A stretch of DNA of 64,000 nucleotides from an uncultured Leptospirales bacterium (GTDB lineage: Bacteria > Spirochaetota > UBA4802 > UBA5550), in contig CAZEPS010000002.1 in NCBI GenBank assembly GCA_964514165.1, forward strand, positions 873 through 64,872, written 5' to 3'. Shown here piece after piece: positions 1-64,000 of this stretch. A program made the translations under genes and the position numbers. The notes beneath the pieces are model-generated. The model made no database searches, had not been told where the DNA came from, and saw only the letters and a list, made by a program, of their open reading frames with translations. Positions within the stretch are counted from its first letter, which is position 1, and each line of letters begins with the position of its first letter.

Positions 1-113
1 CCATTGAGGACGTGCGGAGCTATAAATCGGGTTTTTTTACCCGAAAAATTTTCCCGAAATTTTTCGGACGGGGGATCGTGAAAAAAAAATAACGTTCGGG
101 GCAGGGTGGCGCC

Positions 114-593
114 ATGGAAAAAATACTCGAGCTGCGGGAGGTTGTCCGGGGGAAAGGGGTCTTCGCCCGGCAGGATATTGCCCCGGGGGAGCTGATTGTC
201 GAGTTCACCGGAGATACGTTCACCCGGGACGAGTACCTGAGGCAGGTTGACATGGACAACTGCCACTTTCTGCAGATCGGGGAGGATGTTTTCCTGGGTC
301 CCTCGGGAAAGATCGACGACTACTTCAACCACTCCTGCGATCCGAACGCCGGGGTTAAAGAGCGGCGGGGAAGGATAGAACTTGTTGCCGTTAGCGACAT
401 CGCCCCCGGTGAGGAGATCACCTTTGACTACTCCACTACCATGGACGAGGACTTCTGGGAGATGGAGTGCCGCTGCGGATCACCCGGCTGCAGGGGCCTG
501 GTGCGCGACTTCAGGCACCTTCCGGAACCGCTGAAGAGGCGCTACCTCGATCACGGGATCGTCCTTCCCTTTATCGCGAAAAAATACCGTTGA
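114..593 (+). CDS. SET domain-containing protein (putative protein-lysine methyltransferase)
   Basis: 159 aa. SET-domain hallmarks: GKGVFA near the N-terminus, NHSCDPNA, FDYS, and a C-terminal Cys cluster CRCGSPGCRG (post-SET-like). Confidence 0.8.
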   Translation: MEKILELREVVRGKGVFARQDIAPGELIVEFTGDTFTRDEYLRQVDMDNCHFLQIGEDVFLGPSGKIDDYFNHSCDPNAGVKERRGRIELVAVSDIAPGEEITFDYSTTMDEDFWEMECRCGSPGCRGLVRDFRHLPEPLKRRYLDHGIVLPFIAKKYR

Positions 594-594
594 A

Positions 595-1146
595 TTATTC
601 CATCAGAAAGACCACCGCGGCGATGACCGTGGTCCAGAGGCCGTTCTTGTTCCCCTCCGAGGACTGGCAGATGTTTCTCGTTTTGAAAATGTGGCCGCTC
701 GCCCGGTAGACCTGTTTCCGCTCGTCCCAGGCCTGGTCCGGATCAAAACTGATGCCGAGGGTGGTGGCGAGCATGGTGGCGGCCAGGTCCTCGGCGTATT
801 CCCCCGAGTGTTTCGCGGTCTCGCCGAAGGAATGGTGCTCCGAAAGGTATCCGTAGTTCTCCTCGTCCTTCGGCATGGCTATGCCGATGGCTGCGGACAC
901 GAGCCGGTTCGGCTCGTTGGTCTCGCTCCTGGCCATGACCGTGTAGGCTATCTGTCCCGGGGCGAGCTGCTTCATTCCCTGGGCCTTTGATATGACCTTG
1001 CATTTCGGCGGCATGATGCTCGACACGTAAACAAGGTTGCACTTTTCGATTCCCGCGCTCCGAAGGGCGGTCTCAAAGGAGGCCAGCTTGTCCCGGTGGA
1101 CGCCGACTCCCTTAGTGAGGAAAAATTTTTTCGGTACCATGATCAT
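595..1146 (-). CDS. pdaD: pyruvoyl-dependent arginine decarboxylase
   Basis: 183 aa. Strong similarity to the PdaD family, including the SSIMPP motif surrounding the self-cleaving serine. Size is typical for the family. Confidence 0.85.
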
Positions 1147-1162
1147 TTTCTTTCGTCACCTC

Positions 1163-2191
1163 TTAATCTGTAAAAAGTTTCTGCCATTCCCGTCTCTTTC
1201 TGTTTTTCCAGTCCCTTTTGTGATATATGTAACTCGCGATGAGAGGAAGGACCGTGGTCGCCTCTGCGTAGACTAGTTGCTCGTAGACCGTGTCCACCTT
1301 GCCCCAGGACGCGGCCTCCTTCAGGGTGGAGCTTGAACAGGCCCCGTCCCTGACGTCGGCCACCGTTATCTGGACTGCGTACTGATGCATCGGGACTTCT
1401 TTCCCCAGGACCTCGGCGCAGATCACCGTGTCCTGGATGAAGTTCTTCGGCACCCCGCCGCCGACCATGAATATGCCGGATGTTCCCGCCTCGATCTTGA
1501 TCTCGGTAAGTTCGCGGAAATCCCTGACCGAGTCTATGGAAAGGTGGCTCTCTTTATTTTCAAACTGGTGCTTCACCAGCCCGAACCCGGCGCTGGAATC
1601 GGAAAAGGCCGGGCAGAAGATCGGCACCCTGTTGTGAAACGCGGTCTCCACCAGGGAGCCCTTCTTCTTCGCGTTACCCGTCAGGTAGCGGCCCATCTCC
1701 ATGATGAATTCCCTCGAGGAATAAGGCCGCTTCTCCAGTGAGTCCGCTATCACCTTGATCGTCTCGTCGCAGATCTGGAGCTCCTCCTCGTCTATGTAGG
1801 TGTCGTATATTCGGTCGATGTAGAGTTCCCGAAGCAGGGAGTCGTCGGCGTGGGGGTTCCCCCGGTAGTGCCTGAACCCGATGGCCTCGAAGAAGTCCAT
1901 GTCCACGATTGCCGCGCCGGTGGCCACCACGGCGTCAACCATGTTGCATTCGACCATTTTCGCAAACAGGTCAAGGCAGCCCGCGGCCCCGGTGCTTCCG
2001 GCCACGGTGAGGAAAATGGTGCATTCAGGGTCCCGGATCATCTTGTCAAGGATGTCGGCCGCCCGGGCCGTCTCCCGGGAAGTGAAAGACATCTTCCGCA
2101 TCGCGTCGATGACCGGGGTTGAGTCAAAGGAGGTGAAGTCGACGTGCTCGACCGGCTCCCTGAGAAAGTCTTTTTTATTGTTATGTGCCAC
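1163..2191 (-). CDS. deoxyhypusine synthase-like protein (probable homospermidine synthase)
   Basis: 342 aa. Family-typical motifs (GSTGAAG, MVGGGVPKNF). It sits in an operon between pdaD and agmatinase, which argues for a polyamine role. Confidence 0.8.
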   Translation of the reverse strand: MAHNNKKDFLREPVEHVDFTSFDSTPVIDAMRKMSFTSRETARAADILDKMIRDPECTIFLTVAGSTGAAGCLDLFAKMVECNMVDAVVATGAAIVDMDFFEAIGFRHYRGNPHADDSLLRELYIDRIYDTYIDEEELQICDETIKVIADSLEKRPYSSREFIMEMGRYLTGNAKKKGSLVETAFHNRVPIFCPAFSDSSAGFGLVKHQFENKESHLSIDSVRDFRELTEIKIEAGTSGIFMVGGGVPKNFIQDTVICAEVLGKEVPMHQYAVQITVADVRDGACSSSTLKEAASWGKVDTVYEQLVYAEATTVLPLIASYIYHKRDWKNRKRREWQKLFTD

Positions 2192-2192
2192 T

Positions 2193-3125
2193 TTATTTCT
2201 CCTCGAATACGTAACTCAGCGTTTTATAGATAAGCTTGGCCGCGAGAAAATCGTAGGGACTGCTCGTCCTGTTCGGGCAGAGCTCGACAACATCGAACCC
2301 GACTATCCGCCGTTCCCGCGCCGTTTGGCGTAACAGGCCGGTCACCTGGGTCCAGTCAAGGCCCCCGGGCTCCGGTGTCCCGGTGCTCGGCATATAGGGC
2401 ACATCGAATACGTCAAGATCAATTGTAACGTACACGTCACCCGAGAGGGTATCCACCGCCCGGCTGATCCAGTCTACGCTTTTGTGGATCTCATCGGCGA
2501 AAAAAATCCTTTCGTCGTTGATCCCCGTTTCTGATATGTCCATGCTCCGGATACCGACCTGGGTCACCGGGGAATGCTCCATCATGCGCCTCATCACGCA
2601 GGCGTGGTTGAAGCGGGAGCCGTTGTATGACTCCCTCAGGTCGGCGTGGGCGTCAAGCTGGAGCACGGACAAGCCGCCGAAGCGGTCATGGTGGGCACGG
2701 GCCGCGCCGATGGAGACCGAGTGCTCCCCTCCGATGGTCACGGTGAAGGCATTCCGTTCCAGATGGCCGGTTACCCGCCGGTGGACCGCATCCGCCATCG
2801 CCTTCGGGGTTTTCTTTTCCGTGACCGGGGCGTCGGTGAATATGCCCCGCCGGTAGACCTCGGTGCCGGTCTCCGTGTCGTAGAGCTCCATGTTCGCCGA
2901 GGCCTCGACTATGGCTGCGGGGCCCCGGTCCGCCCCCTTCATCCAGGTGCTGGTCCCGTCGTAGGGAACCGGAACCACGGCAATGGCAGCTTTTTCCCTG
3001 GCAGAAAATTCACGAGGGATGTCGCCGAAATTCTTTCCTGTTTTCATTGATTCCTGTCCGTATGCGCTGAGCGGGTATTTTATCGTCGGGAAAGTCTGGT
3101 GCCAGGGATGCAGGTTTTCATACAT
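2193..3125 (-). CDS. speB: agmatinase (ureohydrolase family)
   Basis: 310 aa. Arginase/agmatinase metal-binding motifs (GGEHS, DAHADL, SIDLDVFD). The exact start is uncertain; Met 27 is an alternative. Confidence 0.85.
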   Translation of the reverse strand: MYENLHPWHQTFPTIKYPLSAYGQESMKTGKNFGDIPREFSAREKAAIAVVPVPYDGTSTWMKGADRGPAAIVEASANMELYDTETGTEVYRRGIFTDAPVTEKKTPKAMADAVHRRVTGHLERNAFTVTIGGEHSVSIGAARAHHDRFGGLSVLQLDAHADLRESYNGSRFNHACVMRRMMEHSPVTQVGIRSMDISETGINDERIFFADEIHKSVDWISRAVDTLSGDVYVTIDLDVFDVPYMPSTGTPEPGGLDWTQVTGLLRQTARERRIVGFDVVELCPNRTSSPYDFLAAKLIYKTLSYVFEEK

Positions 3126-3267
3126 ACCTCCCGATCCGGTATTAAGGATGCTGTATAATCAGGGGCGAAGTGCCCGCGAGCTGTTGCAGTGATACAGTTC
3201 ACCAGCGACTATCTGCCATATGGTATTTGTATGAAAAAAAATCAATTACTTGTTATCGAATAAAAAA

Positions 3268-3312
3268 AAAAGGGGGGATAAGCCCCGGAAGGCATATCCC
3301 CCCTCGTAATAA
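3268..3312 (-). terminator. rho-independent terminator downstream of the 3415..3630 gene
   Basis: On the minus strand, GGGGGGATATGCCTTCCGGGGCTTATCCCCCC forms a GC-rich stem followed by a run of 10 T. Confidence 0.7.
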
Positions 3313-3414
3313 CTGTTCGCTGCAATGTGTCACAGTAAAGTCTGAAGTATAGCTGGTCTGGGAATTACTCTACCCCTTCCTCGCTTCCCGGTTCATCGCC
3401 GGTTGTAAGTGCAT

Positions 3415-3630
3415 TTACTCTTCGTTCCCTGACGAGTCGTCAGAATCGTCGCTGTCAGAGTCGTCTTCTTCGGGATAGTCGTATGAATCACCGTAGTCAT
3501 AATCACCGGAATCGTCACTGTCGTCCTGGGCGAAAAGAGTGCTTTTCGACATGAGATTATCTGATGTCATTACCGGTGCCCACGCTATCATGGCAGTTCC
3601 GATCAAAAAAAGTAATACTAGTTTTTTCAT
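3415..3630 (-). CDS. small secreted acidic protein (signal peptide plus D/S/Y-rich tail)
   Basis: 71 aa. The N-terminal hydrophobic signal (MKKLVLLFLIGTAMIAWA) is followed by DDSDDSGDYDYGDSYDYPEEDDSDSDDSDDS. A terminator lies downstream. Confidence 0.6.
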   Translation of the reverse strand: MKKLVLLFLIGTAMIAWAPVMTSDNLMSKSTLFAQDDSDDSGDYDYGDSYDYPEEDDSDSDDSDDSSGNEE

Positions 3631-3779
3631 TTTTTTACCTCAGAAATATAGAATCTATACATCTATAACAAAAATAAAAATTTAAAGCGGACACCGGGGC
3701 TGAAAAAAATCGAAAAACCACGAAAAATTTGATGACTATCTGTTGCCGGACCTGAAAATCTGTGTATTTTTAATCTTTA

Positions 3780-3886
3780 GGGAACATCTATTAATTGAAA
3801 AAAAGGTTCCCTTTTGGGTACATATATTGGTTTAACTTTTATCAGCCTTGATTAACCAGTGCTAAATAAAATTGTTAGATGTACCC
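3780..3886 (+). repeat. structured intergenic repeat, family A, copy A1 (hairpin1 - core TTCCCTTTTGGGTACATATATTGGTTTAA - hairpin2 - AAATTGTTAGATGTACCC)
   Basis: Hairpin 1 is GGGAACATCT..AGGTTCCC. The core is shared with copies at 7655, 44501 and 63116. The terminal GGGTACATAT / AGATGTACCC pair is inverted. It lies directly upstream of the ECF sigma gene. Confidence 0.75.
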
Positions 3887-4005
3887 CGTTATAAAAAGAT
3901 ACAATCCGGTACCAGGCAGGCCAGGATAACCCCCGGGGCCAGTGTACTCGACAGTAAAGTAACGGTTCAACAAAAGCCGATTTCCATTACAGCAGTGAGG
4001 CCGCC

Positions 4006-4521
4006 ATGGTCGACATTTCGAGAATTGAGGATCTCTACCGGGAGAACCGGCGCCGGCTCCTTACCTTCATCTCCAGGATAACACAGGCCCCCGATTACGC
4101 CGAGGACATCCTCCATGATTCATTTGAACGGATACTCCTCTACATGGCGAGATACGATCTTAAGGAGGTGAACCTCCGGGCATTCGTATTCAAGACCGCC
4201 CGGAATTGCTCCATAAACTGGCTGAAAAGAAACAGCAGGATTCACCTCCCCATAGAGGTCGTGGACGAGCACCCCCATTACCAGATGGTTCATGAGAGAA
4301 TTGAATCGCCCCCCCTGACGGAGATCATGGTTCCCTATCTTGCCGGCGTGGGGGAGGGATGCCGTACGGTCTTTTTTATGAAGAATATCTCAGCCCTGTC
4401 CACGTCACAGATAGCGGAACGACTCGGGGTTTCGGAGCGGACCGTCCGCCGCAGGGTCCGCCGGGTCAACCAGTTTCTCAAAACGAATTACGCGCTTTCT
4501 GATTTTTCCGACGTGGCTTAG
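4006..4521 (+). CDS. RNA polymerase sigma-70 family, ECF subfamily sigma factor
   Basis: 171 aa. Region 2 (DILHDSFERILLY) and region 4 (HTH near the C-terminus: IAERLGVSERTVRRRV). No anti-sigma gene follows. Confidence 0.85.
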   Translation: MVDISRIEDLYRENRRRLLTFISRITQAPDYAEDILHDSFERILLYMARYDLKEVNLRAFVFKTARNCSINWLKRNSRIHLPIEVVDEHPHYQMVHERIESPPLTEIMVPYLAGVGEGCRTVFFMKNISALSTSQIAERLGVSERTVRRRVRRVNQFLKTNYALSDFSDVA

Positions 4522-4760
4522 ATTTTCTTTCCCTGATTTCAACAGAGTCAATTACATTAATGACAGCGACGGCACGAGAACTCACCCCCGTCCAGCCGAG
4601 CGTTCTTTTGACATCCTGTCACCCCCTGCGTATGTATTACACTCTCAGCGTAGAGCCCCCACACCGCGCGGCCAGCGCGGGGAACCAAAAGGGTTTTAAC
4701 CAACCCCTGGTTCAAAATCAAAGAAGGATAGGAGTAGTGTCGTAAAAAATATTATAAAGA

Positions 4761-4789
4761 TTGACACTGTACTAATAATTTAGTACACT
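4761..4789 (+). promoter_or_regulatory. sigma70-like promoter with embedded palindromic operator upstream of the toxin-antitoxin pair
   Basis: TTGACA (4761-4766), a 17-bp spacer, then TACACT (4784-4789). A perfect 7-4-7 palindrome GTACTAA-TAAT-TTAGTAC (4769-4786) fills the spacer. This is the classic autoregulation layout for a type II TA module. Confidence 0.55.
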
Positions 4790-4796
4790 TGGGGGG

Positions 4797-5177
4797 TTGG
4801 CGGAATATATCGCATATGAGGGTGACTATTTCACCATCGAATGGTATCATACTGAACGTGATGAGAGTCAAACACTTGAATATTTCAATGGTTTGAGTGA
4901 AAATCAGCAGGACAAGTTACTCTATCTTTTTCGGCGTATGGGTGATTTCGGCAAGATCAATAACAAGACGCAGTTTCGCTATGAAGGGGATGAGATATTC
5001 GCCTTTAAGCCTCAGCCGGACAGATTTCTGTGCTTTTTCGTGAAGGGAAAGAAAATCATTGTGACGAACGCGTTCAGGAAAAAGTCTGATAAATTGCCGA
5101 AGAATGAAAAAGAAAGAGCGGTAAGCTGCCGTGACGATTACATGCAACGAACTAAAAAGGGAATCTATTATGACTAA
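4797..5177 (+). CDS. higB: type II toxin-antitoxin toxin, RelE/ParE superfamily (HigB / Gp49-like)
   Basis: 126 aa with a TTG start after a GGGGGG SD. Gp49/HigB-like pattern (FKP..R.L.FF..G..I.L...F.KK). It overlaps the downstream HTH gene by 8 bp. The local context is low-GC. Confidence 0.7.
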   Translation: MAEYIAYEGDYFTIEWYHTERDESQTLEYFNGLSENQQDKLLYLFRRMGDFGKINNKTQFRYEGDEIFAFKPQPDRFLCFFVKGKKIIVTNAFRKKSDKLPKNEKERAVSCRDDYMQRTKKGIYYD

Positions 5178-5448
5178 GAAAATATCAACCTATGAACGAA
5201 TCATGAAAGATCCCCAAAGGCGGGGACGTTTTGAGAGGGGATACAATGAATTTCTTCTTAACGAATTTCTCCTTGAAGCCATGGAGGAAAACAATATTTC
5301 AGTGAGAAAACTCGCGGAAAAGGCCGGTGTGTCCCCGGCAATTATCCAGAATATTCGTTCCGGTAAAACATCGAACATTACCCTGAAAAAATTAAATGAA
5401 ATCACCACGGCTCTGGGATATCGAATCAAATTCCAGAAAATGAAGTAA
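5170..5448 (+). CDS. higA: XRE-family HTH antitoxin (HigA-like)
   Basis: The ATG at 5170 overlaps the toxin stop (ttATGActaa). HTH_XRE motif (VRKLAEKAGVSPAIIQNIRSGK). The toxin-first gene order is typical of HigBA. Confidence 0.7.
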   Translation: MTKKISTYERIMKDPQRRGRFERGYNEFLLNEFLLEAMEENNISVRKLAEKAGVSPAIIQNIRSGKTSNITLKKLNEITTALGYRIKFQKMK

Positions 5449-5672
5449 CTATCTCCTGGTATAAGGCTGTTTACACTACTGTGTCGACATGAGATTCCTT
5501 AACTCACCTTAGACATGAAATTCTTCACCTGATTTTTGCGACAAATGAATTGATGATGTGCTTGATAAACTGGCGGTCTTCCTCGGTCAGGTTATCAAGT
5601 ACCGACAGCTGCTCGATGAGTTCCCTGTCACCTTTCGGGGATTGGGGAAATAAAAAGAAGATCTCCCCTTTA

Positions 5673-7649
5673 TTACGAAACCCCCTTGAGCCAGCAGACC
5701 TGGTACGGCCGCAGCTTCAGAGAGATGGTGTCACAGTTCTCCCGGAATTCCCGCTTGCCCGCGATGTCTTTCCATGTGCTGACTGAACAGCCCAGGGCTC
5801 CGATGTCGATAACCACTGACTGGTTCTCCCCGGTGACATTGGTCAGGGCTATTATCCGCTCTTCCCCGTCCGGGGAGGTGCGGAGCACCGAGAAGATCCC
5901 GTCGTTCAAAAAAAGTACCTTCTGGGGCCCCTGGGGGTGGAAGGCCTTCTCACAGATCCGCTTGTGGATGAGGCGGGAGAGCCCGAAGGAGACCTTCCGG
6001 GCGGTGGTGTTCTCGTCCAGGAGGGCCTTTTCCAGGTCTTTTCTTAAAATGATGTTTCGGTTGATGCTCCGTTTCTCGTGTCCCTTCCTGATGGCCTCAA
6101 TGTCGTTTTTTGATCCCAGGAGGCCGTGAAGGTATACTCCCGGAACGCCCACGATCACCAGGGGTATCGAGCGGGCAGCCAGGTAGCGCCGCACCTGGAT
6201 GTCGACGTCCTCCCGGGAGCCCTCGAGGTTCATGGCGCTGTAGGAGGTAATGTTCAACTCGTAGGGGGACTCGCTCCCGTCCGGTTCGGTCCGGTAGGAG
6301 ATGAGGCCCCCGTGCTCCGTGACGTTGTCGGCCATGGAACGAATTTCCTCGTCGGTGAGTATCCCCCTGGCGCCGAGGAGGCCGATGCCGTCGTGGCTGT
6401 CGAGAAAATTGAAGAAGGTCGCGGCCGGCGAGGGGTTTTTCAGGGTGTCCAGCCACCGGGTGATGCGTTCGACGTTTCCGGTATGCATGGTATGGAGCAC
6501 CAGGGGGGGCAGGGCGAAATTGTACACCATCTGGGCCTCGTCGTGCCCGTCGCCGAAATAGCTGATGTTGTCCTCATGGGGCACGTTTGTCTCGGTAATG
6601 AGGGCGACGTGAGGCGCGACCTCGTCGAGCATCTTCCTGAAGAGCTTAATGATGGCGTGGGTCTGCCAGAGGTGCGCCCCGGTCGTTCCCGGCTCGTCCC
6701 AGAGGTAGGTCACCGCGTCAAGGCGGACAAGGTCCGCCCCCCTGCGGACGTAGTAGAGGAGGATCTCCGTCATCTTCAATAGCACTTTCGGGTTCTGAAA
6801 TTTCAGGTCGATCTGGTCCGGGCTGAAGGTGGTCCACACGTATTTCTTCCCGTGGTAGGTGTAAAACTCGGTGAGTACGCTGGAGGTGCGGGGGCGCATC
6901 AGTTTCCTGAGCCTTGCCTTCGATACCTTCCGCTTCTCGGAAAACACGGTGAAGAAGTCGTCATACTCTTTGTTCCCGTTCAGGAACTCCTGGAACCAGA
7001 AACTTCGCGCCGATATGTGGTTGAAGACACCGTCGAACATCAGCTTGAAGTCGTCTTTCATCCGGTTGATGTCGGCCCACTGGCCGAGGTTCGGGTCAAT
7101 CTGCCGGAAGTCCATGACCGCGAACCCCCGGTCCGACGAGTAGGGAAAAAAGGGAAGGATGTGTATGGTATTGAAAACCCCCCGGAGGTACCGTGTCGAT
7201 ATCTCAAGAAGTGTCTGCAGGGGTTTCCGGTGTTCGTCCTTGACCAGGTCGCCGTAGGTTATGAGCACCGCGTCCTGTTCAGTGAAGCGATCCGCCGGGG
7301 TGATGCCCTTCTCCCACTCGATCATCTCTTTCGTCTTGTAGGCGTGGTACACTCTGAGTATCCTCTCGAATTCCGGGAGGTACCGTTCAGCCTTCCGTTT
7401 CCCGTAGAGGGAGGTGAGGGTCTCTCTGATACAGGCCCTGGTTTTCTCTTTGATGCGGTATAGGGGGCGCTTGAAGTCTGCCTCAAGGGTGTGGAACCTG
7501 CTCCTTTCCACGGGTTTTTCTTCTTCCTTCCTGTACACTGGTCCTTCCTGTGTGAGATGTATTTCTCTCTCCCGGTGACGGGATGGAGTTGAATGACATC
7601 TGATGATTTGTTTGACATTTAGAATTTCTAACATGAAAATACTTTTCAT
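5673..7649 (-). CDS. GH13_18 sucrose-phosphorylase-like glycoside phosphorylase
   Basis: Conserved sucrose-phosphorylase blocks (ILPFFPYSSDRGFAVMDFRQIDPNLG, DGVFNHIS, VRLDAVTYL). The true start is probably internal. The first ~100 codons of the ORF overlap the intergenic palindrome and are low-complexity. Confidence 0.75.
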   Translation of the reverse strand: MKSIFMLEILNVKQIIRCHSTPSRHREREIHLTQEGPVYRKEEEKPVERSRFHTLEADFKRPLYRIKEKTRACIRETLTSLYGKRKAERYLPEFERILRVYHAYKTKEMIEWEKGITPADRFTEQDAVLITYGDLVKDEHRKPLQTLLEISTRYLRGVFNTIHILPFFPYSSDRGFAVMDFRQIDPNLGQWADINRMKDDFKLMFDGVFNHISARSFWFQEFLNGNKEYDDFFTVFSEKRKVSKARLRKLMRPRTSSVLTEFYTYHGKKYVWTTFSPDQIDLKFQNPKVLLKMTEILLYYVRRGADLVRLDAVTYLWDEPGTTGAHLWQTHAIIKLFRKMLDEVAPHVALITETNVPHEDNISYFGDGHDEAQMVYNFALPPLVLHTMHTGNVERITRWLDTLKNPSPAATFFNFLDSHDGIGLLGARGILTDEEIRSMADNVTEHGGLISYRTEPDGSESPYELNITSYSAMNLEGSREDVDIQVRRYLAARSIPLVIVGVPGVYLHGLLGSKNDIEAIRKGHEKRSINRNIILRKDLEKALLDENTTARKVSFGLSRLIHKRICEKAFHPQGPQKVLFLNDGIFSVLRTSPDGEERIIALTNVTGENQSVVIDIGALGCSVSTWKDIAGKREFRENCDTISLKLRPYQVCWLKGVS

Positions 7650-7660
7650 GTTAGAAATTC
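7622..7660. repeat. 39-bp perfect palindrome (18-bp arms GAATTTCTAACATGAAAA / TTTTCATGTTAGAAATTC, 3-bp centre)
   Basis: Read directly. It lies in the divergent region between the GH13 gene and the FGase gene, and abuts repeat A2. Confidence 0.8.
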
Positions 7661-7740
7661 CCTTTTGGGAACATATTTTGGTTTAAATCGGTCTGAATAT
7701 GAAAAAAAATTATTGATAAAACCGGTTTATTTATGTACCC
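7655..7740 (+). repeat. structured intergenic repeat, family A, copy A2
   Basis: Core TTCCCTTTTGGGAACATATTTTGGTTTAAA and terminal ATGTACCC match A1. Hairpin 1 is replaced by the 39-bp palindrome. Confidence 0.65.
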
Positions 7741-7798
7741 TTAATCATCGCGGTTTACTAACCTTACAGCAGTATACTATATTCTGAATTTTATTTCA

Positions 7799-8584
7799 AT
7801 GATAAATTACTGGAAGTTCATTCAGGGGGAAGATCTGCCGGTCGTCGCGGCGGCGATCCATGCCGGAAGCCGGATACCGCCCGGTTTCAGGAAACGGTAC
7901 GCCCTTCCGGCGTCAGGCCGCCTCCGGGAGGAGGACCCCTTCACCGGGTACTTTACCCGCATAACAGGGAACCGTATCCTGGTAAGGCTCTCCCGCTTCG
8001 CTGCGGACCTGAACCGGCCCCGGGAGAAGGCGGTCTACCTGAATCCGGAGGACTCCTGGGGGCTTCGGGTTTGGAAAGATTTACCGGCCGGTGAAGAACT
8101 CGGGAGTCTCCTTTCCCTGTACGACCGCTTCTACCGGGAACTCGGGGAATACCTCAACGCGGTGATCGAAAGGCGCCGACGAGTCGTCATGCTTGACATT
8201 CACTCCTACAACCACCGGCGGGAGGGTCCCGAAGCTCCGCCGGCAAACCCGGAGGAAAACCCGGCCATAAACGTCGGCACCGGCACCATGGGCACCGACA
8301 CGTGGAACCGGCTCATAAAGAGGTTTATACGTGACCTGAAAAGCTGTAATGTTGGGGGTGAGCCCCTGGACGTGCGGGAGAACGTGAAATTCTCCGGGGG
8401 GCATTTCCCCCGGTGGATCCACGAAAACTACCGCGACCGGGTGTGCGTTCTTTCCGTTGAACTGAAGAAGATTTTTATGGACGAATGGACCGGCAAACAG
8501 GATACTGCGGTCATGAAGGATATCCGCCGCGCCCTTGAACACGCCATTCCCGGGATAGCGGAAGAAATCGCCGGGCTGAACTGA
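7799..8584 (+). CDS. N-formylglutamate amidohydrolase family protein
   Basis: 261 aa. FGase-family pattern (HAGS..P, DIHSY). First gene of a conserved trio. Confidence 0.7.
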   Translation: MINYWKFIQGEDLPVVAAAIHAGSRIPPGFRKRYALPASGRLREEDPFTGYFTRITGNRILVRLSRFAADLNRPREKAVYLNPEDSWGLRVWKDLPAGEELGSLLSLYDRFYRELGEYLNAVIERRRRVVMLDIHSYNHRREGPEAPPANPEENPAINVGTGTMGTDTWNRLIKRFIRDLKSCNVGGEPLDVRENVKFSGGHFPRWIHENYRDRVCVLSVELKKIFMDEWTGKQDTAVMKDIRRALEHAIPGIAEEIAGLN

Positions 8585-8589
8585 AAAGC

Positions 8590-10524
8590 ATGAACAGGAA
8601 GACCCATAAAAAAGACCAGGTAGAAACCGTGCTCGAGAGTATCGAGGAGAACCGGAGCGTACATCTCCACATTCCCTCGGTGGGGAGGATCCACGTCGAC
8701 CGGAAACTCCCCTTTATCATTCTCTACCGGTTTAACGGCGACTTTCGCGACTATGGCGCGTCACGCCTCATCAGGAGCGAGTCGTCCTACCTTCTGTACG
8801 AGGATGGGGAAGAAGGATTCCCCCTCTTGAAAAAACTTCTCGAGTCGGTGGTGACGCTCCTTGACCGGGAGTTCGGCGCCTGCCTCATCGTGTCTATCCG
8901 CTTTACCGACGACTATACCCTGGACGACAGCGAGATGCTCGGGCCCGAGGTCGCGATCATCAACCCCGAAGGGCGGCAGGCCGAGAACTTCACCGGCACC
9001 CTGGAGCGGGAGCTCGGGAAGTTCATGGTCGAACGGACGAAGATGAGAATCCGCCTGCGGCGTATCAGGGGGGAGTGCCTTCCGGAGATTACACGCGTTG
9101 TCGGGAAAAAACTCCCTGCCGGGCTGAACTGCTTTACCGTGGGGGTGGAGCTCAATCCATTTTTCATCAACCCGGAGAACACCATGCCCTACCCCCTGGT
9201 GTTCCGGCGGTTCCACCGGTTTTTTTCCCGGTCGTTGCGGCGGGCCCTCTTCGATTTTACCAGGACCAAGACCGGAAGGAGGCCGAAGAACTACCAGGCC
9301 CTGGGCAACAGGGGCTTCGTCAGGAACGTCCGTGACATCGACCGCTCCATCGCGGAGATCAGCAACCTGTTTGACCTGCTTTTTCTCGTGACGCCGTATA
9401 ACGTTGACGACGCGTGGCAGGTTTTCCGGAGATCCGGCTTCAGCAAAAAACCGGATTTCCGGTACCGCCCGGTACCGGTCGAGCCCGCCAGGCTCAAGCA
9501 CCAGCTCTTTAAGATAGATCTGAATTCCATAGATGACCCGGTATTTTTTCAGCTTTTTTACGAAAAACAGCTTGAACTCGACCGGCAGATTTCGCTACTT
9601 CAAGACAGGGGGACGAAACGGTTCCTCTACGGCAGCCTGCAGCTTTACGGCGGGATTGGCGACGAGCTTTGCGAAACCGCCGAGAAGATCCTGGAACGCT
9701 ATCCCCGGCCGGTTCCGGGAACGGGCCGGGAGAGCTACTATTCGGCGAAGGAGATCGCCGGCCGGGCGGTCCGCGAGATCGAAAAGTACCGGAAGCAGTA
9801 CCGGGAGATAACCTCCAAGGTGGTGATCGACGACGACGTGAGCGGCATCCTGGTTTCACGGGGGAACCTCTTCATCGGGACGAAGACCAGGATACGGAAG
9901 ACCAGGCTGCGATCGGTCCTGAACCACGAGGTGGGGATCCACATAGTCACCTATTTCAACGGCATGTCCCAGCCCTTTCAGCTTTTGAAGTCAGGGTTCG
10001 CCGGGTACGATGAGCTCCAGGAGGGGATAGCGATCCTCTCGGAACATATAACAGGGGGCCTGGACGAGAACCGGCTCAGGCTCCTGGCGGCACGGGTCAT
10101 GGCGGCGAGGATGATGGTGGACGGCGCCGATTTCGTTGATGCCTTTCGCCGGCTTCACCGGGAATACGGGTTCTCGCAAAACCTTTCGTTCATTATCGCC
10201 ATGCGGAACTTCCGTAGCGGTGGTTTCATAAAGGACATTGTCTACCTGAAAGGATTTATAAAACTTTTATACTATCTACACGAAAACAACAACTGGGAGC
10301 ATTTATTTTTCGGCAAGGTGTCTTTTGAACAGATTCCGTTCGTGCTGGAACTCGAATCGAGAAAAATACTCGGCAATATCCCGGTAATACCCGGTTTTAT
10401 CAGCGAGTACATGGAAAAGAACGGGAACCGTAACGGCGGGCTGAGTCCCGAATACCGGGACCTTCTTGCAATCATGGATAAATCAAAAATATTAGATATG
10501 CCCTTATCACATAACAAGAGTTAA
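8590..10524 (+). CDS. flavohemoglobin expression-modulating QEGLA-motif protein (DUF1704 / carboxypeptidase-like domain)
   Basis: 644 aa. HEVGIHIVT metal-binding-like motif and the ELQEGIAILSE (QEGLA-type) motif. It follows the FGase gene by 6 bp and precedes the ATP-grasp gene. Confidence 0.7.
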   Translation: MNRKTHKKDQVETVLESIEENRSVHLHIPSVGRIHVDRKLPFIILYRFNGDFRDYGASRLIRSESSYLLYEDGEEGFPLLKKLLESVVTLLDREFGACLIVSIRFTDDYTLDDSEMLGPEVAIINPEGRQAENFTGTLERELGKFMVERTKMRIRLRRIRGECLPEITRVVGKKLPAGLNCFTVGVELNPFFINPENTMPYPLVFRRFHRFFSRSLRRALFDFTRTKTGRRPKNYQALGNRGFVRNVRDIDRSIAEISNLFDLLFLVTPYNVDDAWQVFRRSGFSKKPDFRYRPVPVEPARLKHQLFKIDLNSIDDPVFFQLFYEKQLELDRQISLLQDRGTKRFLYGSLQLYGGIGDELCETAEKILERYPRPVPGTGRESYYSAKEIAGRAVREIEKYRKQYREITSKVVIDDDVSGILVSRGNLFIGTKTRIRKTRLRSVLNHEVGIHIVTYFNGMSQPFQLLKSGFAGYDELQEGIAILSEHITGGLDENRLRLLAARVMAARMMVDGADFVDAFRRLHREYGFSQNLSFIIAMRNFRSGGFIKDIVYLKGFIKLLYYLHENNNWEHLFFGKVSFEQIPFVLELESRKILGNIPVIPGFISEYMEKNGNRNGGLSPEYRDLLAIMDKSKILDMPLSHNKS

Positions 10525-10527
10525 ACT

Positions 10528-11571
10528 ATGGATATTGGATTTGTCATTAATTCCCTGGACACGGAAAAGTCCACTTACAGCACCACCCGCCTCGCAAGGA
10601 ACGCGGTGAACCGGGGGCACCGGGTCTGGACCGTCGAGGTGGATGACTTCGCATACGATCCGGACGAAATGATCCGGGCCAGGGCCACCACCGTGCCGAA
10701 GGACAACTACAAGAATGACGAGCTCTACCTCTCCGATCTCAGGGGCAAGAAGGCCGTAAGCGAGCGCATAACGGTGAGCGACCTGGACATCCTGATGCTC
10801 AGGAACGATCCTTCCGAGGACACTATCAGGCGGCCCTGGGCCCAGCACGCGGGCATAACCTTCGGGCGCATGGCCATGAACCACGGCGTCATCGTCCTCA
10901 ATGACCCGAACGGCCTGGCCAAGGCGATGAACAAGTCCTACTTCCAGACCTTCCCCGAGCAGGTACGGCCCTCCACCCTCATCACCAGGGATCGGGGGGA
11001 CATCAGGCATTTCGCGAAGCACCACAAGCAGATTGTCATAAAGCCCCTTCAGGGCTCCGGGGGGACCAACGTCTTCATGGTGCGGCCCGAAGACATGCCG
11101 AACATCAACCAGATGATCGACGCCATAATCCGGGACGGGTACATCATCGCCCAGGAGTACCTGCCGGCAGCGGAGCAGGGGGACGTGCGCCTCTTTGTCA
11201 TGAACGGCAGCCCCCTTCGTTACAAGGGAAAATTCGCGGCCTTCAGCCGTGTGCGGAGCGGGGGAGACCTGAGGAGCAACATCCACGCCGGGGGTTCCCT
11301 CGAGGCAGCCGAGGTCACTGAGGATATGCTCCACCTGGTGGAGATAGTGAGGCCGAAACTCGTGGTTGACGGCATGTTTCTCGTGGGCCTCGACATCGCA
11401 GGGGACAAGTTGATGGAAATCAACGTGTTCACTCCCGGCGGTCTCGGGAGCGCCCAGAAGTTCGAGAAGGTCAATTTCGCCAGCGCGGTCATCCAGGCCC
11501 TGGAGCGAAAGGTCCAGTACATGAAGTACTACAACCGGCGGTTCAGCAACGTGGAGATGGCGACGCTGTAA
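10528..11571 (+). CDS. ATP-grasp family protein (glutathione synthetase / RimK-like alpha-L-glutamate ligase homolog)
   Basis: 347 aa with a prokaryotic GshB/RimK-like ATP-grasp fold. It starts 4 bp after the QEGLA gene. Confidence 0.7.
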   Translation: MDIGFVINSLDTEKSTYSTTRLARNAVNRGHRVWTVEVDDFAYDPDEMIRARATTVPKDNYKNDELYLSDLRGKKAVSERITVSDLDILMLRNDPSEDTIRRPWAQHAGITFGRMAMNHGVIVLNDPNGLAKAMNKSYFQTFPEQVRPSTLITRDRGDIRHFAKHHKQIVIKPLQGSGGTNVFMVRPEDMPNINQMIDAIIRDGYIIAQEYLPAAEQGDVRLFVMNGSPLRYKGKFAAFSRVRSGGDLRSNIHAGGSLEAAEVTEDMLHLVEIVRPKLVVDGMFLVGLDIAGDKLMEINVFTPGGLGSAQKFEKVNFASAVIQALERKVQYMKYYNRRFSNVEMATL

Positions 11572-11958
11572 GCCATCGTCTGTTTCGAAAAAAGTGAAAA
11601 AGCCGCGCCTTACGGCGCGGTAGAACCGCAATATTTGCGCTCGGCCATATGGGCGGCGGTACTGCTCTTCTTTTCTTCACCGCGGTTCATGTTCATGAGC
11701 AAAAATTTCACCTGGTATTCACTCGTATCAGCCCTGCTTCTCATCGGTTATTTCGTGTGGCGCAGCCTGGATTATGTGTTCATTATATGAGATTTTATTC
11801 GTGTGATGATTACGTTTCGCTGTCGGTAAAAAAGTGATTGCTGAAACAGGCGAGTTTCATGCCTAATGCGCTATAACGATTGAGACCGATTTTCTTTTCA
11901 TGAAAATTTTTTTGAAATGGCCGATACTCATAAATTAGAACATTCAATCGGATAACGG

Positions 11959-13566
11959 GTGATGAATATTGTCATAGCGGGCCCCAAGGGGGCGGGGAAA
12001 AGCAGCGTTGGCCGGATACTCTCCGGCCTCCTGGACATTCCCCATCTTGAGACAGACGACATTATCGAGCAGGAGTATGAGAAACAATCCGGAAAGATGC
12101 TCATCTGCCGTGAAATCCACCGGGCCCATGGTGAAACCGAGTTCCGCGCCCTGGAGGCACGGGCGGTGGAAAAAGCGGCGCAGGAACGGTTCACTATATT
12201 AAGTACCGGCGGGTCCGCCCTGTTGAACCCAGAAAACCGGCGACTGCTTCGGCATAGCGGGATGATGGTCTACCTGAAAGGGGACCCCGGCCTTCTCTGG
12301 TCCCGTGTTATACAGGACGGGATCCCCGCCTATCTCAAAAGTGACAATCCCCGGGACGAGTTCAGCGCCAGGGTGCGGATGATTGACGAAATAGTGCTCC
12401 CCTATGCAGATACAGTGATTGAAACCGGCCCGGATGAAACCCCGGAGCATATCGCTCAACGTGTTAAAGATCGCGTCGAAGAGGAGATGTATCTTTCTTC
12501 CGCCCGGTTCAGCACCCTGGGCCATATTCTGCAGGTGCATACATTCGGCGAAAGCCACGGCCCGGCCCTTGGGGTTGTAATCGACGGGCTTCCGCCGAAA
12601 ATCGCCGTTTCGGAAGAGAGCATCCAGCACGAGCTGGACCGGAGGCGCCCGGGACAGAGCAGCGTCACCACCTCCCGCTCGGAAGCGGACCGGGTGCGCG
12701 TTCTTTCCGGGGTGTTCGAGGGCCAGACCACCGGGGCGCCCCTGGCCATGGTCATTGAGAACAGGCATCACCGCTCAAAGGACTACGAGGCGTTCAGGGA
12801 TATTTTCCGTCCCGGTCACGCCGATTTCACGTACTGGAAAAAGTACGGGATACGAGATTACCGGGGCGGCGGGCGCAGCTCCGGGCGGGAGACCGCGGGC
12901 CGGGTCATGGGGGGCGCGGTGGCGAAGCAGGTCCTGGCGCAGCGGGGTGTCGAGATCCGCGCCTTTTCCCTGGAGATCGCCGGTGTGCGGGCCGACACCA
13001 TTGACTACGATGTTATCGAAAAGAACCCGGTCCGCAGCCCCGATTCCCGGGCGGCCGTGGAAATGGAAAAGGCCATTATCAACGCGAAGGAGCAGGACGA
13101 CTCGGTGGGAGGCATCATCCAGGTGCAGATAACGGGCGTCGAGGCCGGCCTGGGGGACCCGGTCTTCGCAAAGCTCGACGCCCGCCTGGGTGGGGCGTTT
13201 TTTTCAATCGGCGCCGTCAAGGGAGTGGAAATAGGCGAGGGCTTCAACGCGGCCCGTTTGCGGGGCAGCGCCAACAATGATCAAATGAAGGACGGCGGTT
13301 TTTTGACAAACCGCGCCGGCGGCATAACCGGCGGAATCAGCACCGGGGAGACCATAATCGCCCGGGTTGCGGTGAAACCGACCCCCTCCATAGGACTGCC
13401 CCAGCAGACATTCGATACGTCGGGGAAAAATCGTGACCTGAGTATCGAGGGGCGCCACGACCCGTGCATCGTTCCCCGGGCGGTCCCGGTGGTCGAAGCC
13501 ATGGCGGCCCTCGTCATCCTGGACTGCCTGCTCATACAGGATCATCTGCGGGAAAAGCAGAAGTAA
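11959..13566 (+). CDS. aroK-aroC: bifunctional shikimate kinase / chorismate synthase fusion protein
   Basis: 535 aa. The N-terminal ~170 aa is shikimate kinase (Walker A GPKGAGKSSVGR, LSTGGS, MVYLKG). The C-terminal ~360 aa is chorismate synthase (TFGESHGPALG, RRRPGQSS, FRPGHADFTY, GGGRSSGRETA, GRHDPC). Confidence 0.85.
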   Translation: MMNIVIAGPKGAGKSSVGRILSGLLDIPHLETDDIIEQEYEKQSGKMLICREIHRAHGETEFRALEARAVEKAAQERFTILSTGGSALLNPENRRLLRHSGMMVYLKGDPGLLWSRVIQDGIPAYLKSDNPRDEFSARVRMIDEIVLPYADTVIETGPDETPEHIAQRVKDRVEEEMYLSSARFSTLGHILQVHTFGESHGPALGVVIDGLPPKIAVSEESIQHELDRRRPGQSSVTTSRSEADRVRVLSGVFEGQTTGAPLAMVIENRHHRSKDYEAFRDIFRPGHADFTYWKKYGIRDYRGGGRSSGRETAGRVMGGAVAKQVLAQRGVEIRAFSLEIAGVRADTIDYDVIEKNPVRSPDSRAAVEMEKAIINAKEQDDSVGGIIQVQITGVEAGLGDPVFAKLDARLGGAFFSIGAVKGVEIGEGFNAARLRGSANNDQMKDGGFLTNRAGGITGGISTGETIIARVAVKPTPSIGLPQQTFDTSGKNRDLSIEGRHDPCIVPRAVPVVEAMAALVILDCLLIQDHLREKQK

Positions 13567-13575
13567 GGATCCCTG

Positions 13576-14118
13576 ATGAAAGACGGAAGAAAACGTCCCG
13601 CCGTTTTCCTCGACCGCGACGGGACGATTATAGAGGACAACGGGTATATCGACAGGATCGAACAGGTCGAATTTTATCCTTTCGCCGTCGACGCCCTGAA
13701 GATGCTTCACGAAGAATTTCTTCTCTTTATCGTCACCAACCAGTCGGGAATATCCCTTGGAAAGATAAGCGGGGAAGCGGCCGCAGAAGTAAACGCCCAT
13801 GTTGCATCGGTATTGCGTTCTCATGGAATAACCATCCAGCAGACCTTCTGCTGCGTCCATACCAGGGACGAGAATTGCGCCTGTATTAAACCAAAGCCTT
13901 ATTTCATTAATAAAGCGAACAGGGACTACGGTATCGATATCGCCGCGTCCTATACCGTTGGCGATCATCCCCATGACGTTGAATTCGGAGACGGGGCCGG
14001 GGCAACGGGACTGTATGTTTTAACAGGGCATGGGAGAAAACATGCCGATGACCTTCCCGCAAATAAACAGAGGTTTGATAACATCATGGATGCCGCGGCC
14101 TTCATCACGGGACGTTGA
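13576..14118 (+). CDS. HAD-IIIA family phosphatase (GmhB / histidinol-phosphatase-like)
   Basis: 180 aa. FLDRDGTI (DxD motif), TNQSG, and a GmhB-like C-x-C cluster (CACIKP). Confidence 0.75.
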   Translation: MKDGRKRPAVFLDRDGTIIEDNGYIDRIEQVEFYPFAVDALKMLHEEFLLFIVTNQSGISLGKISGEAAAEVNAHVASVLRSHGITIQQTFCCVHTRDENCACIKPKPYFINKANRDYGIDIAASYTVGDHPHDVEFGDGAGATGLYVLTGHGRKHADDLPANKQRFDNIMDAAAFITGR

Positions 14119-14385
14119 CAGGGATAGCTGTTGAAACAATTCATTGATTATATCAATCATTTCCCGCACATACGCGCATTCGCAATGTGCCGGACAGGGG
14201 CGCAGTTCGGATTTTTGAAGGCAGTAGCCGGGGCAGTCGTCGCTCCCGGTTAGGTGATTCTTTGATAGTAAAAGTGTTTGCCGACTTGAATATTGTGATG
14301 TATTATCATATCAGGGTGAAGCGTACACCCTGAGTAATCAACATCGAGGATCTGATCAGCAAAAACGTGCTTTCAAAAGGAAGAA

Positions 14386-15102
14386 ATGCGGAACGAACAA
14401 TACGTGTGCGAAAACTGCGGATACAACATGGTCGGATATTATCCGGAGCGGTGCCCCTTTTGCGGGGCGCCGAGAGAGATGATTATCGCCATGGAAGAGT
14501 GCATGAAAAAATATTCGGTCAGGGAAGAGAAGATCACCGATACCATAAGCGGGCTCCGGTCCCGTCCAGAGCTCGGGTACGAGCATTCAGCGTACCGCCT
14601 TGAAACATCCGGCCCTGCGGTGATGATCGACTGCCCGTCTTCCTTTGACCGGAACTTGAGCCGGGTTGACGTCAACCTCTTCACCCACCACCATTTTCTC
14701 GGTGCCAGCAATCTCTACCGGGAACTCTTCAACAGCCGGGTCCATATACACGAACAGGATTCGAACCACGACCTCTGCCGGGGATTTGTTTTCGACACCG
14801 GGTTCACGGAGAACTTCGACCTGCACGGTATCGAGGCCTTTCACATCAACGGCCATACCCCCGGGTTTACCTGCTATATATTCGAGAACGCCCTGTTTGT
14901 GTGCGATTACGTGTTCGCGAAAAAAGACGGTGTACCCCATACGTTTAATCCATACGGCCACGGAAGGTTGACCCTCGACGGGGCCCGGATGATGCGGTCC
15001 ATCATCGAGGAGAGGGATATCGAATGGGTGTGCGGCCAGGACTACGTGGGCAGGTACTCCTCGTGGAAACCGGCATTCGACATGCTGATAGAAAATGCCT
15101 GA
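14386..15102 (+). CDS. MBL-fold metallo-hydrolase with N-terminal rubredoxin-like zinc ribbon
   Basis: The N-terminus has CENCGY..CPFCG (4 Cys). A beta-lactamase-fold body with an HHHF-type metal motif follows. Confidence 0.65.
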   Translation: MRNEQYVCENCGYNMVGYYPERCPFCGAPREMIIAMEECMKKYSVREEKITDTISGLRSRPELGYEHSAYRLETSGPAVMIDCPSSFDRNLSRVDVNLFTHHHFLGASNLYRELFNSRVHIHEQDSNHDLCRGFVFDTGFTENFDLHGIEAFHINGHTPGFTCYIFENALFVCDYVFAKKDGVPHTFNPYGHGRLTLDGARMMRSIIEERDIEWVCGQDYVGRYSSWKPAFDMLIENA

Positions 15103-15155
15103 TAAGGCAAACGCCTGATTGGGTTGCCGGCATTCCAGGCCCCGAGCGTTATGTG

Positions 15156-15983
15156 TCACTTCACCTGGCTCATCACCGCCTTGTCAAAGAACCGGTCGCT
15201 GAAGCAGCGCCGAATAAACATGAGCGGTTTAGCCATACTGCCCCCGGCGTACCGGGTCTTCGGTTTCCGGGCCTTTACCGCTTTTGAAACGATATCTGCG
15301 ATTACTGAAGGATGGGATCCTCTCCCTTTCTCATATGTTGATTCGGTGGCCTTGACGAGTTTAGCTACGAGCCCACTATAGGCAGACCCTTCCGATCGTT
15401 TCTTGAGGCCCTCGAGGAGAACGTCACCGAACTCGGTTTTTATCATCCCCGGTTCGACAATGACCACGTCAATGTTGAAATCCTTCAATTCAAGCCGCAG
15501 GCAGTCGGACCATCCCTCCAGGGCGTGTTTCGTGGCGTGGTACCATGCTCCCAGGGGGGTGTAGATCTTTCCACCCATGGAGGAGATGTTGACGATAGTA
15601 CCGGACTTCTGTTTTCTCATATAGGGGAGGACCCGCCGGGTGAGCCTGGCCAGGCCGAAGAGGTTCACCTCGAACTGGTACCGGGCGTCTTCGATGCTGG
15701 TGTCCTCCACGGTGCCGTAGGAGCCGAACCCGGCGTTGTTCACGAGAACGTCTATGCCTCCGTGGTTATTCTCCACGGTCATGACCGCGTTTACCACGTC
15801 CTCCTCTTTGGTGATGTCCATTTTGATGACGCGGGCCCCGAGTTCCTCCAGGTCTTTCATTTTTTCAACCCGCCGGGCTGCCGCGTACACGGTGAGTCCG
15901 TCGGCCAGGAGTTTCTTCGCGATCTCCTTCCCCATTCCCGAGGATGCCCCGGTCACGAATGCTGTTTTCTTTCCTGTTTTCAT
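15156..15983 (-). CDS. SDR family NAD(P)-dependent oxidoreductase
   Basis: TGASSGMGK Rossmann motif, NNAG, and the YxxxK catalytic motif (YHATK). The start is placed at MKTGKK; the ORF extends 13 codons upstream. Confidence 0.85.
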   Translation of the reverse strand: MKTGKKTAFVTGASSGMGKEIAKKLLADGLTVYAAARRVEKMKDLEELGARVIKMDITKEEDVVNAVMTVENNHGGIDVLVNNAGFGSYGTVEDTSIEDARYQFEVNLFGLARLTRRVLPYMRKQKSGTIVNISSMGGKIYTPLGAWYHATKHALEGWSDCLRLELKDFNIDVVIVEPGMIKTEFGDVLLEGLKKRSEGSAYSGLVAKLVKATESTYEKGRGSHPSVIADIVSKAVKARKPKTRYAGGSMAKPLMFIRRCFSDRFFDKAVMSQVK

Positions 15984-16027
15984 AATTTTCTCCAGTAGTG
16001 TATTTAAGAGACGCTGTGTCATTTATA

Positions 16028-16160
16028 TAAAAATAAGAGACAGAATGTCTTTTGTCAAGGGGTCAGAGCCTTTTTTTCATAAAATTTGTGTCTTTTTGGG
16101 GAATTCACGTTTTTTTAGCAATATCATGGTTGACAGGTGACACAGTGTCTCTTATTTTTA
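16028..16160. repeat. 133-bp inverted-repeat element (perfect 15-bp TIR TAAAAATAAGAGACA, arms extendable to ~33 bp imperfect) overlapping a promoter
   Basis: TIRs at 16028-16042 and 16146-16160. The internal GGGGTCAGAGCC plus T7 motif (16059-16077) is shared with the MITE at 31426. A TTGACA (16129-16134) - 17 bp - TATTTT promoter overlaps the right arm. Confidence 0.6.
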
Positions 16161-16222
16161 CGGCAACAGGCTGCAGAAGCATCGGCTCAGCACCTGGATA
16201 TCTTATTTCAGGAGGCGGTTTC

Positions 16223-16726
16223 ATGAGTTTTCTCGATTACACGGTCAACTGGTGCAGGGGGGAGATATTCGAAGGGTGGGCCATCCTTACCGCCGGTTTT
16301 GTCCTTCTTGCCGCGACTCTCGGTTTCTGGAAACTCGGCACAACGGAACTGGCCAGGGCGATTGTTGTCCCCATGCTGGCAGTTACCCTGCTCACCCTTG
16401 CTCTGGGAGGGTACCTGGTGGTCCAGAACAAGATCAGGATACCCGCCTTTCAGGAGGAGTACCGGCAGGACCCGGCCGCCTTTAAGGAACAGGAACTCAA
16501 GCGGGTCGAGGGCTTTGTCAGCGCCTACAAGTATACCTTTACGACAGCGGCTGTAATCATGATCACTGCCGTCGGGCTCTTTCTCCTCGGGAAAAGTCCC
16601 CTGTTGCGGAGTGTCGCCCTGGCATTGATGGTTCTTTCTTTTATAGTATTCATTGTCGACCACTTCTCACGGGAGAGGGCCCTTGACTACCAGGAGAACA
16701 TCACCCGGGCCGCCGGCACGGAATGA
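16223..16726 (+). CDS. hypothetical membrane protein (4 predicted TM helices)
   Basis: The start at MSFLDY is preceded by a GGAGG SD. Hydrophobic segments are present. The ORF extends upstream into the repeat, which is unlikely to be coding. Confidence 0.55.
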   Translation: MSFLDYTVNWCRGEIFEGWAILTAGFVLLAATLGFWKLGTTELARAIVVPMLAVTLLTLALGGYLVVQNKIRIPAFQEEYRQDPAAFKEQELKRVEGFVSAYKYTFTTAAVIMITAVGLFLLGKSPLLRSVALALMVLSFIVFIVDHFSRERALDYQENITRAAGTE

Positions 16727-16759
16727 GATTTTTGTCAGGAGCCTGTTACGGTGCGGACT

Positions 16760-17431
16760 ATGGCAGATACGAAAAATATACTGATAACCGGGGCCACCGG
16801 CATGGTGGGGGGAGAGGCGCTGAATTATGCCCTGGGACGGGACGACGTGACCGGGGTGACGGCCCTGGTGCGAAGGCCCACCGGTGTGACCCACGGAAAG
16901 CTGAACGAGATAGTCCATGACGATTTCATGGACTACAAACCGGTGGCGAACCATTTTGAAAATATCACCGCCTGCGCCTACTGCGTCGGGGTCTATACCG
17001 GTGCGGTGCCCGGTGAGGAGTTTGCCAGGATAACCGTTGATTACTCCCGGGCCTTCTCGGACATGCTCCGTGAAAAAAGCCCCGGCGCCGCCCTGTCGTT
17101 CCTGAGCGGGGGAGGGGCCGACTCAACCGAAAAAAGCCGTATCCTCTTTGCCCGGGAAAAGGGAAAGGCGGAGAATATTTTTCGGGGCGCCGGCTTCAGT
17201 CGGGTGCACGTACTGCGTCCCGGGTACATTTATCCGGTTACCCCGCGCAGGGAACCGAACATGATGTACCGGGTCTCCCGGTTTCTCTGGGAGCACGGCC
17301 TCGGCAGGATCGCCCCGGGCCTCGGCATATCCTCCCGGGAACTGGGCAGGGCCATGGTGGACACGGCCCTGGACGGTGCCGGCAGGGAGATCCTGGAAAA
17401 TACCGATATCAGGAGGTTCCTGGGGATCTGA
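16760..17431 (+). CDS. NAD(P)H-binding protein (NmrA/epimerase-like, atypical SDR)
   Basis: ILITGATGMVGGE Rossmann motif; ~220 aa. Confidence 0.7.
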   Translation: MADTKNILITGATGMVGGEALNYALGRDDVTGVTALVRRPTGVTHGKLNEIVHDDFMDYKPVANHFENITACAYCVGVYTGAVPGEEFARITVDYSRAFSDMLREKSPGAALSFLSGGGADSTEKSRILFAREKGKAENIFRGAGFSRVHVLRPGYIYPVTPRREPNMMYRVSRFLWEHGLGRIAPGLGISSRELGRAMVDTALDGAGREILENTDIRRFLGI

Positions 17432-17476
17432 AAATCCCCTTGACGCCCCGCAGGCCGGTCAGGGAGGATCAGCAGC

Positions 17477-18145
17477 ATGGCAGACAGAGAAGAAAATGAA
17501 AACTGGGAGCGGGCCCGGACCGACGAGCAGAAGGAGCAGCGCATCGCTGAGATCGTCGCGGCCACGGTCCGGCTCTACGAAACCGGTGATTATGACGACA
17601 TTACCTTTGCGGCAATCGCCAGGGAAGCGAATTTCACCCGCTCGAACCTGTACAAGTACTTCGAGACGAAAGAGGAGATCTTCCTCGAACTGATTAAGCA
17701 TGATTTTAAAAGGTGGGTTGAGGATCTGTCCGAAACGGTTTCAGAGGAGAGGGAGTACGGCACCGGCGAGTTCGCGTACCTCTGGGCCGCGGTTTTGGTG
17801 CGCCACCCCCGGTTCATCAGGCTCCTTCCCATGCTCAACACCACCCTCGAGACCAATGTCTCACTTGATAAACTGGTGGAGTTCAAGAAGTTTTTCTTCC
17901 AGGTCATGGCAACCGTTGTATCGATAACAATCCAGGCGTTGCCCGCGATAACCATCGACAGGGCCATTGACTTTCTCCGGTACCAGGGAGCCCTGGTGGT
18001 GGGGCTCTCAATCACTTCGCGGCAGACCGATCTTCAAAAAAAGGCTATCGACGAGGCAGGTGGGGTCTACCCGATTCCTCCCCTGGAGGTTTCACTCTCA
18101 GAAACAATCGGTTATGTACTGAGGGGTTTGATTGAAGGGTATTAA
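17477..18145 (+). CDS. TetR/AcrR family transcriptional regulator
   Basis: N-terminal HTH (TFAAIAREANFTRSNLYKYF); ~220 aa, alpha-helical. Confidence 0.85.
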   Translation: MADREENENWERARTDEQKEQRIAEIVAATVRLYETGDYDDITFAAIAREANFTRSNLYKYFETKEEIFLELIKHDFKRWVEDLSETVSEEREYGTGEFAYLWAAVLVRHPRFIRLLPMLNTTLETNVSLDKLVEFKKFFFQVMATVVSITIQALPAITIDRAIDFLRYQGALVVGLSITSRQTDLQKKAIDEAGGVYPIPPLEVSLSETIGYVLRGLIEGY

Positions 18146-18217
18146 TTTAATGAAAGGCCGGGACAGTCAAAGGGGCCGTCTTGAAAAATATTCCACAGGC
18201 AATCCGCTTTACGGGGA

Positions 18218-18520
18218 TTACGGCCACCCGTATTCATCCATGTCGACCCGTCCGTCAGTTACCCTGATGCCTTCCCCCTGAAGCAAAGAGACCTGCTTTT
18301 CAAAATCGGGCCGCCGGGCCACGCGTCCGTCCTTTCGGATCACCCGGTGCCACGGAAGGGAGTGCTTTTGCGACTGGGAATGGAGGATCCAGGTGACACC
18401 CCGGGCCCCCCGGGGATTTCCCGCCAGGGCCGCAACGGTGCCGTAACCGGTGACCCGGCCGGGAGGTATCTGTTTTATTACGGCGATAACGTTTCGGCTG
18501 AAGGGGTTCATGCCGTTCAA
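18218..18520 (-). CDS. alkyltransferase-like (ATL) protein, MGMT family lacking the Cys acceptor
   Basis: 100 aa. The DNA-binding wing and active-site region read PWHRVI, with Trp in place of the Cys of PCHRV. This substitution is diagnostic of ATL proteins. Confidence 0.75.
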   Translation of the reverse strand: MNGMNPFSRNVIAVIKQIPPGRVTGYGTVAALAGNPRGARGVTWILHSQSQKHSLPWHRVIRKDGRVARRPDFEKQVSLLQGEGIRVTDGRVDMDEYGWP

Positions 18521-18685
18521 TATATATCAAACGGGCATTTTCTGCAAAGAAATTATTTCCAGGGTACTGGAAGAACATCCCCGGGCCTTCGTTCAAACTC
18601 ATCCTGCCTTGTTGTCAGAGTTGAGTTAAGCCGGACTCGCGCGCGTTTCAGACCTTGATCCCATCCCGCGATACGGAAACATTAT

Positions 18686-18796
18686 GGGGACTTCTAAAAA
18701 CTATGTTTTTGAAGTCCCCTTGTGTGCACAAAGTCTGATAAAACCAGCATTTACAATTATAAGGATAATTGTAAATGCTGGTTTTTAGATGTGCCC
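18686..18796 (+). repeat. structured intergenic repeat, family B, copy B1 (hairpin GGGGACTTCTAAAAAC..GAAGTCCCC - CACAAAGTCTGA - hairpin2 - TTTAGATGTGCCC)
   Basis: Near-identical architecture to B2 at 62963. It shares the terminal TTAGATGTRCYC with family A. Located upstream of the + strand gene at 19080. Confidence 0.75.
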
Positions 18797-19079
18797 TTAT
18801 TGAATTTCGAAGCGGCCGGATCAGAGAACGGTAATGCCTGACTGTATTTTTTGTCATGGTAATCTTCAGTTCCACCTCTGCAAAAAGTGTTTGCTTCGGC
18901 ATACAGCTTTGCCGCACAATGGGTTTTATCGGTTCTGCCTTTCGTGCCGCTTCGGATGGGTGCTGCGGCGTAACCGGTACTTCCTGATTGCTTGCAGACG
19001 CATGTAATCGGCATATTCGAACCTTGAATTATATCATGATGGGAAAATAAAAAACCATATCAGCTCGTTAGTATACACC

Positions 19080-20135
19080 ATGATTCAATTCAAAGCCATC
19101 GACGTCGGCCGCGTCATCGTCAGCTCCCACATTCTCCTTCTTCTTGTGCTGATTGCGCCCCGGCTCCGTTCCTGGGACAGGGTCTATGCCGTCATGATCG
19201 GCACCGGCGCCCTGGCGTACTTCCTGCTGCCGGTCATGTACGCCCTTGATGCGAACAGGTTTCTCATGCTCCCCCTTGTCCTGTTCCAGGTGGGAATGAC
19301 GTTCTGGCTCTGGATGTTTGCCTATGCCACAAGGGACCCGGACTTCAGGCCCCTTCCGTGGCACTGGCCTGTTCTCATCATCAAGCTCCTTGTCACAATT
19401 TTCCTGATAAATGCTTACCAGCATCAGCTGTTGCCGTTCATGGTGGATATGCTGATGATCTGGTATTTTATCATACCTGCCCTGTTTTCGCTGATCCTCA
19501 CTGCTGCAGCAGTGATAGTGGCAGGACTGGAGCTTGCCGATGAACTGGATAACGCGGCCAGGAGACTGCGCCAGCTTCTCATCTATTACGGCGCCGCGAC
19601 CATAATCACCGGGATCATTAATTTCCTGTTTTTTAAGGGGCCGGTACTGGAAACAGCGGGCGACTGGCTCACCGTTCTGCTTGGAATAATACTTTTAATA
19701 AATATTCACGTTATTTTTGTTCGATCGTTGTCTCGCAGGGAACCGATTGCCGTTTCGACCGGGAAAGAAGGGGCCCGGGAAATTGAAATCACCGAAGAGG
19801 ACCGGGCACTGGCCGCCCGGATCGAGGAATGCTTTGAGAAGGAGAAATATTACCGGACAGAAGGATTAACCGTTGCCATGCTGGCGCAACACCTGGAGGA
19901 AAAAAAATACAAAATTCGCGTGGCCATCAACCATGCCCTGGGGTATCGAAACTTCAACGCCTTTTTGAACCATTACCGTATCGCCGCCGCTCAGGAAACA
20001 CTTTTATCATCCCCCGGACTCCCGGTATTAAACCTGTCTCTGGACCTGGGCTACCGCTCCCTGGCGGGCTTCAACAAGGCCTTCAAAGAAATCACCAGCC
20101 TCACGCCCACAGAATTCCGCCGTCTGAATCTGTAA
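19080..20135 (+). CDS. AraC-family transcriptional regulator with N-terminal multi-pass membrane domain
   Basis: About 6 TM helices in the first 200 aa. C-terminal AraC-type HTH (GYRSLAGFNKAFKEITSLTPTEFRR). Confidence 0.8.
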   Translation: MIQFKAIDVGRVIVSSHILLLLVLIAPRLRSWDRVYAVMIGTGALAYFLLPVMYALDANRFLMLPLVLFQVGMTFWLWMFAYATRDPDFRPLPWHWPVLIIKLLVTIFLINAYQHQLLPFMVDMLMIWYFIIPALFSLILTAAAVIVAGLELADELDNAARRLRQLLIYYGAATIITGIINFLFFKGPVLETAGDWLTVLLGIILLINIHVIFVRSLSRREPIAVSTGKEGAREIEITEEDRALAARIEECFEKEKYYRTEGLTVAMLAQHLEEKKYKIRVAINHALGYRNFNAFLNHYRIAAAQETLLSSPGLPVLNLSLDLGYRSLAGFNKAFKEITSLTPTEFRRLNL

Positions 20136-20171
20136 ACAGTCCCGAAAAAAATCATCATAACTAAAATAATA

Positions 20172-20195
20172 CCGATAGATTCCGCAATATGGTGG
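20172..20195 (+). promoter_or_regulatory. conserved ~25-bp motif CCGAYAGATTCMGCAATATGGTGG, copy 1 (copy 2 at 21116-21140)
   Basis: Two near-identical copies (22/24 identical) lie 86 bp and 59 bp upstream of two secreted-protein genes. Both are immediately downstream of the membrane-AraC regulator gene. Confidence 0.5.
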
Positions 20196-20280
20196 CGCCT
20201 GGTCTCTGCCAGTGCTATGTTATGGATATCAAGCGAATCAGTATTTTAACAAAATGTTTCACAAGAATCCGGGTGCTACA

Positions 20281-21102
20281 ATGAAACTGATATCGAACAT
20301 CGTAAAGATCGCCCTGGTCGCCGGGTTCATCTGGTCCCTAATCTTTATCCCAGCATGCGAAAGCTCAGATGACGAAGACACCACGGCGTCAACATTGCTC
20401 CTTATGCAGGCCGCAGGGGACTCACCCCTGATTCCGAATCAGGTGATCCTGGACGGGGTGCCGGCAATTACCACGGGATTAAGGGATGTCCGGTACTGTG
20501 AAGTGATCCTCGTGGAAGGGGGCCTCCTGGAGGTGCGGGCGGCCGTATACAATACCATCGGTCACAACCTGTGTCCGGCGGCCGAGTGGGAGGCCCTTTC
20601 CCCTGATCAGATCAAGGCAGACTATGGCGCCCTTGAAGTGGAAATGAACGGGCCCAGGATCTGGACCATCGACGGGGTTCAACAGCCGGGCGGAAGCGGC
20701 ACCCAGCAGGCCGATTTCGGCACTTTGCGGATGAGCCTCCTCGCGATTCTCAAGCCGTCAATTGGAGTGATACTGTCCGGCGAAAATTCCCCCTATGAAC
20801 CCCAGATCGTACAGCGCTCGAATATCTGGACCTGTGACGCAGGCTCTAAAGTCTACGAGCTGGTGGACCCCCGGGGACAGGTATACCGCATGCAGTCACT
20901 GTCGCAATTCGTGGACGAGTCCCTCACCATCGCCTCCCTTGATACCCTCGGCAGCAGGCTTGATATGCCTCAGGGCTGGACCTACCGGGTACGGACCCTC
21001 ACCCAGGACGAAGGTGTTGCGGCCACCGACGGTATCGCCATTGTTATTGCAGATGAACTGCGCAACACCTACCAGTTGACCGATAACATTGTCGATCCAT
21101 GA
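20281..21102 (+). CDS. hypothetical lipoprotein
   Basis: The start at MKLISN has a signal peptide and an IPAC lipobox. No recognisable domain. Confidence 0.6.
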   Translation: MKLISNIVKIALVAGFIWSLIFIPACESSDDEDTTASTLLLMQAAGDSPLIPNQVILDGVPAITTGLRDVRYCEVILVEGGLLEVRAAVYNTIGHNLCPAAEWEALSPDQIKADYGALEVEMNGPRIWTIDGVQQPGGSGTQQADFGTLRMSLLAILKPSIGVILSGENSPYEPQIVQRSNIWTCDAGSKVYELVDPRGQVYRMQSLSQFVDESLTIASLDTLGSRLDMPQGWTYRVRTLTQDEGVAATDGIAIVIADELRNTYQLTDNIVDP

Positions 21103-21198
21103 AAATAAAAAAATCCCGACAGATTCAGCAATATGGTGGTTCCCGGTATTAATATACAGTTATTATAAAAGGAATTCTTAATCAGAAAAGAGGAAGAC

Positions 21199-21699
21199 AT
21201 GAAAAATATCACAATTCTATCACTGTTTCTTGCCATCGTGCTCATCCCGATATTTTCTTTTGGGGACAATTCCTACTCGTCGCTCCAGGGTACGTGGAAA
21301 CTCAACAAAGAGGCGTCCTCCAATATCGATGAACTGCTGAAGTTCCAGGGACGGTCGGGCTTCGAGAGAAGAATCATGAAATCCATGGACATGACCCAGG
21401 AAATTTCCGTGTCAGCAAACGTTATATCCATTACGGTAATAACGTCGATGAAAACAATGAGATACACACTGAACGTCGACGGCAGGGTATACAAGGTTAA
21501 AAACATGCAGGGAGAATATGTCTCCGTTAAATGCACTCCCATTGCCAGCGGCATTCTGATCATAAACGAAGACAAAAACGGCATGAAAACAGTAACACGA
21601 CGGTACACCGAAGGTGACCGCATGATCAACAAGATCACCATAACGTCTCCTGACGGCAAAAGTGCAGCCGCCGAACGGATCTTTGACAGGGTGAAATGA
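21199..21699 (+). CDS. hypothetical secreted protein (lipocalin-like size, low-GC gene)
   Basis: 166 aa with a signal peptide (MKNITILSLFLAIVLIPIFSFG). The local sequence is AT-rich. Confidence 0.55.
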   Translation: MKNITILSLFLAIVLIPIFSFGDNSYSSLQGTWKLNKEASSNIDELLKFQGRSGFERRIMKSMDMTQEISVSANVISITVITSMKTMRYTLNVDGRVYKVKNMQGEYVSVKCTPIASGILIINEDKNGMKTVTRRYTEGDRMINKITITSPDGKSAAAERIFDRVK

Positions 21700-21903
21700 T
21701 TCATTTTGATGATGAGATGACTATACATCAGCATTGCAGCATCGCTGTATTATTTTGTCAGTACCAGTATAGAAATATCATAGATATATCATGTAATGAT
21801 GTATTGAAAAGTATATACAGGTAATTTCATGAAACTATGGCAATACCGGCAGTTTATAAACCTATTTATTGAGGTATTTAAAATCAAATGAGTGAGAATA
21901 ATA

Positions 21904-23157
21904 ATGAAAAAATCGCACAAACCATCTTTCCATAAAGTACCGTATAAGCGGATTGCCGTTGTACTTGTCACGCTGCTTTGTATAGTGCCGGGCTGCGCCC
22001 CGAGAGGAGACTCACCGGCCGGTAAGAGTAAATGGGTCCTTGAAGAGTCGAAGGAGCAGCCGGACTGTGTCACAATCGATAAGGACGTTCCCGTATACAC
22101 GACCGGTGCCGGCGTAGAATACGTCCGTACCCCTGACGACAGGTTTGCTGATCTTCCCGGGTATCCCTTCAAGCCGAATTACGTTACCATTGACGGCCTG
22201 CGGATGCACTATGTCGACGAGGGTCCCCGGGACGGGGAAGTGGTGCTCCTGCTTCACGGTCAGCCGAGCTGGTCCTACCTGTACCGGAAGATGATACCCC
22301 CCATTGCCGAAGCCGGCTGCCGGGCAATCGCCGTGGATCTCATGGGCCTGGGAAAATCGGACAAGCCGGTAGATATCGGGATACATACCTACGAACAGCA
22401 TATACAGTGGGTCAGAGCATTCATCAGGGAATTACAATTGAAAAACATCACCCTTTTCTGCCAGGACTGGGGGAGCCTCATCGGCCTTCGGATTGCCGGG
22501 GACGAGCCGGAACTCTTCAGCCGCATTGTCGTGGCCAACGGGACGCTGCCGGTCTTTAAACAGGGCACGAACCCCTTCAGGGTCCCGAATCCGGTGACCA
22601 TTGACTGCAGTCTGGAAAACCGGCCGCCATGGGGAAACCGGCTGTCGGGGCTGGTGTACAGCAACTACCGGGAGAAGCTCCCCAGGTTCATGCAGATGGC
22701 GATCCGGGTTGTATCTTTTCAGAAATGGATTAACTATGCCTTGACCGCCCCGGATTTCACCCCGAGCCGGATAATTGAATTTGTGACCGTGAGCGCTCTG
22801 ACCCCGGAAGAAGCTGCGGCCTATGACGCTCCCTATCCTTCCATGATTTATAAAGCTGCTGTGCGCACACTCCCTTCCATGGTTGCCGCCATAGAGGAAA
22901 ACAACGTGAAGGCCTGGGACAACCTGACCAGGTTCAAGAAACCCTTTCTGTTTCTTGCCGGCGAAGAGGACAAGAACCTGGGGTCAGAGCAAAACCAGGA
23001 GAGATTCATCAACCATGTGCCTGGAGCACAGGGTCAGGCACACGAGCGTTTTAACGCCCATCATTTCATTCAGGAGGATATCGGCGAAATCCTGGCAGAC
23101 CGGGTTATCGCGTTCATGAAGAAGAACCCTGCGGCGCCTCAGAAACCTTTACCATGA
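21904..23157 (+). CDS. alpha/beta hydrolase, haloalkane-dehalogenase-like, probable lipoprotein
   Basis: HGQPSWSY oxyanion region and nucleophile-elbow region DWGSLIG. N-terminal lipoprotein signal (LLCIVPGCA). Confidence 0.75.
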   Translation: MKKSHKPSFHKVPYKRIAVVLVTLLCIVPGCAPRGDSPAGKSKWVLEESKEQPDCVTIDKDVPVYTTGAGVEYVRTPDDRFADLPGYPFKPNYVTIDGLRMHYVDEGPRDGEVVLLLHGQPSWSYLYRKMIPPIAEAGCRAIAVDLMGLGKSDKPVDIGIHTYEQHIQWVRAFIRELQLKNITLFCQDWGSLIGLRIAGDEPELFSRIVVANGTLPVFKQGTNPFRVPNPVTIDCSLENRPPWGNRLSGLVYSNYREKLPRFMQMAIRVVSFQKWINYALTAPDFTPSRIIEFVTVSALTPEEAAAYDAPYPSMIYKAAVRTLPSMVAAIEENNVKAWDNLTRFKKPFLFLAGEEDKNLGSEQNQERFINHVPGAQGQAHERFNAHHFIQEDIGEILADRVIAFMKKNPAAPQKPLP

Positions 23158-24148
23158 GCTTGCCCCTGTTGCTGCCGTCGAAGAGCATGTTCAGCGCTGT
23201 TGGAGTGTTCTCCAGGCCTTCCACTATGTCCACCCGGTATGTGAGTCTGCCCTCGCGGTACCACCCGGCGATAGCGGCATAGGCCTCGCCGTAGCGGGGA
23301 ATGTAATCGCTGACGATGAAACCCTCCATCCGGGCGCGTTTCGTGATCAGGATCGGTATGTTGCCGGGCCCAGGGGCCGGCTTTTCGTTGTTGTACACCG
23401 TGATGTATCCGCACATCACGATGCGGGCCCCCGTGTTGATGTTCGCCAGCACGGCGTCCAGGATCTCACCCCCCACGTTGTCGAAATACACGTCTACCCC
23501 GCCGGGGCAGAGTTCTCTGATACGGTCACCCATGTTTCCATTTTTGTAATTAATCGCGCCGTCGAATCCGAGTTCACCGGTGAGCCACCCGCATTTCTCG
23601 TCGCTCCCCGCAATACCGATGACCCTCATGCCCTGTATCTTTCCCATCTGGCCGGCCAGGGAACCGACGGCGCCCGCGGCGGCAGAGACCACAAGGGTCT
23701 CCCCCTCTTTCGGCCGGCCGATTTCCAGAAGGCCGAAATAAGCCGTGGGCCCGATAAAACCGAAGAGTGCCAGTACCGCGTTGAGCGGGACCCCTTCCAT
23801 GTCGGGAACCTTGTTAAGGGCCCCGCCCCCGGTGACATGGTACTCCTGCCACCCGAGCATGCCGGCCACAATGTCGCCGGGTGAAAGGTTCGGGTCTTTA
23901 GATTCTTCCACCCTGCCGATGGCCATGCCCCGCATGACAGAGCCGATCTCAACCGGGGGCATATACCCTTCCTGCTCCCGCATCCAGGTGCGGTTTGCCG
24001 GGTCCAGTGAAAGAAAAATATTCCTGACCAGTACCTCCCCTTCGTTCAGGTCACGCACCGGTTCCTCATGCCAGGTGAAGTCCGATTCCTCAACCTTTCC
24101 TTTGGGGCGTTTTGCCAGCAGCCACTGGCGGTTTGTCGTTTTGTTCAT
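23114..24148 (-). CDS. NADP-dependent oxidoreductase (MDR / zinc-free alcohol dehydrogenase family, YncB-like)
   Basis: 344 aa with GAAGAVGS nucleotide-binding motif. It overlaps the upstream gene's 3' end by 44 bp (convergent). Confidence 0.8.
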   Translation of the reverse strand: MNKTTNRQWLLAKRPKGKVEESDFTWHEEPVRDLNEGEVLVRNIFLSLDPANRTWMREQEGYMPPVEIGSVMRGMAIGRVEESKDPNLSPGDIVAGMLGWQEYHVTGGGALNKVPDMEGVPLNAVLALFGFIGPTAYFGLLEIGRPKEGETLVVSAAAGAVGSLAGQMGKIQGMRVIGIAGSDEKCGWLTGELGFDGAINYKNGNMGDRIRELCPGGVDVYFDNVGGEILDAVLANINTGARIVMCGYITVYNNEKPAPGPGNIPILITKRARMEGFIVSDYIPRYGEAYAAIAGWYREGRLTYRVDIVEGLENTPTALNMLFDGSNRGKLMVKVSEAPQGSSS

Positions 24149-24285
24149 ACCAGACCTCTTATAACTGTATGAAAGAATTTATATTCCGTTACTGAAAAGT
24201 ATTTGCTTGAACATGCAGGTACGATTCATCATGTGCTCTATCGTTTGAAATAAATGTACTGTTTTCTTGATAAAATTCAAGCAAA

Positions 24286-24834
24286 ATGACCGGCTGCAAC
24301 GATTTTATACTCATACTCAACGGCGTCATTATCCTCTGCTCCCTGGTTATTCTCTGTTCCATCGTGGCGTACACCCTCATCACCGGTATCTCCCCCATGC
24401 CCTCGACCCGGAAGGCCGTGAATGCCATGGTCGATCTCATCCCGGCAGGGGGGGCCATGGCCGATGCCGGTTCCGGATGGGGGACCCTTGCCATTGCCGC
24501 TGCCAGGAAATATCCTGACCGCAAGGTCGTCGGCTATGAACTGTCGCCGGTCCCCTGGTTTTTTTCAGTGGTGCGAAAATGTATCCTGGGAGTTCACAAC
24601 CTGGAATTTCATAGAAAAGATTTTCTGAAGGCTGATCTTGCCGGGATATCGGTGCTGCTCTGTTATCTCTGCCCCCGGTGCATGATACGTCTTGAGAAAA
24701 AGTTCGTGAATGAGGGATTCCCGGTCAGGATGGCCGTCAGCAGCACCTTTCGCTTCCCCGGGCTGAGAGCGGCTCGCACGATATACGTCAAAGACCGGTA
24801 CCGGACCCCCGTCTATATCTACCGGTTTGAATAA
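24286..24834 (+). CDS. class I SAM-dependent methyltransferase with N-terminal TM helix
   Basis: DAGSGWGTLAIAAA motif I; short 182-aa protein. Confidence 0.6.
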   Translation: MTGCNDFILILNGVIILCSLVILCSIVAYTLITGISPMPSTRKAVNAMVDLIPAGGAMADAGSGWGTLAIAAARKYPDRKVVGYELSPVPWFFSVVRKCILGVHNLEFHRKDFLKADLAGISVLLCYLCPRCMIRLEKKFVNEGFPVRMAVSSTFRFPGLRAARTIYVKDRYRTPVYIYRFE

Positions 24835-25214
24835 AGCAATCTGTGCGTGTAATGTTGGATGACCGGGGTTTGTCCCTCAGTACCCCCGGGCCCCCAGGCC
24901 GCATGCCAGTATCTCGAAAAAGTCGGCCGCCGTCAGGTACCCGTCCGGGGCGTAGACCCTGCCGGGGCGCTATTCCACCCCCCAGTGGTGGGAGAGAACC
25001 AGGGGGTATTTCAAGCGGCAATTCTTACCCTGAATATCCGGTTTCGGTTCCCGCCTATTCGCCGGGCCGGTATCGTGGAAGGTTATGTACATGAATGGGG
25101 CGAATCATACAACATGGAAGAGAACGAAAACTGCCGATGAAAAGGTAAGGATTCATTTCACGTTCATGGGTAATCTCAACGCGGAAGATTGGGCTCTTAA
25201 TTCTACCGGCATTA

Positions 25215-25568
25215 TCAGGCAAGCATCATATTCATGGGTTCCAGAGTTCTTTTAAAGGGATTCAGTACCAGCCCGAGTATCTCAAGGGTAACCACGCCAA
25301 GAAGGGCCTCGTCACCCTCCTCGCCGATTATGACCGGTGTGTACCCATCGCCCTCCGTGATTTCGATATGGCATTCTGAAACCTTTCGAAAAATCTCTCT
25401 GCCATCCGCGAGGATAAACTTCATCTCCCTCTTGGGTGTAAGCTTAATTGTTTCACAGACTGACTTTGGCAGAAGGGTATAGGTCGCGCCGCTGTCTATC
25501 AGGAACTTGACTTTTGAGGTTATACCCGACGGCCCCTTCACGGTGCCTTCTATAAATGTTAAACCCAT
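25215..25568 (-). CDS. retropepsin-like (clan AA) aspartic protease
   Basis: 117 aa. LIDSGAT active-site motif (D-S-G-A). Size is typical for single-domain bacterial retropepsin-like proteins. An AT-rich intergenic region lies next to it. Confidence 0.7.
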   Translation of the reverse strand: MGLTFIEGTVKGPSGITSKVKFLIDSGATYTLLPKSVCETIKLTPKREMKFILADGREIFRKVSECHIEITEGDGYTPVIIGEEGDEALLGVVTLEILGLVLNPFKRTLEPMNMMLA

Positions 25569-25978
25569 GCAGTAACCTGATACCCTGTCTTGAATATAAT
25601 TAAATAGTAGTATCTACTAAGCTATTTCTGAATAGATGTACATTATTCTATTAATGTGCATATAGCTGAGTAGTTACAAATATTAATAAACAGCAACTCA
25701 CGTGAAATATGCATGAGTTCTTAGTGACAGTCAAGTTATTATTTATATCGACCTCTGCAAAAGCGGCTCCGGGTCAGCGGAACCTTCCTGCGATCTGCTT
25801 TTTCTACATCGACGCGTCAGACTTTCTGTCAGCCGCTGATTTACTTCTCAGGCTCAGGCAGTCCTCGATCGCTCGCTAAATTTCGCAAAGGCCTGCATCA
25901 AGTGTTGCACATCTCGGTTGAGATCATGTATCTCAGAATAAATGACAGAGCCTCAGTCCGCCGGCTGCGGCCGCAACC

Positions 25979-27196
25979 TCATCCCTCCCGGATCATATCG
26001 GACTCCCGTACCCTGGTCAAGAGGAAAACGTTCAGAGCCGTCAGAACCAGGAATGCCACCATGAAGGGGGCCATGGAACCGGTCTCGGCCGACCGGAACA
26101 TGTCCATGCCGAAAATGAAGATAATACCCGATATCTGGCCCGAAAGAAGGATAAGCCCCTGGGAGGTGGACTCCGGGGCCGGGTGGCTCAGCTCGGCTCC
26201 GTACTGGAAGCCGATGGGCCCGGCGCTCATGATGAAGAAACCGAGGACGAACCCGGAAACCAGGAGGAGCCAGTAGCTGGTGGCGAAGGTGAGCCCCGCG
26301 AGGCCCGGTATCATGCATACCATGGCCAGGATGAGGAGTGGCCTTCGCCTGCGCATCTTGTCCGATATGGCGGGAAGCACCGCCGCCCCGATAATGCCCC
26401 CCAGCATCATGAGGCCCCCCAGGATGCCGGCCTGCTCCGAGTCGAAGCCCCGGGGATAGATTATCTGTTCGATCCAGGTGGTGACCGCGTTAAAGATGCC
26501 GATACCGATGAAAAAGATCAGAAGTATAATGACCATATCTCTCTGTTTGAAGATGTGCCGAATGCCTTCGAAGACTTTCTGCCGGTAGTCTTCTCCTTCG
26601 CCGTGGGGGGGCGTCGGGGGCTCTTCCCTGATGAAGACCAGGAACAGTACCGCCCCCCCGGCTGACAGGAACCCGTAGAATTTCAGCATGCCGGTGATTT
26701 CCAGCATGGTGGTAAGATAGGGCGTCACCGCCAGGGCGATGGTGATCCCCAGGTACTGGGCCAGGGCCGCGAGGCCGGTGGCCGTGGCCCGCTCGTTTAT
26801 GGGGAACCATTTGGCCCCGAGCTTGGTGTAGGAGTTCAGGATAAAGGGCTGGGCCACCGCGAGCCCCACCTGGGATATCATCACCCCGGTGAAGTCGGAT
26901 CCGTATATCCCCTTGGCGAAACCGAAGACCCCGGTGAGGAGGGCGCCGATGCCGATGCCAATCCGGATGCCGTAGCTGTCGATGATGTATGAGGCCGGGA
27001 TGCACACCACCACGTAGGCGATCATGAAGATCATGGAGAGCAGGCCGATATCCAGGGGGGTGACCCCGTAGAACTCCGCTGCCTCGGTTGTAATCGGCGC
27101 GAAGGTGACCCACTGAATCTGTATCAGAATGTTCAGCACGGCGAACACGAGGAGTACTATCCACCGGTATCCGTAAATCTTGATGGAATCTGTCAT
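25979..27196 (-). CDS. MFS transporter
   Basis: 405 aa with 12 predicted TM segments and an MFS-type loop motif. Confidence 0.85.
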   Translation of the reverse strand: MTDSIKIYGYRWIVLLVFAVLNILIQIQWVTFAPITTEAAEFYGVTPLDIGLLSMIFMIAYVVVCIPASYIIDSYGIRIGIGIGALLTGVFGFAKGIYGSDFTGVMISQVGLAVAQPFILNSYTKLGAKWFPINERATATGLAALAQYLGITIALAVTPYLTTMLEITGMLKFYGFLSAGGAVLFLVFIREEPPTPPHGEGEDYRQKVFEGIRHIFKQRDMVIILLIFFIGIGIFNAVTTWIEQIIYPRGFDSEQAGILGGLMMLGGIIGAAVLPAISDKMRRRRPLLILAMVCMIPGLAGLTFATSYWLLLVSGFVLGFFIMSAGPIGFQYGAELSHPAPESTSQGLILLSGQISGIIFIFGMDMFRSAETGSMAPFMVAFLVLTALNVFLLTRVRESDMIREG

Positions 27197-27216
27197 TGCG
27201 CTGCCCTCCGTTACGT

Positions 27217-27912
27217 TTATTTATAGTGCTGTTTCGCTTCTTCTTTTCGCTGTATCTCAGCGTCCTGTTTCCCCTTCATTATTTTCAAGAGGAGGTCCTG
27301 TATCTCCTGGGGGAGGGTGGTAACCTCTTTACCGGTTGTCAGGCCGTAGTAGTAAACCTTTGCCCCTTTCTCGAGGAGCATGGCGTTGCTCACCGCCTTC
27401 TCCAGGGTGATGCCGAAGGTCAGGGCCCCGTGGTTTTTCAGGAGGTACGCGTTCATCCTGCTGTCGATGCTGGCGGTGATGTTCTCGATGAGCTGGGGGC
27501 TCCCGGAAAGGCCGTAGGGTACTATTTCGATTTTTGTGCCGATTTCGATGGAGACCTCGTCGAACAGGGCCGGAACAGGTTCGCTGATACAGGCGAACAC
27601 GCTGGCGAATATCTGGTGGGTGTGGACAATGGCGTTCACATCCTTCCTGTTTTTGTAGCATGATATGTGCATGGCGGTCTCGACCGAGGGTTTGAGGCAG
27701 TTGTCCTCCACCGGCTTGAGGTCGAAGTCTACCACGCAGATGTCGCTGTTTTTCATGATGGTGTAATCCACCTGGGAAGGGGTCACAGCCACGGTCTCCT
27801 CCCCTTCTATTTTCATGGAGACATTACCCCCCCTGGCGGTGAGGTAGCCCTCGTTGTATAGTTTCATGGCGGCGTCAAGTACCGCCTGCCGGGCTTCGTC
27901 GTATTTTCCCAT
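27217..27912 (-). CDS. class II aldolase/adducin family protein (fuculose/ribulose-5-phosphate aldolase-like)
   Basis: Metal-binding His cluster (HTHQ) and family-typical length of 231 aa. Confidence 0.8.
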   Translation of the reverse strand: MGKYDEARQAVLDAAMKLYNEGYLTARGGNVSMKIEGEETVAVTPSQVDYTIMKNSDICVVDFDLKPVEDNCLKPSVETAMHISCYKNRKDVNAIVHTHQIFASVFACISEPVPALFDEVSIEIGTKIEIVPYGLSGSPQLIENITASIDSRMNAYLLKNHGALTFGITLEKAVSNAMLLEKGAKVYYYGLTTGKEVTTLPQEIQDLLLKIMKGKQDAEIQRKEEAKQHYK

Positions 27913-29525
27913 TATTCTTCTCCTGCATGATTGAGGGTGTGAAAGAGTTTCCGGTTCTGCTTGTAGAGCTTCGTGAATATGTCGAAGTTCCGGTTGTAGA
28001 CATCACGGTTCTTCTGGTTCGGAAAGTAGACCTTTTCGACGGGGATGAGGTCCTTCGCCTGTTCGAACGTGTCGCACAGCCCCAGGCCCACGGAGCACAC
28101 GATGGCCGCACCGATGGTTCCCACATTCCGGGTGTTCGGGACCGTCTCCATGACCCGGCCGGTGACGTCCGCCATAATCTGGCACCAGACCTCGGACTTT
28201 GCCCCGCCCCCCACGTAGCGGATTGTCTCCTGTTTCGGTATCTTCTTCTCCATGGCCTCGAGCATCCACCGCTTGTGGTACGCAACCCCCTCGAGCACGG
28301 ATCGGATAAGCTGGCGCTTGCCGGTGTTCAGGCCGATGTTGAAGAAGATTCCCCGGGCGTAAGGGTCTTCCCGGGGGGAGCGGTTCCCGTGGAGCCAGGG
28401 GGTAAAAATGACGCCGCCGGAACCGGCCGGTGTATTCTTAATTCCCTCGTTCAGAAAATCGTAGAGGCTCTCGTACTCGTCGTTCTTGTCGCAGATGTGC
28501 TGCGCCTCGAGATAGAGGCCGATTTCGTCCAGGGCAAGGTGGTCCCGCACCCACTGCAGGCAGGCCCCGGAGGTCTCCTGCTCGGCCGCGTAGTTGTACC
28601 GTTCCGGTATGGCGCTCATGATAGAGGCGATGAAGTTCGTTATGTCAACCATCCGCCTGTCGACATTGGCCACGGCCCAGCCTGATGTCCCGACGTAGAA
28701 GTGTGTGTCGTAAAGCTCCAGGCAGCCTGATCCGATGGAGGCCATGGACATGTCGCCGCCGCCGCCGAACACCGGTATTCCCTCCACCAGCCCCATTTCA
28801 TCGGCGGCGGCGGGGGTGAGGTGCCCCACGATGTCCGTGGATTTCACCACCGGGGGCAGGTGCTCCATGTTCACGTCGAACATGCCGCAGAGCCCCCTGT
28901 GCCAGCCGAGTTTCCCAGGCCGGGTGTCGTATATGAATGTCAGGTTCGCCGAATCGTAGGTCATGCCGTACTCCCCGGTGCACCGGAGGATCAGGTAGTC
29001 CTTCACGTCGAGCCACCGGTAGGTTTTTTCGAAGATCTCCGGCTCGTTGTCCCGCACCCAGTGGTACTTCCAGAGCGGGTCCTTGGCCGTGGCGGCCAGG
29101 CCCCCGGTGTAGTAGAGGGACTTCAGGGTCTTGTAGGCGTTCCACTTTTCGATTCGCAGGAGGCCGGTGTAGAGGTACCGGGCTATCTGGTCAGTGGACC
29201 GCCCGTCCATGTAGTTCATCGGGTTCCGGAGGATCCGCCCCTTTTCGTCAACGTGGACCGAGCTCTGCATCTGGGCGGAAAAGGCCATCCCCCGGATATC
29301 TTTCGGGGAGATGTCGTTACGTTCCATCAGGATCCTGGTGGCCCCGCACACGGCGCCCCACCATTCGTCCGCGTTCTGCTCGACCCCGCCGTTTTCCAGG
29401 GTGTAGATCGGGTACTCTATCAGGTAAGAGTCGATCAGTTCGATCTGGTCGGTGATACGGTAGAGGCAGGATTTGTTGCCGGTGGTGCCCACGTCGTGGG
29501 CCAGGACGTGCACTGTTTCACTCAT
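27912..29525 (-). CDS. FGGY-family carbohydrate kinase
   Basis: 537 aa. N-terminal HDVGTTGNK (FGGY N-motif) and C-terminal GGGA motif. It overlaps the aldolase start by 1 bp. Confidence 0.85.
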   Translation of the reverse strand: MSETVHVLAHDVGTTGNKSCLYRITDQIELIDSYLIEYPIYTLENGGVEQNADEWWGAVCGATRILMERNDISPKDIRGMAFSAQMQSSVHVDEKGRILRNPMNYMDGRSTDQIARYLYTGLLRIEKWNAYKTLKSLYYTGGLAATAKDPLWKYHWVRDNEPEIFEKTYRWLDVKDYLILRCTGEYGMTYDSANLTFIYDTRPGKLGWHRGLCGMFDVNMEHLPPVVKSTDIVGHLTPAAADEMGLVEGIPVFGGGGDMSMASIGSGCLELYDTHFYVGTSGWAVANVDRRMVDITNFIASIMSAIPERYNYAAEQETSGACLQWVRDHLALDEIGLYLEAQHICDKNDEYESLYDFLNEGIKNTPAGSGGVIFTPWLHGNRSPREDPYARGIFFNIGLNTGKRQLIRSVLEGVAYHKRWMLEAMEKKIPKQETIRYVGGGAKSEVWCQIMADVTGRVMETVPNTRNVGTIGAAIVCSVGLGLCDTFEQAKDLIPVEKVYFPNQKNRDVYNRNFDIFTKLYKQNRKLFHTLNHAGEE

Positions 29526-29680
29526 GTCTGGTTCTCTTTTTCGTGGGATTTCCGTGAGCGCCGATGATCTGTACCCCGCCGTACGCTCCCGGGCCGTTAA
29601 GTTAAGTATACAGTCAATCGTTATCGGTATCCTATCACCCGCTGATAGATCAGAAATTGACTACCGGCCGCGTCCGAACT

Positions 29681-31396
29681 TCATTTTTTCGAAGTTCCCT
29701 GTTTTTTGTCACGCCGGTACTCCGAAGGGGTCATCTTCATGACCCGGTGGAACGACCGGTTGAAGGTGGCAAGGCTCTCAAATCCGGACGAAAAGGCGAT
29801 GTCGATTATCGGGTCCCCGGTGTCGGCGAGCTTGCGGGAGGCGGATTCTACCCTGAGCCGGTTGATGTAGTCGTTGATCTTCATCCCGGTGCAGGTCTTG
29901 AAGTAGCGGCTCAGGGAGTCGGGATGGAGGTTCAGCATGGCGGCAAGCCCCTCCCGGGCGATGTCGCTGGTGAAATTATTCTCGATGTAGAGGACCGCTT
30001 TCTGGAGCTTTTTTTCAATGACGGGGGAAATCTTTACCCTTTCCCGACGGCTCATCCGGTTGATCATCCGCTGGTAGAGGAACGCATTTTCGAGAAGGAG
30101 GGCGGTCTGCCTGACAAAGACCGAAATGCGCCCGGCATCGGTTTCCGTATATGAACTCTCTTCAGCGGTCCGCTCAAGGTAACAGATTCCGATTATCTCC
30201 TTGTGGAGGGGAATCGGCAGTGCCAGGATGTTTCGGCCGATATCCGCGCCTCCGTAGCACTCGCCGTTCTTCTCTTCTTCCGTGTAGATAAGGTATTCTT
30301 TTCGGCGCCAGGACTCCTCAACGATGGGAAAGTAGTATGACACGATGTTCACCGACGGGGACCGGGCCGAACCCATCATCTCAAGCTGGCCTTTGTCATT
30401 ATAAAGAAAAATGTATGATGATTCGGCCCGCGCCAGCCGCAGGATCTTCTGGGCCGCGGTGTTTACGAGGTCCGTGATGTGGGATACGACGCTCAGGTCC
30501 CGTCCCAGTTTGTCAAGGCTGGTCAGTTCTGTTGAAACAGCGGACGAGTCCCGGGCCGCGTCACCGGCCTTTGCTTCATTACCGGTCTTAACCGCCTCGT
30601 CGTAGAGTTCCCTGGCCATTTCACTGAAGAAGAGTTCCCTGGTCCGCTCCGATATCTTGTCCTCCAGGATGATGTTCAGTTCGTCAACCTCATCCTTCAA
30701 TTTAACCAGCTGGTTAAGGAGGGCCACGGACATTGTTATGATGATCAGCAGGTAGGCGTATTCCAGGATGTACATGAAGGTGTAGACACCGGCGCCCACC
30801 AGGGCGTCGTTGACGCAGGAGATGAAGAATATGAACATGGATATGACCATGGGGCGGGCGTGCCTCCCGTCTTCATCAAGGCAGTAGGTCGTAAGGTTAA
30901 AGAGAATATAGATCGACGTGACCAGGGTCGCCCCGTTCTGGAGGTGGTAAAGAATGCCCGGGCTTCCTTCGTAGTAACGGATGGTGCCGAAGAGGGGGCC
31001 GGTGAGCACCTTGGTGCTTGGAATTGCCGGGGTGAGGGCGGCCGGCCCCTCCAGGGTGAGGCCGAGGACAATGAACAGCGCGAAGGACACGGTCACCAGG
31101 ATTTCCCACCGCCGTGAACTCCGCCCCGTGTAGGACCGCACGAACCAGGCAACCGACACGATGAAGAGGGCGATGCCCGCGAATTGCAGCCGCTGCCAGA
31201 ATATCCCCTCAGCAAGATTCTTGGCGTTGTAGAGGCCGGCGCAGAAGATGTCGTAGAGGAATATGGTGAAGCAGGTCACGGCAAAGAGGAGGTTTACCGT
31301 CTCGCGCCTGTTTTTCAGGTAGACGATGAAATAGTAGACGCTCACGTAGAGGCATATTGCCGCCACCATGGCGGCCGGTACGGCGTTCGCGGTCAT
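29681..31396 (-). CDS. AraC-family regulator with N-terminal 7TM (7TMR-DISM-like) sensor and GAF domain
   Basis: Seven hydrophobic helices, a central GAF-like region, and a C-terminal AraC HTH (SGFESLATFNRSFHRVMKMTPSEYRR). Confidence 0.8.
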   Translation of the reverse strand: MTANAVPAAMVAAICLYVSVYYFIVYLKNRRETVNLLFAVTCFTIFLYDIFCAGLYNAKNLAEGIFWQRLQFAGIALFIVSVAWFVRSYTGRSSRRWEILVTVSFALFIVLGLTLEGPAALTPAIPSTKVLTGPLFGTIRYYEGSPGILYHLQNGATLVTSIYILFNLTTYCLDEDGRHARPMVISMFIFFISCVNDALVGAGVYTFMYILEYAYLLIIITMSVALLNQLVKLKDEVDELNIILEDKISERTRELFFSEMARELYDEAVKTGNEAKAGDAARDSSAVSTELTSLDKLGRDLSVVSHITDLVNTAAQKILRLARAESSYIFLYNDKGQLEMMGSARSPSVNIVSYYFPIVEESWRRKEYLIYTEEEKNGECYGGADIGRNILALPIPLHKEIIGICYLERTAEESSYTETDAGRISVFVRQTALLLENAFLYQRMINRMSRRERVKISPVIEKKLQKAVLYIENNFTSDIAREGLAAMLNLHPDSLSRYFKTCTGMKINDYINRLRVESASRKLADTGDPIIDIAFSSGFESLATFNRSFHRVMKMTPSEYRRDKKQGTSKK

Positions 31397-31425
31397 TGGA
31401 AATCCCGGTTAAACTTAAATTTTTA

Positions 31426-31892
31426 CCACAGAGACACTGAGGCACGGAGGTTATAATAACAGATACGGTTAAAAATATAAATAAAAATTTGTCTCATTTC
31501 GGAATGTTGGGAGAAATAAGAGGCTCTGACCCCGTTTTTCCAAAACAACAGGCTCTGACCCCATATTAAAATACACCGGCAGCCGCTTACGATTGGCCTC
31601 TTTATAAAATAAAAAACTTCTCCACGCATTCTTCAAAGGTATTGCCAGGAGCCAGGAAAAAGGAATTGATTTTGATTTTAATCGTAATTGTATGATTTCT
31701 GACCAAATAGCTGTCTATAAAACCGATATTGTTCTTACGGGGGTCCCGGGTCAGAGCTTTTTTTTAGAAAATAGGGGGTCAGAGCCTTTTTTATCTGGCA
31801 AATGCATTTCGACAGAATTTACAGGATAAAGAGGGATCAAGAAAAGAAATATAGAATAACCACCAGACCTCTGTGTCTCTGCGCCTCTGTGG
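31426..31892. mobile_element. MITE-like element (467 bp) with ~25-bp TIRs built from CACAGAG-type heptads, nested internal inverted repeats, flanking TTTTTA direct repeats
   Basis: Left TIR CCACAGAGACACTGAGGCACGGAGG; right end CCTCTGTGTCTCTGCGCCTCTGTGG. Internal GGCTCTGACCCC x2 (31522, 31551) pair with GGGTCAGAGC / GGGGGTCAGAGCC (31747, 31775). TTTTTA sits at 31420-31425 and again at 31893-31898. There is no ORF and the interior is AT-rich. Confidence 0.65.
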
Positions 31893-32006
31893 TTTTTATT
31901 CCTTACCACTCCGTAATTTCCACTAAAAAACAGTGGATTTCGTTCCCTGGAGTTGTATACTTTCAGTAGATTGGTATCGGTATAGGATAGTCGTAAAGGA
32001 GACTGA

Positions 32007-32795
32007 ATGACAGTGAAACTCGCATTCCTCGGAACCGGCACCTGCAGCGGGACCGGCCGCAACCCGGCATCCAGCGCCCTCTCCGACGGGAACGAGGTGG
32101 TTCTCATAGACTGCGGGGGCGGGTGCTACCACCAGCTGGCGCGGCTCGGCAGGAAGGACTTTCCCCACCGCTCGGTGAACCTCGTGGCGCTGACCCACTA
32201 CCACGTGGACCACACGGCCGGGCTCCTCGATTTCTTCTGGGGTGAGATGTGGGACACCCGGGGGCAGCGGACGGCCCCCCTTGCCGTTGTCGGCCCACCG
32301 GGGCTGCGTGAGTTCTTTGACACCCGGCTCTTTCCTTTCATCGGGGACCATGAGATCCCCTTTGAATACTGCCTGGCGGAAATCGGGCCCGGTGAAACAT
32401 ACAGCCACACCTTTTGCGACATCACCTCGTACCACCTGCTTCACGGGCCGAAATCAACCGGATACCTCTTTGCCGTGCCTGGCGCGAAAACCGGTTTTAC
32501 CGGTGATACCGGCTACTGCGATAACCTGTTGAAACTCGCGTCCGATTCGGACGCCCTGGTCATGGAATGGGCCATCAGGGGCAGCGACGACCATGAGCGG
32601 CACATCAACGGGGATGACATGTCGCGCCTCGCGGCCGACGAAGTACTGCCGGAAAGGGTTTACGTGACTCACGTGTACCCTGAAACCGGTCTTTCGTTCA
32701 GTGAACAGGTTGCCGGGATGAAACGGCTTCTCGGCCCCGAGGCCCGCAGGTTTCATTTCCCGGTCGACCTGGAGGTTGTTGAGGTTGTTCCGTAG
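32007..32795 (+). CDS. MBL-fold metallo-hydrolase (RNase Z / PhnP-like)
   Basis: HYHVDH motif and the beta-lactamase fold pattern. Confidence 0.75.
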   Translation: MTVKLAFLGTGTCSGTGRNPASSALSDGNEVVLIDCGGGCYHQLARLGRKDFPHRSVNLVALTHYHVDHTAGLLDFFWGEMWDTRGQRTAPLAVVGPPGLREFFDTRLFPFIGDHEIPFEYCLAEIGPGETYSHTFCDITSYHLLHGPKSTGYLFAVPGAKTGFTGDTGYCDNLLKLASDSDALVMEWAIRGSDDHERHINGDDMSRLAADEVLPERVYVTHVYPETGLSFSEQVAGMKRLLGPEARRFHFPVDLEVVEVVP

Positions 32796-33016
32796 AGGTC
32801 GCCCGGCTTCCGGAAATCCACCGGGATCCTTTTGATCGAATCCTCATTGCCCAGTCCCGCCATGAACAGGCCCCTCACTTAACAAACGACCGGGTGATTA
32901 TGTCCTATGAACTAAAAACTGTCTGGTAATAAGAATCATCCTGAACTCTACTTTATAAAGAAGAAATACGAAAACTTTCTTTACATCGTTGGCGCCGGTT
33001 TTAAGAATTGCCCTCA

Positions 33017-33049
33017 GGGAACCTCTTATGTAATTTCTGGATGTTCCCC
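33017..33049 (+). repeat. solo family-A-type hairpin GGGAACCTCTTATGTAATTTCTGGATGTTCCC upstream of adk
   Basis: Same GGGAACCTCT..GTTCCC stem as hairpin 1 of copy A4. The core and hairpin 2 are absent. Confidence 0.5.
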
Positions 33050-33074
33050 GTATATTGAATCACGAGGTGGATTT

Positions 33075-33764
33075 ATGAATATTCTTATTTTTGGTCCAAA
33101 CGGAAGCGGCAAAGGGACCCAGGGGGCCGTGGTACAGAAAAAATTCAACATAACCCACGTAGAGTCCGGGGTCATTTTCAGGGAGAACATCAAGGGCGGA
33201 ACAGAGCTCGGGAAAAGGGCGAAGGAGTACATCGACCGGGGAGACCTGGTCCCGGACGAAATCACCATTCCCATGATCCTTGACCGGCTTCAGCGGGACG
33301 ATTGTAAAAACGGCTGGCTCCTGGACGGCTTTCCCCGGAACGTTGAGCAGGCGAAGGCACTGAACGAGGCCCTTGAAAAAGAGGGGATCAGCCTCGATTA
33401 CATAATCGAGATTATCCTTGACCGTGAGATCGCGAAACAGCGGATCATGGGGCGGCGCCTGTGCGAAAATGACAACAATCACCCGAACAACGTCTTCATA
33501 GACGCCATCAAGCCGGACGAGAAGGACGGCGAAATGGTATGCCGGGTCTGCGGCGGAAAGCTCTCAACCAGGGCCGACGACCAGGACGAGGAGGCGATCA
33601 ACAAGCGCCATGGCATTTACTATGACGACAAAACCGGCACCATTGCCGCGGTAAATTTCTTCAAGGAACTTTCCATAGAGAGGGGAGGCAAACCGAAGAT
33701 CATCGAGGTCAACGGGAAGCCCGGGGTCAAGGAGGTCAGCGAGGACCTCATGTCCCGGATTTAG
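33075..33764 (+). CDS. adk: adenylate kinase (long-LID, Zn-ribbon type)
   Basis: P-loop GPNGSGKGTQ, LLDGFPR, and a LID with CRVCGG..; 229 aa with an insertion in the LID. Confidence 0.9.
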   Translation: MNILIFGPNGSGKGTQGAVVQKKFNITHVESGVIFRENIKGGTELGKRAKEYIDRGDLVPDEITIPMILDRLQRDDCKNGWLLDGFPRNVEQAKALNEALEKEGISLDYIIEIILDREIAKQRIMGRRLCENDNNHPNNVFIDAIKPDEKDGEMVCRVCGGKLSTRADDQDEEAINKRHGIYYDDKTGTIAAVNFFKELSIERGGKPKIIEVNGKPGVKEVSEDLMSRI

Positions 33765-33774
33765 AGAATACTAT

Positions 33775-33826
33775 CCGGTCCGCCCGGCCTCTCTCTGTCG
33801 GGCGGACCGGGATATTCCGGCGTTTT
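33775..33826 (+). terminator. putative terminator after adk (12-bp GC stem CCGGTCCGCCCG / CGGGCGGACCGG)
   Basis: Perfect 12-bp stem with a 12-nt loop. The U-tract is weak and displaced (CGTTTTAAT). Confidence 0.4.
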
Positions 33827-33912
33827 AATAAGGCTTGACACCCCTGTCGATGGTACATACACTGTCAGGGGTATTCGTGAAAAAAAAACATATAAAACAG
33901 GTCCTGAAAAAC

Positions 33913-34326
33913 ATGGAGAAGAAATTCAAAACCGCATTTATCCTGATGATGATTCCGGTCGCGATAAATATCGCCGGAACAATACTCTGCGCCCTTTACC
34001 TGGGGCGGGCGGAATTCAAGGGTTATCTGGCCGGTACGCTCCTGAGCCTCTTCTTCTCAGTGTTCTGGCTCGTCATGGCCCGGAAGATCACCCTGTCAAA
34101 CATCATGGTGCTCTTTACCGTGTCCCTCGGTTCGTTTCCGGTGAAGATAGTCCTCTTCGCCGTTTTCGCCCTGGGGGGTCTCTACGTATTAAAGATGGAC
34201 CAGATCTACTTCGGCATCTCGTTCCTTCTCGGGACCATCCTCAGCCTGGTCATAGAGGTCTGGTTTATCCTGGCGGTAAACAAACTGAAAATCAACAGCA
34301 GGATTACGAAAAAGAATCCGGAATAG
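33913..34326 (+). CDS. hypothetical membrane protein (4 TM)
   Basis: Start placed at MEKKFK. Four hydrophobic helices. The stop lies 6 bp before the histidine kinase start. Confidence 0.55.
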   Translation: MEKKFKTAFILMMIPVAINIAGTILCALYLGRAEFKGYLAGTLLSLFFSVFWLVMARKITLSNIMVLFTVSLGSFPVKIVLFAVFALGGLYVLKMDQIYFGISFLLGTILSLVIEVWFILAVNKLKINSRITKKNPE

Positions 34327-34332
34327 GTCACC

Positions 34333-35952
34333 ATGGATTTAAAGGATCTGAACTACCTCTCGAAAGATGAACTCATAGGCATCATCACCGACCTTTCAAA
34401 AAAGTATTCCCTTGAAAATAAAGAAATACTACCGATAAACGTTGACTACCGGAGCCTCCTGGAGGCGACTTCAGACATTATTTTCGTCATAGACAAGAAT
34501 GAAAACCTGGTCTACATAAACTCCAAGTGGAAAACCCTGTTCCCGTCAATCAACCAGGAGCCGGCCGGCGAGCATTACACGAAATACCTTCCCGACATAG
34601 AGAAGGAGCGGGCCGCTTACGTTTTCTCGTCCGTCATCAAGGACGGGGCCGTGTTCGAAAACGAGATGATGAAGACCTACGATGAAACGGGACGGCCCTG
34701 GTACTTTCTCGCGAGCTTCTCCCCGATAAAATCGGAAGACGGCACCAACAAGGGCCTCATCGGCATCATGAAAAACATCACCGAGCGGCACCTCATTGAA
34801 AAGAAGCTGAAGGAGAACAGCAGGATCCTCGAGGAGAAGGTCAAGGAGCTGGTGAGGCAGTCCGACGAGATACGGGGCCTCAGGGAATTCAGCGACGACA
34901 TAATAAACAACGCCCCCATCGGCATTTTCATGATGGACCCCTCCGGCATAATGCTGAGCGAAAACCCGGCGCTGAAGATTATCATGGGCCACGGGAGCGA
35001 GTCACGCATTGGGGTCAACCTGCTCAATTATTCAGGCTTCATCAACGCAGGACTCGACAGGGCCTTCGCAAAGGTCCTCAATGAGAAGGTATCGGTCAAA
35101 GTCAACAATGCCCCCTACGTTCCCATCGTGGGTGACCGGGAGCTCATCATCGACGTTATCATGACCCCCATATTCGAAATCCCGGGAAAGGTCGGGAAGG
35201 TCCTTGTCATGGTGGAGGACAACACCGAACAGGCCCGGACCACTGTCAGGGCCCAGCGGGCCGAACGGCTCTCTTCCCTCGGGTTTCTCGCCTCCGGGGT
35301 CGCCTCGGAACTGACCGGTTATATCAACAAAATGGCAATGGACCTGAACTTCGTTCGGAATAACATCGAGGAAGGAAACCCGGCCGTGGATTACGTCGAG
35401 TCACTGAAAGACGAGGTGGACCGTATCAAGAACATCTCGGAGCAGCTCCTGAGCCTCTCCATCACCGGTGACGCGGACAAGGAGCTCTGCGACGTGAACA
35501 AGGCGGTGAAGGGGCATTCCGTTGAGGTTATGACCAACCGGCTCCAGAAAGAGGGCTTCATCGTTGACGTGAAGCTCTCCTCGGAAAACCCGCTGGTGCG
35601 GGCGACCCCGAACCAGCTCCAGCAGATCGTAATTCAGTTTCTCGAAAACGCCGAGGAGGCCATGACGGAGAAAGGAAAAATCGGGATCACCGTGGAGACA
35701 CTCAATGTCTCTGACGGAACCTTCGCCGTCATTACCGTTTCGGACGACGGTATCGGCATCCCGAAGGAGAATGTAAAACGCATATTCCAGCCATTCTACA
35801 CCACGAAAGGGAAAAACGCGACCGGCCTTGGCCTCATGATCGTGTCCACCATCGTGGAGAACCTGGGGGGCACCATCGGCGTCAGGAGCGCCCCGGGAAA
35901 GGGTACCCAGATTAAGATAGCAATCCCGGCTGTCACGCAGCAGGGGTCATGA
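34333..35952 (+). CDS. PAS-domain sensor histidine kinase (cytoplasmic)
   Basis: Two PAS-like segments, a HisKA-like region (RAERLSSLGFLASGVASELTGYI) and HATPase_c G-boxes (DDGIGIP, GLGLMIVSTIVENLGGTI). No TM segments. Confidence 0.85.
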   Translation: MDLKDLNYLSKDELIGIITDLSKKYSLENKEILPINVDYRSLLEATSDIIFVIDKNENLVYINSKWKTLFPSINQEPAGEHYTKYLPDIEKERAAYVFSSVIKDGAVFENEMMKTYDETGRPWYFLASFSPIKSEDGTNKGLIGIMKNITERHLIEKKLKENSRILEEKVKELVRQSDEIRGLREFSDDIINNAPIGIFMMDPSGIMLSENPALKIIMGHGSESRIGVNLLNYSGFINAGLDRAFAKVLNEKVSVKVNNAPYVPIVGDRELIIDVIMTPIFEIPGKVGKVLVMVEDNTEQARTTVRAQRAERLSSLGFLASGVASELTGYINKMAMDLNFVRNNIEEGNPAVDYVESLKDEVDRIKNISEQLLSLSITGDADKELCDVNKAVKGHSVEVMTNRLQKEGFIVDVKLSSENPLVRATPNQLQQIVIQFLENAEEAMTEKGKIGITVETLNVSDGTFAVITVSDDGIGIPKENVKRIFQPFYTTKGKNATGLGLMIVSTIVENLGGTIGVRSAPGKGTQIKIAIPAVTQQGS

Positions 35953-35962
35953 GGATATTTCG

Positions 35963-37444
35963 ATGATTACCGTTCCACAGGACATCAAGAATTTTTTCCA
36001 CGACGAAGGCTACATTATCGTCACCCAGGGTGACCAGAAGATGGACCTGTTCAGCGACGAGATGAAATCCGCTGTATTGAACGGGGCCCTGGCAGGGGCG
36101 ACGGCCGCGGAAGCGGACGACCATGTGGTGACCGAACGGGCCGAAAAGGTTCCTGACAAGAGCGGCGCCCAGAGCCCCCTGGCCGGGGAGTACGACATCC
36201 CCACCATCGTCGAGTACCTCAACTGGCACATGAACCGTATATCCGAGAACGTCATCGGCCGGGACGACATCATCCGCCAGGCCATGTTCGCAATCATCAC
36301 CGGTGAGCACATGCTTCTCCTCTCCCGCACCGGCATGGCCAAGTCATACCTGGCGAATTATATCTTCAACACCTTCGAGGGTGCGAGGATATTCTCCCAG
36401 CAGGCGAGCAAGGACCAGACCCCGGACAACTATTTCGGCCCCTACAACATCGACGAGTTCAAAAAGGGCCGGATTCGCCACAACATCAAGGGTTCCATCA
36501 TCGAGGCGAACCTGGTGTTCCTGGACGAGTTCTTCGACGCCAGCGACGTGGTCCTCCGGTCCCTCCTTACGGTGCTGAACGAGAGGAAATTCGTCAACGG
36601 CTCGGAGCGGATAGACGTTCCTATTCACACCGCCATCGCCACGGCGAATTACATGAGGATGAACGAGGTCACCGAGGCGGTCCTCGACCGGTTTACCTAC
36701 AAGTCGATCATACCGGAAGACCAGGACGTGTACAAACAGCTTCTCATCGACCATACCTACGCCTTCAGCGGCGGGGTCCCCATCGACCCGGTAAAGAAGC
36801 TTTTCTTTAACCAGGTGATCTTCCTTAACAGCATCATCAAGAACCGCAACAAAGATTTCAAAATCGAGGTGCCGGATTACGTCTACTTCATGAAGAACGT
36901 CATCGTGAACAAGTTCGTCGGCGACATGCGGAAGAGCGATTACAACTTCTTCATAAGCCCCCGGAAGCAGGCCAAGGTATCCGACTTCCTCCGGGCGTCC
37001 GCCATAGTGAACAACCGGTTCGAGGTGAACGAGGACGACCTGAAGGAACTCTACCTGTCACTCTGCACCCTGAACAGCTACGTGTCGATAAAGGCCAAGG
37101 ACAAGTCCGAAAAAGACGTCTTTCTCGACACCTACCACCAGACCATGATCCACTTCAAGAACTCCGGGGCCATTCCCCAGATTGAGTTTTTACTGAAAGT
37201 GCGGAGGGTGCTCCAGGAGATCCGGGAAGATCCTGAGAAGCGGGACATGATCCTGGCGCGGAAGAATTTCCTTGAAAGCATCATCGACGTGCTCAGGAAA
37301 ATCTTCCCATCGAAAAAGAGAGAGGACGACGAGAAGCTCACGGTTGACAGGCTGAAGACCGGCGTCGTTGACCTGAGCCCCGCGGTTGAAGAGGTACGGG
37401 AATTGAAAGAAGGAGTATTGAAGGACTACCGGGATATTTACTGA
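35963..37444 (+). CDS. MoxR-family AAA+ ATPase
   Basis: MoxR-type Walker A LLLSRTGMAKS (the A-K-S signature), Walker B VFLDEF, sensor ATAN. It starts 10 bp after the kinase. Confidence 0.75.
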   Translation: MITVPQDIKNFFHDEGYIIVTQGDQKMDLFSDEMKSAVLNGALAGATAAEADDHVVTERAEKVPDKSGAQSPLAGEYDIPTIVEYLNWHMNRISENVIGRDDIIRQAMFAIITGEHMLLLSRTGMAKSYLANYIFNTFEGARIFSQQASKDQTPDNYFGPYNIDEFKKGRIRHNIKGSIIEANLVFLDEFFDASDVVLRSLLTVLNERKFVNGSERIDVPIHTAIATANYMRMNEVTEAVLDRFTYKSIIPEDQDVYKQLLIDHTYAFSGGVPIDPVKKLFFNQVIFLNSIIKNRNKDFKIEVPDYVYFMKNVIVNKFVGDMRKSDYNFFISPRKQAKVSDFLRASAIVNNRFEVNEDDLKELYLSLCTLNSYVSIKAKDKSEKDVFLDTYHQTMIHFKNSGAIPQIEFLLKVRRVLQEIREDPEKRDMILARKNFLESIIDVLRKIFPSKKREDDEKLTVDRLKTGVVDLSPAVEEVRELKEGVLKDYRDIY

Positions 37445-37452
37445 GGAGCGCC

Positions 37453-39147
37453 ATGCAGTTTGTCCAGCGGGATGAAGGCCCGCAACAGAAGGATTTTTTC
37501 GAATACTGGGACTCACTCGGTTTTTTCGACAGCTTCCAGCATTTTCTCCCCCCCCAGTTTTTTGTCCTCTTCCAGATAGCCAGGGTAATTTTTTCCGAGG
37601 AGAAAACCACCGAGGCCTACGAGGCCATCGAGACCATATCGAAAGACGAACCGATTTTCAAGCCCGACCGCAGCGAGAGCATCCAGGTTAACCGGATGGA
37701 GAAGGTTGTCCCGGTAAGCGACCGGATGGAGATCGAAACCTTCCGCACCATACAGGATCTGAAGAAGGCCCTCCCCCGGGAACTGGCCCAGGACGAAGAG
37801 GTCTTCGCGGCCAAACTCTTCACCAAGACCCTCATGGTGCAGAAATTTTTCGAGTCAGAGGCGGACAGCTTCAAGCCCATATCCACATCCCGGGACAAGA
37901 AGGGGAAAGAGGCGAACCGCTTCGAGCAGAAGTTCTACATCCTCCTTGACCGGTCCAAGTCGATGGAGATGAAGATGCGCTCCTTTTACGGCAAGTGCCT
38001 GGTGGCTGAATTTCTCCGCCGAAAGATTCGCTCCAGGGCGCGGCTCTACTACCGCCCCTTTGACTCGAAACCGGGAAATCTCTCCCGCATCGAAAAGAAG
38101 GAGGACTTCCCCGGGCTCATCGAGCGGATTCTCCTTACCGCCACCGGGGGGACCAGCACCAATATCCAGGCGGCCGTGTTCCAGGCCATCAGCGACATCC
38201 GTTACGACAAGGAGATGACGAAATCCGAGATCCTGGTGGTTACCGACGGCATCAGCAAGATAGACCGGGACGAGTTGCGGGTGAAACTCGGCGACATCAG
38301 GCTGAACATACTGAAAATAGGCAGTGACGTGCCGGAACCCGACTTCTACGATATCGAGGCCTACTTCAAGCACGAGAAGATCCCCTATGATCCGAACACC
38401 ATGGACATCATGAACGTCAAGCGGAAGCTCGCCCGGGCGGCGGGGGGCGATGGTGACGCCCACCTGACCGCCACTGAGAAGCGGACCCTCAGGTTCATCA
38501 GCGACGCCTCGGAGAAAATCTTCAAGGACCTTAAAGACGTGGCTGACAACTATATCGAAATCGACGACATGGACTGCTCAGACATTTACGGGGTGGACGA
38601 TGAGACCCTTGCCTACATCAAGGCCACGGTGATGGGTTTCGACCTGGTGAACATCGGGGAGCTGGAAATTCCGGACAAGGAGAAGCTCTACAAGCACGTG
38701 AATTTCATGGCCCAGTATGTGCGCATGCTCATGGAAAACGGCAACGAAGAGAACCAGGTGCTCCGGTTCGCGGAGGAACAGCTCTCCCGGATCAAGCAGA
38801 AGATGCTGAAGGACCCGTACCTTCTCTTCACCTTTCTCCAGGTGAAAGAGCTGAACGAGGACCGGAAGATGATGAAGCTCGCGAAAAAAGAGGCCCGCCA
38901 GGCCCTGAAGAACATGAAGCTCGAGAACCGGAAGCTCTCGGTCAAGGAGATGCGGGAAGGGCAGCTCCTCCTCACCATGGACGTGGGGGAGGGGAGCATG
39001 GGGCAGTTCTTCCGCTTTCTCCTGGTCAAGCTCTTCGATCTGTTGAAGACGGTCATAACCGCTCCGGCGAAACTTTTTCAGAAGAAGGAGAAGCCGCCGG
39101 AAGACGATGAAGATGAAAAGATGGACGGAAATAAAATCAGCGCGTGA
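37453..39147 (+). CDS. VWA (von Willebrand factor A) domain protein, MoxR partner, with C-terminal coiled-coil
   Basis: MIDAS-like DRSKSM .. TGGTSTN .. VVTDG. It starts 8 bp after the MoxR gene. The C-terminus is charged and coiled-coil. Confidence 0.75.
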   Translation: MQFVQRDEGPQQKDFFEYWDSLGFFDSFQHFLPPQFFVLFQIARVIFSEEKTTEAYEAIETISKDEPIFKPDRSESIQVNRMEKVVPVSDRMEIETFRTIQDLKKALPRELAQDEEVFAAKLFTKTLMVQKFFESEADSFKPISTSRDKKGKEANRFEQKFYILLDRSKSMEMKMRSFYGKCLVAEFLRRKIRSRARLYYRPFDSKPGNLSRIEKKEDFPGLIERILLTATGGTSTNIQAAVFQAISDIRYDKEMTKSEILVVTDGISKIDRDELRVKLGDIRLNILKIGSDVPEPDFYDIEAYFKHEKIPYDPNTMDIMNVKRKLARAAGGDGDAHLTATEKRTLRFISDASEKIFKDLKDVADNYIEIDDMDCSDIYGVDDETLAYIKATVMGFDLVNIGELEIPDKEKLYKHVNFMAQYVRMLMENGNEENQVLRFAEEQLSRIKQKMLKDPYLLFTFLQVKELNEDRKMMKLAKKEARQALKNMKLENRKLSVKEMREGQLLLTMDVGEGSMGQFFRFLLVKLFDLLKTVITAPAKLFQKKEKPPEDDEDEKMDGNKISA

Positions 39148-39177
39148 GCCCGTCATTTGCCCTGATGGCCGGTTATC

Positions 39178-40146
39178 CTACAGCTTTTCCTTCTCGTACC
39201 AGTTAATCGTTTCCAGCATTATCTCGATGTTGCCCCTCGTTGGCTGCCAACCGAGGTCGCTTTTCGCGGCGCCGCAGTCCATGATGAGGTTGTTCAGGAG
39301 GAGCGTGAGGTGCTCCCGGTTGAGATAGTTTATTTTGAATGGCTTCAGGAGTATGGACAAAAACCTGGTGTATCCCGGTGTCAGCCTCTTAATCGTAAAG
39401 CTGAGTTCCGCGCGCTCCTGTATCGCATTCACCACCTCCTCGTGGGTCGGCACGTTGTCCGATCCGAGGTTGTAGATTTTATCTTTGGACGCGCCGGATT
39501 TCAGGGCCCGGGCGATTGCGTCCGCCGCGTCGTCCGGGTGGATCATCTGGAACCGGTTCTCGCCGGAGCCGGCGATGTACATCCGGTTTGCCTCCTCCAT
39601 GCCCATGGCCATGAGGAGGGTGATGAGTATGATCGGGTTGTCGGTTCCGGGGCCAACGACGAGTGCCGGCCTGAACACGGTAATCTCCATGTCAGCGGTC
39701 TTCTTGAACTTTTCCAGGTACTTCTCGATCTTCTTCTTGTCCCTGCCGTAGCCGGTGACCGGCCGCAGCTTGTCCCCCGGGCGGGAGAGATCTTTCCTGG
39801 TTTTTCCGTAAACCTCGTACGACGAGATGAAGAAGAAGCGCTTTACCCCTGCCGTCTTCGCCGCGTCCAGGAGCTTCTTCGTGCCCCGGACGTTGTTTTT
39901 CCTCATGTATGATCTCCCCTTGAGCCCGGGGCGGTGCACGTCCATAAGGTGGATGACCGTGTCGGCCCCGGCGCAGGCCTTCTTCAAGACGCCCTCGTCG
40001 AGGCAGGTCCCCGTCAGGAATTCAGCGCCCGGGGGCGTCTTCCCCGGCCTCGCGTCGTCAAGACAGCGGAGCTTTCCCCCTTCTTCCGCGAGCCGTAACG
40101 CGATCTTTTCACCGAGAAAACTGCTGCTGCCTGTTATGAGTATCAT
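39178..40146 (-). CDS. NAD-dependent epimerase/dehydratase family protein
   Basis: ILITGSSSFLG Rossmann motif and YxxxK (YGRDK). Confidence 0.8.
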   Translation of the reverse strand: MILITGSSSFLGEKIALRLAEEGGKLRCLDDARPGKTPPGAEFLTGTCLDEGVLKKACAGADTVIHLMDVHRPGLKGRSYMRKNNVRGTKKLLDAAKTAGVKRFFFISSYEVYGKTRKDLSRPGDKLRPVTGYGRDKKKIEKYLEKFKKTADMEITVFRPALVVGPGTDNPIILITLLMAMGMEEANRMYIAGSGENRFQMIHPDDAADAIARALKSGASKDKIYNLGSDNVPTHEEVVNAIQERAELSFTIKRLTPGYTRFLSILLKPFKINYLNREHLTLLLNNLIMDCGAAKSDLGWQPTRGNIEIMLETINWYEKEKL

Positions 40147-40180
40147 GGGGGACCTCTTTCAGTAACGAAATATTGATGAA

Positions 40181-40400
40181 CCACAGAGACGCAGAGGCAC
40201 AGAGATATAAAGAAAAATTTTAAAAAAAACTGTCATCGTGAGGAGTGAAAAGGCGAAGCTATCTCATATAAAAGTAATCGATAATTATCGGTTCTTATGA
40301 AAATCAATGGTTTATGAAACGTTATAGAGAGATTGCTTCGCAAGCTCGCAATGACATAAATAAAACAACAATCATTCTCAGTGTCTCTGTGCCTCCGTGG
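40181..40400. mobile_element. MITE-like element (220 bp), same TIR family as 31426..31892
   Basis: Left TIR CCACAGAGACGCAGAGGCACAGAGA; right end TCTCAGTGTCTCTGTGCCTCCGTGG. The subterminal sequences are related to the larger copy. Internal inverted repeat GCGAAGCTATCTC / GAGAGATTGCTTCGC. No clear TSD. Confidence 0.6.
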
Positions 40401-40422
40401 TTATCCTGACTATTCTGCCTAA

Positions 40423-41349
40423 TCAAGGAAAATCCACGGTGCCGGTTTCGTCAAGAAGAATGTTCCGAATACAGGGTTTCAGGAGGATTCTCGACAGGAA
40501 GGACGACCAGATCACCCCCTCTATTCTTCCGGCAATGCGATTCTTATCGGTGGTTTCAGCGAAGTCCCGGGACGAGCGGTCGTCCCGGGCGACGAGGTAC
40601 GACCCTTCCGGGACCCGGAAGCGGAGGTACATCCTGCCCGTTTCCTCAGGGGCGGTGACCGGGTACCGGATGTCGTCAATCCGCTCGCCGAGGACGTCCG
40701 CGTTTACCGGGAGCCCAAGCCGTTCCATCTGCCGGTCGTTGAACACCGTCAGGGGGAGGGCCCTGCCGTTCACCCAGAAGTTGCTGTCCCGGTACTCGGC
40801 GGTGTCGCCCCCTTCGGCTATTATCCTGCCCACTTCGCCGTCATGGATCACCAGGTCTCCCGGCCGGTAGCTGCCGGGGTTGAGCCGCGCGGTGAGGACC
40901 GTGTCCCCTTGCTTTAGAACGGGCCCCGGGTTTTCCGCGGTTATGGTCCGTGTTGAAAAAAACGAGACCGCGACCATGAGGGCGAAACCGGTCAGGGCCG
41001 CCGCTCCCGCGGTGTACAGAATGTAACCGAAAAGGGAATTATACCGGCGGAGGCGGATCCTGCCCTCTCCTGCGGCGAACCAGGCCCCTTCGGCGGCGGA
41101 AAGAAGGGACAGGAGGAGCGTGAAAGCGAGCATAACGGTGAAGATGACAAGGTACGATCTCCTCTCCCCGGTAAGTATCGAGATGGAGGGGATGAGGATG
41201 ATGATACATCTCAGGGCGAGAAAGGCAGCCCCCCTGGCCAGCTCCCCGTTGTAGGCCTGGCCGAGCCCGGTGACCAGGAGCGACAATAAGAACGACAGGG
41301 CCGGCCTGCGCCTGTCGGTCCTGGTGCTTGTCAGTATCTTGTTCTTCAC
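40423..41349 (-). CDS. S26 (signal peptidase I)-like membrane protein, possibly catalytically degenerate
   Basis: Box E-like YLVARDDRSSRDF and box C/D-like RPGDLVI .. GRIIAEGGDTAEY. The positions of the Ser and Lys dyad appear substituted (GPV / GR). An N-terminal multi-TM region is present. Confidence 0.5.
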   Translation of the reverse strand: MKNKILTSTRTDRRRPALSFLLSLLVTGLGQAYNGELARGAAFLALRCIIILIPSISILTGERRSYLVIFTVMLAFTLLLSLLSAAEGAWFAAGEGRIRLRRYNSLFGYILYTAGAAALTGFALMVAVSFFSTRTITAENPGPVLKQGDTVLTARLNPGSYRPGDLVIHDGEVGRIIAEGGDTAEYRDSNFWVNGRALPLTVFNDRQMERLGLPVNADVLGERIDDIRYPVTAPEETGRMYLRFRVPEGSYLVARDDRSSRDFAETTDKNRIAGRIEGVIWSSFLSRILLKPCIRNILLDETGTVDFP

Positions 41350-41365
41350 CGGGGCTGCCCCTCTT

Positions 41366-42025
41366 TCACAGGAATGACTCGATGAAGGATCTCACCTTCT
41401 CCTTCCCGGCATAGACACCGAAGTGGCCCTCGCAGAGTATGTCCGCGTCGAGGGAGAGGAGAAACTCCAGGGACTCGAGGTACCGGTCCCTCTCCGAGAG
41501 GAGAACCTCGTTCAGGGGGCCGTGGACGTCCTGCCCGAAGAGGACGAGCTGCCCGTCGGACACGACCGTCAGCACCGATGACCCGGGGGAATGGCCCGGG
41601 GTATGGTAAAAGTTCATGATCAGGTCGCCCACCGGAAATGCGCGTTCGCTTTCGATGATTTTCGTGTCTATGGGGGTCGGTTCCATCCAGGTGCCGTACC
41701 AGGAGGCGGCCGTTACCCGGGAATCCCCTGAATCGAGAAATTCCGCGTCAGCCTCGTGGGACGCCACGGTGCAGCCGGTGAGACGCCGTATTTCGTTCGC
41801 CCCCCCGGTATGGTCGTAATGGCAGTGGGTCAGGAAGAGGGTCGTTATCGATTCGGGATCGCATCCCGCCCGCCTGACGTTTTTCATTATTATGTCCGTT
41901 TTCCTGCCGGTGCCGGCGTCGATAAGGGCGCACTCCTGACCGCCCTTTACCAGGTAGACGGCGGCGTCGGCGGAATCGGAGAGGCCGGACCCGCCGACCA
42001 TGTGGACATTGGACGTTACGCGCAT
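41366..42025 (-). CDS. MBL-fold metallo-hydrolase
   Basis: THCHYDHTGG motif; 219 aa. Confidence 0.8.
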   Translation of the reverse strand: MRVTSNVHMVGGSGLSDSADAAVYLVKGGQECALIDAGTGRKTDIIMKNVRRAGCDPESITTLFLTHCHYDHTGGANEIRRLTGCTVASHEADAEFLDSGDSRVTAASWYGTWMEPTPIDTKIIESERAFPVGDLIMNFYHTPGHSPGSSVLTVVSDGQLVLFGQDVHGPLNEVLLSERDRYLESLEFLLSLDADILCEGHFGVYAGKEKVRSFIESFL

Positions 42026-42033
42026 GCCGTGTG

Positions 42034-44133
42034 TTATTCCCTTTCAATGAGTTTGAACATGGATATGAGCTTCGAGAGTGTGCCGGTTATCTCCTGGAGG
42101 GCTGCAGAGAGGTTTTCGAGCTCCACCGAGTTTCTCGCGTAGTCGTTGGTCAGGGTTTCGGTCTCGACGATGGTCGCCTCCATCTCGGCAGTACTGTCCG
42201 CCTGGTCCTTTGTCTGCGTGAATATTTTCTGGGACATCTCGCTCAGATTTTCAATGGAACTGCGTATCTCCTCGGAGCCGAGGGCCTGCTTGTCCCGCTC
42301 TTCCGCAATCTTGTCTATCATCGATACGATGTGGTACACGTTGTGTGTGAAGAAGGTGAGGAGCCCCTTGATCTCGTTCACGCTGTCGACCCCCCGGGAG
42401 ATATTGTCCCTTGTCTCGAGCACCAGTTTTTCGATCTGCTTCACCTCGTGCGTTGAGCGCTCTGCCAGCTTGGAGATTTCGTCGGCGACGACCGCGAACC
42501 CCTGGCCGTGCTCCCCGGCGCGCGCCGCCTCTATGGAGGCGTTCAGGGCAAGGAGGTTGGTCTGGTCGGCGATTTCGTTTATCACCAGGGTCACCTCCCG
42601 GATGCGGTCGGAGCTTTTCTGGATTTTCTGCATGTCGTCAACCATGGAGGTGAGCTGCTCCTCCCCCTTCTGGACCCTGATCGAGAGGGTGTTGCCCTCT
42701 TCCCGCACGGCGGATATCTTCCTGCCAATCTCCTCGATTGACGCGACAAATGATTCCAGGGCGGAGAAGACCTGTTCCACCGTGGCCGAGGTTTCCTCGA
42801 CGCTCTGCATGACAACCTTTCCTGAAGAGGTAAGGGCCCTGATGTTCTCTACCGCCTTCTCCATGGCGTCTTTCTGTATGCGGGCCCCGTCGCCCACGCT
42901 CCCGGAGATGACGTTCAGGAACCGGGAGAGCTCACGGGTCTTGTCGATCGTTTCCCGAAAGGTGGCCAGTACCCGCTCAAGGTTTTTCACGGTGCTGATT
43001 ATCTCGTAGAGGATGTTCCGGAGCTCGTCCTGGGTGTCGATGGCGAGCCGCCTGGTGAGGTCCCCCTGTGACACGTATTTCAGTGTTTCGATAGCGTGGT
43101 TGATGGGACGTGCCGTGTTCGAGGCCGTGAAGTATATGACGAAAAAGGCGATTATAGTCGAAAAGGACATGACCGCCACCATGCGCATGGCGATGCCGGT
43201 GAGATACCCCTCGTCGATGCCGCCGGTCCCCCGGGCGAGGAGCCCCGATATCTCCTGGGAGGCGAACATGCCGATGATGATTACCGTGTAGACGAACAGG
43301 GGGACCAGGAGGACCATGAGCCGGCGACGCATGGAGACCCGCATTATCCGCCTGTGGTTTATGAGGCTTCGGGAAATCTTCCACACCGCGAAATTCATGT
43401 CCTTGATGACCCGGGAGAAGACCCGTTCCGCGGTCAGGTAGGCGATGACCCCGGACACGAACCCGGAAAAGGTGATGATGAACACCATGTTCACGATCTG
43501 GAACGTGGTGGGCCGGGGAGGCGGAAGCAAACCGGGTGTCACGGCAACGTAGACCGCCAGGAGTGCGCCGATGCCGAACCGGCAGTACATGAAAAAGCCG
43601 TGGAGTATCGGCAGGTTGTGGGCCCGGATGTAGGCCCTTGTCAGGGCCTTTTCGCTGAATGTTCCTTTCCGGTAGAAACGAAGGAACTTTCCTATCGGGG
43701 CAAAGAGGATTTCGTTCGTCGGAATAGCGAAGGAGGTGGCCGCGAGAACGACCCACCAGGCGTGTTCAAATGCCAGAGAGCGGCTCTGGGCCTCGTTGAG
43801 TCCTATGAAGAGGGCGAGCACCACCGTGGCAAAGGAGGCCCCGGCGACCGCCCCGATGAGTTCCGTGAGAAAAAACCGGGCCTTTACGTGCCACCGGAAA
43901 AACGAATCGCTGATAAAATAATTGTCCGTTTTTGCTGAATTCCGGCTTTCCTGTTCTTCACCGGGCTCCCGGAGATCGTCATCGGCGAAATGTGCGAATT
44001 CGGACGGTTTCTCCCTGTCTTCGCCTGTTTCCCCTTCGGTGAGGACGAAGTCCTCCCCGGATTCGATCTCGTCCAGGGAGACGTCACCGTTTTTCCTGTA
44101 TTCATCCATTATATTGTCTTCGACCCTGTTCAT
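42034..44133 (-). CDS. methyl-accepting chemotaxis protein
   Basis: Two TM segments, HAMP, and the highly conserved MCP signalling domain ([31 protein letters not shown]). Confidence 0.9.
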
Positions 44134-44500
44134 CGGTATGTCCTTCTGTTCAGATTGGCCCGGATGGGTTCTTTCTGTCTGATCCGGGATGCACGGCCGT
44201 CAGTATATACTCCTTCTTCTCCTCCCATTATCGGCCGTTCAGGAGTCGAAGAAAAGGGGATATTGCCGCATACGGAATGCCGGCTGCTCTTTATAGCGAT
44301 TTGTATCGGTGACCAGTATAGATATGGTATAGATCCAACAAAATCGTCGGGAATTTTCAAGATATTTTTATCGAAATGGTGAGGGAATTCCCGGGAATAC
44401 AGGATCTCCGCAGGAATATTTGAAAATGGACAAATTTTCCTTGAAAATTATGTCGCATTGTAGCACTGTTGGGTGATCCGGCTTTTTTTTTATGCATCCA

Positions 44501-44590
44501 GGGGACCTTTAATAATTAAACAGGAGGTTCCCATTTGGGTACATAGTTTGGTATAAATTTTATTCAGCCGTGATTCAATTCTGTACGAAC
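44501..44590 (+). repeat. structured intergenic repeat, family A, copy A3
   Basis: Hairpin 1 GGGGACCTTT..AGGAGGTTCCC, core TTCCCATTTGGGTACATAGTTTGGTATAAA, then TTTTATTCAGCC as in A4. The 3' end is divergent. It ends 18 bp before the TPR gene start. Confidence 0.65.
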
Positions 44591-44607
44591 ATGAACAGGA
44601 TACCACG

Positions 44608-46599
44608 ATGCCGTTGAAGAAATTATTCATCATCGGGACCCTTCTCTCCCTGGCGCTTCTGATCGGCCAGGGCCCGGCCCCTGCCCGGGAAAAGAATGCC
44701 ATTTATTACAGTAAACAGGGGTGGGAGCATTACAAAAGGGGTGACGTGTACCGGGCCATCTTCAGCTTCAAGAACGCCCTTCACAAAAACCCCCGGTACA
44801 AGGACGCCCTCATCGGCCTCGGCAAGTCCTATCTCGAGGTGGAGGCCTACGACCAGTCCTACGATCTCTTCAAAAGGGCGCTGAAGCTCGACGACCGTTC
44901 CAGTGAGGCCATGGTCGGCATCGGGAAGACCCTCACCGGCATGGGGAACTACCGGGGGGCCCTGGAGTATTTTAACAAAGCGGTTGAGATTACCGAGGAA
45001 GACCTGGACGCGAAATACGGCATCGCCAACCTCTACCGGATGATGGGGAAGATCATCTGGGCCAAACGGAACCTGGAGAACATCCTCAGGGTGAACCCGT
45101 ACCACTTCGACTCACTCCTCCTCATGGCGGACATCAAGAGCGACGAGAAGCGTTTCAACGAGGCCCGGGACTATATCGACAAGGCCATCGAGTCTGATCC
45201 CGAGTCGCCCCGGGGCTACTCCAAGTACGGCGAGATCATGTTCCGGAAATACCTGAAGACCGAAAACGGCGACGACCTGGACGAGGCGGTGGAGGCCCTG
45301 AAGAACGCCCTCTCCATTCAGCCGAAGCATTACCGGGCCAACCGCATCATGGGGTACATCTCCCTCGAGCTGAAAGACTATGAGCGGGCAGCGGAATACT
45401 TTCAAAACTCCCTCCACGAGAACACCGGGGTCTACGGGCTCTACTCCCTGGCCCACGCCCAGGACATGGCGGGAAACACTGCCGGGGCCCTGAAGAATTT
45501 CCTTGACGCCTACAAGAAGGCCTCGGCCGATTCAGTGCTCCAGAGCCGCCTCGAGGACTTCCTGGTCTTCCGGGACTTCCCCATGGGGCACCCGGTCAGG
45601 GTCATGCTGAACAACGAGCACCAGAGCCTTGCCGAGAGCAGGGCCAGGAAACATTTGGCCGACCAGGTCATCATGCACCTGCGCCGCGCCGTTCTCCTGA
45701 ACCCGATGAACCGGGAGGCGAGGGAAAGCCTCATGGACTACTGGCGGGTCCAGGGCTACTACCGGTTCTACGTCGACGAGCTGAAAGAGCTGTTGCGCCT
45801 TTACCCGGGGAACGAGTACCGGGACCGCCTCAACGTTGCCGTCATCAAGCGGCGGGACAGGCTCTACCACCGGGAGGGGTATTCCGCCGAGGATATCCCC
45901 CGGGACGTCCCCCGGGTCCTGGTCATGGACTTCGACACCGGAGGCGAGATCATCCCCCACCCGGACGCCGGGGCCGTGTTCGCGAGCAGTCTATCTTTCG
46001 TTCTCGGCCAGTTCGGGCGGATGAGCCCGGTGGGAATGCGCAAGCGGAACGAAACGGCCCGGGGCCTCAGGACCGGCATGGACCACCTGGAAGGGAGCCT
46101 TGAGAGGGTTTCCGCCATGGTTGACGCAGGCGAGATCCAGCCCGTCGATTACGTCGTGTACGGGACCTGTCACGAGGGGGGCAGCCACATCTCAGTGCAC
46201 TGCAGCCTCCTCGACTTTCACAAGGGGTTCATCATCGGGGAGTTCGACCTCTCCGAATCGGGAAAGGAGGCCCTTCCCCGGCTTGCCCTCCGGTCCGCAA
46301 AGCGGATATACGACATGATGCCCTTCAGGGGGAGTATCCTGAAACTGAAGGAGAAGGGGATCGTGGTGAACATGGGGCTCTTTGACGGGATTGGGCTCGA
46401 TGACAAGCTCGTAATCTACAAGTTCAAATCGGCCTTTCCGGCCGGGAGCGGGGATAAACGGAAGATTGTTTTCACGGTCAGGGAGGCGGACACCCTGGTC
46501 TCCTACGCGGAACCCCCCCGGGAGGCTGAACTCGACCTTGTCGATTCCTCTGACACGGTATTTCCCCTTGAAAAGCGGAGGGCGAAGCTTATCAAGTAG
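44608..46599 (+). CDS. tetratricopeptide repeat protein (secreted)
   Basis: Signal peptide, then multiple TPR units in the N-terminal half; 663 aa. Confidence 0.75.
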   Translation: MPLKKLFIIGTLLSLALLIGQGPAPAREKNAIYYSKQGWEHYKRGDVYRAIFSFKNALHKNPRYKDALIGLGKSYLEVEAYDQSYDLFKRALKLDDRSSEAMVGIGKTLTGMGNYRGALEYFNKAVEITEEDLDAKYGIANLYRMMGKIIWAKRNLENILRVNPYHFDSLLLMADIKSDEKRFNEARDYIDKAIESDPESPRGYSKYGEIMFRKYLKTENGDDLDEAVEALKNALSIQPKHYRANRIMGYISLELKDYERAAEYFQNSLHENTGVYGLYSLAHAQDMAGNTAGALKNFLDAYKKASADSVLQSRLEDFLVFRDFPMGHPVRVMLNNEHQSLAESRARKHLADQVIMHLRRAVLLNPMNREARESLMDYWRVQGYYRFYVDELKELLRLYPGNEYRDRLNVAVIKRRDRLYHREGYSAEDIPRDVPRVLVMDFDTGGEIIPHPDAGAVFASSLSFVLGQFGRMSPVGMRKRNETARGLRTGMDHLEGSLERVSAMVDAGEIQPVDYVVYGTCHEGGSHISVHCSLLDFHKGFIIGEFDLSESGKEALPRLALRSAKRIYDMMPFRGSILKLKEKGIVVNMGLFDGIGLDDKLVIYKFKSAFPAGSGDKRKIVFTVREADTLVSYAEPPREAELDLVDSSDTVFPLEKRRAKLIK

Positions 46600-46602
46600 C
46601 CT

Positions 46603-47526
46603 TTACCCTGATTTTTCCTCAAAGAGCCTCAGGGTTTCCTTCGCCTTGATGTCGTCGCCCATGGCGTCGTATACCCGGTAGAGGCGGTAGAGGGTGTCGT
46701 AGTTGTCCGGGTTCAGCTCCAGAGCCTTCTTTAAACATTTGACGGATCTCTCCAGGTAATACTCCCTGGTGCCGGGAAACCTCCCGGTGAAGTAGACATC
46801 GCCGAGGTAGATGTATGCCCGCTCGAAATCGGGCCTAAGGAAGGCGAGGCGTTCCATGACCCTGGCCGCCGCGGTGAAATTGTTATCGGTGTAGTAGATA
46901 GCGTAAAGCCGAAAGTAGGGGTCGGTCATGGCCGGGCTTATTTCCAGAATCTCCCGGTAGAGCTTCTCTGCCCGTTTGACCTCGCCGGCCTGTTCAGCCG
47001 CCCGGGCCTCGCGGAAAAGGGGGCCGCCGGTTTTTTTGCCGGCCTTCAGGCTTATCCCCATGTGTTCTTCAGCCTTGTCTGCCATGCCCTTCCTGATATA
47101 CAAGCGGACCAGGTTCATGTTCCCCTTCACGTGGTCCGGATCAGCCGCGACCGCCCGGCTGAAGTGATCAAAGGCCCGTTCCAGGCGTAAGTAGTACTCG
47201 TAGAGATCTCCGAGACGGTTATGGATGTCCGGCTGGTTTTCGTTTATCGAAACCGATGCTTCAAGGTATTCGAGCTCTTTCTGTTTTTCGTTTTTCACAC
47301 GGTGAATATCAGCCAGGATGTTCGCGGCCTCCCAGAGTTTCGGGTTCTGTTCCAATGCCTTCTGAAGGCTGAAAAGGGCGAATTCGTACATCTCGGCGTC
47401 ATACTGGATCCGCCCCTTCCTGAGATAGTACTCCCAGGTGTGTTTTCCGTAAACCGGTCCTGCGCCGAAAAAAATCACGATGGCGAGGGCGAGAATATTG
47501 ATTTTTATTATTGACAGAAACGGCAT
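46603..47526 (-). CDS. tetratricopeptide repeat protein
   Basis: N-terminal signal/TM followed by TPR units throughout; 307 aa. Confidence 0.75.
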   Translation of the reverse strand: MPFLSIIKINILALAIVIFFGAGPVYGKHTWEYYLRKGRIQYDAEMYEFALFSLQKALEQNPKLWEAANILADIHRVKNEKQKELEYLEASVSINENQPDIHNRLGDLYEYYLRLERAFDHFSRAVAADPDHVKGNMNLVRLYIRKGMADKAEEHMGISLKAGKKTGGPLFREARAAEQAGEVKRAEKLYREILEISPAMTDPYFRLYAIYYTDNNFTAAARVMERLAFLRPDFERAYIYLGDVYFTGRFPGTREYYLERSVKCLKKALELNPDNYDTLYRLYRVYDAMGDDIKAKETLRLFEEKSG

Positions 47527-47554
47527 ATGTATTACTTGTGTATCCTCATCACGT

Positions 47555-47627
47555 GGTCAGGTAGCTCAGTCGGTAGAGCAGGGGACTGAAAATCCCCGTG
47601 TCGGCGGTTCGATTCCGTCCCTGACCA
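47555..47627 (+). tRNA. tRNA-Phe (anticodon GAA)
   Basis: Cloverleaf read directly: acceptor GGTCAGG/CCTGACC, D-arm GCTC-AGTCGGTA-GAGC, anticodon stem GGGGA/TCCCC with loop CTGAAAA (anticodon GAA), T-arm GGCGG-TTCGATT-CCGTC. It is near-identical to E. coli tRNA-Phe. CC is encoded after the discriminator A. Confidence 0.95.
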
Positions 47628-47992
47628 CCTTACTTTCTTTATCGGTCCCCCGGATACCCTCTTTGTAACGGAATTTTTAATATAATACATATTTGCATCA
47701 TGACCGGAGATTTCTGAAAAACAAACACAGACATCGATGATGACGTTAAACAGGAAGCATTATCCATTGATACCTGAAAGTAATTGCGTTGACTGATGAC
47801 GGAATTTTGATTACTTTTTTATTTCAGGACTCAGCATTCAAACGTAACATCGAAGTTCTTCAGATTTCTTATTTCAATTCAAGATGTTCAAGACTGGAAA
47901 ACAATCCATATAATCAATTGAACAATCGGATGCAGATAAGCGCCGGAAATCTATGAGGGGAACAATATGCCCCAGGGGATAAATGTTGACAG

Positions 47993-48643
47993 ATGGAAAT
48001 CAAGAGGAAAAGAGATAATTTTCTATACAGGCTGCAGCGCAGGTCCCTGGATGCAATGTTCAGGAACAGGCCGGATTTTACCAAAAGTGACTTCGCCCGG
48101 CTGCGGCAGAGCGTGAAGGGGGACCTGGTCAGGGAAGCGGTTAACGACGCGGAATACATCGCCCTCATCGAGGACATCCTCCTCCACGAGGAGTTCCAGC
48201 GACTGAAGCAGATACGGCACCATGATTCGAACATCTATAACCACTCGATCAAGGTGTCGTACGTGTCGTACAAGGCCTGCATCAGGCTCGGGTGCGATTA
48301 CCGCGCCGCGGCCAGGGGCGGGCTCCTTCATGACTTTTTTCATTACGACTGGAAAAAGGACGAGCGCCCCTACAAGGGGGGGTTCCACGCCTTCAGGCAT
48401 CCCCGGGTTGCCCTGGACACGGCGGAGCGTTTTTTTAACATATCCCCCGTCGAGAAGGACATCATCATCAAGCACATGTGGCCACTGACGATGCGTGCCC
48501 CCCGGTACCGGGAATCCATGATCGTGTCCATGCTCGACAAATACGTTGCCTCCTGCGAGCTCATGGGGCGTTCTGGGAAAAGTCTCGAGTCTATTCATCA
48601 TTCGAAGACGCCGAATCAGAATCCTGATCCTTCTTTACCATGA
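47993..48643 (+). CDS. HD-domain phosphohydrolase family protein
   Basis: HHD .. HD motif pattern (RHHDSNIYNHSIKVSY .. LLHDFFHYD). It sits in an AT-rich islet downstream of tRNA-Phe. The start is uncertain. Confidence 0.65.
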   Translation: MEIKRKRDNFLYRLQRRSLDAMFRNRPDFTKSDFARLRQSVKGDLVREAVNDAEYIALIEDILLHEEFQRLKQIRHHDSNIYNHSIKVSYVSYKACIRLGCDYRAAARGGLLHDFFHYDWKKDERPYKGGFHAFRHPRVALDTAERFFNISPVEKDIIIKHMWPLTMRAPRYRESMIVSMLDKYVASCELMGRSGKSLESIHHSKTPNQNPDPSLP

Positions 48644-48851
48644 CTGCGGACCGGCAGGCTGAAATGTCCGGATGTCCCCCATTGAGTGGGCCGGGCGACC
48701 GCATTATCGTTTTACCAAGCATTGTTTTGTCTTCCATTTTTATTCTCCTTATTTATAGAGATTCCCTTAATTTATCGTTTCTTGACCCGCCAGTATATTT
48801 CGGTGAGTCTGTTGTCCATGTCGGATACCTTTTCATTGGTAATGTAACCCG

Positions 48852-49046
48852 TTAAACGAGAAAAATTCCCGGAACCTTTTCAAAATGCGTGTCCATTGTA
48901 TATAATTTTGATCCGGTTTCAAAAACCATTGCGGCAATCCATACATCATTTGTAGGTATGGGTACGGAACTCATCATATTCATTATTATCCCATGCACCT
49001 GACAGGTCTGAAAGGTCCCTTTTCCTGTTTTCGCCGTTTTCAACAC
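48852..49046 (-). pseudogene. PIN-domain (VapC-like) toxin, C-terminal remnant
   Basis: 64 codons from a GTG start in a different frame. Only the C-terminal PIN signature (DVWIAAMVFETGSKLYTMDTHFEKVPG) is present. The N-terminal acidic residues are missing, and the frame overlaps the upstream RHH gene by 100 bp. Confidence 0.5.
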
Positions 49047-49245
49047 CGTTTGATTTTTTCAGTATACTGATGATGGTTCTATCAATGCTTGTATTATTTT
49101 TCCTGGCAATTTTTCGTAATTGATTATAAAGATTATCTGGTATTTTCCTCAATGATATCATATAGTGACGTAAAATATATGATATACCTGTATAAAGGTC
49201 AATTAAACAGAGATCCTGTTCCTGGAAAATGTCTGTTATCTCCAA
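48946..49245 (-). CDS. ribbon-helix-helix antitoxin (VapB / Arc-like)
   Basis: RHH pattern (RKIPDNLYNQLRKIARKNNTSIDRTIISIL). Probable real start at Met 29 (49161). Upstream partner of the PIN remnant. Confidence 0.55.
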   Translation of the reverse strand: MEITDIFQEQDLCLIDLYTGISYILRHYMISLRKIPDNLYNQLRKIARKNNTSIDRTIISILKKSNGVENGENRKRDLSDLSGAWDNNEYDEFRTHTYK

Positions 49246-49493
49246 AGGGCCTTATCACTTCTGGAATATGTATACTAGTGTATCTTACTGTAATACATAG
49301 AGGTTCCTTTATTATTTACCTGCTCTAATGGTATAATACAACCATGTATGTAACCGGTACATAACTGTGCATACACCACTACCTGGGGTTAACTGGAAAA
49401 AGAGGTACCTGCTACTCCCCCCTTAACCTCTTGACAAATTCTCCCGCGTCCCTACCGTAGTGACCCTGATACTTATACAGAGGGAGTTGCGCC

Positions 49494-50756
49494 ATGATAG
49501 ATCCCAGGCTGATACGGGAAGACCCGAAGGGGCTGAAGGCCCTTTTAAAAAAACGGCACATGGAGGGGGTGGTAGACCTGGACCGTTTCAGGGATATAGA
49601 CGAGAAACTGCGCTCCCTCAAGACCAGGTCTGACGATTTGCGCGAGAAGCGGAACAAACTCTCCAGGGAGATAGGGGCCCTCAAGTCAAAGGGGGAGGAC
49701 ACCACGGACATTATGAACGAGGTCCAGGGAAACAACGATGAGATAAAAAAACTTGCCGACGAAATAAATGAACTGAACGCAGAATATGAAGACATGCACC
49801 TTTCCATCCCGAACGTGCTGCACGAGAGCGTTCCCGAGGGGAGGGACGAAAACGACAACCTGGAGGTTCGGCAGTGGGGCGAAAAGCCGAAGTTCTCCTT
49901 TGAGCCGAAGCCCCACTATGACCTGGGGGCCGAATCCGGCATCCTCGATTTCGAGCGGGGGGTGAAGCTGGCCGGGGCCCGGTTCTACGTGTACCGTGGG
50001 CTGGCTGCCCGGCTCGAGCGGGCGATCATCAACTTCATGCTCGACCTCCACACCGGGGAGCACGGGTACACCGAGGTCTTCGGCCCCTTTATCGTGAACG
50101 ACGAGAGCATGATCGGCACCGGCCAGTACCCGAAGTTTCGGGACGAGTACTACCGCATCGACCGTGACGGGCTCTCCCTCATACCCACGGCAGAGGTGAC
50201 CCTCACCAACCTTTACCGGGACGAAATACTCGACGGGGGGGAACTGCCGATTAACGTCACCATGCAGTCGTCCTGTTTCCGGCGCGAGGCCGGGGCTGCC
50301 GGCAGGGACACCCGGGGCCTGGTGCGGGTCCACCAGTTCCAGAAGGTGGAGCTGGTGAAGTTCGTCAGGCCCGAAGACTCTTTTGACGAGCTTGAGAATC
50401 TCACGGCCGCGGCCGAGGAGGTTTTGAAGCGGCTGAACCTTCACTACCGGACCGTGCTCCTCTCGAGCGGGGACACGTCGGCCGCGTCGTCAAAGACCTA
50501 TGATGTCGAGGTCTGGATGCCGGGAATGGACCGGTACCTGGAGATTTCATCCTGCTCGAATTTCCAGGACTACCAGGCGCGGCGGGCGAAGATCCGGTTC
50601 CGCCGGGAGAAAGGTGAAAAGCCGGAGTTTGTTCATACCCTGAACGGGTCCGGCCTGGCGGCTGGACGCACTATGGCCGCTATAATGGAGAACTGCCAGC
50701 AGGAGGACGGTTCAATCGCCGTTCCCGAGGTCCTCAAACCCTACATGGACCGATAA
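49494..50756 (+). CDS. serS: serine--tRNA ligase
   Basis: 420 aa. N-terminal coiled-coil arm and class II aaRS motifs ([22 protein letters not shown]). Confidence 0.95.
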
Positions 50757-50772
50757 CAATCGGTAGTTTGCC

Positions 50773-51741
50773 ATGATTACCCTGTTATTGAACACCTGGG
50801 TACACTTCCGGCAGGCCCTTTCCCTCTCCCTGGCATGGAAAAGACCGATAACAATCGGTGGCGGGGCCGATTTTCTCGTAAAAACCCCGGCTCTGACCCC
50901 CATCTTCAACGATATCAAGGGCATTATTGCAAATCTCAACGCCGGTGAGTTCACCGAAACCGGAGGGGATCTGATCTTCACCCCCGGTTCTATCACCTTC
51001 GGCAGGCACCGGCTGGAAACCGGCCCCTTTTCCTCGGGGGTTGAGGCGGCACTGTTTCTTATGCCGGCACTCTTCTTCCAGGGCTTCCGGTCTGTTCTAA
51101 CGGTCTATGGCGTGACCCACCCGGCCGGTTTTCATTCCACCGGTTTCGTCAAGGAAGCGCTTCTGCCGGTGCTCGAAGGGCTCGGCTTCTACGCCAGCCT
51201 TTCACTCAAGCGCTTCGGGTTTCACGGCTCGGGGGAGGGGGAGTTCGAGATGCGGATCTATCCCCACGAGATTCGGAGGGGGGGGACCATGCCGGTCAGG
51301 CCAGCCGAATCTGTAGCCGGCGCCAGGATATTCATCGCGGGCATGAACCTTGACCTGGCGGCCCGGTACCGGGATTATATTTCCAGGGCGCTCGGTGTTT
51401 CCGAAAACCTGGTCTCAATCCTGGAAATCAGGGACGCGGCGGGCATGGGATGCGCGGTACAGGTATACCTCGGCGCGGGGCGGCAGAACCATGTTTTATA
51501 CCGCAACATACCGGTCTATAATGCCGCCGGGGACCTGGTTTTTGACGAGGCCGAATCCCTGGCAGTGCTTGACAGCCTCGCCGGAGAGGCGAAATCCCTC
51601 GCCGGGGGCCGAAACCTGCCGGACCCCCTCGTTGCCGAAACCCTGCCCTGGCTCTTCCTGTCGGGCGGCACCGTGGAACTCCCGGCAAACATGCCCCTGT
51701 CCGAAGGATCATTGAAACTGTGCGAAGCTTTTTCCCGGTAG
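50773..51741 (+). CDS. RNA 3'-terminal phosphate cyclase family protein (RtcA/Rcl1-like), apparently lacking the adenylylated His
   Basis: RQALSLSLAWKRPITI aligns to RtcA RSALSLSMITGQPFTI. The C-terminal LFLSGGTVELPANMPLS aligns to RtcA ALAGAGEFTVAHPSCH with Asn at the His position. The N-terminus is shorter than canonical. Confidence 0.55.
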   Translation: MITLLLNTWVHFRQALSLSLAWKRPITIGGGADFLVKTPALTPIFNDIKGIIANLNAGEFTETGGDLIFTPGSITFGRHRLETGPFSSGVEAALFLMPALFFQGFRSVLTVYGVTHPAGFHSTGFVKEALLPVLEGLGFYASLSLKRFGFHGSGEGEFEMRIYPHEIRRGGTMPVRPAESVAGARIFIAGMNLDLAARYRDYISRALGVSENLVSILEIRDAAGMGCAVQVYLGAGRQNHVLYRNIPVYNAAGDLVFDEAESLAVLDSLAGEAKSLAGGRNLPDPLVAETLPWLFLSGGTVELPANMPLSEGSLKLCEAFSR

Positions 51742-51745
51742 GTTG

Positions 51746-52975
51746 CTACCGATCGAGAAAGTCCATCTCTTCGAAAACCCGGTCCCGGAAGAGGGCGTAC
51801 CGTATGGCCGAGAGTTTTCTTTCAAAGTATGCGATTTCCTTTTCGATCAAGGCGCTGTCTTTCCCCTCGGCTGACCCGGCCTGTTTCCTGAGTTGTTTCA
51901 ATTCGTCGGTTATTGACGCGGTCTGGATAAGGCGGCGGCAGGTTTTCACGTCACGCCGGTTGTGGGTCCATACCGGCACTATCTCGAACCGCGGCTCAAT
52001 CCGATCGCCCCGCTTTTTCAGGAAGAGGCGGACGATGATCGAGTCCCTGGTGCTGAGCACGTGGCCGTTTCCGGGAAAAGGCTCCTCTCCGCTCTGGTTC
52101 GATATGAAGTTACCGAGACTGTAGAAGATGTATCCTGTGCGCTCCCCTTCCCCTGCAGCAGAAATTTTTTCCACCGGCTGGAGGAGGTGGGGGTGGTGGC
52201 CGACCACGAGGTCAACGCCCTTTCGCACGCATTCTCTCATGAGGTCCCTGTCCCGCTTGTCCGGGTCCAGGGCGTATTCGGTGCCGGTGTGCACCACCAG
52301 TATCAGGTAGTCGCAGAAGGGGCGGATCCGCTCTATGTCCTCGAAGACGTGGTCCTGGCGGTAGAACCAGTTCACGTGGAACCGGGAGTGCCGTTTCGGA
52401 AGGGGATAGTTGGTGACCCCGGTATAGCCGACGAACCCGACGCGGATGCCGTCAACCTCTTTCACCACCCCCCGGCGGGCCTCTTCCTCTGTCAGGTGAG
52501 CGCCGACCACGTCGAGCCCGTATTCAGCGGCGTACTCCACCGTGCTCCTGGTACCTTCGGCCCCCTGATCGAGGATATGGTTGTTGGCAAGCTGAACCAT
52601 GGTAAAGCCGGCCTTCCTCAGGGCCGGAAGCACGTCCGGATAGCAGTTAAATATTCTCGGTTCGCTCTGGAAGGGCGGCCGTATCGGGAATTCCATGTTT
52701 CCCACCACGATGTCGCTTTTCCTCAGGTGTGGGGCAATGCGCTCGAAGAGGAAGTCGAATCCTTCGTTGTTAAGGGACTTTTTCGTGTCATGGTCGACCC
52801 GGTTCATGACAAGACTGCTCGACTTTACCGGGATATGCATGATGATGTCCCCGGTAAAAGAAACCGAGACCTCTTTACCCTGGAGGCAGCTCGTGATCAG
52901 GAGAAGGGCGATGCTTACGATAATGGAGCTGAATTTCATGAAAGACATTTGAATCAGCGAACGGTGATATTTCAA
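51746..52975 (-). CDS. CapA family protein (PGA_cap metallophosphatase-like), lipoprotein
   Basis: CapA-like metallophosphoesterase motifs (GNMEF, GAH, VVHTGTEY, GHHPH). N-terminal lipoprotein signal (LLITSC). Start is either 52975 or 52939. Confidence 0.75.
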   Translation of the reverse strand: MKYHRSLIQMSFMKFSSIIVSIALLLITSCLQGKEVSVSFTGDIIMHIPVKSSSLVMNRVDHDTKKSLNNEGFDFLFERIAPHLRKSDIVVGNMEFPIRPPFQSEPRIFNCYPDVLPALRKAGFTMVQLANNHILDQGAEGTRSTVEYAAEYGLDVVGAHLTEEEARRGVVKEVDGIRVGFVGYTGVTNYPLPKRHSRFHVNWFYRQDHVFEDIERIRPFCDYLILVVHTGTEYALDPDKRDRDLMRECVRKGVDLVVGHHPHLLQPVEKISAAGEGERTGYIFYSLGNFISNQSGEEPFPGNGHVLSTRDSIIVRLFLKKRGDRIEPRFEIVPVWTHNRRDVKTCRRLIQTASITDELKQLRKQAGSAEGKDSALIEKEIAYFERKLSAIRYALFRDRVFEEMDFLDR

Positions 52976-53123
52976 TTACTTTTCAGTAAGAAGAAAGTTA
53001 TTGATTAATTTTCATGCTCATCGCAATGATAAAAACAAAGAATACTGACCAGCACTATTTTTATTACATGTCGCCGGTCTAAATGATAGCTGTGCCCGCA
53101 ATTAATTCAGGAGCTGTTTTGAT

Positions 53124-53792
53124 GTGTTTATGAAAGAAAAATTGACAGTCCTTTGTATCATAGTGTTATTTACCGTTCCCGCTTTTGCCGGGAGGAAGGA
53201 TTACGACCGCCTCCGTTCAGAGATTGAAATCCTGAAGAAAAAGGCAACCCTCCTGGAACGGCGGAACGCTGTTCTCGAGGACGAGAACAGGCTGTACCAT
53301 AAAAAAGTTGAGGATCAGCAGAAAAGGCTGGAAAACCTGGCCGCTGAACTGAAGCAGACCATTGAAAAGCACGAGAAAGAGATTGACGCCCGGCAGAAAA
53401 AATACCTGTCCCTGGAAAAGGAACTTTCAGATTCAAGAGAAGAGACCCGGAAACTCCAGGAACAGATTAAAGAGAAGAATCTGGCAATAAAAATCCTGGA
53501 GAAAGACAACCTGGGACTGAAAAAGGAAGCTGAAGATCTCAGAAAGAGAATCCATGATCACGAAAAGAAATTCGGGGAACTTGAAAAAGAACTGGCGGAA
53601 ACTGAAGCGGTACTCAGGAGGTGCGAAGAGGCGCGTAATGAACTGGTGGGGAACCTCGATGAGATAAAGAAGCTTGAAGATGAGAACCAGGGCCTTAGAA
53701 AAGAAAGGGAAACCCTTGAAAAAGATCTTCAGGATTTGCAGAGAACGATCAGGGAACTGGAAAATCAGATCAGTGATCTGAAAAAAGAGTGA
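53124..53792 (+). CDS. secreted coiled-coil protein
   Basis: Signal peptide, then ~190 aa of heptad-rich K/E/L sequence. Confidence 0.6.
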   Translation: MFMKEKLTVLCIIVLFTVPAFAGRKDYDRLRSEIEILKKKATLLERRNAVLEDENRLYHKKVEDQQKRLENLAAELKQTIEKHEKEIDARQKKYLSLEKELSDSREETRKLQEQIKEKNLAIKILEKDNLGLKKEAEDLRKRIHDHEKKFGELEKELAETEAVLRRCEEARNELVGNLDEIKKLEDENQGLRKERETLEKDLQDLQRTIRELENQISDLKKE

Positions 53793-53850
53793 ATAATAGA
53801 GGTTCCAATAATTATCTGCTGCTGCCTTGAAAGTGCGGTTCTTAAACACT

Positions 53851-53915
53851 AACATGCAAATGCATGAGTATGTATTTGCATGATTTCTGCATGAGAGGCG
53901 CATCGCGCCTTTCAT
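53851..53915 (+). repeat. two-hairpin intergenic element, family C, copy 1
   Basis: ACATGCAAATGCATGAGTATGTATTTGCATGA + TTTCTG + CATGAGAGGCGCATCGCGCCTTTCATG. The reverse complement of 62255-62318 has the same architecture and sequence. Confidence 0.65.
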
Positions 53916-53939
53916 GAAAAGCTGCTTTTTAAATATGCC

Positions 53940-56174
53940 ATGAGATATACCTGCGTTACTATTCTGATAATTATACTACTATTGCCCGCGTATTCATGGT
54001 CCCAGGAGCGCCTGAACCTGCTCCTCACCTCTAACATCGGGGCGAACTTTTCCACGGATATTGAAAACCAGGAGAAGAACGACCCGATGTTTCTCCTGGC
54101 CCAGACGATTCTCCAGGAAAAGAGAAAAGGCAACCGCCTCTGGTTCGACCTGGGCAACGCCTTCTATCCCGGCCCCCTTTCCAAGTTCAGCTATGGTTCG
54201 GCAATGATGGACTTCTTCCAGCATATCGGCTGCGAGGCCTCGCTGGTATCATCCGACGACATACGGGTCGGCCTTGAATCACTGGTTTTCCTGAACCGTA
54301 AAGAGACAACGGATCTCATCTCAGCCAATATTATCCGGGACGGATCCCCGGTTTTCAGGAGTTATGTCATCAGGAGGACAGGAGGCAGGAAACTCGCATT
54401 TATCGGCCTCTCCTCCATGAAGATACGGTTTGACATGGCCGAAAAAAACGTCAATGACATCTCCCTGAGAAAAAACATCGACGCGGTGAAACTGGCGCTC
54501 AGGGAGGTGAACGCCGAGGGGGTGGAAAGCGTCATCCTGTTGTCCGGGCTGGAACACCGCGACAATGTGGAACTCCTGAACCTCTTCCAGGAGATAGACC
54601 TGGTCATTGCCGGGGGTGACAACATCGGGAAACTGGCCTCTGGTAGGTTCCTCAGGATGGACATGGCGGACGGCCGGTCCATCGTCCTCCTCCCTCCGGG
54701 AAGTGACTATTACCTGCTGGATCTGGCCCTCGGCAAAGGGATCGCGGTAACCGGTATTGAACCCGGCAGTTCAGGGTACCGGCAGGAGGAGTCTCAACGA
54801 TACCGTGAGTTCCGGGAGCGGATTACCCGGTGGAAAGACCTGTTCCGTGACGAGATGGGAACGGTTATCATCAAAAAAGGGGACAAGCCGGTGGTTGTCG
54901 ACCATGAAAGGATAGCGGCGCTTATGAGGCACCTCTACCGGTCGGAACTCGCCGTGGTAAAAAACGATTCCGTGGAACCCCTGAGAGTCGACCGTGACAT
55001 CGCCACCGCTGACGTGCTCGGGTCTATAGAGGACAATTATAATATCCTTGTCTACAAGCTCACCGGTAAAGAACTTCTCAAACTTGAACAATACATTACC
55101 GGCTACACCATTTCCGGCTACGAAAACAGCCTGATCCAGGGATACCGGATTAATGAGAAGAGGCACTACCGTGTCGTGTCCACCCAGTCGGTGTTTGAAG
55201 AGGTCAACGGTTTTCTAAAGAGAAAAATCCCCTACGAAAACACCTGGGAAAACATTACCGATATCGTCGTCGATGATCTGAAGGGAGAGCGGGTACTCCT
55301 GAAAGACAACTACCGTTATCTGGAACGGCGTTTCAGGGCGACGATTGACATTGCCCTGTCTGCTTTTTACGAGGCGACCGGCGTTATTAAAACCAGGGAC
55401 GTTGAGATTCCGGCCGGCATGGCGGAAGAATCATATGCCCGGTGGGGCGGGGAAACGGAGATAGATTTCTCCTGGTACAACGTGAACCACTTTTTTACCC
55501 TGACCCCTTATGTATCACTTGAGTATAATAACTACGAGTATCTGAGCAACCTCATGAGGGGAACATTATATTATAATTTCAATGCGAGCCGGTACGTCAA
55601 TATCTACCATAAATATTCCGCCGAGTCAGCGGTTTTCAAAACGAGGAAGGGGAGCAGGCCGGCGAGTGTCACTTCCATAAGTGAATACTATCTGTTTTAC
55701 CAGTATATACGGAGAGAACGTCCCGCCTTCATGCGCCAGACCCTGGGGCCAGAGATTGACTTTAAGTATATTACCTTCCGCGTGGGGGCCGGTTATGAGA
55801 AGCATTTTCACGATCCGGTGACGGACATCGCCTACGGTATCGAAGGGTTTCTCGGTGTCAGGGTGAGTTTTCTGAGGTATTTTAAATTTACCCTTCAAGA
55901 CGATGTTTTCTATTCACTCGTCTTCTCCGACGGGACAAACACCCTGACCTACAATGTAGTGAAGGCGCTCTACGCGATAGAGCTTGAGCGGTACGCCCTG
56001 TGGTACCTCAGAAACAACCTTGACGCGGCACTTACCTTTACGTTTAATGATATGGTGGGATTATCCCTGCGGTACAAGTGGTATATCAGGCATTCTTTTG
56101 AATACCGGCAGCGGTATTCAAATTCCAAGATTATGCTTTCTCTGGATATGAATACCGATTTCAAGATTTTTTAA
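53940..56174 (+). CDS. hypothetical secreted protein; N-terminal degenerate metallophosphatase-like region, C-terminal beta-rich (possible outer-membrane) region
   Basis: Signal peptide. GNAFYPG and IAGGDN resemble degenerate GNHEF / GHxH phosphoesterase motifs. The C-terminal 400 aa is rich in aromatic-ending beta strands and ends with a terminal F. Confidence 0.4.
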   Translation: MRYTCVTILIIILLLPAYSWSQERLNLLLTSNIGANFSTDIENQEKNDPMFLLAQTILQEKRKGNRLWFDLGNAFYPGPLSKFSYGSAMMDFFQHIGCEASLVSSDDIRVGLESLVFLNRKETTDLISANIIRDGSPVFRSYVIRRTGGRKLAFIGLSSMKIRFDMAEKNVNDISLRKNIDAVKLALREVNAEGVESVILLSGLEHRDNVELLNLFQEIDLVIAGGDNIGKLASGRFLRMDMADGRSIVLLPPGSDYYLLDLALGKGIAVTGIEPGSSGYRQEESQRYREFRERITRWKDLFRDEMGTVIIKKGDKPVVVDHERIAALMRHLYRSELAVVKNDSVEPLRVDRDIATADVLGSIEDNYNILVYKLTGKELLKLEQYITGYTISGYENSLIQGYRINEKRHYRVVSTQSVFEEVNGFLKRKIPYENTWENITDIVVDDLKGERVLLKDNYRYLERRFRATIDIALSAFYEATGVIKTRDVEIPAGMAEESYARWGGETEIDFSWYNVNHFFTLTPYVSLEYNNYEYLSNLMRGTLYYNFNASRYVNIYHKYSAESAVFKTRKGSRPASVTSISEYYLFYQYIRRERPAFMRQTLGPEIDFKYITFRVGAGYEKHFHDPVTDIAYGIEGFLGVRVSFLRYFKFTLQDDVFYSLVFSDGTNTLTYNVVKALYAIELERYALWYLRNNLDAALTFTFNDMVGLSLRYKWYIRHSFEYRQRYSNSKIMLSLDMNTDFKIF

Positions 56175-56221
56175 TGTTCTCGGAAAGAGAAATTATTACG
56201 TTTCAATGATAACGCTTTGTT

Positions 56222-56674
56222 TCAGTAAAAAATATACGCCTCTCCCCGGTCAGTGCCGCCGGAATCGGCCCAATTGGCCCCTATGATGGCGTATTCTCCG
56301 GAAAAAGACACACTGTATCCGAACCGGTCGTCCGTATCCTGATTAGACGCGAAAAGCCTGGCTTTTTCGTACCATTGCCCGGTCCAGAAGTTCCGCTCAT
56401 AAATGTAGGCTTCTCCGCTGTTTACGAAACCGTTATCAGATCCCCATGCCCCCACGATAGCGCGGCTGCCTGAAATTGATACGCTGCTTCCGAAAAAAGC
56501 GGAATCTGTTTTATCGGACGCCGGTACAATTATTGCGGTGGAAAAATTTTCCCGCACCAGGGCAAGCGGGTTAGGGAGTTCATTAGCCTTGTCCCAGAGG
56601 TCGTTCTGGGCGCAAGATCCCAGGATGAGAATCGGGAGGAGTACGATGAAATATGATTTTTTGAGAAATTTCAT
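56222..56674 (-). CDS. FG-GAP-like repeat lipoprotein
   Basis: Lipobox LGSCA. Internal repeats FGSSVSISGSRAIVGAW..GEAYIY and FGYSVSFSGEYAIIGAN..GEAYIF. Confidence 0.6.
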   Translation of the reverse strand: MKFLKKSYFIVLLPILILGSCAQNDLWDKANELPNPLALVRENFSTAIIVPASDKTDSAFFGSSVSISGSRAIVGAWGSDNGFVNSGEAYIYERNFWTGQWYEKARLFASNQDTDDRFGYSVSFSGEYAIIGANWADSGGTDRGEAYIFY

Positions 56675-57026
56675 GATAATATGTGCTCATAGGGAGCAAA
56701 TAAACATATTTCTTCAATAATTGATGTAATGTAATATACCATATTACCAGTTGCGCGTCAAATAGTACAAGCAGATTCATCCATCAGATATCACAAACAT
56801 TCAATTTACCGGCAGTATCGCCTTAATGTGCAAAAAAAAACTGAAAACGCTGTCATTTATACTTCTATTATGTTTAATTTTCATAAAAAACTTAACACAA
56901 AAAAGGCACCTCTAGAACAATCAGGTTGAATAACTGTTGCCATTAATTATATAATCCATAGTAGGATCCTTAAATCACGGATTATTCCCGATTATCACTG
57001 TTTTTTTTATTATTCCGGAGGACACC

Positions 57027-59132
57027 ATGGACAAGCTTTTTTATCCCGATTCTATTGCCATTATCGGACTATCATCCAAGCCGAACAACATACCGAGGCT
57101 CGTTCTTGAAAACCTTATCCGTTGGGGATACCGGGGAAGAATCTTCGGGGTCAATCCCACGTCAGAGGACCAGCATGTCAACGGCATAAAAATGTATAAA
57201 AGCCTTTCGGACCTCCCGGTGGTACCGGACCTGGCCTTCGCCCTCATACCGGCCAGGTATGTTCCCGCGACCATCGATGAGTGCGGGAAGGTCGGCATCA
57301 AGTGGATGGCCATTCCCTCCGGCGGTTTTAACGAGCTCGGGGGTGACGGGGCTAAAATAGCCGATGCCGCGGTGCAGGCCGCCGGAAAATACGGCATCCG
57401 TTTCGTCGGCCCTAACGGGGTCACAGTCGCCAACACGGCAAACGGCCTCTGCCTCCCTTTTGTTCCCTCGTACAGCCCCCCCAGGGGGCACATGTCGGTA
57501 ATTTCCCAGAGCGGGGGGGTCGGCCTCATGATGTGGAACCTGATGACCGACGAGAAGGTGGGTATGGCGAAGTTCGCCAGTATCGGGAACAAACTGAACA
57601 TGGACGAGGTGGATTTCCTCGAGTACTTCGGCCGGGACCCGGAGACGAAATACATCTGCATGTACCTGGAAAGCATCCCGAGAGGGGATGATTTCCTCAG
57701 GGTCGCGAGCCAGATAGACAAGCCGATAATCGTGCTCAAGTCGAACACCACCGAGGCCGGCCACAAGACCGCCATGAGCCATACCGCGGCCGTGAGCAAC
57801 GACGAGGACATCATCGACTCCGCCTTCGAGCGGGCCGGGATTATCCGTATCAAGGCCTTTTCCGATTTTATCGCCGTGGTGAAGGCTTTCAGCATGCCCC
57901 CGATGAAGGACAAGCGGATCATGGTCATGAGCCCGGCCGGAGGGTTCACGGTCATGATGGCGGACCTGTGCGAGCGTGAGGGGTTCGAGTTCGCGGACCC
58001 GGGAAAGGAGTTTTACGAGAGCCTGCAGCAGTTTTCCAACGCCGGGGTCATCAACTTCTCAAATCCCCTGGATATGGGGGACATCTACGACGCCGGGATG
58101 TACCCGCACATATTTTACAACATCATGCACAATGAGCACGTGGACGGGGCGGTGTACGTGGGGCAGTGGCCCCACATGCCGAAGGGGGACGACGTGTTCT
58201 ACCGCATGTTCCACACCGATCTCTCGAAAGAGGCGACCGGCACCCTCCTCTCGTCGGGAAAACCGATGGGTATATGCCTCTACGGCCTCGCCGCCACTAT
58301 TACCCGGATCAAGCAGAATATGGAGATCCCGATTTTCAACAGCCCGGAGGAGATGGTGCGGGCCCTCAGGAAACAGCACGATTATTATCAAACAAAGAAG
58401 GAGGGCCCCCTTGAGCTGAAAGAACCGGCAGGTATCGATAAAAAAAGCGGGGCGGATTGGATCGCAGGCCGGGAAGGCGACATCGGCGAAGAGGCCATGG
58501 AACTGCTCGATTACTACGGCATTTCAGCGGCGCCGTCCGGGGCAGCAAATTCCGCGAAGGACGCAGCCGCCCTGGGCAAAAAGTTCGGATTCCCGGTGGT
58601 GATGAAGGTTGTGTCCCCGGACGCCCTCCACAAGTCCGACGCCGGGGGTGTCATCCTGAACATAGCCGGCGAGGCGGCCGCGGAACAGGCCTTCAACGAT
58701 ATCGAGAGGAACCTGGCCGCCTACAAAAAGGGCGCACGCTTCGACGGGGTGAGGGTGATGAAACAGGCGGGCGAGGGGTACGACATGTTCATCGGCGGGA
58801 AGATGGACGACTCCTTCGGGCCGGTGGTATTCTTCGGGTACGGCGGCATCTATATCGAGGTCTTCCATGACGTGGAGAACGTCCTCTGCCCGTCGAACCG
58901 GAAAGAGATTGAGAAGCACCTGAAGCGGCTCAGGACCTGCAAGATCATCAGCGGTATCCGGGGCAGGGGGCCGGGGGACATCGCCGGATACGCGGACATG
59001 ATCGAGCGGGTCAGCTATCTCCTGGCGGACCATCCCGAGATAAAGGAACTCGACCTGAACCCGGTGCGCATACTCGGGGACGGTTCCGGGGTCTTGGCCC
59101 TGGACGCCCGTATGCGAATAGCCCGGGGGTAG
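57027..59132 (+). CDS. acetate--CoA ligase (ADP-forming) family protein, fused alpha/beta domains
   Basis: N-terminal CoA-binding and succinyl-CoA-synthetase-like flavodoxin domains. C-terminal ATP-grasp domain (ELLDYYGI .. KVVSPDALHKSDAGGV); 701 aa. Confidence 0.85.
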   Translation: MDKLFYPDSIAIIGLSSKPNNIPRLVLENLIRWGYRGRIFGVNPTSEDQHVNGIKMYKSLSDLPVVPDLAFALIPARYVPATIDECGKVGIKWMAIPSGGFNELGGDGAKIADAAVQAAGKYGIRFVGPNGVTVANTANGLCLPFVPSYSPPRGHMSVISQSGGVGLMMWNLMTDEKVGMAKFASIGNKLNMDEVDFLEYFGRDPETKYICMYLESIPRGDDFLRVASQIDKPIIVLKSNTTEAGHKTAMSHTAAVSNDEDIIDSAFERAGIIRIKAFSDFIAVVKAFSMPPMKDKRIMVMSPAGGFTVMMADLCEREGFEFADPGKEFYESLQQFSNAGVINFSNPLDMGDIYDAGMYPHIFYNIMHNEHVDGAVYVGQWPHMPKGDDVFYRMFHTDLSKEATGTLLSSGKPMGICLYGLAATITRIKQNMEIPIFNSPEEMVRALRKQHDYYQTKKEGPLELKEPAGIDKKSGADWIAGREGDIGEEAMELLDYYGISAAPSGAANSAKDAAALGKKFGFPVVMKVVSPDALHKSDAGGVILNIAGEAAAEQAFNDIERNLAAYKKGARFDGVRVMKQAGEGYDMFIGGKMDDSFGPVVFFGYGGIYIEVFHDVENVLCPSNRKEIEKHLKRLRTCKIISGIRGRGPGDIAGYADMIERVSYLLADHPEIKELDLNPVRILGDGSGVLALDARMRIARG

Positions 59133-59315
59133 CAGGCAATTGAAAAACCGGTGGTGATACATCAACCCGGGAGCCAGCATTCTTGTGAGTAACTGAACGC
59201 CGTTGATATCAGGGCATTATTTCTGTCATATTTGAGGGACATAATGCCGAAAATGATAGTGTAAACGGGTATTTCATGTATTCCCGCATCTGACCATTAA
59301 TGAGGATTTCGTTAC

Positions 59316-59873
59316 ATGAAACGTTTTCTGGTATTGGTATCGGTACTTATCCTGTTCCTGTGCGGCGCCCTCTACGGCCAGGACGAGGACCCGGGGAAAG
59401 GGGAGCTTAACCTTGAAAAGATATCCGACGACATGAAGTTCAAAAACGGTGTCGGATTCATCAGGCTGAAGCGGTACGGCAAGGCCCTGGCTGAGCTCAA
59501 CGAGTACCTGGAGATATACTATGACGGGATACACCGTGACGAGGCGTACCGTAACATAGCCGAGATCCATTTCAAGCGTTTCGACTACCAGAAGGCGGTA
59601 CAGGTCTACCGCTCCCTGTACGAGGAGTTCAGCAACATTGAGTCCGGGGTGGAGGCGTATTACCGGATTGGTATCTGCTACCGTAAGATGGGATATGACG
59701 AAAGGGCCCGGGAGGTATTCCAGGCCATACTGACCGATCATCCGGATTCTGCACATGCCGCCCAGGCCAGGGTCCAGCTGGATCTGCTCAATATTCTCGC
59801 GGACACCGCCGCCATTCCCGCAGATGAAGTTTCTGACGAAGCCGGTTCAGAAGAAATTGATTCTCTCCCGTAA
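59316..59873 (+). CDS. secreted TPR-like repeat protein
   Basis: Signal peptide and 3-4 TPR-like helical pairs; 185 aa. Confidence 0.6.
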   Translation: MKRFLVLVSVLILFLCGALYGQDEDPGKGELNLEKISDDMKFKNGVGFIRLKRYGKALAELNEYLEIYYDGIHRDEAYRNIAEIHFKRFDYQKAVQVYRSLYEEFSNIESGVEAYYRIGICYRKMGYDERAREVFQAILTDHPDSAHAAQARVQLDLLNILADTAAIPADEVSDEAGSEEIDSLP

Positions 59874-60150
59874 TTTATTTATATTATCTTTACTGGTAAT
59901 TGCCAATAAATGCGTTGACAAATGTAACAGTAAATTAATGATGCCACTCTGATTCTCGTAAAAACGCATTTTTAACATCGTCACCATGTTTTCTTAACGC
60001 GGTTGATGTAACAATAGTAGCAGCAATCATAACACTATATCATAGAGTTATTGTGGCAGGTTACGGATCCCCGCTGCCGTGAGCGGCGGGGTTAATTTTG
60101 CCAGAAATCAGGAATGTATTCCATAGTTAACTATTATCAGAGGTAGAAAT

Positions 60151-62229
60151 ATGCCACTCCATAACGTGAGAAACATCGGGATCGCGGCCCATATCGACGC
60201 GGGAAAGACCACGGTCACCGAGAGAATGCTGTACTTCACCGGTATCACGAGGAAGCTCGGCGAGGTCCATGACGGTGAGGCCACCATGGACTTCATGAAG
60301 CAGGAGCAGGAACGGGGGATAACCATCGCTTCCGCCGCCATTTCCTGCATCTGGAACGATCACGCGGTGAACATCATCGACACACCGGGCCACGTTGACT
60401 TCACCGTTGAGGTGGAGCGTTCCCTCCGGGTTATTGACGGGATGGTCGCCCTGTTCTGCGCCGTGGCTGGGGTCGAACCCCAGAGCGAAACAGTTTGGAA
60501 CCAGGCTGACCGGTACAAGGTCCCCCGCATCGCCTTCGTGAACAAGATGGACCGCATCGGCGCGGATTTCTATGACGCTGTCAAGCAGATGGACGATCAC
60601 CTGGACGCGAACCCGGTGCCCTTCCATGTGCCGATCGGTTCTGAAGAAAACTTCCAGGGCTCCATCGACATTATCGAGAGAAAGGCGGTCATATTCAAGG
60701 ATTTCGATCGCCACGTCACCGATGTGCCGGAAGAATACCGGGAACAGTGCGAGGTGGCCCGGCTCAAGCTCATCGAAAAGCTTGCCGATTACGACGAGGA
60801 GGTGGGGGAGCTCTACCTGAACGAGCAGGATGTCCCTGTTGAACTCCTGAAAAAAGCGGCCCGGAACGCCACCCTGAAGCTCCTCATAACCCCTGTCTTA
60901 TGCGGGTCCGCCTACAAGAACAAAGGTGTCCAGCTCCTCCTGGACGCGATCATTGATTTCCTTCCGTCACCGGTCGACATAGGGGCGATACACGGCATCG
61001 ACCTGGATGACAGGGAGAAGTACCACGCGCGCCATCCTTCACCGAATGACCCCTTCTCGGCTCTGGTCTTCAAGCTGATACACGATCCTTACGTGGGCCA
61101 GCAGACCTTTATTCGGATATACTCCGGTGAGCTGAAGAGCGGCATGCAGGTAATGAACTCGACTAAGGATAAGCCGGAGCGGATCGGCCGCATCATGAAG
61201 ATTCACGCCAAGGAGCGTGAAGAGGTCGAGAGCGCGGGCCCGGGCGAAATCGTGGCACTCATCGGCATGAAGTATTCCAAGACCGGCGACACCCTCTGCG
61301 ACAAGGAGAACCAGCTTCTTCTTGAGTCTATATTCATACCCCCGACGGTCATCGAGCTGAAGGTTTCCCCCACCAGCAAGAAGGAGGAGGAGAAGCTCGG
61401 AGCCGCCCTCAGGAAGCTCTCAATGGAAGACCCGTCCTTCAACGTCCGTTACGACGACGAGACCAGCGAGACGGTCATTTCCGGCATGGGCGAACTTCAC
61501 CTGGAGATCATCATAGACCGCCTGAAGCACGAGTTCGGCGTGGACGCCATTATCGGCGAGCCCTCGGTCGCCTTCAGGGAGACCATCACCGCGGAGGTAG
61601 AGTCCGATTACAAGCACTCGAAGCAGACCGGCGGCAAGGGGCAGTTCGCCCACACCTATATGCGGCTCGAGCCGAACAAGGGGAATGGCTTTGAATTCGT
61701 TGATCACATCAAGGGCGGGGTCATCCCTGCAGAATTTATCCCCTCGGTGAAGAAGGGGATCGTGAGTACCATGGACGAGGGTATCCTCGCCGGGTTCCCG
61801 ATCGTTGACGTCAAGGTTGTGCTCAACGACGGTAACTTCCACCCGGTTGATTCCTCCGATATGGCCTTCAGGACCTGCGGTTCAATCTGCTTCAAGAACG
61901 GTTTCCTCAAGGCGGATCCTATCCTCCTTGAACCGCTTATGAAGATCGAGATCAACACACCCGACGAGTACATCGGGGACATCGTGGGAGACCTGAACAA
62001 GCGGCGGGGACGCATCGAGTCGATGCGGCGCTACCGGAAGGGCTCCCAGAAGCTGAACGGATTCGTCCCCCTGATGGAGATGTTCGGGTACGCGACCCAG
62101 CTCCGAAGCGTCTCGAGCGGCCGCGCGAACTACTCCATGGAGTTCCATGAATACGTGCCCATCAACAGGGATATTCAGGAACGGGTGCTGAAAGATATCG
62201 CAGAAAAGAAAAAGGAAAAAGCCAGTTAA
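60151..62229 (+). CDS. fusA: elongation factor G paralog (stand-alone, EF-G2-like)
   Basis: [10 protein letters not shown]1, DTPGH, NKMD. Full five-domain EF-G length (692 aa). It is not adjacent to rpsL/rpsG/tuf. Confidence 0.9.
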
Positions 62230-62254
62230 GAAAAGCAATTAGAATTAATTTTTA

Positions 62255-62318
62255 ATGAGAGGCGCGATGTACCTCTCATACAGAACCCATGAAAATGTAT
62301 ACTCATGCATTTTCATGG
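62255..62318 (-). repeat. two-hairpin intergenic element, family C, copy 2 (inverted relative to copy 1)
   Basis: ATGAGAGGCGCGATGTACCTCTCAT and CCATGAAAATGTATACTCATGCATTTTCATGG (perfect 11-bp arms). They share the 11-mer ATGAGAGGCGC and the 13-mer AATGCATGAGTAT with copy 1. Confidence 0.65.
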
Positions 62319-62350
62319 TAGGAAGAAAAGGCGGGAATATCCCGCCTTTT

Positions 62351-62815
62351 CTATTGCAGTGACTTCTTCAATCTGTTTACCCAATCACTCTTCCTTTTCT
62401 CCTCGGTTTTGTAGAAGTGAAGGAGCTTATGGATTTGTTTGCAGGTTTCCGGTGAGAGGTCGTGCTCGACCTTGCACGCCTCCCTTTCAGCTGTTTTCAG
62501 GTCCAGGTTGAGGACCACGTGATAGTATTCCGTGAGGCAGCGGTGCCTGCTGTAGATGCTTTCGGCAATGGTTTTCCCCTTGCCGGTAAGTTCTATGAAG
62601 CCGTATTTTTCGTAGTCAATAAGGCCCAGGTCTCTGAGCTTGTTCAGGGCCGCGGTCACGCTCGGCATCTTGATGGAAAGTTTTTTTGCGATGTCCTTGA
62701 CCCTGACCACCCTGTGTTCCTCTGAAAGCATGGCTATGGCTTCCATGTAGTCTTCCATGTTCGAGGTGAGGCCGGTTTCCCGGTACAGATCATCAAGTTG
62801 TAACACGGTCATCAT
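62351..62815 (-). CDS. DtxR/MntR-family metal-dependent transcriptional regulator
   Basis: N-terminal winged HTH (DYMEAIAMLSEEHRVVRVKDIAKKLSIKMPSVTAALNKLRDLGLI) and a metal-binding dimerization region; 154 aa. Confidence 0.8.
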   Translation of the reverse strand: MMTVLQLDDLYRETGLTSNMEDYMEAIAMLSEEHRVVRVKDIAKKLSIKMPSVTAALNKLRDLGLIDYEKYGFIELTGKGKTIAESIYSRHRCLTEYYHVVLNLDLKTAEREACKVEHDLSPETCKQIHKLLHFYKTEEKRKSDWVNRLKKSLQ

Positions 62816-62962
62816 TGTCTTTTCATTGCCGTAATCGCTCTAAAAATGTCAAGATATTAACATTGTTAATCATATATTAATAAGATTAGATCTTTCTAAT
62901 ATGTCAATAAAAAATGATGAAAATGTGAAAATATTGACGTTGATCTCTCTTGCCCTTTTTTA

Positions 62963-63067
62963 GGGGGCTTCTAAAAACTCATTTTTTGAAGCCCCCTCGG
63001 GTACACAAAGTCTGACCCAGCACCATTTTTTAAAAAAATGGTGCTGGACTGGTTGTTAGATGTGCTC
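62963..63067 (+). repeat. structured intergenic repeat, family B, copy B2
   Basis: GGGGGCTTCTAAAAACTCATTTTTTGAAGCCCCC - TCGGGTACACAAAGTCTGA - CCCAGCACCATTTTTT/AAAAAAATGGTGCTGG hairpin - TTGTTAGATGTGCTC. Same architecture as B1. Confidence 0.75.
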
Positions 63068-63115
63068 TTTAGTAAAAACTGTTTGACGGCGGTATTTTCA
63101 TGACAGAGTATACAT

Positions 63116-63223
63116 GGGAACCTCTATAAATTAAACAAGAGGTTCCTCTTTGGGTACGTATTTTGGTTTAAATTTTATTCAGCCCTGATTAATCAGGGCT
63201 GAATAAAATTGTTAGATGTACCC
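63116..63223 (+). repeat. structured intergenic repeat, family A, copy A4 (tandem with B2)
   Basis: GGGAACCTCT..AGAGGTTCC hairpin, core TTCCTCTTTGGGTACGTATTTTGGTTTAAA, ATTCAGCCCTGATTAATCAGGGCTGAAT hairpin, and AAATTGTTAGATGTACCC identical to A1. Confidence 0.75.
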
Positions 63224-63271
63224 TCCAGTCTTATCCGCGGTTTAAACTTCCATACTTCCAAGGAGCGTGTC

Positions 63272-64000
63272 ATGAGGAAAATAATTTCTATCCTGTTCGC
63301 TGTTATGGTTTTTACCGGTACCGGCCTGCTGGCTCAGGAAACCGGTTCTGACAGCGGTGAGGATATCCGGGTGCGGAGGATTGTTATCCTTCCCTTTGAT
63401 AACTACGCCGGTTCCGGGATGAAATACCTGGAATACTATATACCGGAACTGATGAAAGATAACCTGGAGCTAAAAAAAGAAATCGAAGTTCTCGACGCCG
63501 CAGACATCGAGGAGATTCTCATGGTGCAGGAACTCGACTCCTCGGACTTCCGGGACATCGATAACGTGACCCGCTTCCTCTCCATGATAGACGCGGAGAT
63601 GGGGATTACCGGCCGGTATATCATCCACGACACGACGATCAAGATCGACGTGAAGGTGGTCTACGTGACCGGCAGGGTCCTGGACGCCAAGACCTGGGAG
63701 GGGACCGTGGACGAAAGGTTTCTCTCGAGCATGGACAAGTTCGCCCAGAACAGCGACCTCTGGATTAAGAACTATGTCCTCGGCTATTCCGTGAAGGGGA
63801 TGTTTGATGAAAGCAATGTCTTCACCAGGATATTCATGCGGATCAGGGAATCGAAGGCCGGTTTCCTCATCACTAACAAATGGATCTTCGCCGTGATAAT
63901 CGTCGTCTTTTTCTATGTCATCTCCCTGTTTCTCCTTCTCTTCATGGAGAAAGTCGTGAAGAGAATCACTTCCCGCACGGAAACAGACGTGGACGACAGG
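63272..64000 (+). CDS. hypothetical secreted/membrane-anchored protein (3' partial at window edge)
   Basis: Manual translation from the ATG at 63272 gives 243 codons with no stop to the window end. N-terminal signal peptide (MRKIISILFAVMVFTGTGLLAQ) and a C-terminal hydrophobic helix. Not in the supplied ORF track, presumably because it has no stop. Confidence 0.5.
   Translation, partial: MRKIISILFAVMVFTGTGLLAQETGSDSGEDIRVRRIVILPFDNYAGSGMKYLEYYIPELMKDNLELKKEIEVLDAADIEEILMVQELDSSDFRDIDNVTRFLSMIDAEMGITGRYIIHDTTIKIDVKVVYVTGRVLDAKTWEGTVDERFLSSMDKFAQNSDLWIKNYVLGYSVKGMFDESNVFTRIFMRIRESKAGFLITNKWIFAVIIVVFFYVISLFLLLFMEKVVKRITSRTETDVDDR

Follow-up and report, generated by a model that had tools for sequence, protein, structure and literature searches.

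The window analysed here, a stretch of 64,000 nucleotides from an uncultured Spirochaetota bacterium, contains six copies of a ~105–120 bp element of two types (A and B) and one solo hairpin, all of them on the + strand:

A1, 3780..3889, + strand: hairpin 1 (3780-3811), linker TTTT, hairpin 2 (3816-3886) and a 3′ extension CGT; followed after 116 nt by the ECF sigma gene (4006); covariance model score 87 bits, E=1e-20.
A2, 7621..7743, + strand: a longer, divergent hairpin 1 (7621-7662; GAATTTCTAACATGAAAA-TAC-TTTTCATGTTAGAAATTC) and a degenerate hairpin 2 (7667-7740); flanked by the genes for the sugar phosphorylase (−, true start ~7516) and FGase (+, 7799); 80.5 bits.
B1, 18686..18799, + strand: hairpin 1 (18686-18719) and a hairpin 2 whose inner stem of 20 bp is perfect and runs into TTTTT; its neighbours are an MGMT-like gene (−, start 18520) and an AraC-type gene (+, 19080); 113.7 bits.
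Solo hairpin-1-type unit, 33017..33048, + strand: GGGAACCTCT...GGATGTTCCC; lies in a tandem (+ +) spacer, with the adenylate kinase gene (33075) 26 nt downstream; left arm identical to that of A4, 3′ extension CCC-CGT in common with A1.
A3, 44501..44590, + strand: truncated, with hairpin 1, the core and only the left arm of hairpin 2, lacking the right arm and the terminus; ends 17 nt before a TPR gene (44608).
B2, 62963..63070, + strand: 147 nt from the start of a DtxR-family gene (−, 62815) and 45 nt before A4; hairpin 2 flagged as terminator-like; 82.5 bits.
A4, 63116..63226, + strand: the best-preserved A copy, 86% identical to A1; lies 45 nt upstream of a secreted-protein gene (ATG 63272, ribosome-binding site AAGGAG); 104.1 bits.

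A sequence-only reading had already placed seven features on the + strand of this DNA, and all of them were confirmed at or very near the positions that it gave. The start of A2, put there at 7655, had to be moved to 7621, and comparison with a relative places the true 3′ ends ~3 nt past the ...CCC at which the copies had been closed (hence 3780-3889 for A1). A3 cannot be counted among the "six full copies", since its hairpin 2 is missing the 3′ half and no terminus follows. The terminus described as shared by all copies was found in A1, A4, B2 and, with one mismatch, in B1, while A2 has a degenerate form (TTTATTTATGTACCC) and A3 none at all.

The family is far from what chance would produce in this DNA. 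The scan for its parts that had been proposed was run within the window and gave matches far above expectation: four to the A core TTGGGTACATATWTTGGTTTAA with up to 3 mismatches (0.00 expected, 0 in shuffles), four to the terminus TTGTTAGATGTRCYC (0.2 expected) and two to the hairpin-1 pattern (0.01 expected). A profile HMM and a covariance model, applied to both strands of the window, each recovered exactly the six copies and the solo hairpin, and no further copies on either strand. The solo unit matches weakly (E=1.1 and E=0.04, respectively), and A3 is still found by a covariance model built without it (32.9 bits, E=2.8e-6). Pairwise identity among the copies is 55–86%. The same two models found no copy in 75 kb of relatives, scans of public genomes, metagenomes and viruses found none either, and the suggested comparison with Rfam returned no known family. 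The elements are AT-rich (27–45% G+C vs. 53.9% for the window) and have no coding capacity, almost all reading frames of each copy being interrupted by stop codons.

The two-hairpin fold is real. Minimum free energies reach −54.9 kcal/mol (z −10.7) in B1, −50.6 kcal/mol (z −7.6) in B2 and −49.4 kcal/mol (z −9.0) in A4, with weaker folds in A1, A2 and A3 (z −1.9 to −3.3, A1 being the weakest). A test of compensatory changes, which the earlier reading had called for, showed that the fold of both hairpins is kept by covariation: double changes occur at 18 of the 43 pairs of the whole element, 85% of cells are paired vs. 42–52% with slid partners, and values as high as those observed did not occur in any of 500 shuffles. 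In hairpin 1, double changes affect 4 of 10 pairs, with 90% of cells paired; its sequence varies among A, A2 and B with the pairing kept, which argues for conservation as a structure and against the operator of one protein. The unpaired stretches ATWTTGGTTTAA / TTGTTAGAT are conserved between the variable stems. Folding is energetically slightly favoured on the + strand, and one G-U pair is invariant in all five full copies; wobble (G-U/G-T) pairs number 14 on the + strand vs. 6 on the − strand, a difference that is not significant, and a G-U-rich helix 3 shows no covariation, one slid control being 67% paired. Palindromy does not by itself show an RNA function, because mobile palindromic elements maintain their palindromy too.

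The ends of the elements were inspected together with their flanks. Each element is made of two palindromic units in direct order, and the feet of both share GGGNACNTCT...AGANGTNCCC (GGGAAC..GTTCCC and GGGTAC..GTACCC, similar and in the same orientation), so that the whole element is bounded by terminal inverted repeats, GGGNACNTCT...AGATGTNCCC. These match at 9 of 10 positions in A1 (GGGAACATCT vs. the reverse complement of the 3′ end, GGGTACATCT) and at 14 of 16 in B1 (GGGGACTTCTAAAAAC vs. GGGCACATCTAAAAAC). Flanking repeats of 3–4 bp occur at three copies (TTAT on both sides of B1, TTTA on both sides of B2, TTTA and TTAA around A2). No target-site duplication was found at A1, where the empty site is known, or at A4, making the pattern inconsistent across copies. 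The left flank reads TTTA in three of the six copies and TTAT in a fourth.

The orthologous spacers, whose comparison had likewise been proposed, revealed presence/absence differences at A1 and A2. The ECF-sigma, sugar-phosphorylase and FGase genes also occur in GCA_054919795.1, the closest genome on record (EF-G 91% identical). This genome cleanly lacks A1: window positions 3780-3891 are replaced by 2 nt, with both flanks conserved (position 3172 of the relative's locus L017 corresponds to window 3892, and 3175 to 3779; 110–112 nt are missing). The empty site reads ...GTGTATTTTTAATCTGTA/TTTAAAAAGACAC..., while the window reads ...GTGTATTTTTAATCTTTA, then the element (GGGAAC..GTACCCCGT), then TATAAAAAGATAC...; a promoter-like site, TTGCCG-16-TATTTT, is conserved in both species and lies 9 nt before A1. 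A2 is likewise absent from the 109-nt phosphorylase–FGase spacer of the relative. Since both copies are missing from orthologous spacers despite conserved flanking regulatory DNA, we read the copies as insertions; to judge from these alignments, A1 and A2 are insertions relative to the closest genome, and not ancestral leaders or promoters. Mobility, resting on two empty sites in one relative, is the most likely explanation.

The genomic setting of the six copies is uniform. The five independent loci of the six copies are all divergent spacers (− gene, + gene; p~0.01), and the copies share one orientation (p = 0.06 over these loci), 17–280 nt upstream of + strand starts. The sequence-only reading had given 20–150 bp for this distance, which fails for B1 (~280 bp before 19080, the first in-frame start of the AraC gene) and for B2, followed by A4 and not directly by a gene. 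It had also taken the orientation relative to the downstream genes as a sign of function. All copies do lie on the + strand, but because all five loci are divergent, a position upstream of a co-oriented gene arises automatically in either orientation and is uninformative. Nevertheless, one orientation combined with divergent promoter spacers leaves room for targeting or selection, since ordinary DDE-type MITEs or REPs are not expected to show such a bias. The placement itself is notable, though Correia elements set a precedent.

Taken together, the results lead us to propose, with a probability of roughly 0.72, that these repeats form a family, specific to this lineage, of small non-autonomous mobile DNA elements, MITEs in the broad sense, whose architecture resembles that of REP, BIME or IS200/IS605-derived palindromic elements. 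A transposase encoded elsewhere in the genome would recognise the element ends or the hairpin feet and direct insertion into AT-rich, TTTA/TTAT-like sites, a putative target preference; in a 54% G+C genome, such sites may be concentrated in promoter spacers. Copies like A1 would be co-transcribed as the structured 5′ end of the downstream mRNA, and any effect on expression would probably be a by-product and not the reason for the family's existence. The degenerate, truncated and solo copies (A1, A2, A3 and the solo unit), together with the 55–86% identity, fit an ageing selfish family. Several points speak against this proposal: the window has no transposase, parent insertion sequence or RAYT gene, the target-site duplication is inconsistent, and all copies share one orientation in divergent promoter spacers. 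In addition, a simple element defined by terminal repeats alone has no use for the perfect yet variable inner stems of hairpin 2, and no second genome with the family turned up in the scans. Among the candidates of the earlier reading, the MITE-like one is upheld by the empty sites of A1 and A2, the terminal inverted repeats and the AT-rich, non-coding sequence, while the leader or small RNA and the promoter cassette found no support; the preserved secondary structure that it stressed is confirmed by covariation, but the specific functions that it suggested are not supported.

A sub-variant, which we consider possible though rather doubtful, is a strand-specific single-stranded DNA element, IS200/IS605-derived (PATE) or REP/RAYT-like. 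Its mobility would depend on an HUH Y1 transposase that binds the two hairpins on a single strand; insertion would occur 3′ of a TTTA-like site without target duplication, and excision could be seamless. The two hairpins with similar feet in the same orientation, the lack of a duplication at A1 (the sole site with a clean empty allele), the TTTA or TTAT left flanks, the + strand location of 6/6 copies, the + strand wobble excess and the invariant G-U pair all agree with it. Yet the wobble asymmetry is not significant and helix 3 is free of covariation, the orientation comes from only five loci, and the flank repeats of B1, B2 and A2 resemble target duplications. Hairpin 1 begins at the very end of the element, unlike in IS608, where the cleavage site lies ~19 nt from the hairpin foot. 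No Y1 transposase is present in the window, and in a more distant relative (L012) the lone Y1_Tnp gene is not surrounded by similar hairpins. Free-standing IS605-type stem-loops are nonetheless known in Borrelia plasmids (PMC2775950).

The elements might instead be cis-acting 5′ leader RNAs (for stability, attenuation, antitermination or docking of an RNA-binding regulator) recruited upstream of unrelated genes. Their distance from + strand starts, the covariation, the conserved unpaired stretches, the slightly better + strand energy and the divergent promoter spacers agree with this, and A1 should form an mRNA 5′ end because the conserved promoter-like site lies 9 nt before it. We nevertheless regard such a role as unlikely: the ECF sigma and FGase orthologues of the nearest relative lack the element though their upstream DNA is conserved, the downstream genes have no function in common, some copies are degenerate or truncated (A1 by its z-score, A3 by the loss of half of hairpin 2), Rfam, the relatives and the public scans gave no match, and co-orientation is automatic in a divergent spacer. 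It is very unlikely that they serve as portable promoter cassettes (sigma-70 or ECF-type) or as sites for a dimeric transcription factor, with hairpin 1 as a DNA palindrome. The sequence-only reading had pointed out that the GGAAC of hairpin 1 is similar to an ECF −35 and that an ECF sigma gene follows A1, but GGAAC cannot be the conserved −35 of that gene, because its counterpart in the relative is not preceded by the element. TTGACA in the A2 flank and GAAAAT in hairpin 1, at a 17-nt spacing, score 10/12, and TTGAC[AG] occurs within 45 nt upstream of 3/6 copies vs. 4.7% of intergenic positions; still, promoter-likeness just upstream of the left ends does not exceed the intergenic background (p=0.18), consensus scans of all copies found no sigma-70-like or other promoter in the conserved core, and hairpin 1 differs in A, A2 and B while its pairing is kept. 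Correia MITEs do carry promoters (PMC10969869). That each element is a small RNA gene of its own, or serves divergent genes as a bidirectional terminator or insulator, is hardly credible. The hairpins are very stable, and hairpin 2 of B1 (20-bp stem and TTTTT) and B2 resembles an intrinsic terminator, but no T-run follows the A-type hairpin 2, only one of six copies was flagged, no consistent promoter was found, between divergent genes no transcription arrives from upstream to be terminated, and there is neither an Rfam match nor a copy in the relative.

The features of these elements match the published description of prokaryotic MITEs, which are <500 bp long and AT-rich, have terminal inverted repeats of 4–30 bp and direct repeats that fade with age, land in AT-rich intergenic DNA and give stem-loop transcripts (PMC10969869). 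Like the Correia/NEMIS elements of Neisseria, they are ~100–150 bp, non-coding and bounded by terminal inverted repeats, form stable stem-loops when transcribed, are present or absent between related genomes, and frequently lie directly in front of genes and so enter the 5′UTR; Correia elements map mostly to such positions (PMC10969869). They share no sequence similarity with Correia/NEMIS. The terminal repeats of Correia elements measure 26 bp, against 10–16 bp here. Correia elements also have a TA duplication as well as documented promoters and IHF sites, whereas the present copies show a duplication inconsistently (none at A1) and no detectable internal promoter; their interior forms two separate hairpins instead of one long one, and they share one orientation.

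As in REP/BIME/REPIN systems, short palindromic units with a conserved foot occur solo (33017) or composite and clustered (B2 and A4), and palindromy is kept through compensatory change. REPs typically lie between convergent genes or at 3′ ends, and BIME/REPIN units are inverted; the units here are in direct order, all copies being in divergent 5′ spacers, and neither a RAYT gene nor any other transposase or parent insertion sequence was seen in the window. They are also AT-rich, unlike REPs, which PMC3184786 describes as small G-C-rich stem-loops. With PATEs and the IS605 stem-loops of Borrelia, the family shares two hairpins on one strand, a uniform strand, no target duplication at the one well-resolved site and a recurrent TTTA 5′ of the left end; it differs in that the window has no Y1 transposase, hairpin 1 is not subterminal but directly adjoins the left junction, and three copies have duplication-like flank repeats. 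A spirochaete precedent exists in IS605-type stem-loops that are dispersed near genes and show conservation at the RNA level, including G-U pairs (PMC2775950). According to the summary in PMC10969869 (citing PMC3049150), the pneumococcal BOX, RUP and SPRITE repeats are small and modular: their end modules are conserved while the middle varies. They fold into stable RNA structures and occur in intergenic clusters with one another, and some of them are terminator-like. These repeats are unrelated in sequence and host, and BOX is built of boxA, boxB and boxC with a variable boxB copy number, whereas two hairpins with shared feet are found here; to the extent of that summary, the modular plan, conserved ends, variable middle, stable structure, clustering and partly terminator-like character are common to both.

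In the window, six copies of a two-hairpin intergenic element and one solo hairpin were found at the positions given by the sequence-only reading, every one of them on the + strand. All copies are intergenic, 90–123 bp long and spaced 4–26 kb apart with genes of both strands in between. The gene setting, derived from domain searches, ortholog lengths and an ORF map, showed that all five loci are divergent 5′ spacers, with 0 convergent and none at a 3′ end:

3780–3889, + strand: A1, between the arginase cluster with a small ORF (−) and the ECF sigma gene (+)
7621–7743, + strand: A2, between the sugar phosphorylase gene (−) and the FGase gene (+)
18686–18799, + strand: B1, between the MGMT-like gene (−) and the AraC-type gene (+)
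33017–33048, + strand: solo hairpin-1-type unit
44501–44590, + strand: A3, truncated, between the MCP gene (−) and the TPR gene (+)
62963–63070, + strand: B2, between the DtxR-type gene (−) and the secreted-protein gene (+)
63116–63226, + strand: A4, in the same spacer as B2

An element consists of hairpin 1, a conserved core (of subfamily A or B), a variable hairpin 2 and a terminus; the family includes full, decayed, truncated and solo copies, with B2 clustered with A4. Some details of the initial description required correction. Not all six copies are full, as A3 ends without the right hairpin-2 arm and the terminus; A2 lies where it was placed, but its real start is at 7621 and it has its own, longer hairpin 1. 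The terminal motif, ascribed to every copy, does occur four times in the window (0.2 expected), but it is degenerate in A2 and missing from A3. The A core TTGGGTACATATWTTGGTTTAA, with up to 3 mismatches, gave four matches vs. 0.00 expected from dinucleotide shuffles, and the hairpin-1 pattern two vs. 0.01. A profile HMM built on the six copies and a covariance model built on five recovered exactly the known copies and no further ones on either strand of the 64 kb. The truncated A3 was held out from the covariance model and scored 32.9 bits (E = 2.8e-6). The solo hairpin scored weakly; its presence at 33017 shows that hairpin-1-type units can occur by themselves. A G+C-rich 29-nt palindrome, GGGGACATCTACGACGCCGGGATGTACCC (58077–58105, +), carries end motifs like those of the elements inside the CDS 57027–59132, an acetyl-CoA-synthetase-like (ATP-grasp_5) gene; with about 0.05 matches expected by chance, it is probably a coincidence, though it could conceivably be an element remnant.

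Minimum free energy folding turned each element into two hairpins, with A4, B1 and B2 reaching −49 to −55 kcal/mol (z-scores −7.6 to −10.7) and the decayed A1, A2 and A3 showing z-scores of −1.9 to −3.3. The feet of hairpin 1 (GGGNACNTCT ... AGANGTNCCC) and of hairpin 2 (GGGTACATAT ... AGATGTACCC) have a motif in common, and the element is therefore composed of two palindromic units in direct order, whose outer ends are mutually inverted. The inverted pairing of core start and terminus previously noticed in A1 and A4 captured this shared-foot motif only partially. The terminal inverted repeat matches at 9/10 positions in A1 (GGGAACATCT vs. the reverse complement of the 3′ end, GGGTACATCT), at 8/10 in A4, at 14/16 in B1 (GGGGACTTCTAAAAAC vs. 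GGGCACATCTAAAAAC) and at 11/16 in B2.

The search for compensatory changes, proposed as a check of both hairpins, showed that compensation keeps the pairing. In hairpin 1, double substitutions were found in 4 of 10 pairs across the A, A2 and B types, with 90% of cells paired. RNAalifold on the whole element recovered both hairpins, with double changes in 18 of 43 pairs and 85% of cells paired vs. 42–52% with slid partners, and these values were met by 0 of 500 shuffles. Hairpin 2 has an inner stem that is perfect but differs from copy to copy, so that part of the “covariation” is each copy's own palindromy. The elements have a G+C content of 27–45% vs. 53.9% for the window, their units being AT-rich except for a 3–6 bp G/C foot; pairwise identity among copies is 55–86%, and nearly all reading frames of all copies are broken by stop codons.

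Divergent spacers make up about 39% of the intergenic bases in the window, which gives p ~0.0095 for their occupation at five loci out of five, while the single orientation common to five independent loci has p = 0.06. Co-orientation with the downstream gene, originally put forward as an argument for function, carries no weight, because in a divergent spacer an element has a co-oriented gene downstream whichever way it points. Nor does B1 lie 20–150 bp upstream of its gene, as had been stated: the earliest possible AraC-type start is about 280 nt beyond its end. Domain searches revealed no transposase, integrase, Y1 or RAYT genes among the window proteins scanned.

Several features of the neighbouring genes were recorded as well. 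To the left of A1, a polyamine-type cluster (595–3125, −), comprising a pyruvoyl-dependent arginine decarboxylase, a deoxyhypusine-synthase-like protein and an arginase/agmatinase-family protein, adjoins a bacterial SET-domain protein gene (114–593, +). A 71-aa ORF (3415–3630, −), which may encode a real small protein, lies in the long spacer that precedes the ECF sigma gene; the DNA around it is 70% identical in contig L017 of the closest genome on record, GCA_054919795.1, where a 72-aa gene is called at the corresponding position (3324–3542). A Gp49/HigB-like toxin-family gene (4797–5177, +) and a small opposite-strand ORF beside it (5190–5429) occupy the interval from the ECF sigma gene to the sugar phosphorylase gene; in the relative, the latter two genes directly adjoin one another (L017 2544–3059 and 706–2547). 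The toxin-family gene and the ORF beside it may be an inserted toxin–antitoxin-like module. The first-ATG ORF of the sugar phosphorylase (5673–7649, −) has 658 aa, about 45 aa more than its orthologs (603–629 aa); alignment with the relative favours a GTG start codon near 7516, and with that start the gene stays clear of A2. Downstream of A2, an operon (7799–11571, +) encodes an FGase (N-formylglutamate amidohydrolase family), a MATCAP/DUF1704 “QEGLA motif” protein (644 aa) and a glutathione-synthetase-like ATP-grasp protein; another contig of the relative, L015, keeps the same order for the MATCAP and ATP-grasp genes plus the FGase 3′ end. About 100 nt after its GSH-S-like ATP-grasp gene, L015 (3252–3333) matches window 31568–31650 (78%, 83 nt); as this gene nearly adjoins the 31568 match, the approximately 20 kb of window 11572–31567 are not at that place in the relative and may represent an island or a rearrangement. 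This block (11.6–31.5 kb) holds aroK-aroC, TetR, MGMT-like, AraC, dehalogenase and sugar-kinase genes as well as B1; the 535-aa ORF at 11959–13566 (+) is an AroK-AroC fusion, with shikimate kinase at residues 1–177 and chorismate synthase at 192–527.

The relative GCA_054919795.1 is 91% identical to the window in EF-G, 88% in the sugar phosphorylase and 77% in the MATCAP-like protein; the named best EF-G matches are all Spirochaetota MAGs. Its contig L017 holds the FGase, sugar phosphorylase and ECF sigma orthologs. BLAST aligned L017 2544–3172 with window 4521–3892 and L017 3175–3543 with window 3779–3414, so that A1 is absent from the relative, where two bases stand in place of window 3780–3891 between conserved flanks. 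The junction reads ...TTGCCGttttcgggaaaaagtgTATTTTtaatctgta directly followed by tttaaaaagacac... in the relative, and ...TTGCCGgacctgaaaatctgtgTATTTTtaatcttta, then the element (GGGAAC...GTACCCCGT), then tataaaaagatac... in the window. On this alignment, the simplest reading is that A1 would be a 110-nt insertion without target duplication, since a TA or TTA duplication needs an additional 2-nt indel. A2 is likewise absent from the relative's 109-nt phosphorylase–FGase spacer: the relative has GAC-TTTA joined to CCAT where the window has GACATTTA, A2 and TTAATCAT, an arrangement compatible with a TTA/TTTA duplication. Neither 28 kb of GCA_054919795.1 nor 47 kb from three relatives at 83–84% EF-G identity yielded a copy. 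In the relative L011, homology upstream of DtxR ends 30 nt before B2 and synteny is broken, leaving no empty site for B2/A4. Taken together, these comparisons suggest that the elements are insertions into older, conserved regulatory spacers.

Flank repeats were observed at B1 (TTAT/TTAT), B2 (TTTA/TTTA) and A2 (TTTA/TTAA), and none at A4. The left flank is TTTA in A1, A2 and B2, TTAT in B1, ACAT in A4 and TCCA in A3; the relative's empty A1 site reads TGTA.

Outside these genomes, the degenerate A core TTGGGWACRTANNTTGGTWTAA gave only chance matches in the GTDB species representatives, JGI metagenomes and IMG/VR (evidently without the window's own genome), judged as such because hairpin 1 and the terminus were missing from all of them. 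The B hairpin-1 pattern had 0 matches in IMG/VR, plasmid BLAST returned no match, and an 89-aa spurious ORF spanning B1 hit one irrelevant repetitive protein among 1.84 billion proteins. In the comparison with Rfam 15, tRNA-Phe alone matched at the gathering threshold, and at E ≤ 5 there were only sub-threshold hairpin look-alikes, namely miRNA precursors at B1 (24–26 bits, cut-offs 47–90) and sau-19 at A2 (30 bits, cut-off 80), so the elements matched no curated family at either setting. Over the stretches compared, Logan contigs of run SRR7048224 (1–2.5 kb) show 100% identity to the window; one of them (window 62042–63145) stops inside hairpin 1 of A4, and another begins at window 7715 inside hairpin 2 of A2. 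These ends could be assembly breaks due to repeats at other places in the genome, or could reflect poor coverage of AT-rich hairpins.

The results allow us to regard the elements, with a probability of about 0.7, as a lineage-specific family of palindromic mobile elements that are non-autonomous, their mover being encoded outside the window. What was directly demonstrated is a repeat family with inverted ends, palindromy backed by covariation, and two sites (A1, A2) that are empty in the relative; the mobile identity is concluded from the agreement of insertions, terminal inverted repeats and AT-rich non-coding stem-loops with the published MITE profile. The initial interpretation was thereby partly supported, an orientation-biased MITE being the one of its three options that the evidence favours. 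As to the other two, a dedicated 5′ leader RNA would account for hairpins upstream of genes, but it is disfavoured: in the relative, the same genes stand without the element, the genes downstream of the copies have no function in common, and several copies are decayed. A promoter cassette is disfavoured as well: sigma-70 and terminator scans of all five spacers found nothing consistent inside the elements and no sigma-70 or ECF promoter in the conserved cores, and promoter-likeness just upstream of the left ends does not exceed background (p = 0.18). The GGAAC of hairpin 1, suggested earlier as an ECF −35 element, fares no better, because the relative's orthologous ECF sigma gene has neither the element nor an upstream GGAAC hairpin. 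A small-RNA gene or terminator would fit the TTTTT that by eye follows hairpin 2 of B1, but the terminator-like form is limited to B-type hairpin 2; the terminator scan flagged hairpin 2 of B2 and a trivial 5-bp CCC-TTTT-GGG stem in A2, and A-type hairpin 2 is followed by TTGTTAGATG.

The mobile family may have been moved in either of two ways. Several features fit a single-stranded-DNA element (HUH, IS200/IS605- or RAYT-like): A1 without a duplication, the similar feet of the two hairpins, the TTTA recurring 5′ of the left end, one orientation in all copies, and a surplus of G-U/G-T pairs on the + strand (14 vs. 6 on the − strand), one G-U being invariant in all five full copies. Against this stand the flank repeats at three copies, the position of hairpin 1 directly at the junction, and the fact that the G-U asymmetry is not significant and the invariant pair lies in the wobble-rich helix 3, which is unsupported by its controls. 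Equally possible is a MITE of the DDE type whose short duplication decays. In either case, a transposase encoded outside the window would move the elements, insertion would prefer a TTTA/TTAT target, and the inserted copies would presumably be co-transcribed with the downstream genes; a cognate insertion sequence, if any, would have ends starting GGGNACNTCTAA. As regards co-transcription, A1 lies 9 nt after a promoter-like TTGCCG-16-TATTTT, which is conserved in both species, and the ECF sigma mRNA should accordingly begin with A1. A2 separates a −35-like TTGACA from a −10-like TAACCT, which are contiguous in the relative (TTGACT-17-TAATCT), and its hairpin 1 offers GAAAAT at the right spacing; all of these are consensus matches only.

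A further variant of the mobile-element reading holds that a strand-specific, duplication-free mover acting on single-stranded DNA homes to melted −10/start regions and installs a two-hairpin 5′ leader. We consider this unlikely, and keep it alive because the five loci are all divergent promoter spacers, TTGAC[AG] is in excess and the inner stems are perfect but differing. TTGAC[AG] lies within 45 nt upstream of three of the six copies vs. 4.7% of intergenic positions, a post hoc count in which two copies share one spacer. The positions of A1, 9 nt behind a conserved promoter-like −10, and of A2, amid the −35 and −10 of a promoter-like site in the relative, also fit this variant. To our knowledge, promoter-targeted, strand-specific insertion is not established for bacterial MITEs; such insertion would be indicated if the restriction to divergent spacers and the single orientation held genome-wide, and the family would then be a natural experiment in 5′UTR rewiring by mobile elements. 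If the identity as a mobile family is true, another lineage-specific family of small mobile repeats is added, in a poorly known uncultured branch of Spirochaetota. The elements would then explain why promoter spacers in such MAGs are long and AT-rich and where assemblies are likely to break, provide markers for strain typing, and warn annotators that these hairpins should not be labelled riboswitches, small RNAs or terminators.

Comparison with known systems set several classes aside. The terminus contains GTTAGAT, which fits the integron attC motif GTTRRRY, but the inverse core RYYYAAC (GTTTAAC) is present in A1 only; there is also no cassette array, the copies being 4–26 kb apart, and no integrase in the window. 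By inspection, the A core resembles the sigma-54 promoter TGGCAC-N5-TTGC, but it has no −12 GC, and the B core departs from the motif. REP/BIME repeats differ in being short G-C-rich palindromes that usually occupy 3′ or convergent spacers and go with a RAYT gene, whereas our units are AT-rich and located in divergent 5′ spacers, with no RAYT gene in the window. The likeness to IS200/IS605-derived PATE is mixed: the two hairpins have similar feet and A1 has no duplication, but B1, B2 and A2 have flank repeats; the candidate 5′ target TTTA occurs at three of six left flanks; and the + strand bias comes from five independent loci only. A lone Y1_Tnp gene, IS200-like or RAYT-like (189 aa), is present in a relative with 83% EF-G identity (L012, 7923–8492, −), with no hairpins similar to the elements in its flanks. 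Dispersed IS605-type stem-loops are known in Borrelia (PMC2775950). The closest agreement is with prokaryotic MITEs, for which we took the criteria of PMC10969869, section 2.1: these are shorter than 500 bp, AT-rich, with terminal repeats of 4–30 bp and direct repeats fading with age, insert in AT-rich intergenic DNA, and yield transcripts forming stable stem-loops (PMC10969869). Our elements agree in size and non-coding nature (90–123 bp), in terminal inverted repeats within that range, in AT-richness, intergenic siting and predicted stem-loops (down to −55 kcal/mol, z −10.7), in dispersed copies (six plus the solo hairpin in 64 kb), and in presence/absence relative to GCA_054919795.1. For target-site duplication, flank repeats at B1, B2 and A2 stand beside A4, which has none, and A1, which is best explained without it. 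MITEs further presuppose a mobilising transposase or autonomous relative, and none was seen among the window proteins scanned. Finally, Correia elements are often found directly upstream of genes (PMC10969869), and the elements described here have the same habit.

Follow-up and report, generated by a model that had tools for sequence, protein, structure and literature searches.

Two intergenic loci of a Leptospirales bacterium are probably old, gene-less copies of a heptad-armed hairpin element spread across many phyla and phage contigs

The REPIN–RAYT system consists of REP doublets that form hairpins and of a REP-associated Y1 tyrosine transposase. Each REP unit is an imperfect palindrome of 20–40 bp characterized by a GTAG or CGTC tag, and the system is reportedly the subject of work by Nunvar in 2010, Bertels and Rainey in 2011 and Ton-Hoang in 2012. 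The ERIC or IRU elements of enterobacteria, said to have been treated by Wilson and Sharp in 2006, have to our knowledge no transposase, and we know of no nuclease partner for the palindromic elements of Rickettsia. The latter (RPEs; Ogata 2000, summarised in PMC10969869) and the prokaryotic MITEs, which include Correia/NEMIS, Nezha, Chunjie and others (PMC10969869), are the further described repeats with which the present loci are compared.

The window, that is the whole 64-kb stretch of DNA analysed here, contains two such loci, designated copy A and copy B (Table 1). Both probably derive from a widespread hairpin element and lack its gene; the complete unit would be a GxxExxY gene lying between inverted heptad arms: ∼420–460 bp in all, with a small gene of the PD-(D/E)XK fold and two arms of three CAC[A/G]GAG heptads each. 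The two loci are thus read as old copies of a hairpin repeat that spans many phyla and phage contigs, and not as a classical MITE with a target-site duplication (TSD).

A scan of the window with the arm motif CCACNGAGNCNCNGAGNCACNGAG, in which 100 shuffles served as control, returned four matches against none expected. The stricter pattern of the initial annotation, CCACAGAGACNCNGAGGCACNGAG, searched with up to three mismatches allowed, has its sole matches in the window at the four arms of Table 1 and none in 100 shuffles. The arms show no mismatch at the 18 fixed positions in the N-tolerant scan and between 0 and 3 under the stricter pattern; they are drifting at the variable positions. Inverted-repeat alignment gives arms of 27 nt that are 81% complementary at each locus, so that the inverted ends described earlier are borne out at both. 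The arm proper is 24 nt long and comprises three CAC[A/G]GAG heptads with a 1-nt purine spacer between them. The heptads of the initial annotation are real, and it is their period that has to be amended, from 7 to 8, because each heptad carries the extra spacer base. In the left arm of copy A every CACNGAG heptad is preceded by one base, a C for the first and a purine spacer for the other two. Pairing at the outermost flank is limited to A…T in copy A and extends to AA…TT in copy B.

The likeness between the two copies found in the 64 kb is restricted to these arms. The related AT-rich subterminal sequence formerly attributed to both proved to be without homology, as the arms alone align. No convincing ORF is present within either copy, and the gene context is as first described: genes for a 7TM-AraC regulator and an MBL protein diverge around copy A, and copy B lies between genes for an S26 peptidase and an epimerase. 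Both copies are intergenic, unlike the members of the family that lie in frame within genes.

Table 1. Features of copies A and B and their positions in the window
Feature	Positions	Strand	Sequence or remark
Copy A left arm	31426..31449	+	CCACAGAG / ACACTGAG / GCACGGAG
Copy A right arm	31869..31892	-	minus-strand reading CCACAGAG / GCGCAGAG / ACACAGAG
Copy A interior	31450..31868		AT-rich, non-coding
Sigma-70-like promoter match	31453..31481	-	TTTATA, 17 nt, TATTAT, with TG; consensus match only
Left halves of nested inner inverted repeats, copy A	31507..31567	+	two GGCTCTGACCCC boxes at 31522-31533 and 31551-31562
Right halves of nested inner inverted repeats, copy A	31748..31801	-	GGGTCAGAGC then T8 (31748-31765); GGGGGTCAGAGCC then T6 (31774-31792)
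Copy B left arm	40181..40204	+	CCACAGAG / ACGCAGAG / GCACAGAG
Copy B right arm	40377..40400	-	minus-strand reading CCACGGAG / GCACAGAG / ACACTGAG
Second palindromic element nested in copy B	40231..40356		arms TGTCATCGTGAG…GCGAAGCTATCTC and GAGATTGCTTCGC…CTCGCAATGACA

The motif of the arms is far from confined to the window. A scan with CCACNGAGNCNCNGAGNCACNGAG over genome_contigs, a collection with one genome per species, and over viral_contigs places arms in at least 120 stretches of each. The matches listed come from Acidobacteriota, Planctomycetota, Chloroflexota, Nitrospirota, Nitrospinota, Bacteroidota, Verrucomicrobiota, Spirochaetota, Gemmatimonadota, Sumerlaeota and Lentisphaerota, from Alpha-, Beta- and Zetaproteobacteria, from Desulfuromonadaceae and Myxococcales MAGs, from a Heliobacteriaceae MAG and from one archaeal MAG (Methanotrichaceae); the cultured isolates among them belong to Undibacterium, Pelomonas, Magnetospirillum and Lewinella. 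Arms are mostly arranged as plus then minus, with 165 such pairs in 240 arm-selected loci, for the most part 54–300 bp in size. Loops between paired arms go down to 6 nt, interiors are unrelated between copies, and some arms are solitary or stand opposite a partner of just one or two heptads. Six positions are near-invariant in every heptad (C.C.GAG). The middle base, A or G, tends to agree across the three heptads of an arm (AAA 111, GGG 24) and is partly matched between the two arms of a pair, at 0.74–0.85 versus 0.52–0.60 for shuffled partners.

Where an ORF is called on either side of an arm pair (46 pairs), the genes are in tandem in 30 cases, divergent in 11 and convergent in five; these contexts are not terminator-like, and a terminator role was rejected.

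A number of loci depart from the simple pair. At the start of one viral contig (L137, positions 1-104 of IMGVR_UViG_3300030329_004017, at the contig end) four pattern matches share the same orientation and do not form an inverted pair; the single nine-octamer array of the census is probably the one here, and an assembly edge effect and a real tandem expansion are both conceivable. On a Mariprofundaceae MAG contig (L069 4421-4776) several heptad-arm elements with closely similar interiors follow one another head-to-tail in a span of 360 bp, an arrangement suggesting that entire elements were duplicated locally in tandem. Two further loci (L055 2024-2586 and L219 4921-5368) have arms that enclose other ORFs, one lipoprotein-like of 157 aa and one of 139 aa, neither of which matches a Pfam family.

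The initial annotation had regarded the two loci as part of a non-autonomous transposable element family, MITE-like and flanked by a TTTTTA duplication. In its classical form this reading describes an element that arose by deletion from an IS, whose terminal inverted repeats it shares, and that is moved in trans by the cut-and-paste activity of a DDE transposase, leaving a 6-bp TSD. It agrees with the terminal inverted repeats, the small size, the lack of an ORF and the promoter-proximal sites, and TTTTTA does stand on either side of copy A. Family-wide, the flanks speak against it. When 72 members were inspected for direct repeats of 2–9 bp beside the arms, with the element end shifted by 0–5 nt, such repeats were at or near chance level, and a 6-bp duplication was seen in one of the 72, namely copy A of the window itself. 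Copy B has no duplication, its flanks being GATGAA and TTATCC. At the orthologous copy A of the relative introduced below, the outer flanks have diverged to TAGTTAG and CTTTTTT and TTTTTA is absent. The TTTTTA flanks are for these three reasons best read as a chance match in AT-rich DNA. Neither an IS nor a DDE transposase was found between the arms in the 240 arm-selected loci, and the search for an autonomous IS with matching ends gave instead, as the sole recurrent enclosed gene, one for a 125-aa PD-(D/E)XK protein (GxxExxY/PDDEXK_3); in the few cases where paired arms are separated by more than 1.3 kb, they enclose ordinary or phage genes, for example a terminase. What stands of the original proposal is a large family of short, non-coding elements bounded by inverted repeats; the TSD and the IS partner do not, and a classical MITE is judged highly improbable.

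In place of a duplication, the inverted repeat itself reaches outward ∼4–6 nt past the arms (TTCA…TGAA). The usual outward forms are TTCA…TGAA, TGAA…TTCA, TTAA…TTAA and CTAA…TTAG. Outward complementarity at positions -1 to -4 is 0.90, 0.52, 0.58 and 0.55 (72 pairs), and a second measurement with shuffled-partner controls extends it to about -6.

Copies that lie in frame within genes bear on the same question. Two are found in a gene for an Lhr-type helicase (L037), one in a dnaE2 gene (L105) and one in the DnaE2 homologue P0111; those of L037 and L105 are translated as P(Q/R)RH…(C/R)G between S and E. DnaE2 homologues of 66–88% identity carry differing translated repeat families in the same two loops, and in P0111 the heptad-arm element occupies the other loop. 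A clean empty allele for the in-frame DnaE2 insertion was not found, as every homologue has another repeat in the same loop. It follows from the three in-frame cases that the added length beyond CCAC…GTGG is 1 mod 3, which fits a symmetric extension of 2, 5 or 8 nt and no duplication. That the family acts as inserted DNA elsewhere is supported by the differing interiors and by the in-frame copies in Lhr and DnaE2 genes. No empty site was recovered among the loci compared.

The acidobacterial error-prone polymerase DnaE2 (L105 3990-7523; P0079-P0198) possesses two hypervariable loops. Different relatives fill these with translated repeats belonging to several families, such as GQWPVASK, FVIPTPERKRGAEESR, AAKRRQNAAHGASRG…APEGRK or IANCQLP…. 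Many DnaE2 gene calls are shorter than the ∼1,130-aa protein.

The age of the window copies was assessed against a single genome, GCA_054919795.1, which shares ∼81% nucleotide identity with the window over 13 kb. The comparison of filled and empty sites, which the initial annotation had recommended, gave filled ones here: the sites of copies A and B are both occupied at the orthologous position. Because they are occupied in so distant a relative, neither copy is, on sequence comparison, a recent insertion and both are old; both are probably immobile now. More distant relatives of the MBL gene have lost synteny and provided no further orthologous sites. A GxxExxY gene was sought by tblastn in the 64-kb window (best E 0.1) and in the fetched parts of the relative, and none was found.

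The nested palindrome of copy B is absent at the orthologous site of the relative, where a mini-hairpin of 39 bp, CCACGGAGGCACAGGGGCAGAG-AATATATGA-CTCCGTGG, stands alone between conserved flanks. Copy B is a hairpin that later gained a second palindrome, and its interior is a nested second palindrome family, the motif of which, GTCATTGCGAG…GCGAAGCAATC, occurs in at least 120 viral stretches. Among viral loci L339-L418 this palindrome is present as four tandem copies with a 33-nt spacing in L371 (2695-2818).

In copy A the nested inner pairs noticed in the initial annotation are present, two GGCTCTGACCCC boxes lying opposite GGGTCAGAGC and GGGGGTCAGAGCC within inner arms of 45 nt (31507-31551 and 31757-31801) that are 76% complementary, and all four boxes are unchanged in the relative though neighbouring bases differ. 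Segments of 200 nt starting at 31432-31532 (span 31432-31731) are 93–95.5% identical to this one relative, versus 81% for the whole 13-kb block, of which the segments starting at 31432 and 31482 are the two best; in the two adjoining genes the identity is 77% (AraC family) and 74% (MBL). Copy A is thus an example of a hairpin interior that is better conserved than the neighbouring genes, unlike a decaying MITE. The outer parts have fared less well: the left arm differs at five of 24 positions and the right arm of the relative is degraded. The sigma-70-like match is situated just within the left arm, is aimed at the AraC-family gene and shows one change in the relative.

That the interior is the best-conserved part of the synteny block suggests co-option, and it has probably been recruited to serve the divergent AraC-family and MBL genes, either in transcribed form or as regulatory DNA. 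The four conserved boxes and the promoter-like match toward the AraC-family gene are the pointers to such a role, which may be proposed from the sequence. A stronger version would regard copy A as mainly a host regulatory region with the outer arms as incidental relics; the four GGCTCTGACCCC boxes, of which two are direct and two lie inverted ∼225 bp away, would be bound as operators by the adjacent 7TM-AraC regulator, with looping made possible between them. The conservation of the interior and of the boxes, the divergent promoter site beside a transcription-factor gene and the promoter-like match would all suit this version. The comparison involves one relative only and so yields no statistical footprint, however, and the same 12-mer with its T-run is also present in an unrelated intergenic element (16059) and within a coding sequence (50889). 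Copy B and the family at large would moreover be left unexplained. This version is considered quite unlikely as a full account, and its content is compatible with the best explanation, that of a gene-less hairpin, as a later co-option.

Several other observations concern copy A and its surroundings. The copy in the relative contains, just inside the right arm, an additional 111-bp block without counterpart in the window (L122 9737-9847); this block holds a hairpin of its own, GGGAACCTCT…AGAGGTTCCC, and the indels in the region are themselves hairpin modules. A decayed GxxExxY gene sought in the interior by tblastn gave no similarity, and the interior as a mobile cassette was rejected, no copy being present in viral_contigs. 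The contig of an independent short-read assembly of the same sequence (Logan SRR7048221, L001) ends 20 nt outside the right arm (31912), as expected if a repeat or hairpin interrupts assembly. Elsewhere in the window, an AT-rich element bounded by inverted repeats (16005-16160) lies in an apparently divergent intergenic region. Its 31-nt arms, at 16028-16058 and 16130-16160, bear mirror-image TTGACA-17 nt-TATTTT promoter-like boxes that face outward, and it shares with copy A the box GGGGTCAGAGCC, present here once and with T7 after it.

A further possibility is that the arms are kept for the sake of RNA, pairing in the transcript as a stem of 24–28 bp that would act as an RNase III processing site, as an mRNA stabiliser or insulator, or as a bridge from stop to start codon, the sequence being maintained for that role. 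The 23S rRNA intervening sequences offer a parallel. The stem length suits RNase III, at one operon-like site the units fill precisely the gap from a stop codon to the ATG that follows, the arms are kept over long divergence, and both strands of copy A fold far more stably than shuffles (z -5.6 and -6.0). The detail of the arms tells against it. At spacer positions 9 and 17 the complementarity (0.50 and 0.51) is not raised above that of shuffled partners (0.43 and 0.44), A:C mismatches are as numerous as G:U ones when all pairs are taken together (81 versus 80), and on the gene sense strand of gene-carrying units A:C exceeds G:U (23 versus 11). Unmatched spacers and the lack of a G:U excess over A:C therefore argue against a stem preserved as RNA and fit recognition of the heptads in DNA. 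In addition, a stem does not require near-identical sequence across phyla, and copies reside in divergent promoter regions and within ORFs. Rfam 15 gave nothing at copy A or B at gathering scores, chance-level similarity alone for copy A at E<=10, and no match in 12 family loci. The long structured regulatory RNA offered as a fallback in the initial annotation finds no support, on the same two grounds, the Rfam result and the mismatch pattern, and an RNA hairpin is in our estimation unlikely. The sole Rfam match in the window is a tRNA gene at 47555-47627 (RF00005, 71.7 bits).

A candidate partner gene came from the ORFs near the arms. When these were clustered all-against-all, most clusters were drawn only from viral loci. 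A conspicuous one had four members, of which three (L041, L076, L120) are enclosed in long elements belonging to three phyla and the fourth (L118) is located 627 nt from an arm. The three enclosed ORFs encode GxxExxY proteins (TIGR04256, E 1e-36 to 1e-45; Pfam PDDEXK_3, PF13366) of ∼125 aa, which belong to a PD-(D/E)XK fold family and not to the Y1 transposases. The gene is enclosed by three of the 165 arm pairs, and gene-less hairpins outnumber gene-carrying units by ∼50 to 1 (∼98% gene-less) among arm-selected loci. PDDEXK_3 (PF13366/TIGR04256) was listed with 'Unknown' function and multiple transfers in a 2012 survey (PMC3424549). A search by sequence for a relative of solved structure gave no PDB match, and defence and phage libraries returned only faint Cas4 similarity and no PHROG.

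The association was also approached from the gene. Metagenomes were searched with peptide patterns from the protein core, and the best 80 of 575 relatives were taken. In these 80 loci, ranked by tblastn with a query whose N-terminus includes the translated arm and which favours arm-bearing loci, 76 GxxExxY genes have room for an arm on either side; of these, 51 are closely preceded by a plus arm and closely followed by a minus arm, and nine more have one arm; where the arm was unable to aid the protein match, both arms accompany nine of 17 genes. Most of the apparently arm-less genes have variant octamer arms (CAGTGAG, CACAAAG, CGCAAAG), the same on left and right. Gene-carrying units are typically ∼418–460 bp long, and the start codon is often just outside the left arm, with the result that the arm is translated.

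In eleven metagenome contigs the unit occupies a single orthologous site, flanked by the same pair of host genes, with proteins 70–84% and flanks 72–86% identical. Eight of these units were compared and show dN/dS of 0.05–0.11 with saturated synonymous sites. All invariant heptad positions are kept in the remaining arms of the eleven, two of which have only two right-arm heptads. The GxxExxY gene is under purifying selection, and the arms persist along with it. Arms that are intact over saturated synonymous divergence are unlike neutral MITE ends; having been retained for so long, they are functional in place, and the six heptads act together as a set. A unit orthologous to the CAC-type units at the same site (L282, Ga0214473_10421897, arms 510-533 and 971-994) has CGC in place of CAC in all six heptads, its protein being 72% and its flanks 74–78% identical. 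This is a concerted change.

As to how the element moves, we infer that the heptad arrays are read as DNA by the GxxExxY nuclease, which makes its cut at the arrays or close by. Such cutting would enable units and gene-less hairpins alike to spread or to be kept, by analogy with REPINs under RAYT, and would do so without a staggered cut. Interiors would diversify as the gene is deleted and other palindromic modules are inserted in the hairpin centre. The long vertical persistence of gene and arms fits a module useful to the host as well as it does a selfish element.

A broader proposal, which we advance tentatively and hold to be possible but doubtful, is that heptad arms and GxxExxY together form a REPIN–RAYT-type replicator system, not described before and driven by a nuclease of the PD-(D/E)XK class. 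This enzyme would recognise CAC[A/G]GAG heptad arrays, six per unit, and would mobilise or protect its own cassette along with thousands of gene-less hairpins, no target duplication being made. Transfer between phyla would take place, perhaps by way of phages, and hairpin centres might serve as landing pads for more palindromic modules, giving rise to nested structures such as copies A and B that are then co-opted by the host. The CAC-to-CGC switch in all six heptads of L282 could reflect co-evolution of protein and site. A full-text literature search retrieved no description of the arm or inner-motif sequences, nor of GxxExxY linked to flanking repeats.

Tying GxxExxY to a defined 24-nt DNA site would open a large prokaryotic and viral family to a direct biochemical test. 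It would also account for a 'junk' repeat, very common in soil, sediment and freshwater genomes, that disrupts assemblies and gives spurious ORFs (…HRDTE…, …SVSLCLCG…). For annotation purposes, copies A and B should not be called MITEs with a target-site duplication.

Set against the described systems, the heptad family shares with prokaryotic MITEs the terminal inverted repeats, a size of 50–500 bp and a non-coding, intergenic character, often near promoters (PMC10969869); both may carry promoter-like sequence, and in both gene-less copies far outnumber coding ones. It differs in having neither a TSD nor an IS or DDE partner, in interiors that are unrelated between copies and in arms that stay conserved long after insertion. 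Like RPEs, heptad-family palindromes are tolerated in frame and translated as extra loops, in this case in Lhr and DnaE2; RPEs are confined to Rickettsia and are not known to be related to the family in sequence, and the two window copies, in contrast, are intergenic. ERIC and IRU elements are likewise imperfect palindromes with conserved ends and variable internal insertions, and between orthologous copies the conservation exceeds that of the intergenic DNA around them. However, ERIC is limited to Enterobacteriaceae and Vibrionaceae and is conserved over its whole 127 bp, whereas the heptad family shares arms alone and has a candidate enzyme gene.

The closest known architecture is, by analogy, that of REPIN–RAYT, from which enzyme class, arm design and cross-phylum range all differ. 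Common to both are short, hairpin-forming inverted doublets in many dispersed copies, a small nuclease-type gene that has these repeats, inverted with respect to each other, on its two sides, the absence of a TSD (the 165 plus-then-minus pairs of the heptad family show no duplication) and the vertical persistence of the gene under purifying selection. The enzyme here is of the PD-(D/E)XK class (GxxExxY) and not HUH/Y1. REPs are lineage-specific, whereas heptad arms of nearly the same sequence recur in many phyla and in phage contigs. An arm consists of three heptads in a purine-rich array, is not self-complementary and is devoid of a GTAG or CGTC tag. Heptad copies also occur in frame inside genes, and GxxExxY is present in many copies across metagenomes, not as one per genome. 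The heptad system would thus add a second enzyme class to the REPIN–RAYT style of long-lived intragenomic replicators.

Follow-up and report, generated by a model that had tools for sequence, protein, structure and literature searches.

A conserved PAS pseudo-histidine kinase encoded with a MoxR-VWA pair in uncultured Spirochaetota: a candidate contact-regulated AAA+ remodeler

The DNA analyzed here is a 64 kb stretch (the window) from an uncultured Spirochaetota lineage, and our interest lies in four open reading frames carried on one of its strands (Table 1). A recheck of the sequence reproduced the tight operon of the preliminary description, with the same coordinates for all four genes and spacers of 6, 10 and 8 bp. 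The hairpin upstream of the operon has a predicted RNA folding energy of -35.5 kcal/mol (z = -4.6), a stability that 0 of 200 shuffled sequences equaled, and a terminator scan also marks positions 33807-33820; from its sequence, this element looks like a terminator setting the operon apart from adk. The promoter-like site agrees with the consensus at 10 of 12 positions and is the top promoter match within 33000-40300. At the other end, the operon is bounded by a convergent epimerase gene, which starts 30 bp past its end. Neither side immediately beyond the operon holds a regulator gene: it is flanked by the hairpin and promoter-like site at one end and by the epimerase gene at the other.

Table 1. 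Positions in the window of the four genes and of the features discussed in the text.
Feature	Coordinates	Strand	Basis
Hairpin with trailing short U run, 3' of the adk stop codon	33766..33817	+	
Sigma-70-like promoter TTGACA-17-TACACT	33835..33863	+	Consensus match only
Gene 1, 137-residue four-helix membrane protein	33913..34326	+	Hydropathy, AlphaFold, ortholog N-termini
Gene 2, 539-residue cytoplasmic PAS-PAS-DHp-HATPase_c pseudo-histidine kinase	34333..35952	+	Pfam, NCBIfam, PDB alignments (ZraS, CckA, ThkA)
PAS domain 1 of gene 2, residues 38-153	34444..34791	+	PAS_4, PAS and PAS_9 matches
PAS domain 2 of gene 2, about residues 190-300	34900..35232	+	Second PAS stretch (Pfam/NCBIfam)
Ser325 codon of gene 2, phospho-acceptor His position, in degenerate H-box GVASELTGY	35305..35307	+	Alignment to ZraS, CckA, ThkA
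HATPase_c (CA) domain of gene 2, N/G1/F/G2 boxes intact	35608..35931	+	Pfam, E 1.4e-25
Gene 3, 493-residue RavA-clade MoxR AAA+ ATPase	35963..37444	+	Pfam, PDB sequence match, hhalign
Walker A SRTGMAKS of gene 3	36323-36346	+	Motif, invariant in orthologs
Gene 4, 564-residue VWA/MIDAS protein	37453..39147	+	AlphaFold, Foldseek, invariant MIDAS
VWA domain of gene 4, residues 159-370	37927-38562	+	AlphaFold and Foldseek
MIDAS DxSxS of gene 4	37948-37962	+	Invariant residues

Among the four proteins, only the product of gene 1 contains hydrophobic segments, four in number, and its AlphaFold model consists of four long helices (pLDDT 68), as expected of the four-transmembrane protein described earlier. 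The ATG at 33913 agrees with the N-termini of orthologs, across which G37, W52, F100, F104, E115 and W117 are invariant. The window protein has no match in Pfam and scores 23.1 bits against the NCBIfam model NF053722 (Cg1360, ATP-synthase-associated), for which the cutoff is 40; this model is nevertheless matched by 11 of 15 gene 1 orthologs (best E 9e-8), full-length but below threshold (model positions 13-121 of 128), and Pfam ATP-synt_I (PF03899) is matched by seven of the same 15 (best E 1e-4). Comparison of the gene 1 family with E. coli AtpI by hhalign detected no similarity. Gene 1 thus resembles proteins of the AtpI/Cg1360 type in being a small four-helix membrane protein with weak full-length profile matches, but falls under the curated cutoffs and lies outside any atp operon: neither the 64 kb window nor the annotated regions flanking orthologous loci contain atp genes. 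We describe it as AtpI-like at a sub-threshold level of profile similarity.

The product of gene 3 is a MoxR AAA+ ATPase carrying the A-K-S Walker A signature, as first proposed. Its strongest Pfam match is bpMoxR (E 2.5e-33, 115 bits against a cutoff of 27), followed by AAA_5 (55 bits) and AAA_lid_8 (25.7 bits). The Walker B residues are D188-E189, and both this pair and K127/S128 of Walker A are invariant. RavA is its only PDB sequence match (E 4e-21), and hhalign aligns the two with 98.9% probability (E 1e-17, 31% identity over 252 columns), within the AAA+ module only. Gene 3 scores 93 bits against the NCBIfam RavA model, for which the cutoff is 681, and the LARA and RavA C-terminal domains (PF20265 and PF12592) are matched by RavA but not by gene 3.

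The VWA/MIDAS partner assigned to this ATPase begins 8 bp further downstream as gene 4, and its identification stands. The protein comprises a conserved N-terminal motif, N-terminal helices, a mid-protein VWA domain and, at the C-terminus, a helical region. The VWA domain is modeled with a pLDDT of about 75-89 and is matched by VWA domains in Foldseek (E 1e-5), although its Pfam VWA matches remain under cutoff (VWA_CoxE, 16.7 bits versus 26.4). All MIDAS residues (D166-x-S168-x-S170, T236 and D265) are invariant. The long coiled-coil tail reported for this protein is borne out as a helical region of ~180 residues, but not as one modeled confidently throughout: confidence is moderate to about residue 450 and mostly low beyond, with pLDDT <50 at residues 461-473, 487-518 and 544-564.

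Genes 3 and 4 recall the E. coli RavA-ViaA system, in which the ATPase gene is likewise followed directly by the VWA gene. The two ATPases share a homologous AAA+ module with a Walker A of the xxGxAKS type, and gene 4 retains an intact MIDAS together with a weakly similar LPxELA motif ahead of the VWA domain. When gene 4 is aligned to ViaA by hhalign, MIDAS falls on MIDAS and LPRELA on LPPELA, but the profile similarity is non-significant (E 0.12). There are also differences: gene 3 lacks the LARA and C-terminal domains of RavA, the VWA domain is central in gene 4 and C-terminal in ViaA, and RavA-ViaA comes with neither a pseudokinase nor an AtpI-like gene.

Gene 2 encodes the cytoplasmic, kinase-like protein with two PAS domains and an HATPase domain that had been described (Pfam/NCBIfam), and hydropathy detects no transmembrane segment in it. 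PAS domain 2 is better conserved than PAS domain 1, and the latter is missing from a short form of 361 residues found at loci L078, L079 and L082 of a divergent subclade, which aligns with gene 2 residues ~180-535 only; alignments to ThkA and AtoS begin at residues 179-181. The closest families are AtoS, ZraS and PnpS. The ATP-binding residues of the CA domain (N439, D471, G473, G475, P487, F488, T491, K492, G498 and G500) occur without exception in all 78 orthologs.

The phospho-acceptor histidine has been lost. The HisKA motifs of this protein had been taken to be complete; the acceptor position, however, is occupied by Ser325, Pfam HisKA has no match, and none of the 78 orthologs carries His at this site (S in 41, Y in 25, L in five, E in four, and F, R and T in one each). 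Nor is there a His anywhere in the DHp domain of the window protein or a conserved His column between residues 295 and 390 across orthologs; the one conserved His in the vicinity is H395, which sits where the CA domain begins and aligns with a His present in ZraS as well. Conservation is also lacking at the H+4 and H+5 phosphatase positions (n = 78). The Glu beside the acceptor position is retained in 71 of 78 orthologs, and the DHp segment following the H-box, NKMxMDLNF, is almost invariant, which would suit a conserved protein interface. Judged by its sequence, gene 2 is a conserved pseudo-histidine kinase, incapable of His-Asp phosphotransfer. This incapacity accounts for the missing response regulator: the operon and its flanks encode none, and a tblastn search of the 64 kb window with CheY, OmpR and NtrC receiver domains, which is of limited sensitivity, returned no match, in agreement with what had been reported before.

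MoxR-VWA pairs spend ATP on remodeling or maturing a specific client complex, and the core of the present system is such a pair, a RavA-clade AAA+ ATPase with a MIDAS-bearing VWA adaptor. In the reading that we favor, and to which we assign a probability of about 0.5, the PAS pseudokinase regulates this remodeler by contact: it would act as a sensing subunit that answers to a ligand, a nucleotide, or both, and would flip the machine on or off through direct protein contact, while gene 1 would anchor the machine at the membrane or offer a membrane client. One precedent is NifL, a PAS-PAS-H-GHKL anti-activator that controls the adjacent AAA+ protein NifA without phosphotransfer. Gene 2 has the same domain order and an intact GHKL nucleotide domain, and lies directly upstream of an AAA+ ATPase gene. 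The likeness is architectural only, since gene 2 lies outside the NifL family (the nifL model TIGR02938 matches its CA domain with E 3e-26 but scores 92 bits versus a cutoff of 242), and its neighbor belongs to the MoxR clade, whereas NifA is a sigma-54 activator from another AAA+ clade. A second precedent is DivL of Caulobacter, a pseudo-histidine kinase that carries Tyr where His would stand, signals through protein-protein contact and controls CckA. Gene 2 is likewise an HK-like protein whose acceptor His has been replaced, by Tyr or, more often, by Ser. DivL, however, is membrane-anchored and acts on CckA through DivK, while gene 2 is neighbored by a MoxR-VWA pair and has a fully conserved CA domain. 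A signal-dependent activation module, as this operon had been called, is a fair summary, provided that control is exerted between proteins and not by phosphotransfer.

An intact ATP pocket could also belong to an active kinase that phosphorylates hydroxyl groups, either autophosphorylating on the Ser or Tyr that replaces His or modifying Ser, Thr or Tyr of the MoxR or VWA product or of some other protein, and thereby controlling the MoxR-VWA pair. The HK-like PDK/BCK kinases and SpoIIAB phosphorylate proteins on Ser, Thr or Tyr, and DivL reportedly autophosphorylates on Tyr550 in vitro. The invariant ATP-binding and catalytic boxes, the retained Glu beside the former His position, and the occupancy of that position by Ser, Thr or Tyr in 67 of 78 orthologs and by the possibly phosphomimetic Glu in another four all speak for such an activity. 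On the other hand, Leu, Phe or Arg occupies the site in seven orthologs, so that a phospho-site is not universal, no kinase substrate signature was identified, and an intact pocket is equally expected of a nucleotide sensor such as the GHKL domain of NifL. We consider a hydroxyl kinase rather unlikely, if a serious contender.

The preliminary description had proposed the linkage of these genes as a test, and it proved to be strongly conserved among relatives. The four-gene order recurs in ~75 species-level Spirochaetota genomes, and this repetition places the arrangement far beyond chance. Genes 2, 3 and 4 keep their order in essentially all of the 80 species-level loci whose contigs reach far enough, gene 1 is found in 76 of 85 loci, and the median spacers across loci are 20, 14 and 12 bp. 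No fusion proteins were found among the genes of the cluster. Outside this lineage, MoxR-VWA pairs without the pseudokinase and gene 1 occur in Ignavibacteria, Kapabacteria and other bacteria; the adjacency of the two genes is kept in Spirochaetota and in most Ignavibacteria and Kapabacteria loci examined, and the VWA partners in other phyla have the same N-terminal motif as gene 4. The spirochaete lineage has added an AtoS/ZraS-related PAS-PAS-DHp-CA protein to such a pair.

Conserved order would also be expected if the four genes were co-transcribed yet functionally unrelated, their linkage being the inherited synteny of a single lineage. All loci do come from one phylum-level lineage, and the flanking genes (adk, epimerase, S26 peptidase and TPR) are often syntenic too; conservation alone is therefore no proof of functional coupling. 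Against this account stand the very short spacers and a gene order that is invariant where the flanks differ: a same-strand adk gene was not found ahead of the operon in about 24 of 80 GTDB loci, and some loci have a displaced epimerase gene, yet genes 2, 3 and 4 remain intact. The triad also survives in the divergent subclade, in which gene 1 is replaced by a gene for a ComFB-domain protein, a member of a family of c-di-NMP receptors (PMC12448109). We regard mere synteny as improbable; the exchange of gene 1 for ComFB fits a core machine with exchangeable signaling inputs.

Two further proposals fare far worse. A functional orphan sensor histidine kinase signaling to a response regulator encoded elsewhere, as gene 2 was originally interpreted, would explain its overall HK architecture and its top-scoring families but is already contradicted by the acceptor position, the His-free DHp domain, the unmatched HisKA model and the unconserved phosphatase positions, and we consider it highly unlikely. 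Just as implausible is the suggested link to NTP-dependent conflict or anti-phage systems, namely the MoxR-vWA-beta-propeller ternary type, in which the vWA component carries a fused beta-propeller and effector domains are associated (Kaur et al. 2020, PMC7159879). Gene 3 does match, as its top Pfam model, the bpMoxR family named after these systems, but E. coli RavA scores higher on the same model (191 versus 115 bits), so the match is a sign of the RavA clade rather than of conflict systems. The cluster contains no beta-propeller or effector domain, in gene 4 or elsewhere (Pfam, AlphaFold model), and PADLOC returned no matches at the locus. Nor is its distribution patchy: a single syntenic locus in ~75 species, with MoxR proteins 53-74% identical across the spirochaete clade and adk/epimerase flanks mostly kept, is unlike mobile, fast-evolving defense islands. 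The operon is vertically inherited and probably has a housekeeping role.

For the favored reading, in which a pseudokinase controls the MoxR-VWA pair by contact, the nature of the client can be narrowed only by hints. Gene 1 resembles AtpI, most genomes have adk immediately ahead of the operon, distant MoxR-VWA relatives adjoin an atp operon in two Ignavibacteria lineages, and RavA-ViaA acts on respiratory complexes (PMC3893208). We take an energy-transducing membrane complex, for example an F-type ATP synthase, to be a weak lead. Spelled out in full, the operon might encode a machine, gated by a signal, that assembles such a complex or controls its quality, with the F-type ATP synthase rotor as a possible client. 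The AtpI-like protein would keep the client in place, its remodeling would fall to the VWA protein and the RavA-like ATPase, and the PAS kinase that lacks its His would sense energy or redox state with its PAS domains and intact nucleotide pocket and license the ATPase by contact. In this detailed form the proposal is speculative and, we think, doubtful. If true, it would represent a new kind of link between a sensor of two-component origin and an AAA+ chaperone.

MoxR-VWA pairs are widespread, and to our knowledge their clients and regulation are mostly unknown. Across this spirochaete lineage such a pair is fixed together with an HK-derived sensor that has lost phosphotransfer but keeps its ATP pocket, which offers a natural case for the switching of an AAA+ remodeler by a signal. 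Few pseudo-histidine kinases are known to us, and gene 2 adds a well-sampled family of 78 orthologs. In annotation, these proteins should lose the label of sensor histidine kinase and should no longer be counted as orphan two-component proteins.

The four genes for a membrane protein (g1), a PAS pseudo-histidine kinase (g2), a MoxR ATPase (g3) and a VWA protein (g4) were recovered where the preliminary description had placed them, with intergenic spacers of 6, 10 and 8 bp. The adenylate kinase gene (adk) upstream of g1 ends at 33764 and is followed by a strong hairpin and by the region's best match to a sigma-70-like promoter. Downstream, an NAD-dependent epimerase gene is convergent with the operon, its stop codon lying 30 bp past that of g4. 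Given the hairpin and promoter-like site on one side and the convergent gene on the other, g1–g4 appear to form a separate transcription unit with no space for a fifth gene, and the response regulator that might have lain just outside the operon is not there. The operon is tightly packed, apparently self-contained, and probably corresponds to one predicted transcript. Translation of g1 probably begins at the ATG at 33913, since the N-termini of its orthologs share an MEKKFK-like sequence. Gene fusions were sought as a sign of interaction, but apparent g1-g2 and g2-g3 fusions (ORFs of 674–694 and 1029–1041 residues) were rejected as artefacts of extension across stop codons.

Features of the four-gene operon and its upstream region (window coordinates)
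Feature	Coordinates	Strand	Remarks
Hairpin after adk	33766–33817		RNA fold, −35.5 kcal/mol, z = −4.6
Sigma-70-like promoter	33835–33863		TTGACA-17-TACACT; best match of region, consensus match only
g1	33913–34326	+	ORF
g2	34333–35952	+	ORF
g3	35963–37444	+	ORF
g4	37453–39147	+	ORF

Several other genes of the window were annotated alongside the operon. Just 5′ of adk lies a metallo-beta-lactamase-fold gene (32007–32795, + strand), whose 261-residue ortholog at locus L004 carries precomputed Pfam matches to Anti-Pycsar_Apyc1 and Lactamase_B. A 571-residue protein (29681–31396, − strand), with an N-terminal 7TMR-DISM/HisKA_7TM membrane sensor and a C-terminal AraC-type HTH, is a one-component membrane regulator adjoining an FGGY sugar kinase gene (27912–29525). 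Downstream of the operon are genes for a methyl-accepting chemotaxis protein (42034–44133, − strand) and tRNA-Phe(GAA) (47555–47629), as well as two large TPR-repeat proteins (44608–46599 and 46603–47526) that share synteny with the operon across several relatives.

The g2 product has no transmembrane segment and carries a pair of PAS regions together with a strong HATPase_c domain, consistent with the cytoplasmic, PAS-containing protein with complete HATPase motifs first described. The complete HisKA motif credited to the same protein proved to be wrong. Pfam HisKA does not match g2, and alignments place Ser325 (in GVASELTGY) in the column of the acceptor His of ZraS (GVAHEIRNPL), CckA and ThkA. 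None of 78 distinct orthologs has His at this position, which is occupied by S in 41, Y in 25, L in 5, E in 4, and F, R or T in the remainder. No His is conserved within the dimerization and histidine phosphotransfer (DHp) domain of the orthologs; H395, the only conserved His near it, sits at the start of the ATP-binding (CA) domain, where ZraS also has His at the aligned position. The H+4 and H+5 positions, which are used by bifunctional kinases, are variable, and a DHp stretch past the former H-box, NKMxMDLNF, is near-invariant. The ATP-binding residues N439, D471, G473, G475, P487, F488, T491, K492, G498 and G500 are each found in all 78 orthologs. The loss of the acceptor His together with the invariance of these residues identifies g2, at the sequence level, as a conserved pseudo-histidine kinase in which nucleotide binding is predicted to be retained. 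A tblastn search of the 64-kb window with three receiver-domain queries found no receiver domain, as the preliminary description had reported; for a pseudokinase, the absence of a response regulator is an expected consequence and poses no puzzle. The main rival to the contact-based control proposed below is a CA domain that would still act as a kinase on a hydroxyl residue, a reading favored by the S, Y or T found at the former His position in 67 of the 78 orthologs (and by E in 4), but disfavored by the L, F or R found in 7.

The g3 product scores above the Pfam cutoffs for bpMoxR, AAA_5 and AAA_lid_8, and RavA (E 4e-21), the E. coli MoxR AAA+ ATPase whose VWA partner is ViaA, is the sole PDB entry related to it in sequence. 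By hhalign, the g3 family matches E. coli RavA with 98.9% probability across the entire AAA+ module, whereas RavA's LARA and C-terminal domains fall outside the alignment. Neither Walker A (SRTGMAKS) nor Walker B (DE) varies across 32 homologs, and the MoxR-type assignment with its A-K-S signature holds up. Although g4 falls under the Pfam VWA cutoffs, an AlphaFold model that draws on 35 homologs shows a confident VWA domain at residues 159–370, for which Foldseek finds many counterparts among solved VWA structures; no MIDAS residue varies among homologs, and the VWA/MIDAS partner originally proposed is thereby upheld. The proposed link to NTP-dependent conflict systems is unsupported on several counts: RavA outscores g3 on the bpMoxR model (191 versus 115 bits), so that the bpMoxR match of g3 indicates the RavA clade; g4 lacks both the beta-propeller that is fused to the vWA protein in described MoxR-vWA ternary conflict systems and the effector domains present there (PMC7159879); PADLOC returned no defence models barring a negligible ZorA match (E 0.0015); and a defence island is a poor fit with single-copy syntenic inheritance and high conservation.

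Hydrophobic segments occur in g1 alone among the four products, and a single-sequence AlphaFold model consists of four long helices, in agreement with the 4-TM protein described. g1 matches nearly the full length of NCBIfam NF053722 (Cg1360 family ATP-synthase-associated protein) at 23 bits, below the cutoff of 40. This model is matched by 11 of 15 diverse orthologs (best E 9e-8) and Pfam ATP-synt_I by 7 of the 15 (best E 1e-4). Comparisons of the g1 family by hhalign with E. coli AtpI (E 0.24) and with the ORF at the AtpI position in Ignavibacteria (E 0.055) were negative or marginal. From these sub-cutoff matches and hhalign results, g1 is classed as AtpI-like at the superfamily level, outside the family proper. 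A search for literature on Cg1360 in Corynebacterium, AtpI with MoxR, or a pseudokinase with AAA+ returned nothing relevant.

The MoxR (g3) relatives number 229 among 8,000 candidates scored in a large protein database; the 120 matches listed share 61–90% identity with g3, and the source names given among them are all Spirochaetota except two uninformative ones (“bacterium” and “Chrysiogenales bacterium”). A scan of GTDB with one genome per species gave 93 matches, of which the 80 kept were all from Spirochaetota or unnamed MAGs. The order g2-g3-g4 is present in the kept loci wherever the contig is long enough, so the linkage is indeed conserved in relatives, and g1 was recovered in 76 of 85 loci. 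Median spacers are 20, 14 and 12 bp, and median identities to the window proteins are 40% (g1), 50% (g2), 64% (g3) and 50% (g4). The upstream adk and downstream epimerase genes are usually syntenic too, which demonstrates vertical inheritance and makes synteny by itself an overestimate of functional linkage; the g2-g3-g4 triad is unbroken where the flanking genes differ. No cultured representative is among the genomes recovered; the operon is carried by the complete genomes OW818666.1, OY760686.1 and CAXXHB010000003.1. A divergent subclade of three loci (L078, L079 and L082) encodes a short, single-PAS g2 in which Glu stands in for the former His. At these loci, a gene for a ComFB-domain protein replaces g1 (L078 5973–6635, L079 5737–6399, L082 5694–6353), directly 5′ of the short pseudokinase gene, which is followed by MoxR and VWA. 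The ComFB family has recently been shown to comprise c-di-NMP receptors (PMC12448109).

At 50% clustering, the spirochaete MoxR family is essentially one full-length cluster, beyond which identity falls to 31–46%. The largest group in this range comes from Ignavibacteria and Kapabacteria, in which a MoxR gene precedes a VWA gene whose product has the N-terminal motif and MIDAS of g4. These loci hold the MoxR-VWA pair alone, with neither pseudokinase nor g1; by sequence comparison, the pair is old, and the pseudokinase and g1 are additions of the spirochaete lineage. The N-terminal extensions of distant MoxR relatives (proteins P0250, P0253, P0331 and others) yielded no sensor domains, only AAA+ domains. 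Another MoxR-VWA subfamily (loci L162 and L165, about 4800–16100; ∼40% identity) is divergent from an acetyl-CoA synthetase gene and has genuine Cache-PAS-HisKA kinases, with HisKA kept, near the pair. The MoxR and VWA genes of one Ignavibacteria-related lineage are separated by a calcineurin-like phosphoesterase gene (L142 11292–13082, L137 11345–12541), in L142 together with one for a 202-residue protein without a Pfam match; similar gaps occur in L135 and L151. The insert in the L142/L137 lineage may be a different third component.

Of about 40 adequately flanked relatives, only 3 have atp genes within 10 kb, and two of the three (L137 and L142) have common lineage-specific neighbors; most relatives have no such linkage. 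An ATP synthase connection of the pair is a weak hint and not evidence. Pair and atp operon are divergently oriented in L137 and 7 kb apart in L142. At the Ignavibacteria locus L087 (7001–15305, GCA_016720835.1), MoxR-VWA directly precedes, in the same orientation, an F-type atp operon (AtpZ, a 149-residue ORF, and next the subunits a, c, b, delta, alpha and gamma). In E. coli K-12 (L170, NC_000913.3 3922000–3933000), ravA-viaA lies ∼6 kb from atpI across oriC, a proximity that is probably coincidence.

The operon combines an ATPase with its MIDAS adaptor, the motifs of both being intact, a sensor in which His-Asp transfer is impossible and the nucleotide pocket is kept, and a membrane partner. 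NifL controls NifA, and DivL controls CckA, through stoichiometric contact. Taking these pairs as a model, we propose that the pseudokinase would regulate the MoxR-VWA remodeler in the same manner, with g1 providing membrane localization or a client. One possible contact would be the invariant Asp of MDLNF in the DHp stretch, as a candidate ligand of the g4 MIDAS. The four-gene arrangement is real and robust, one motif claim aside. With the acceptor His lost, the orphan sensor kinase of the preliminary description gives way to a system better described as a pseudokinase-coupled RavA/ViaA-like remodeler, a variation on kinds of system that are already known.
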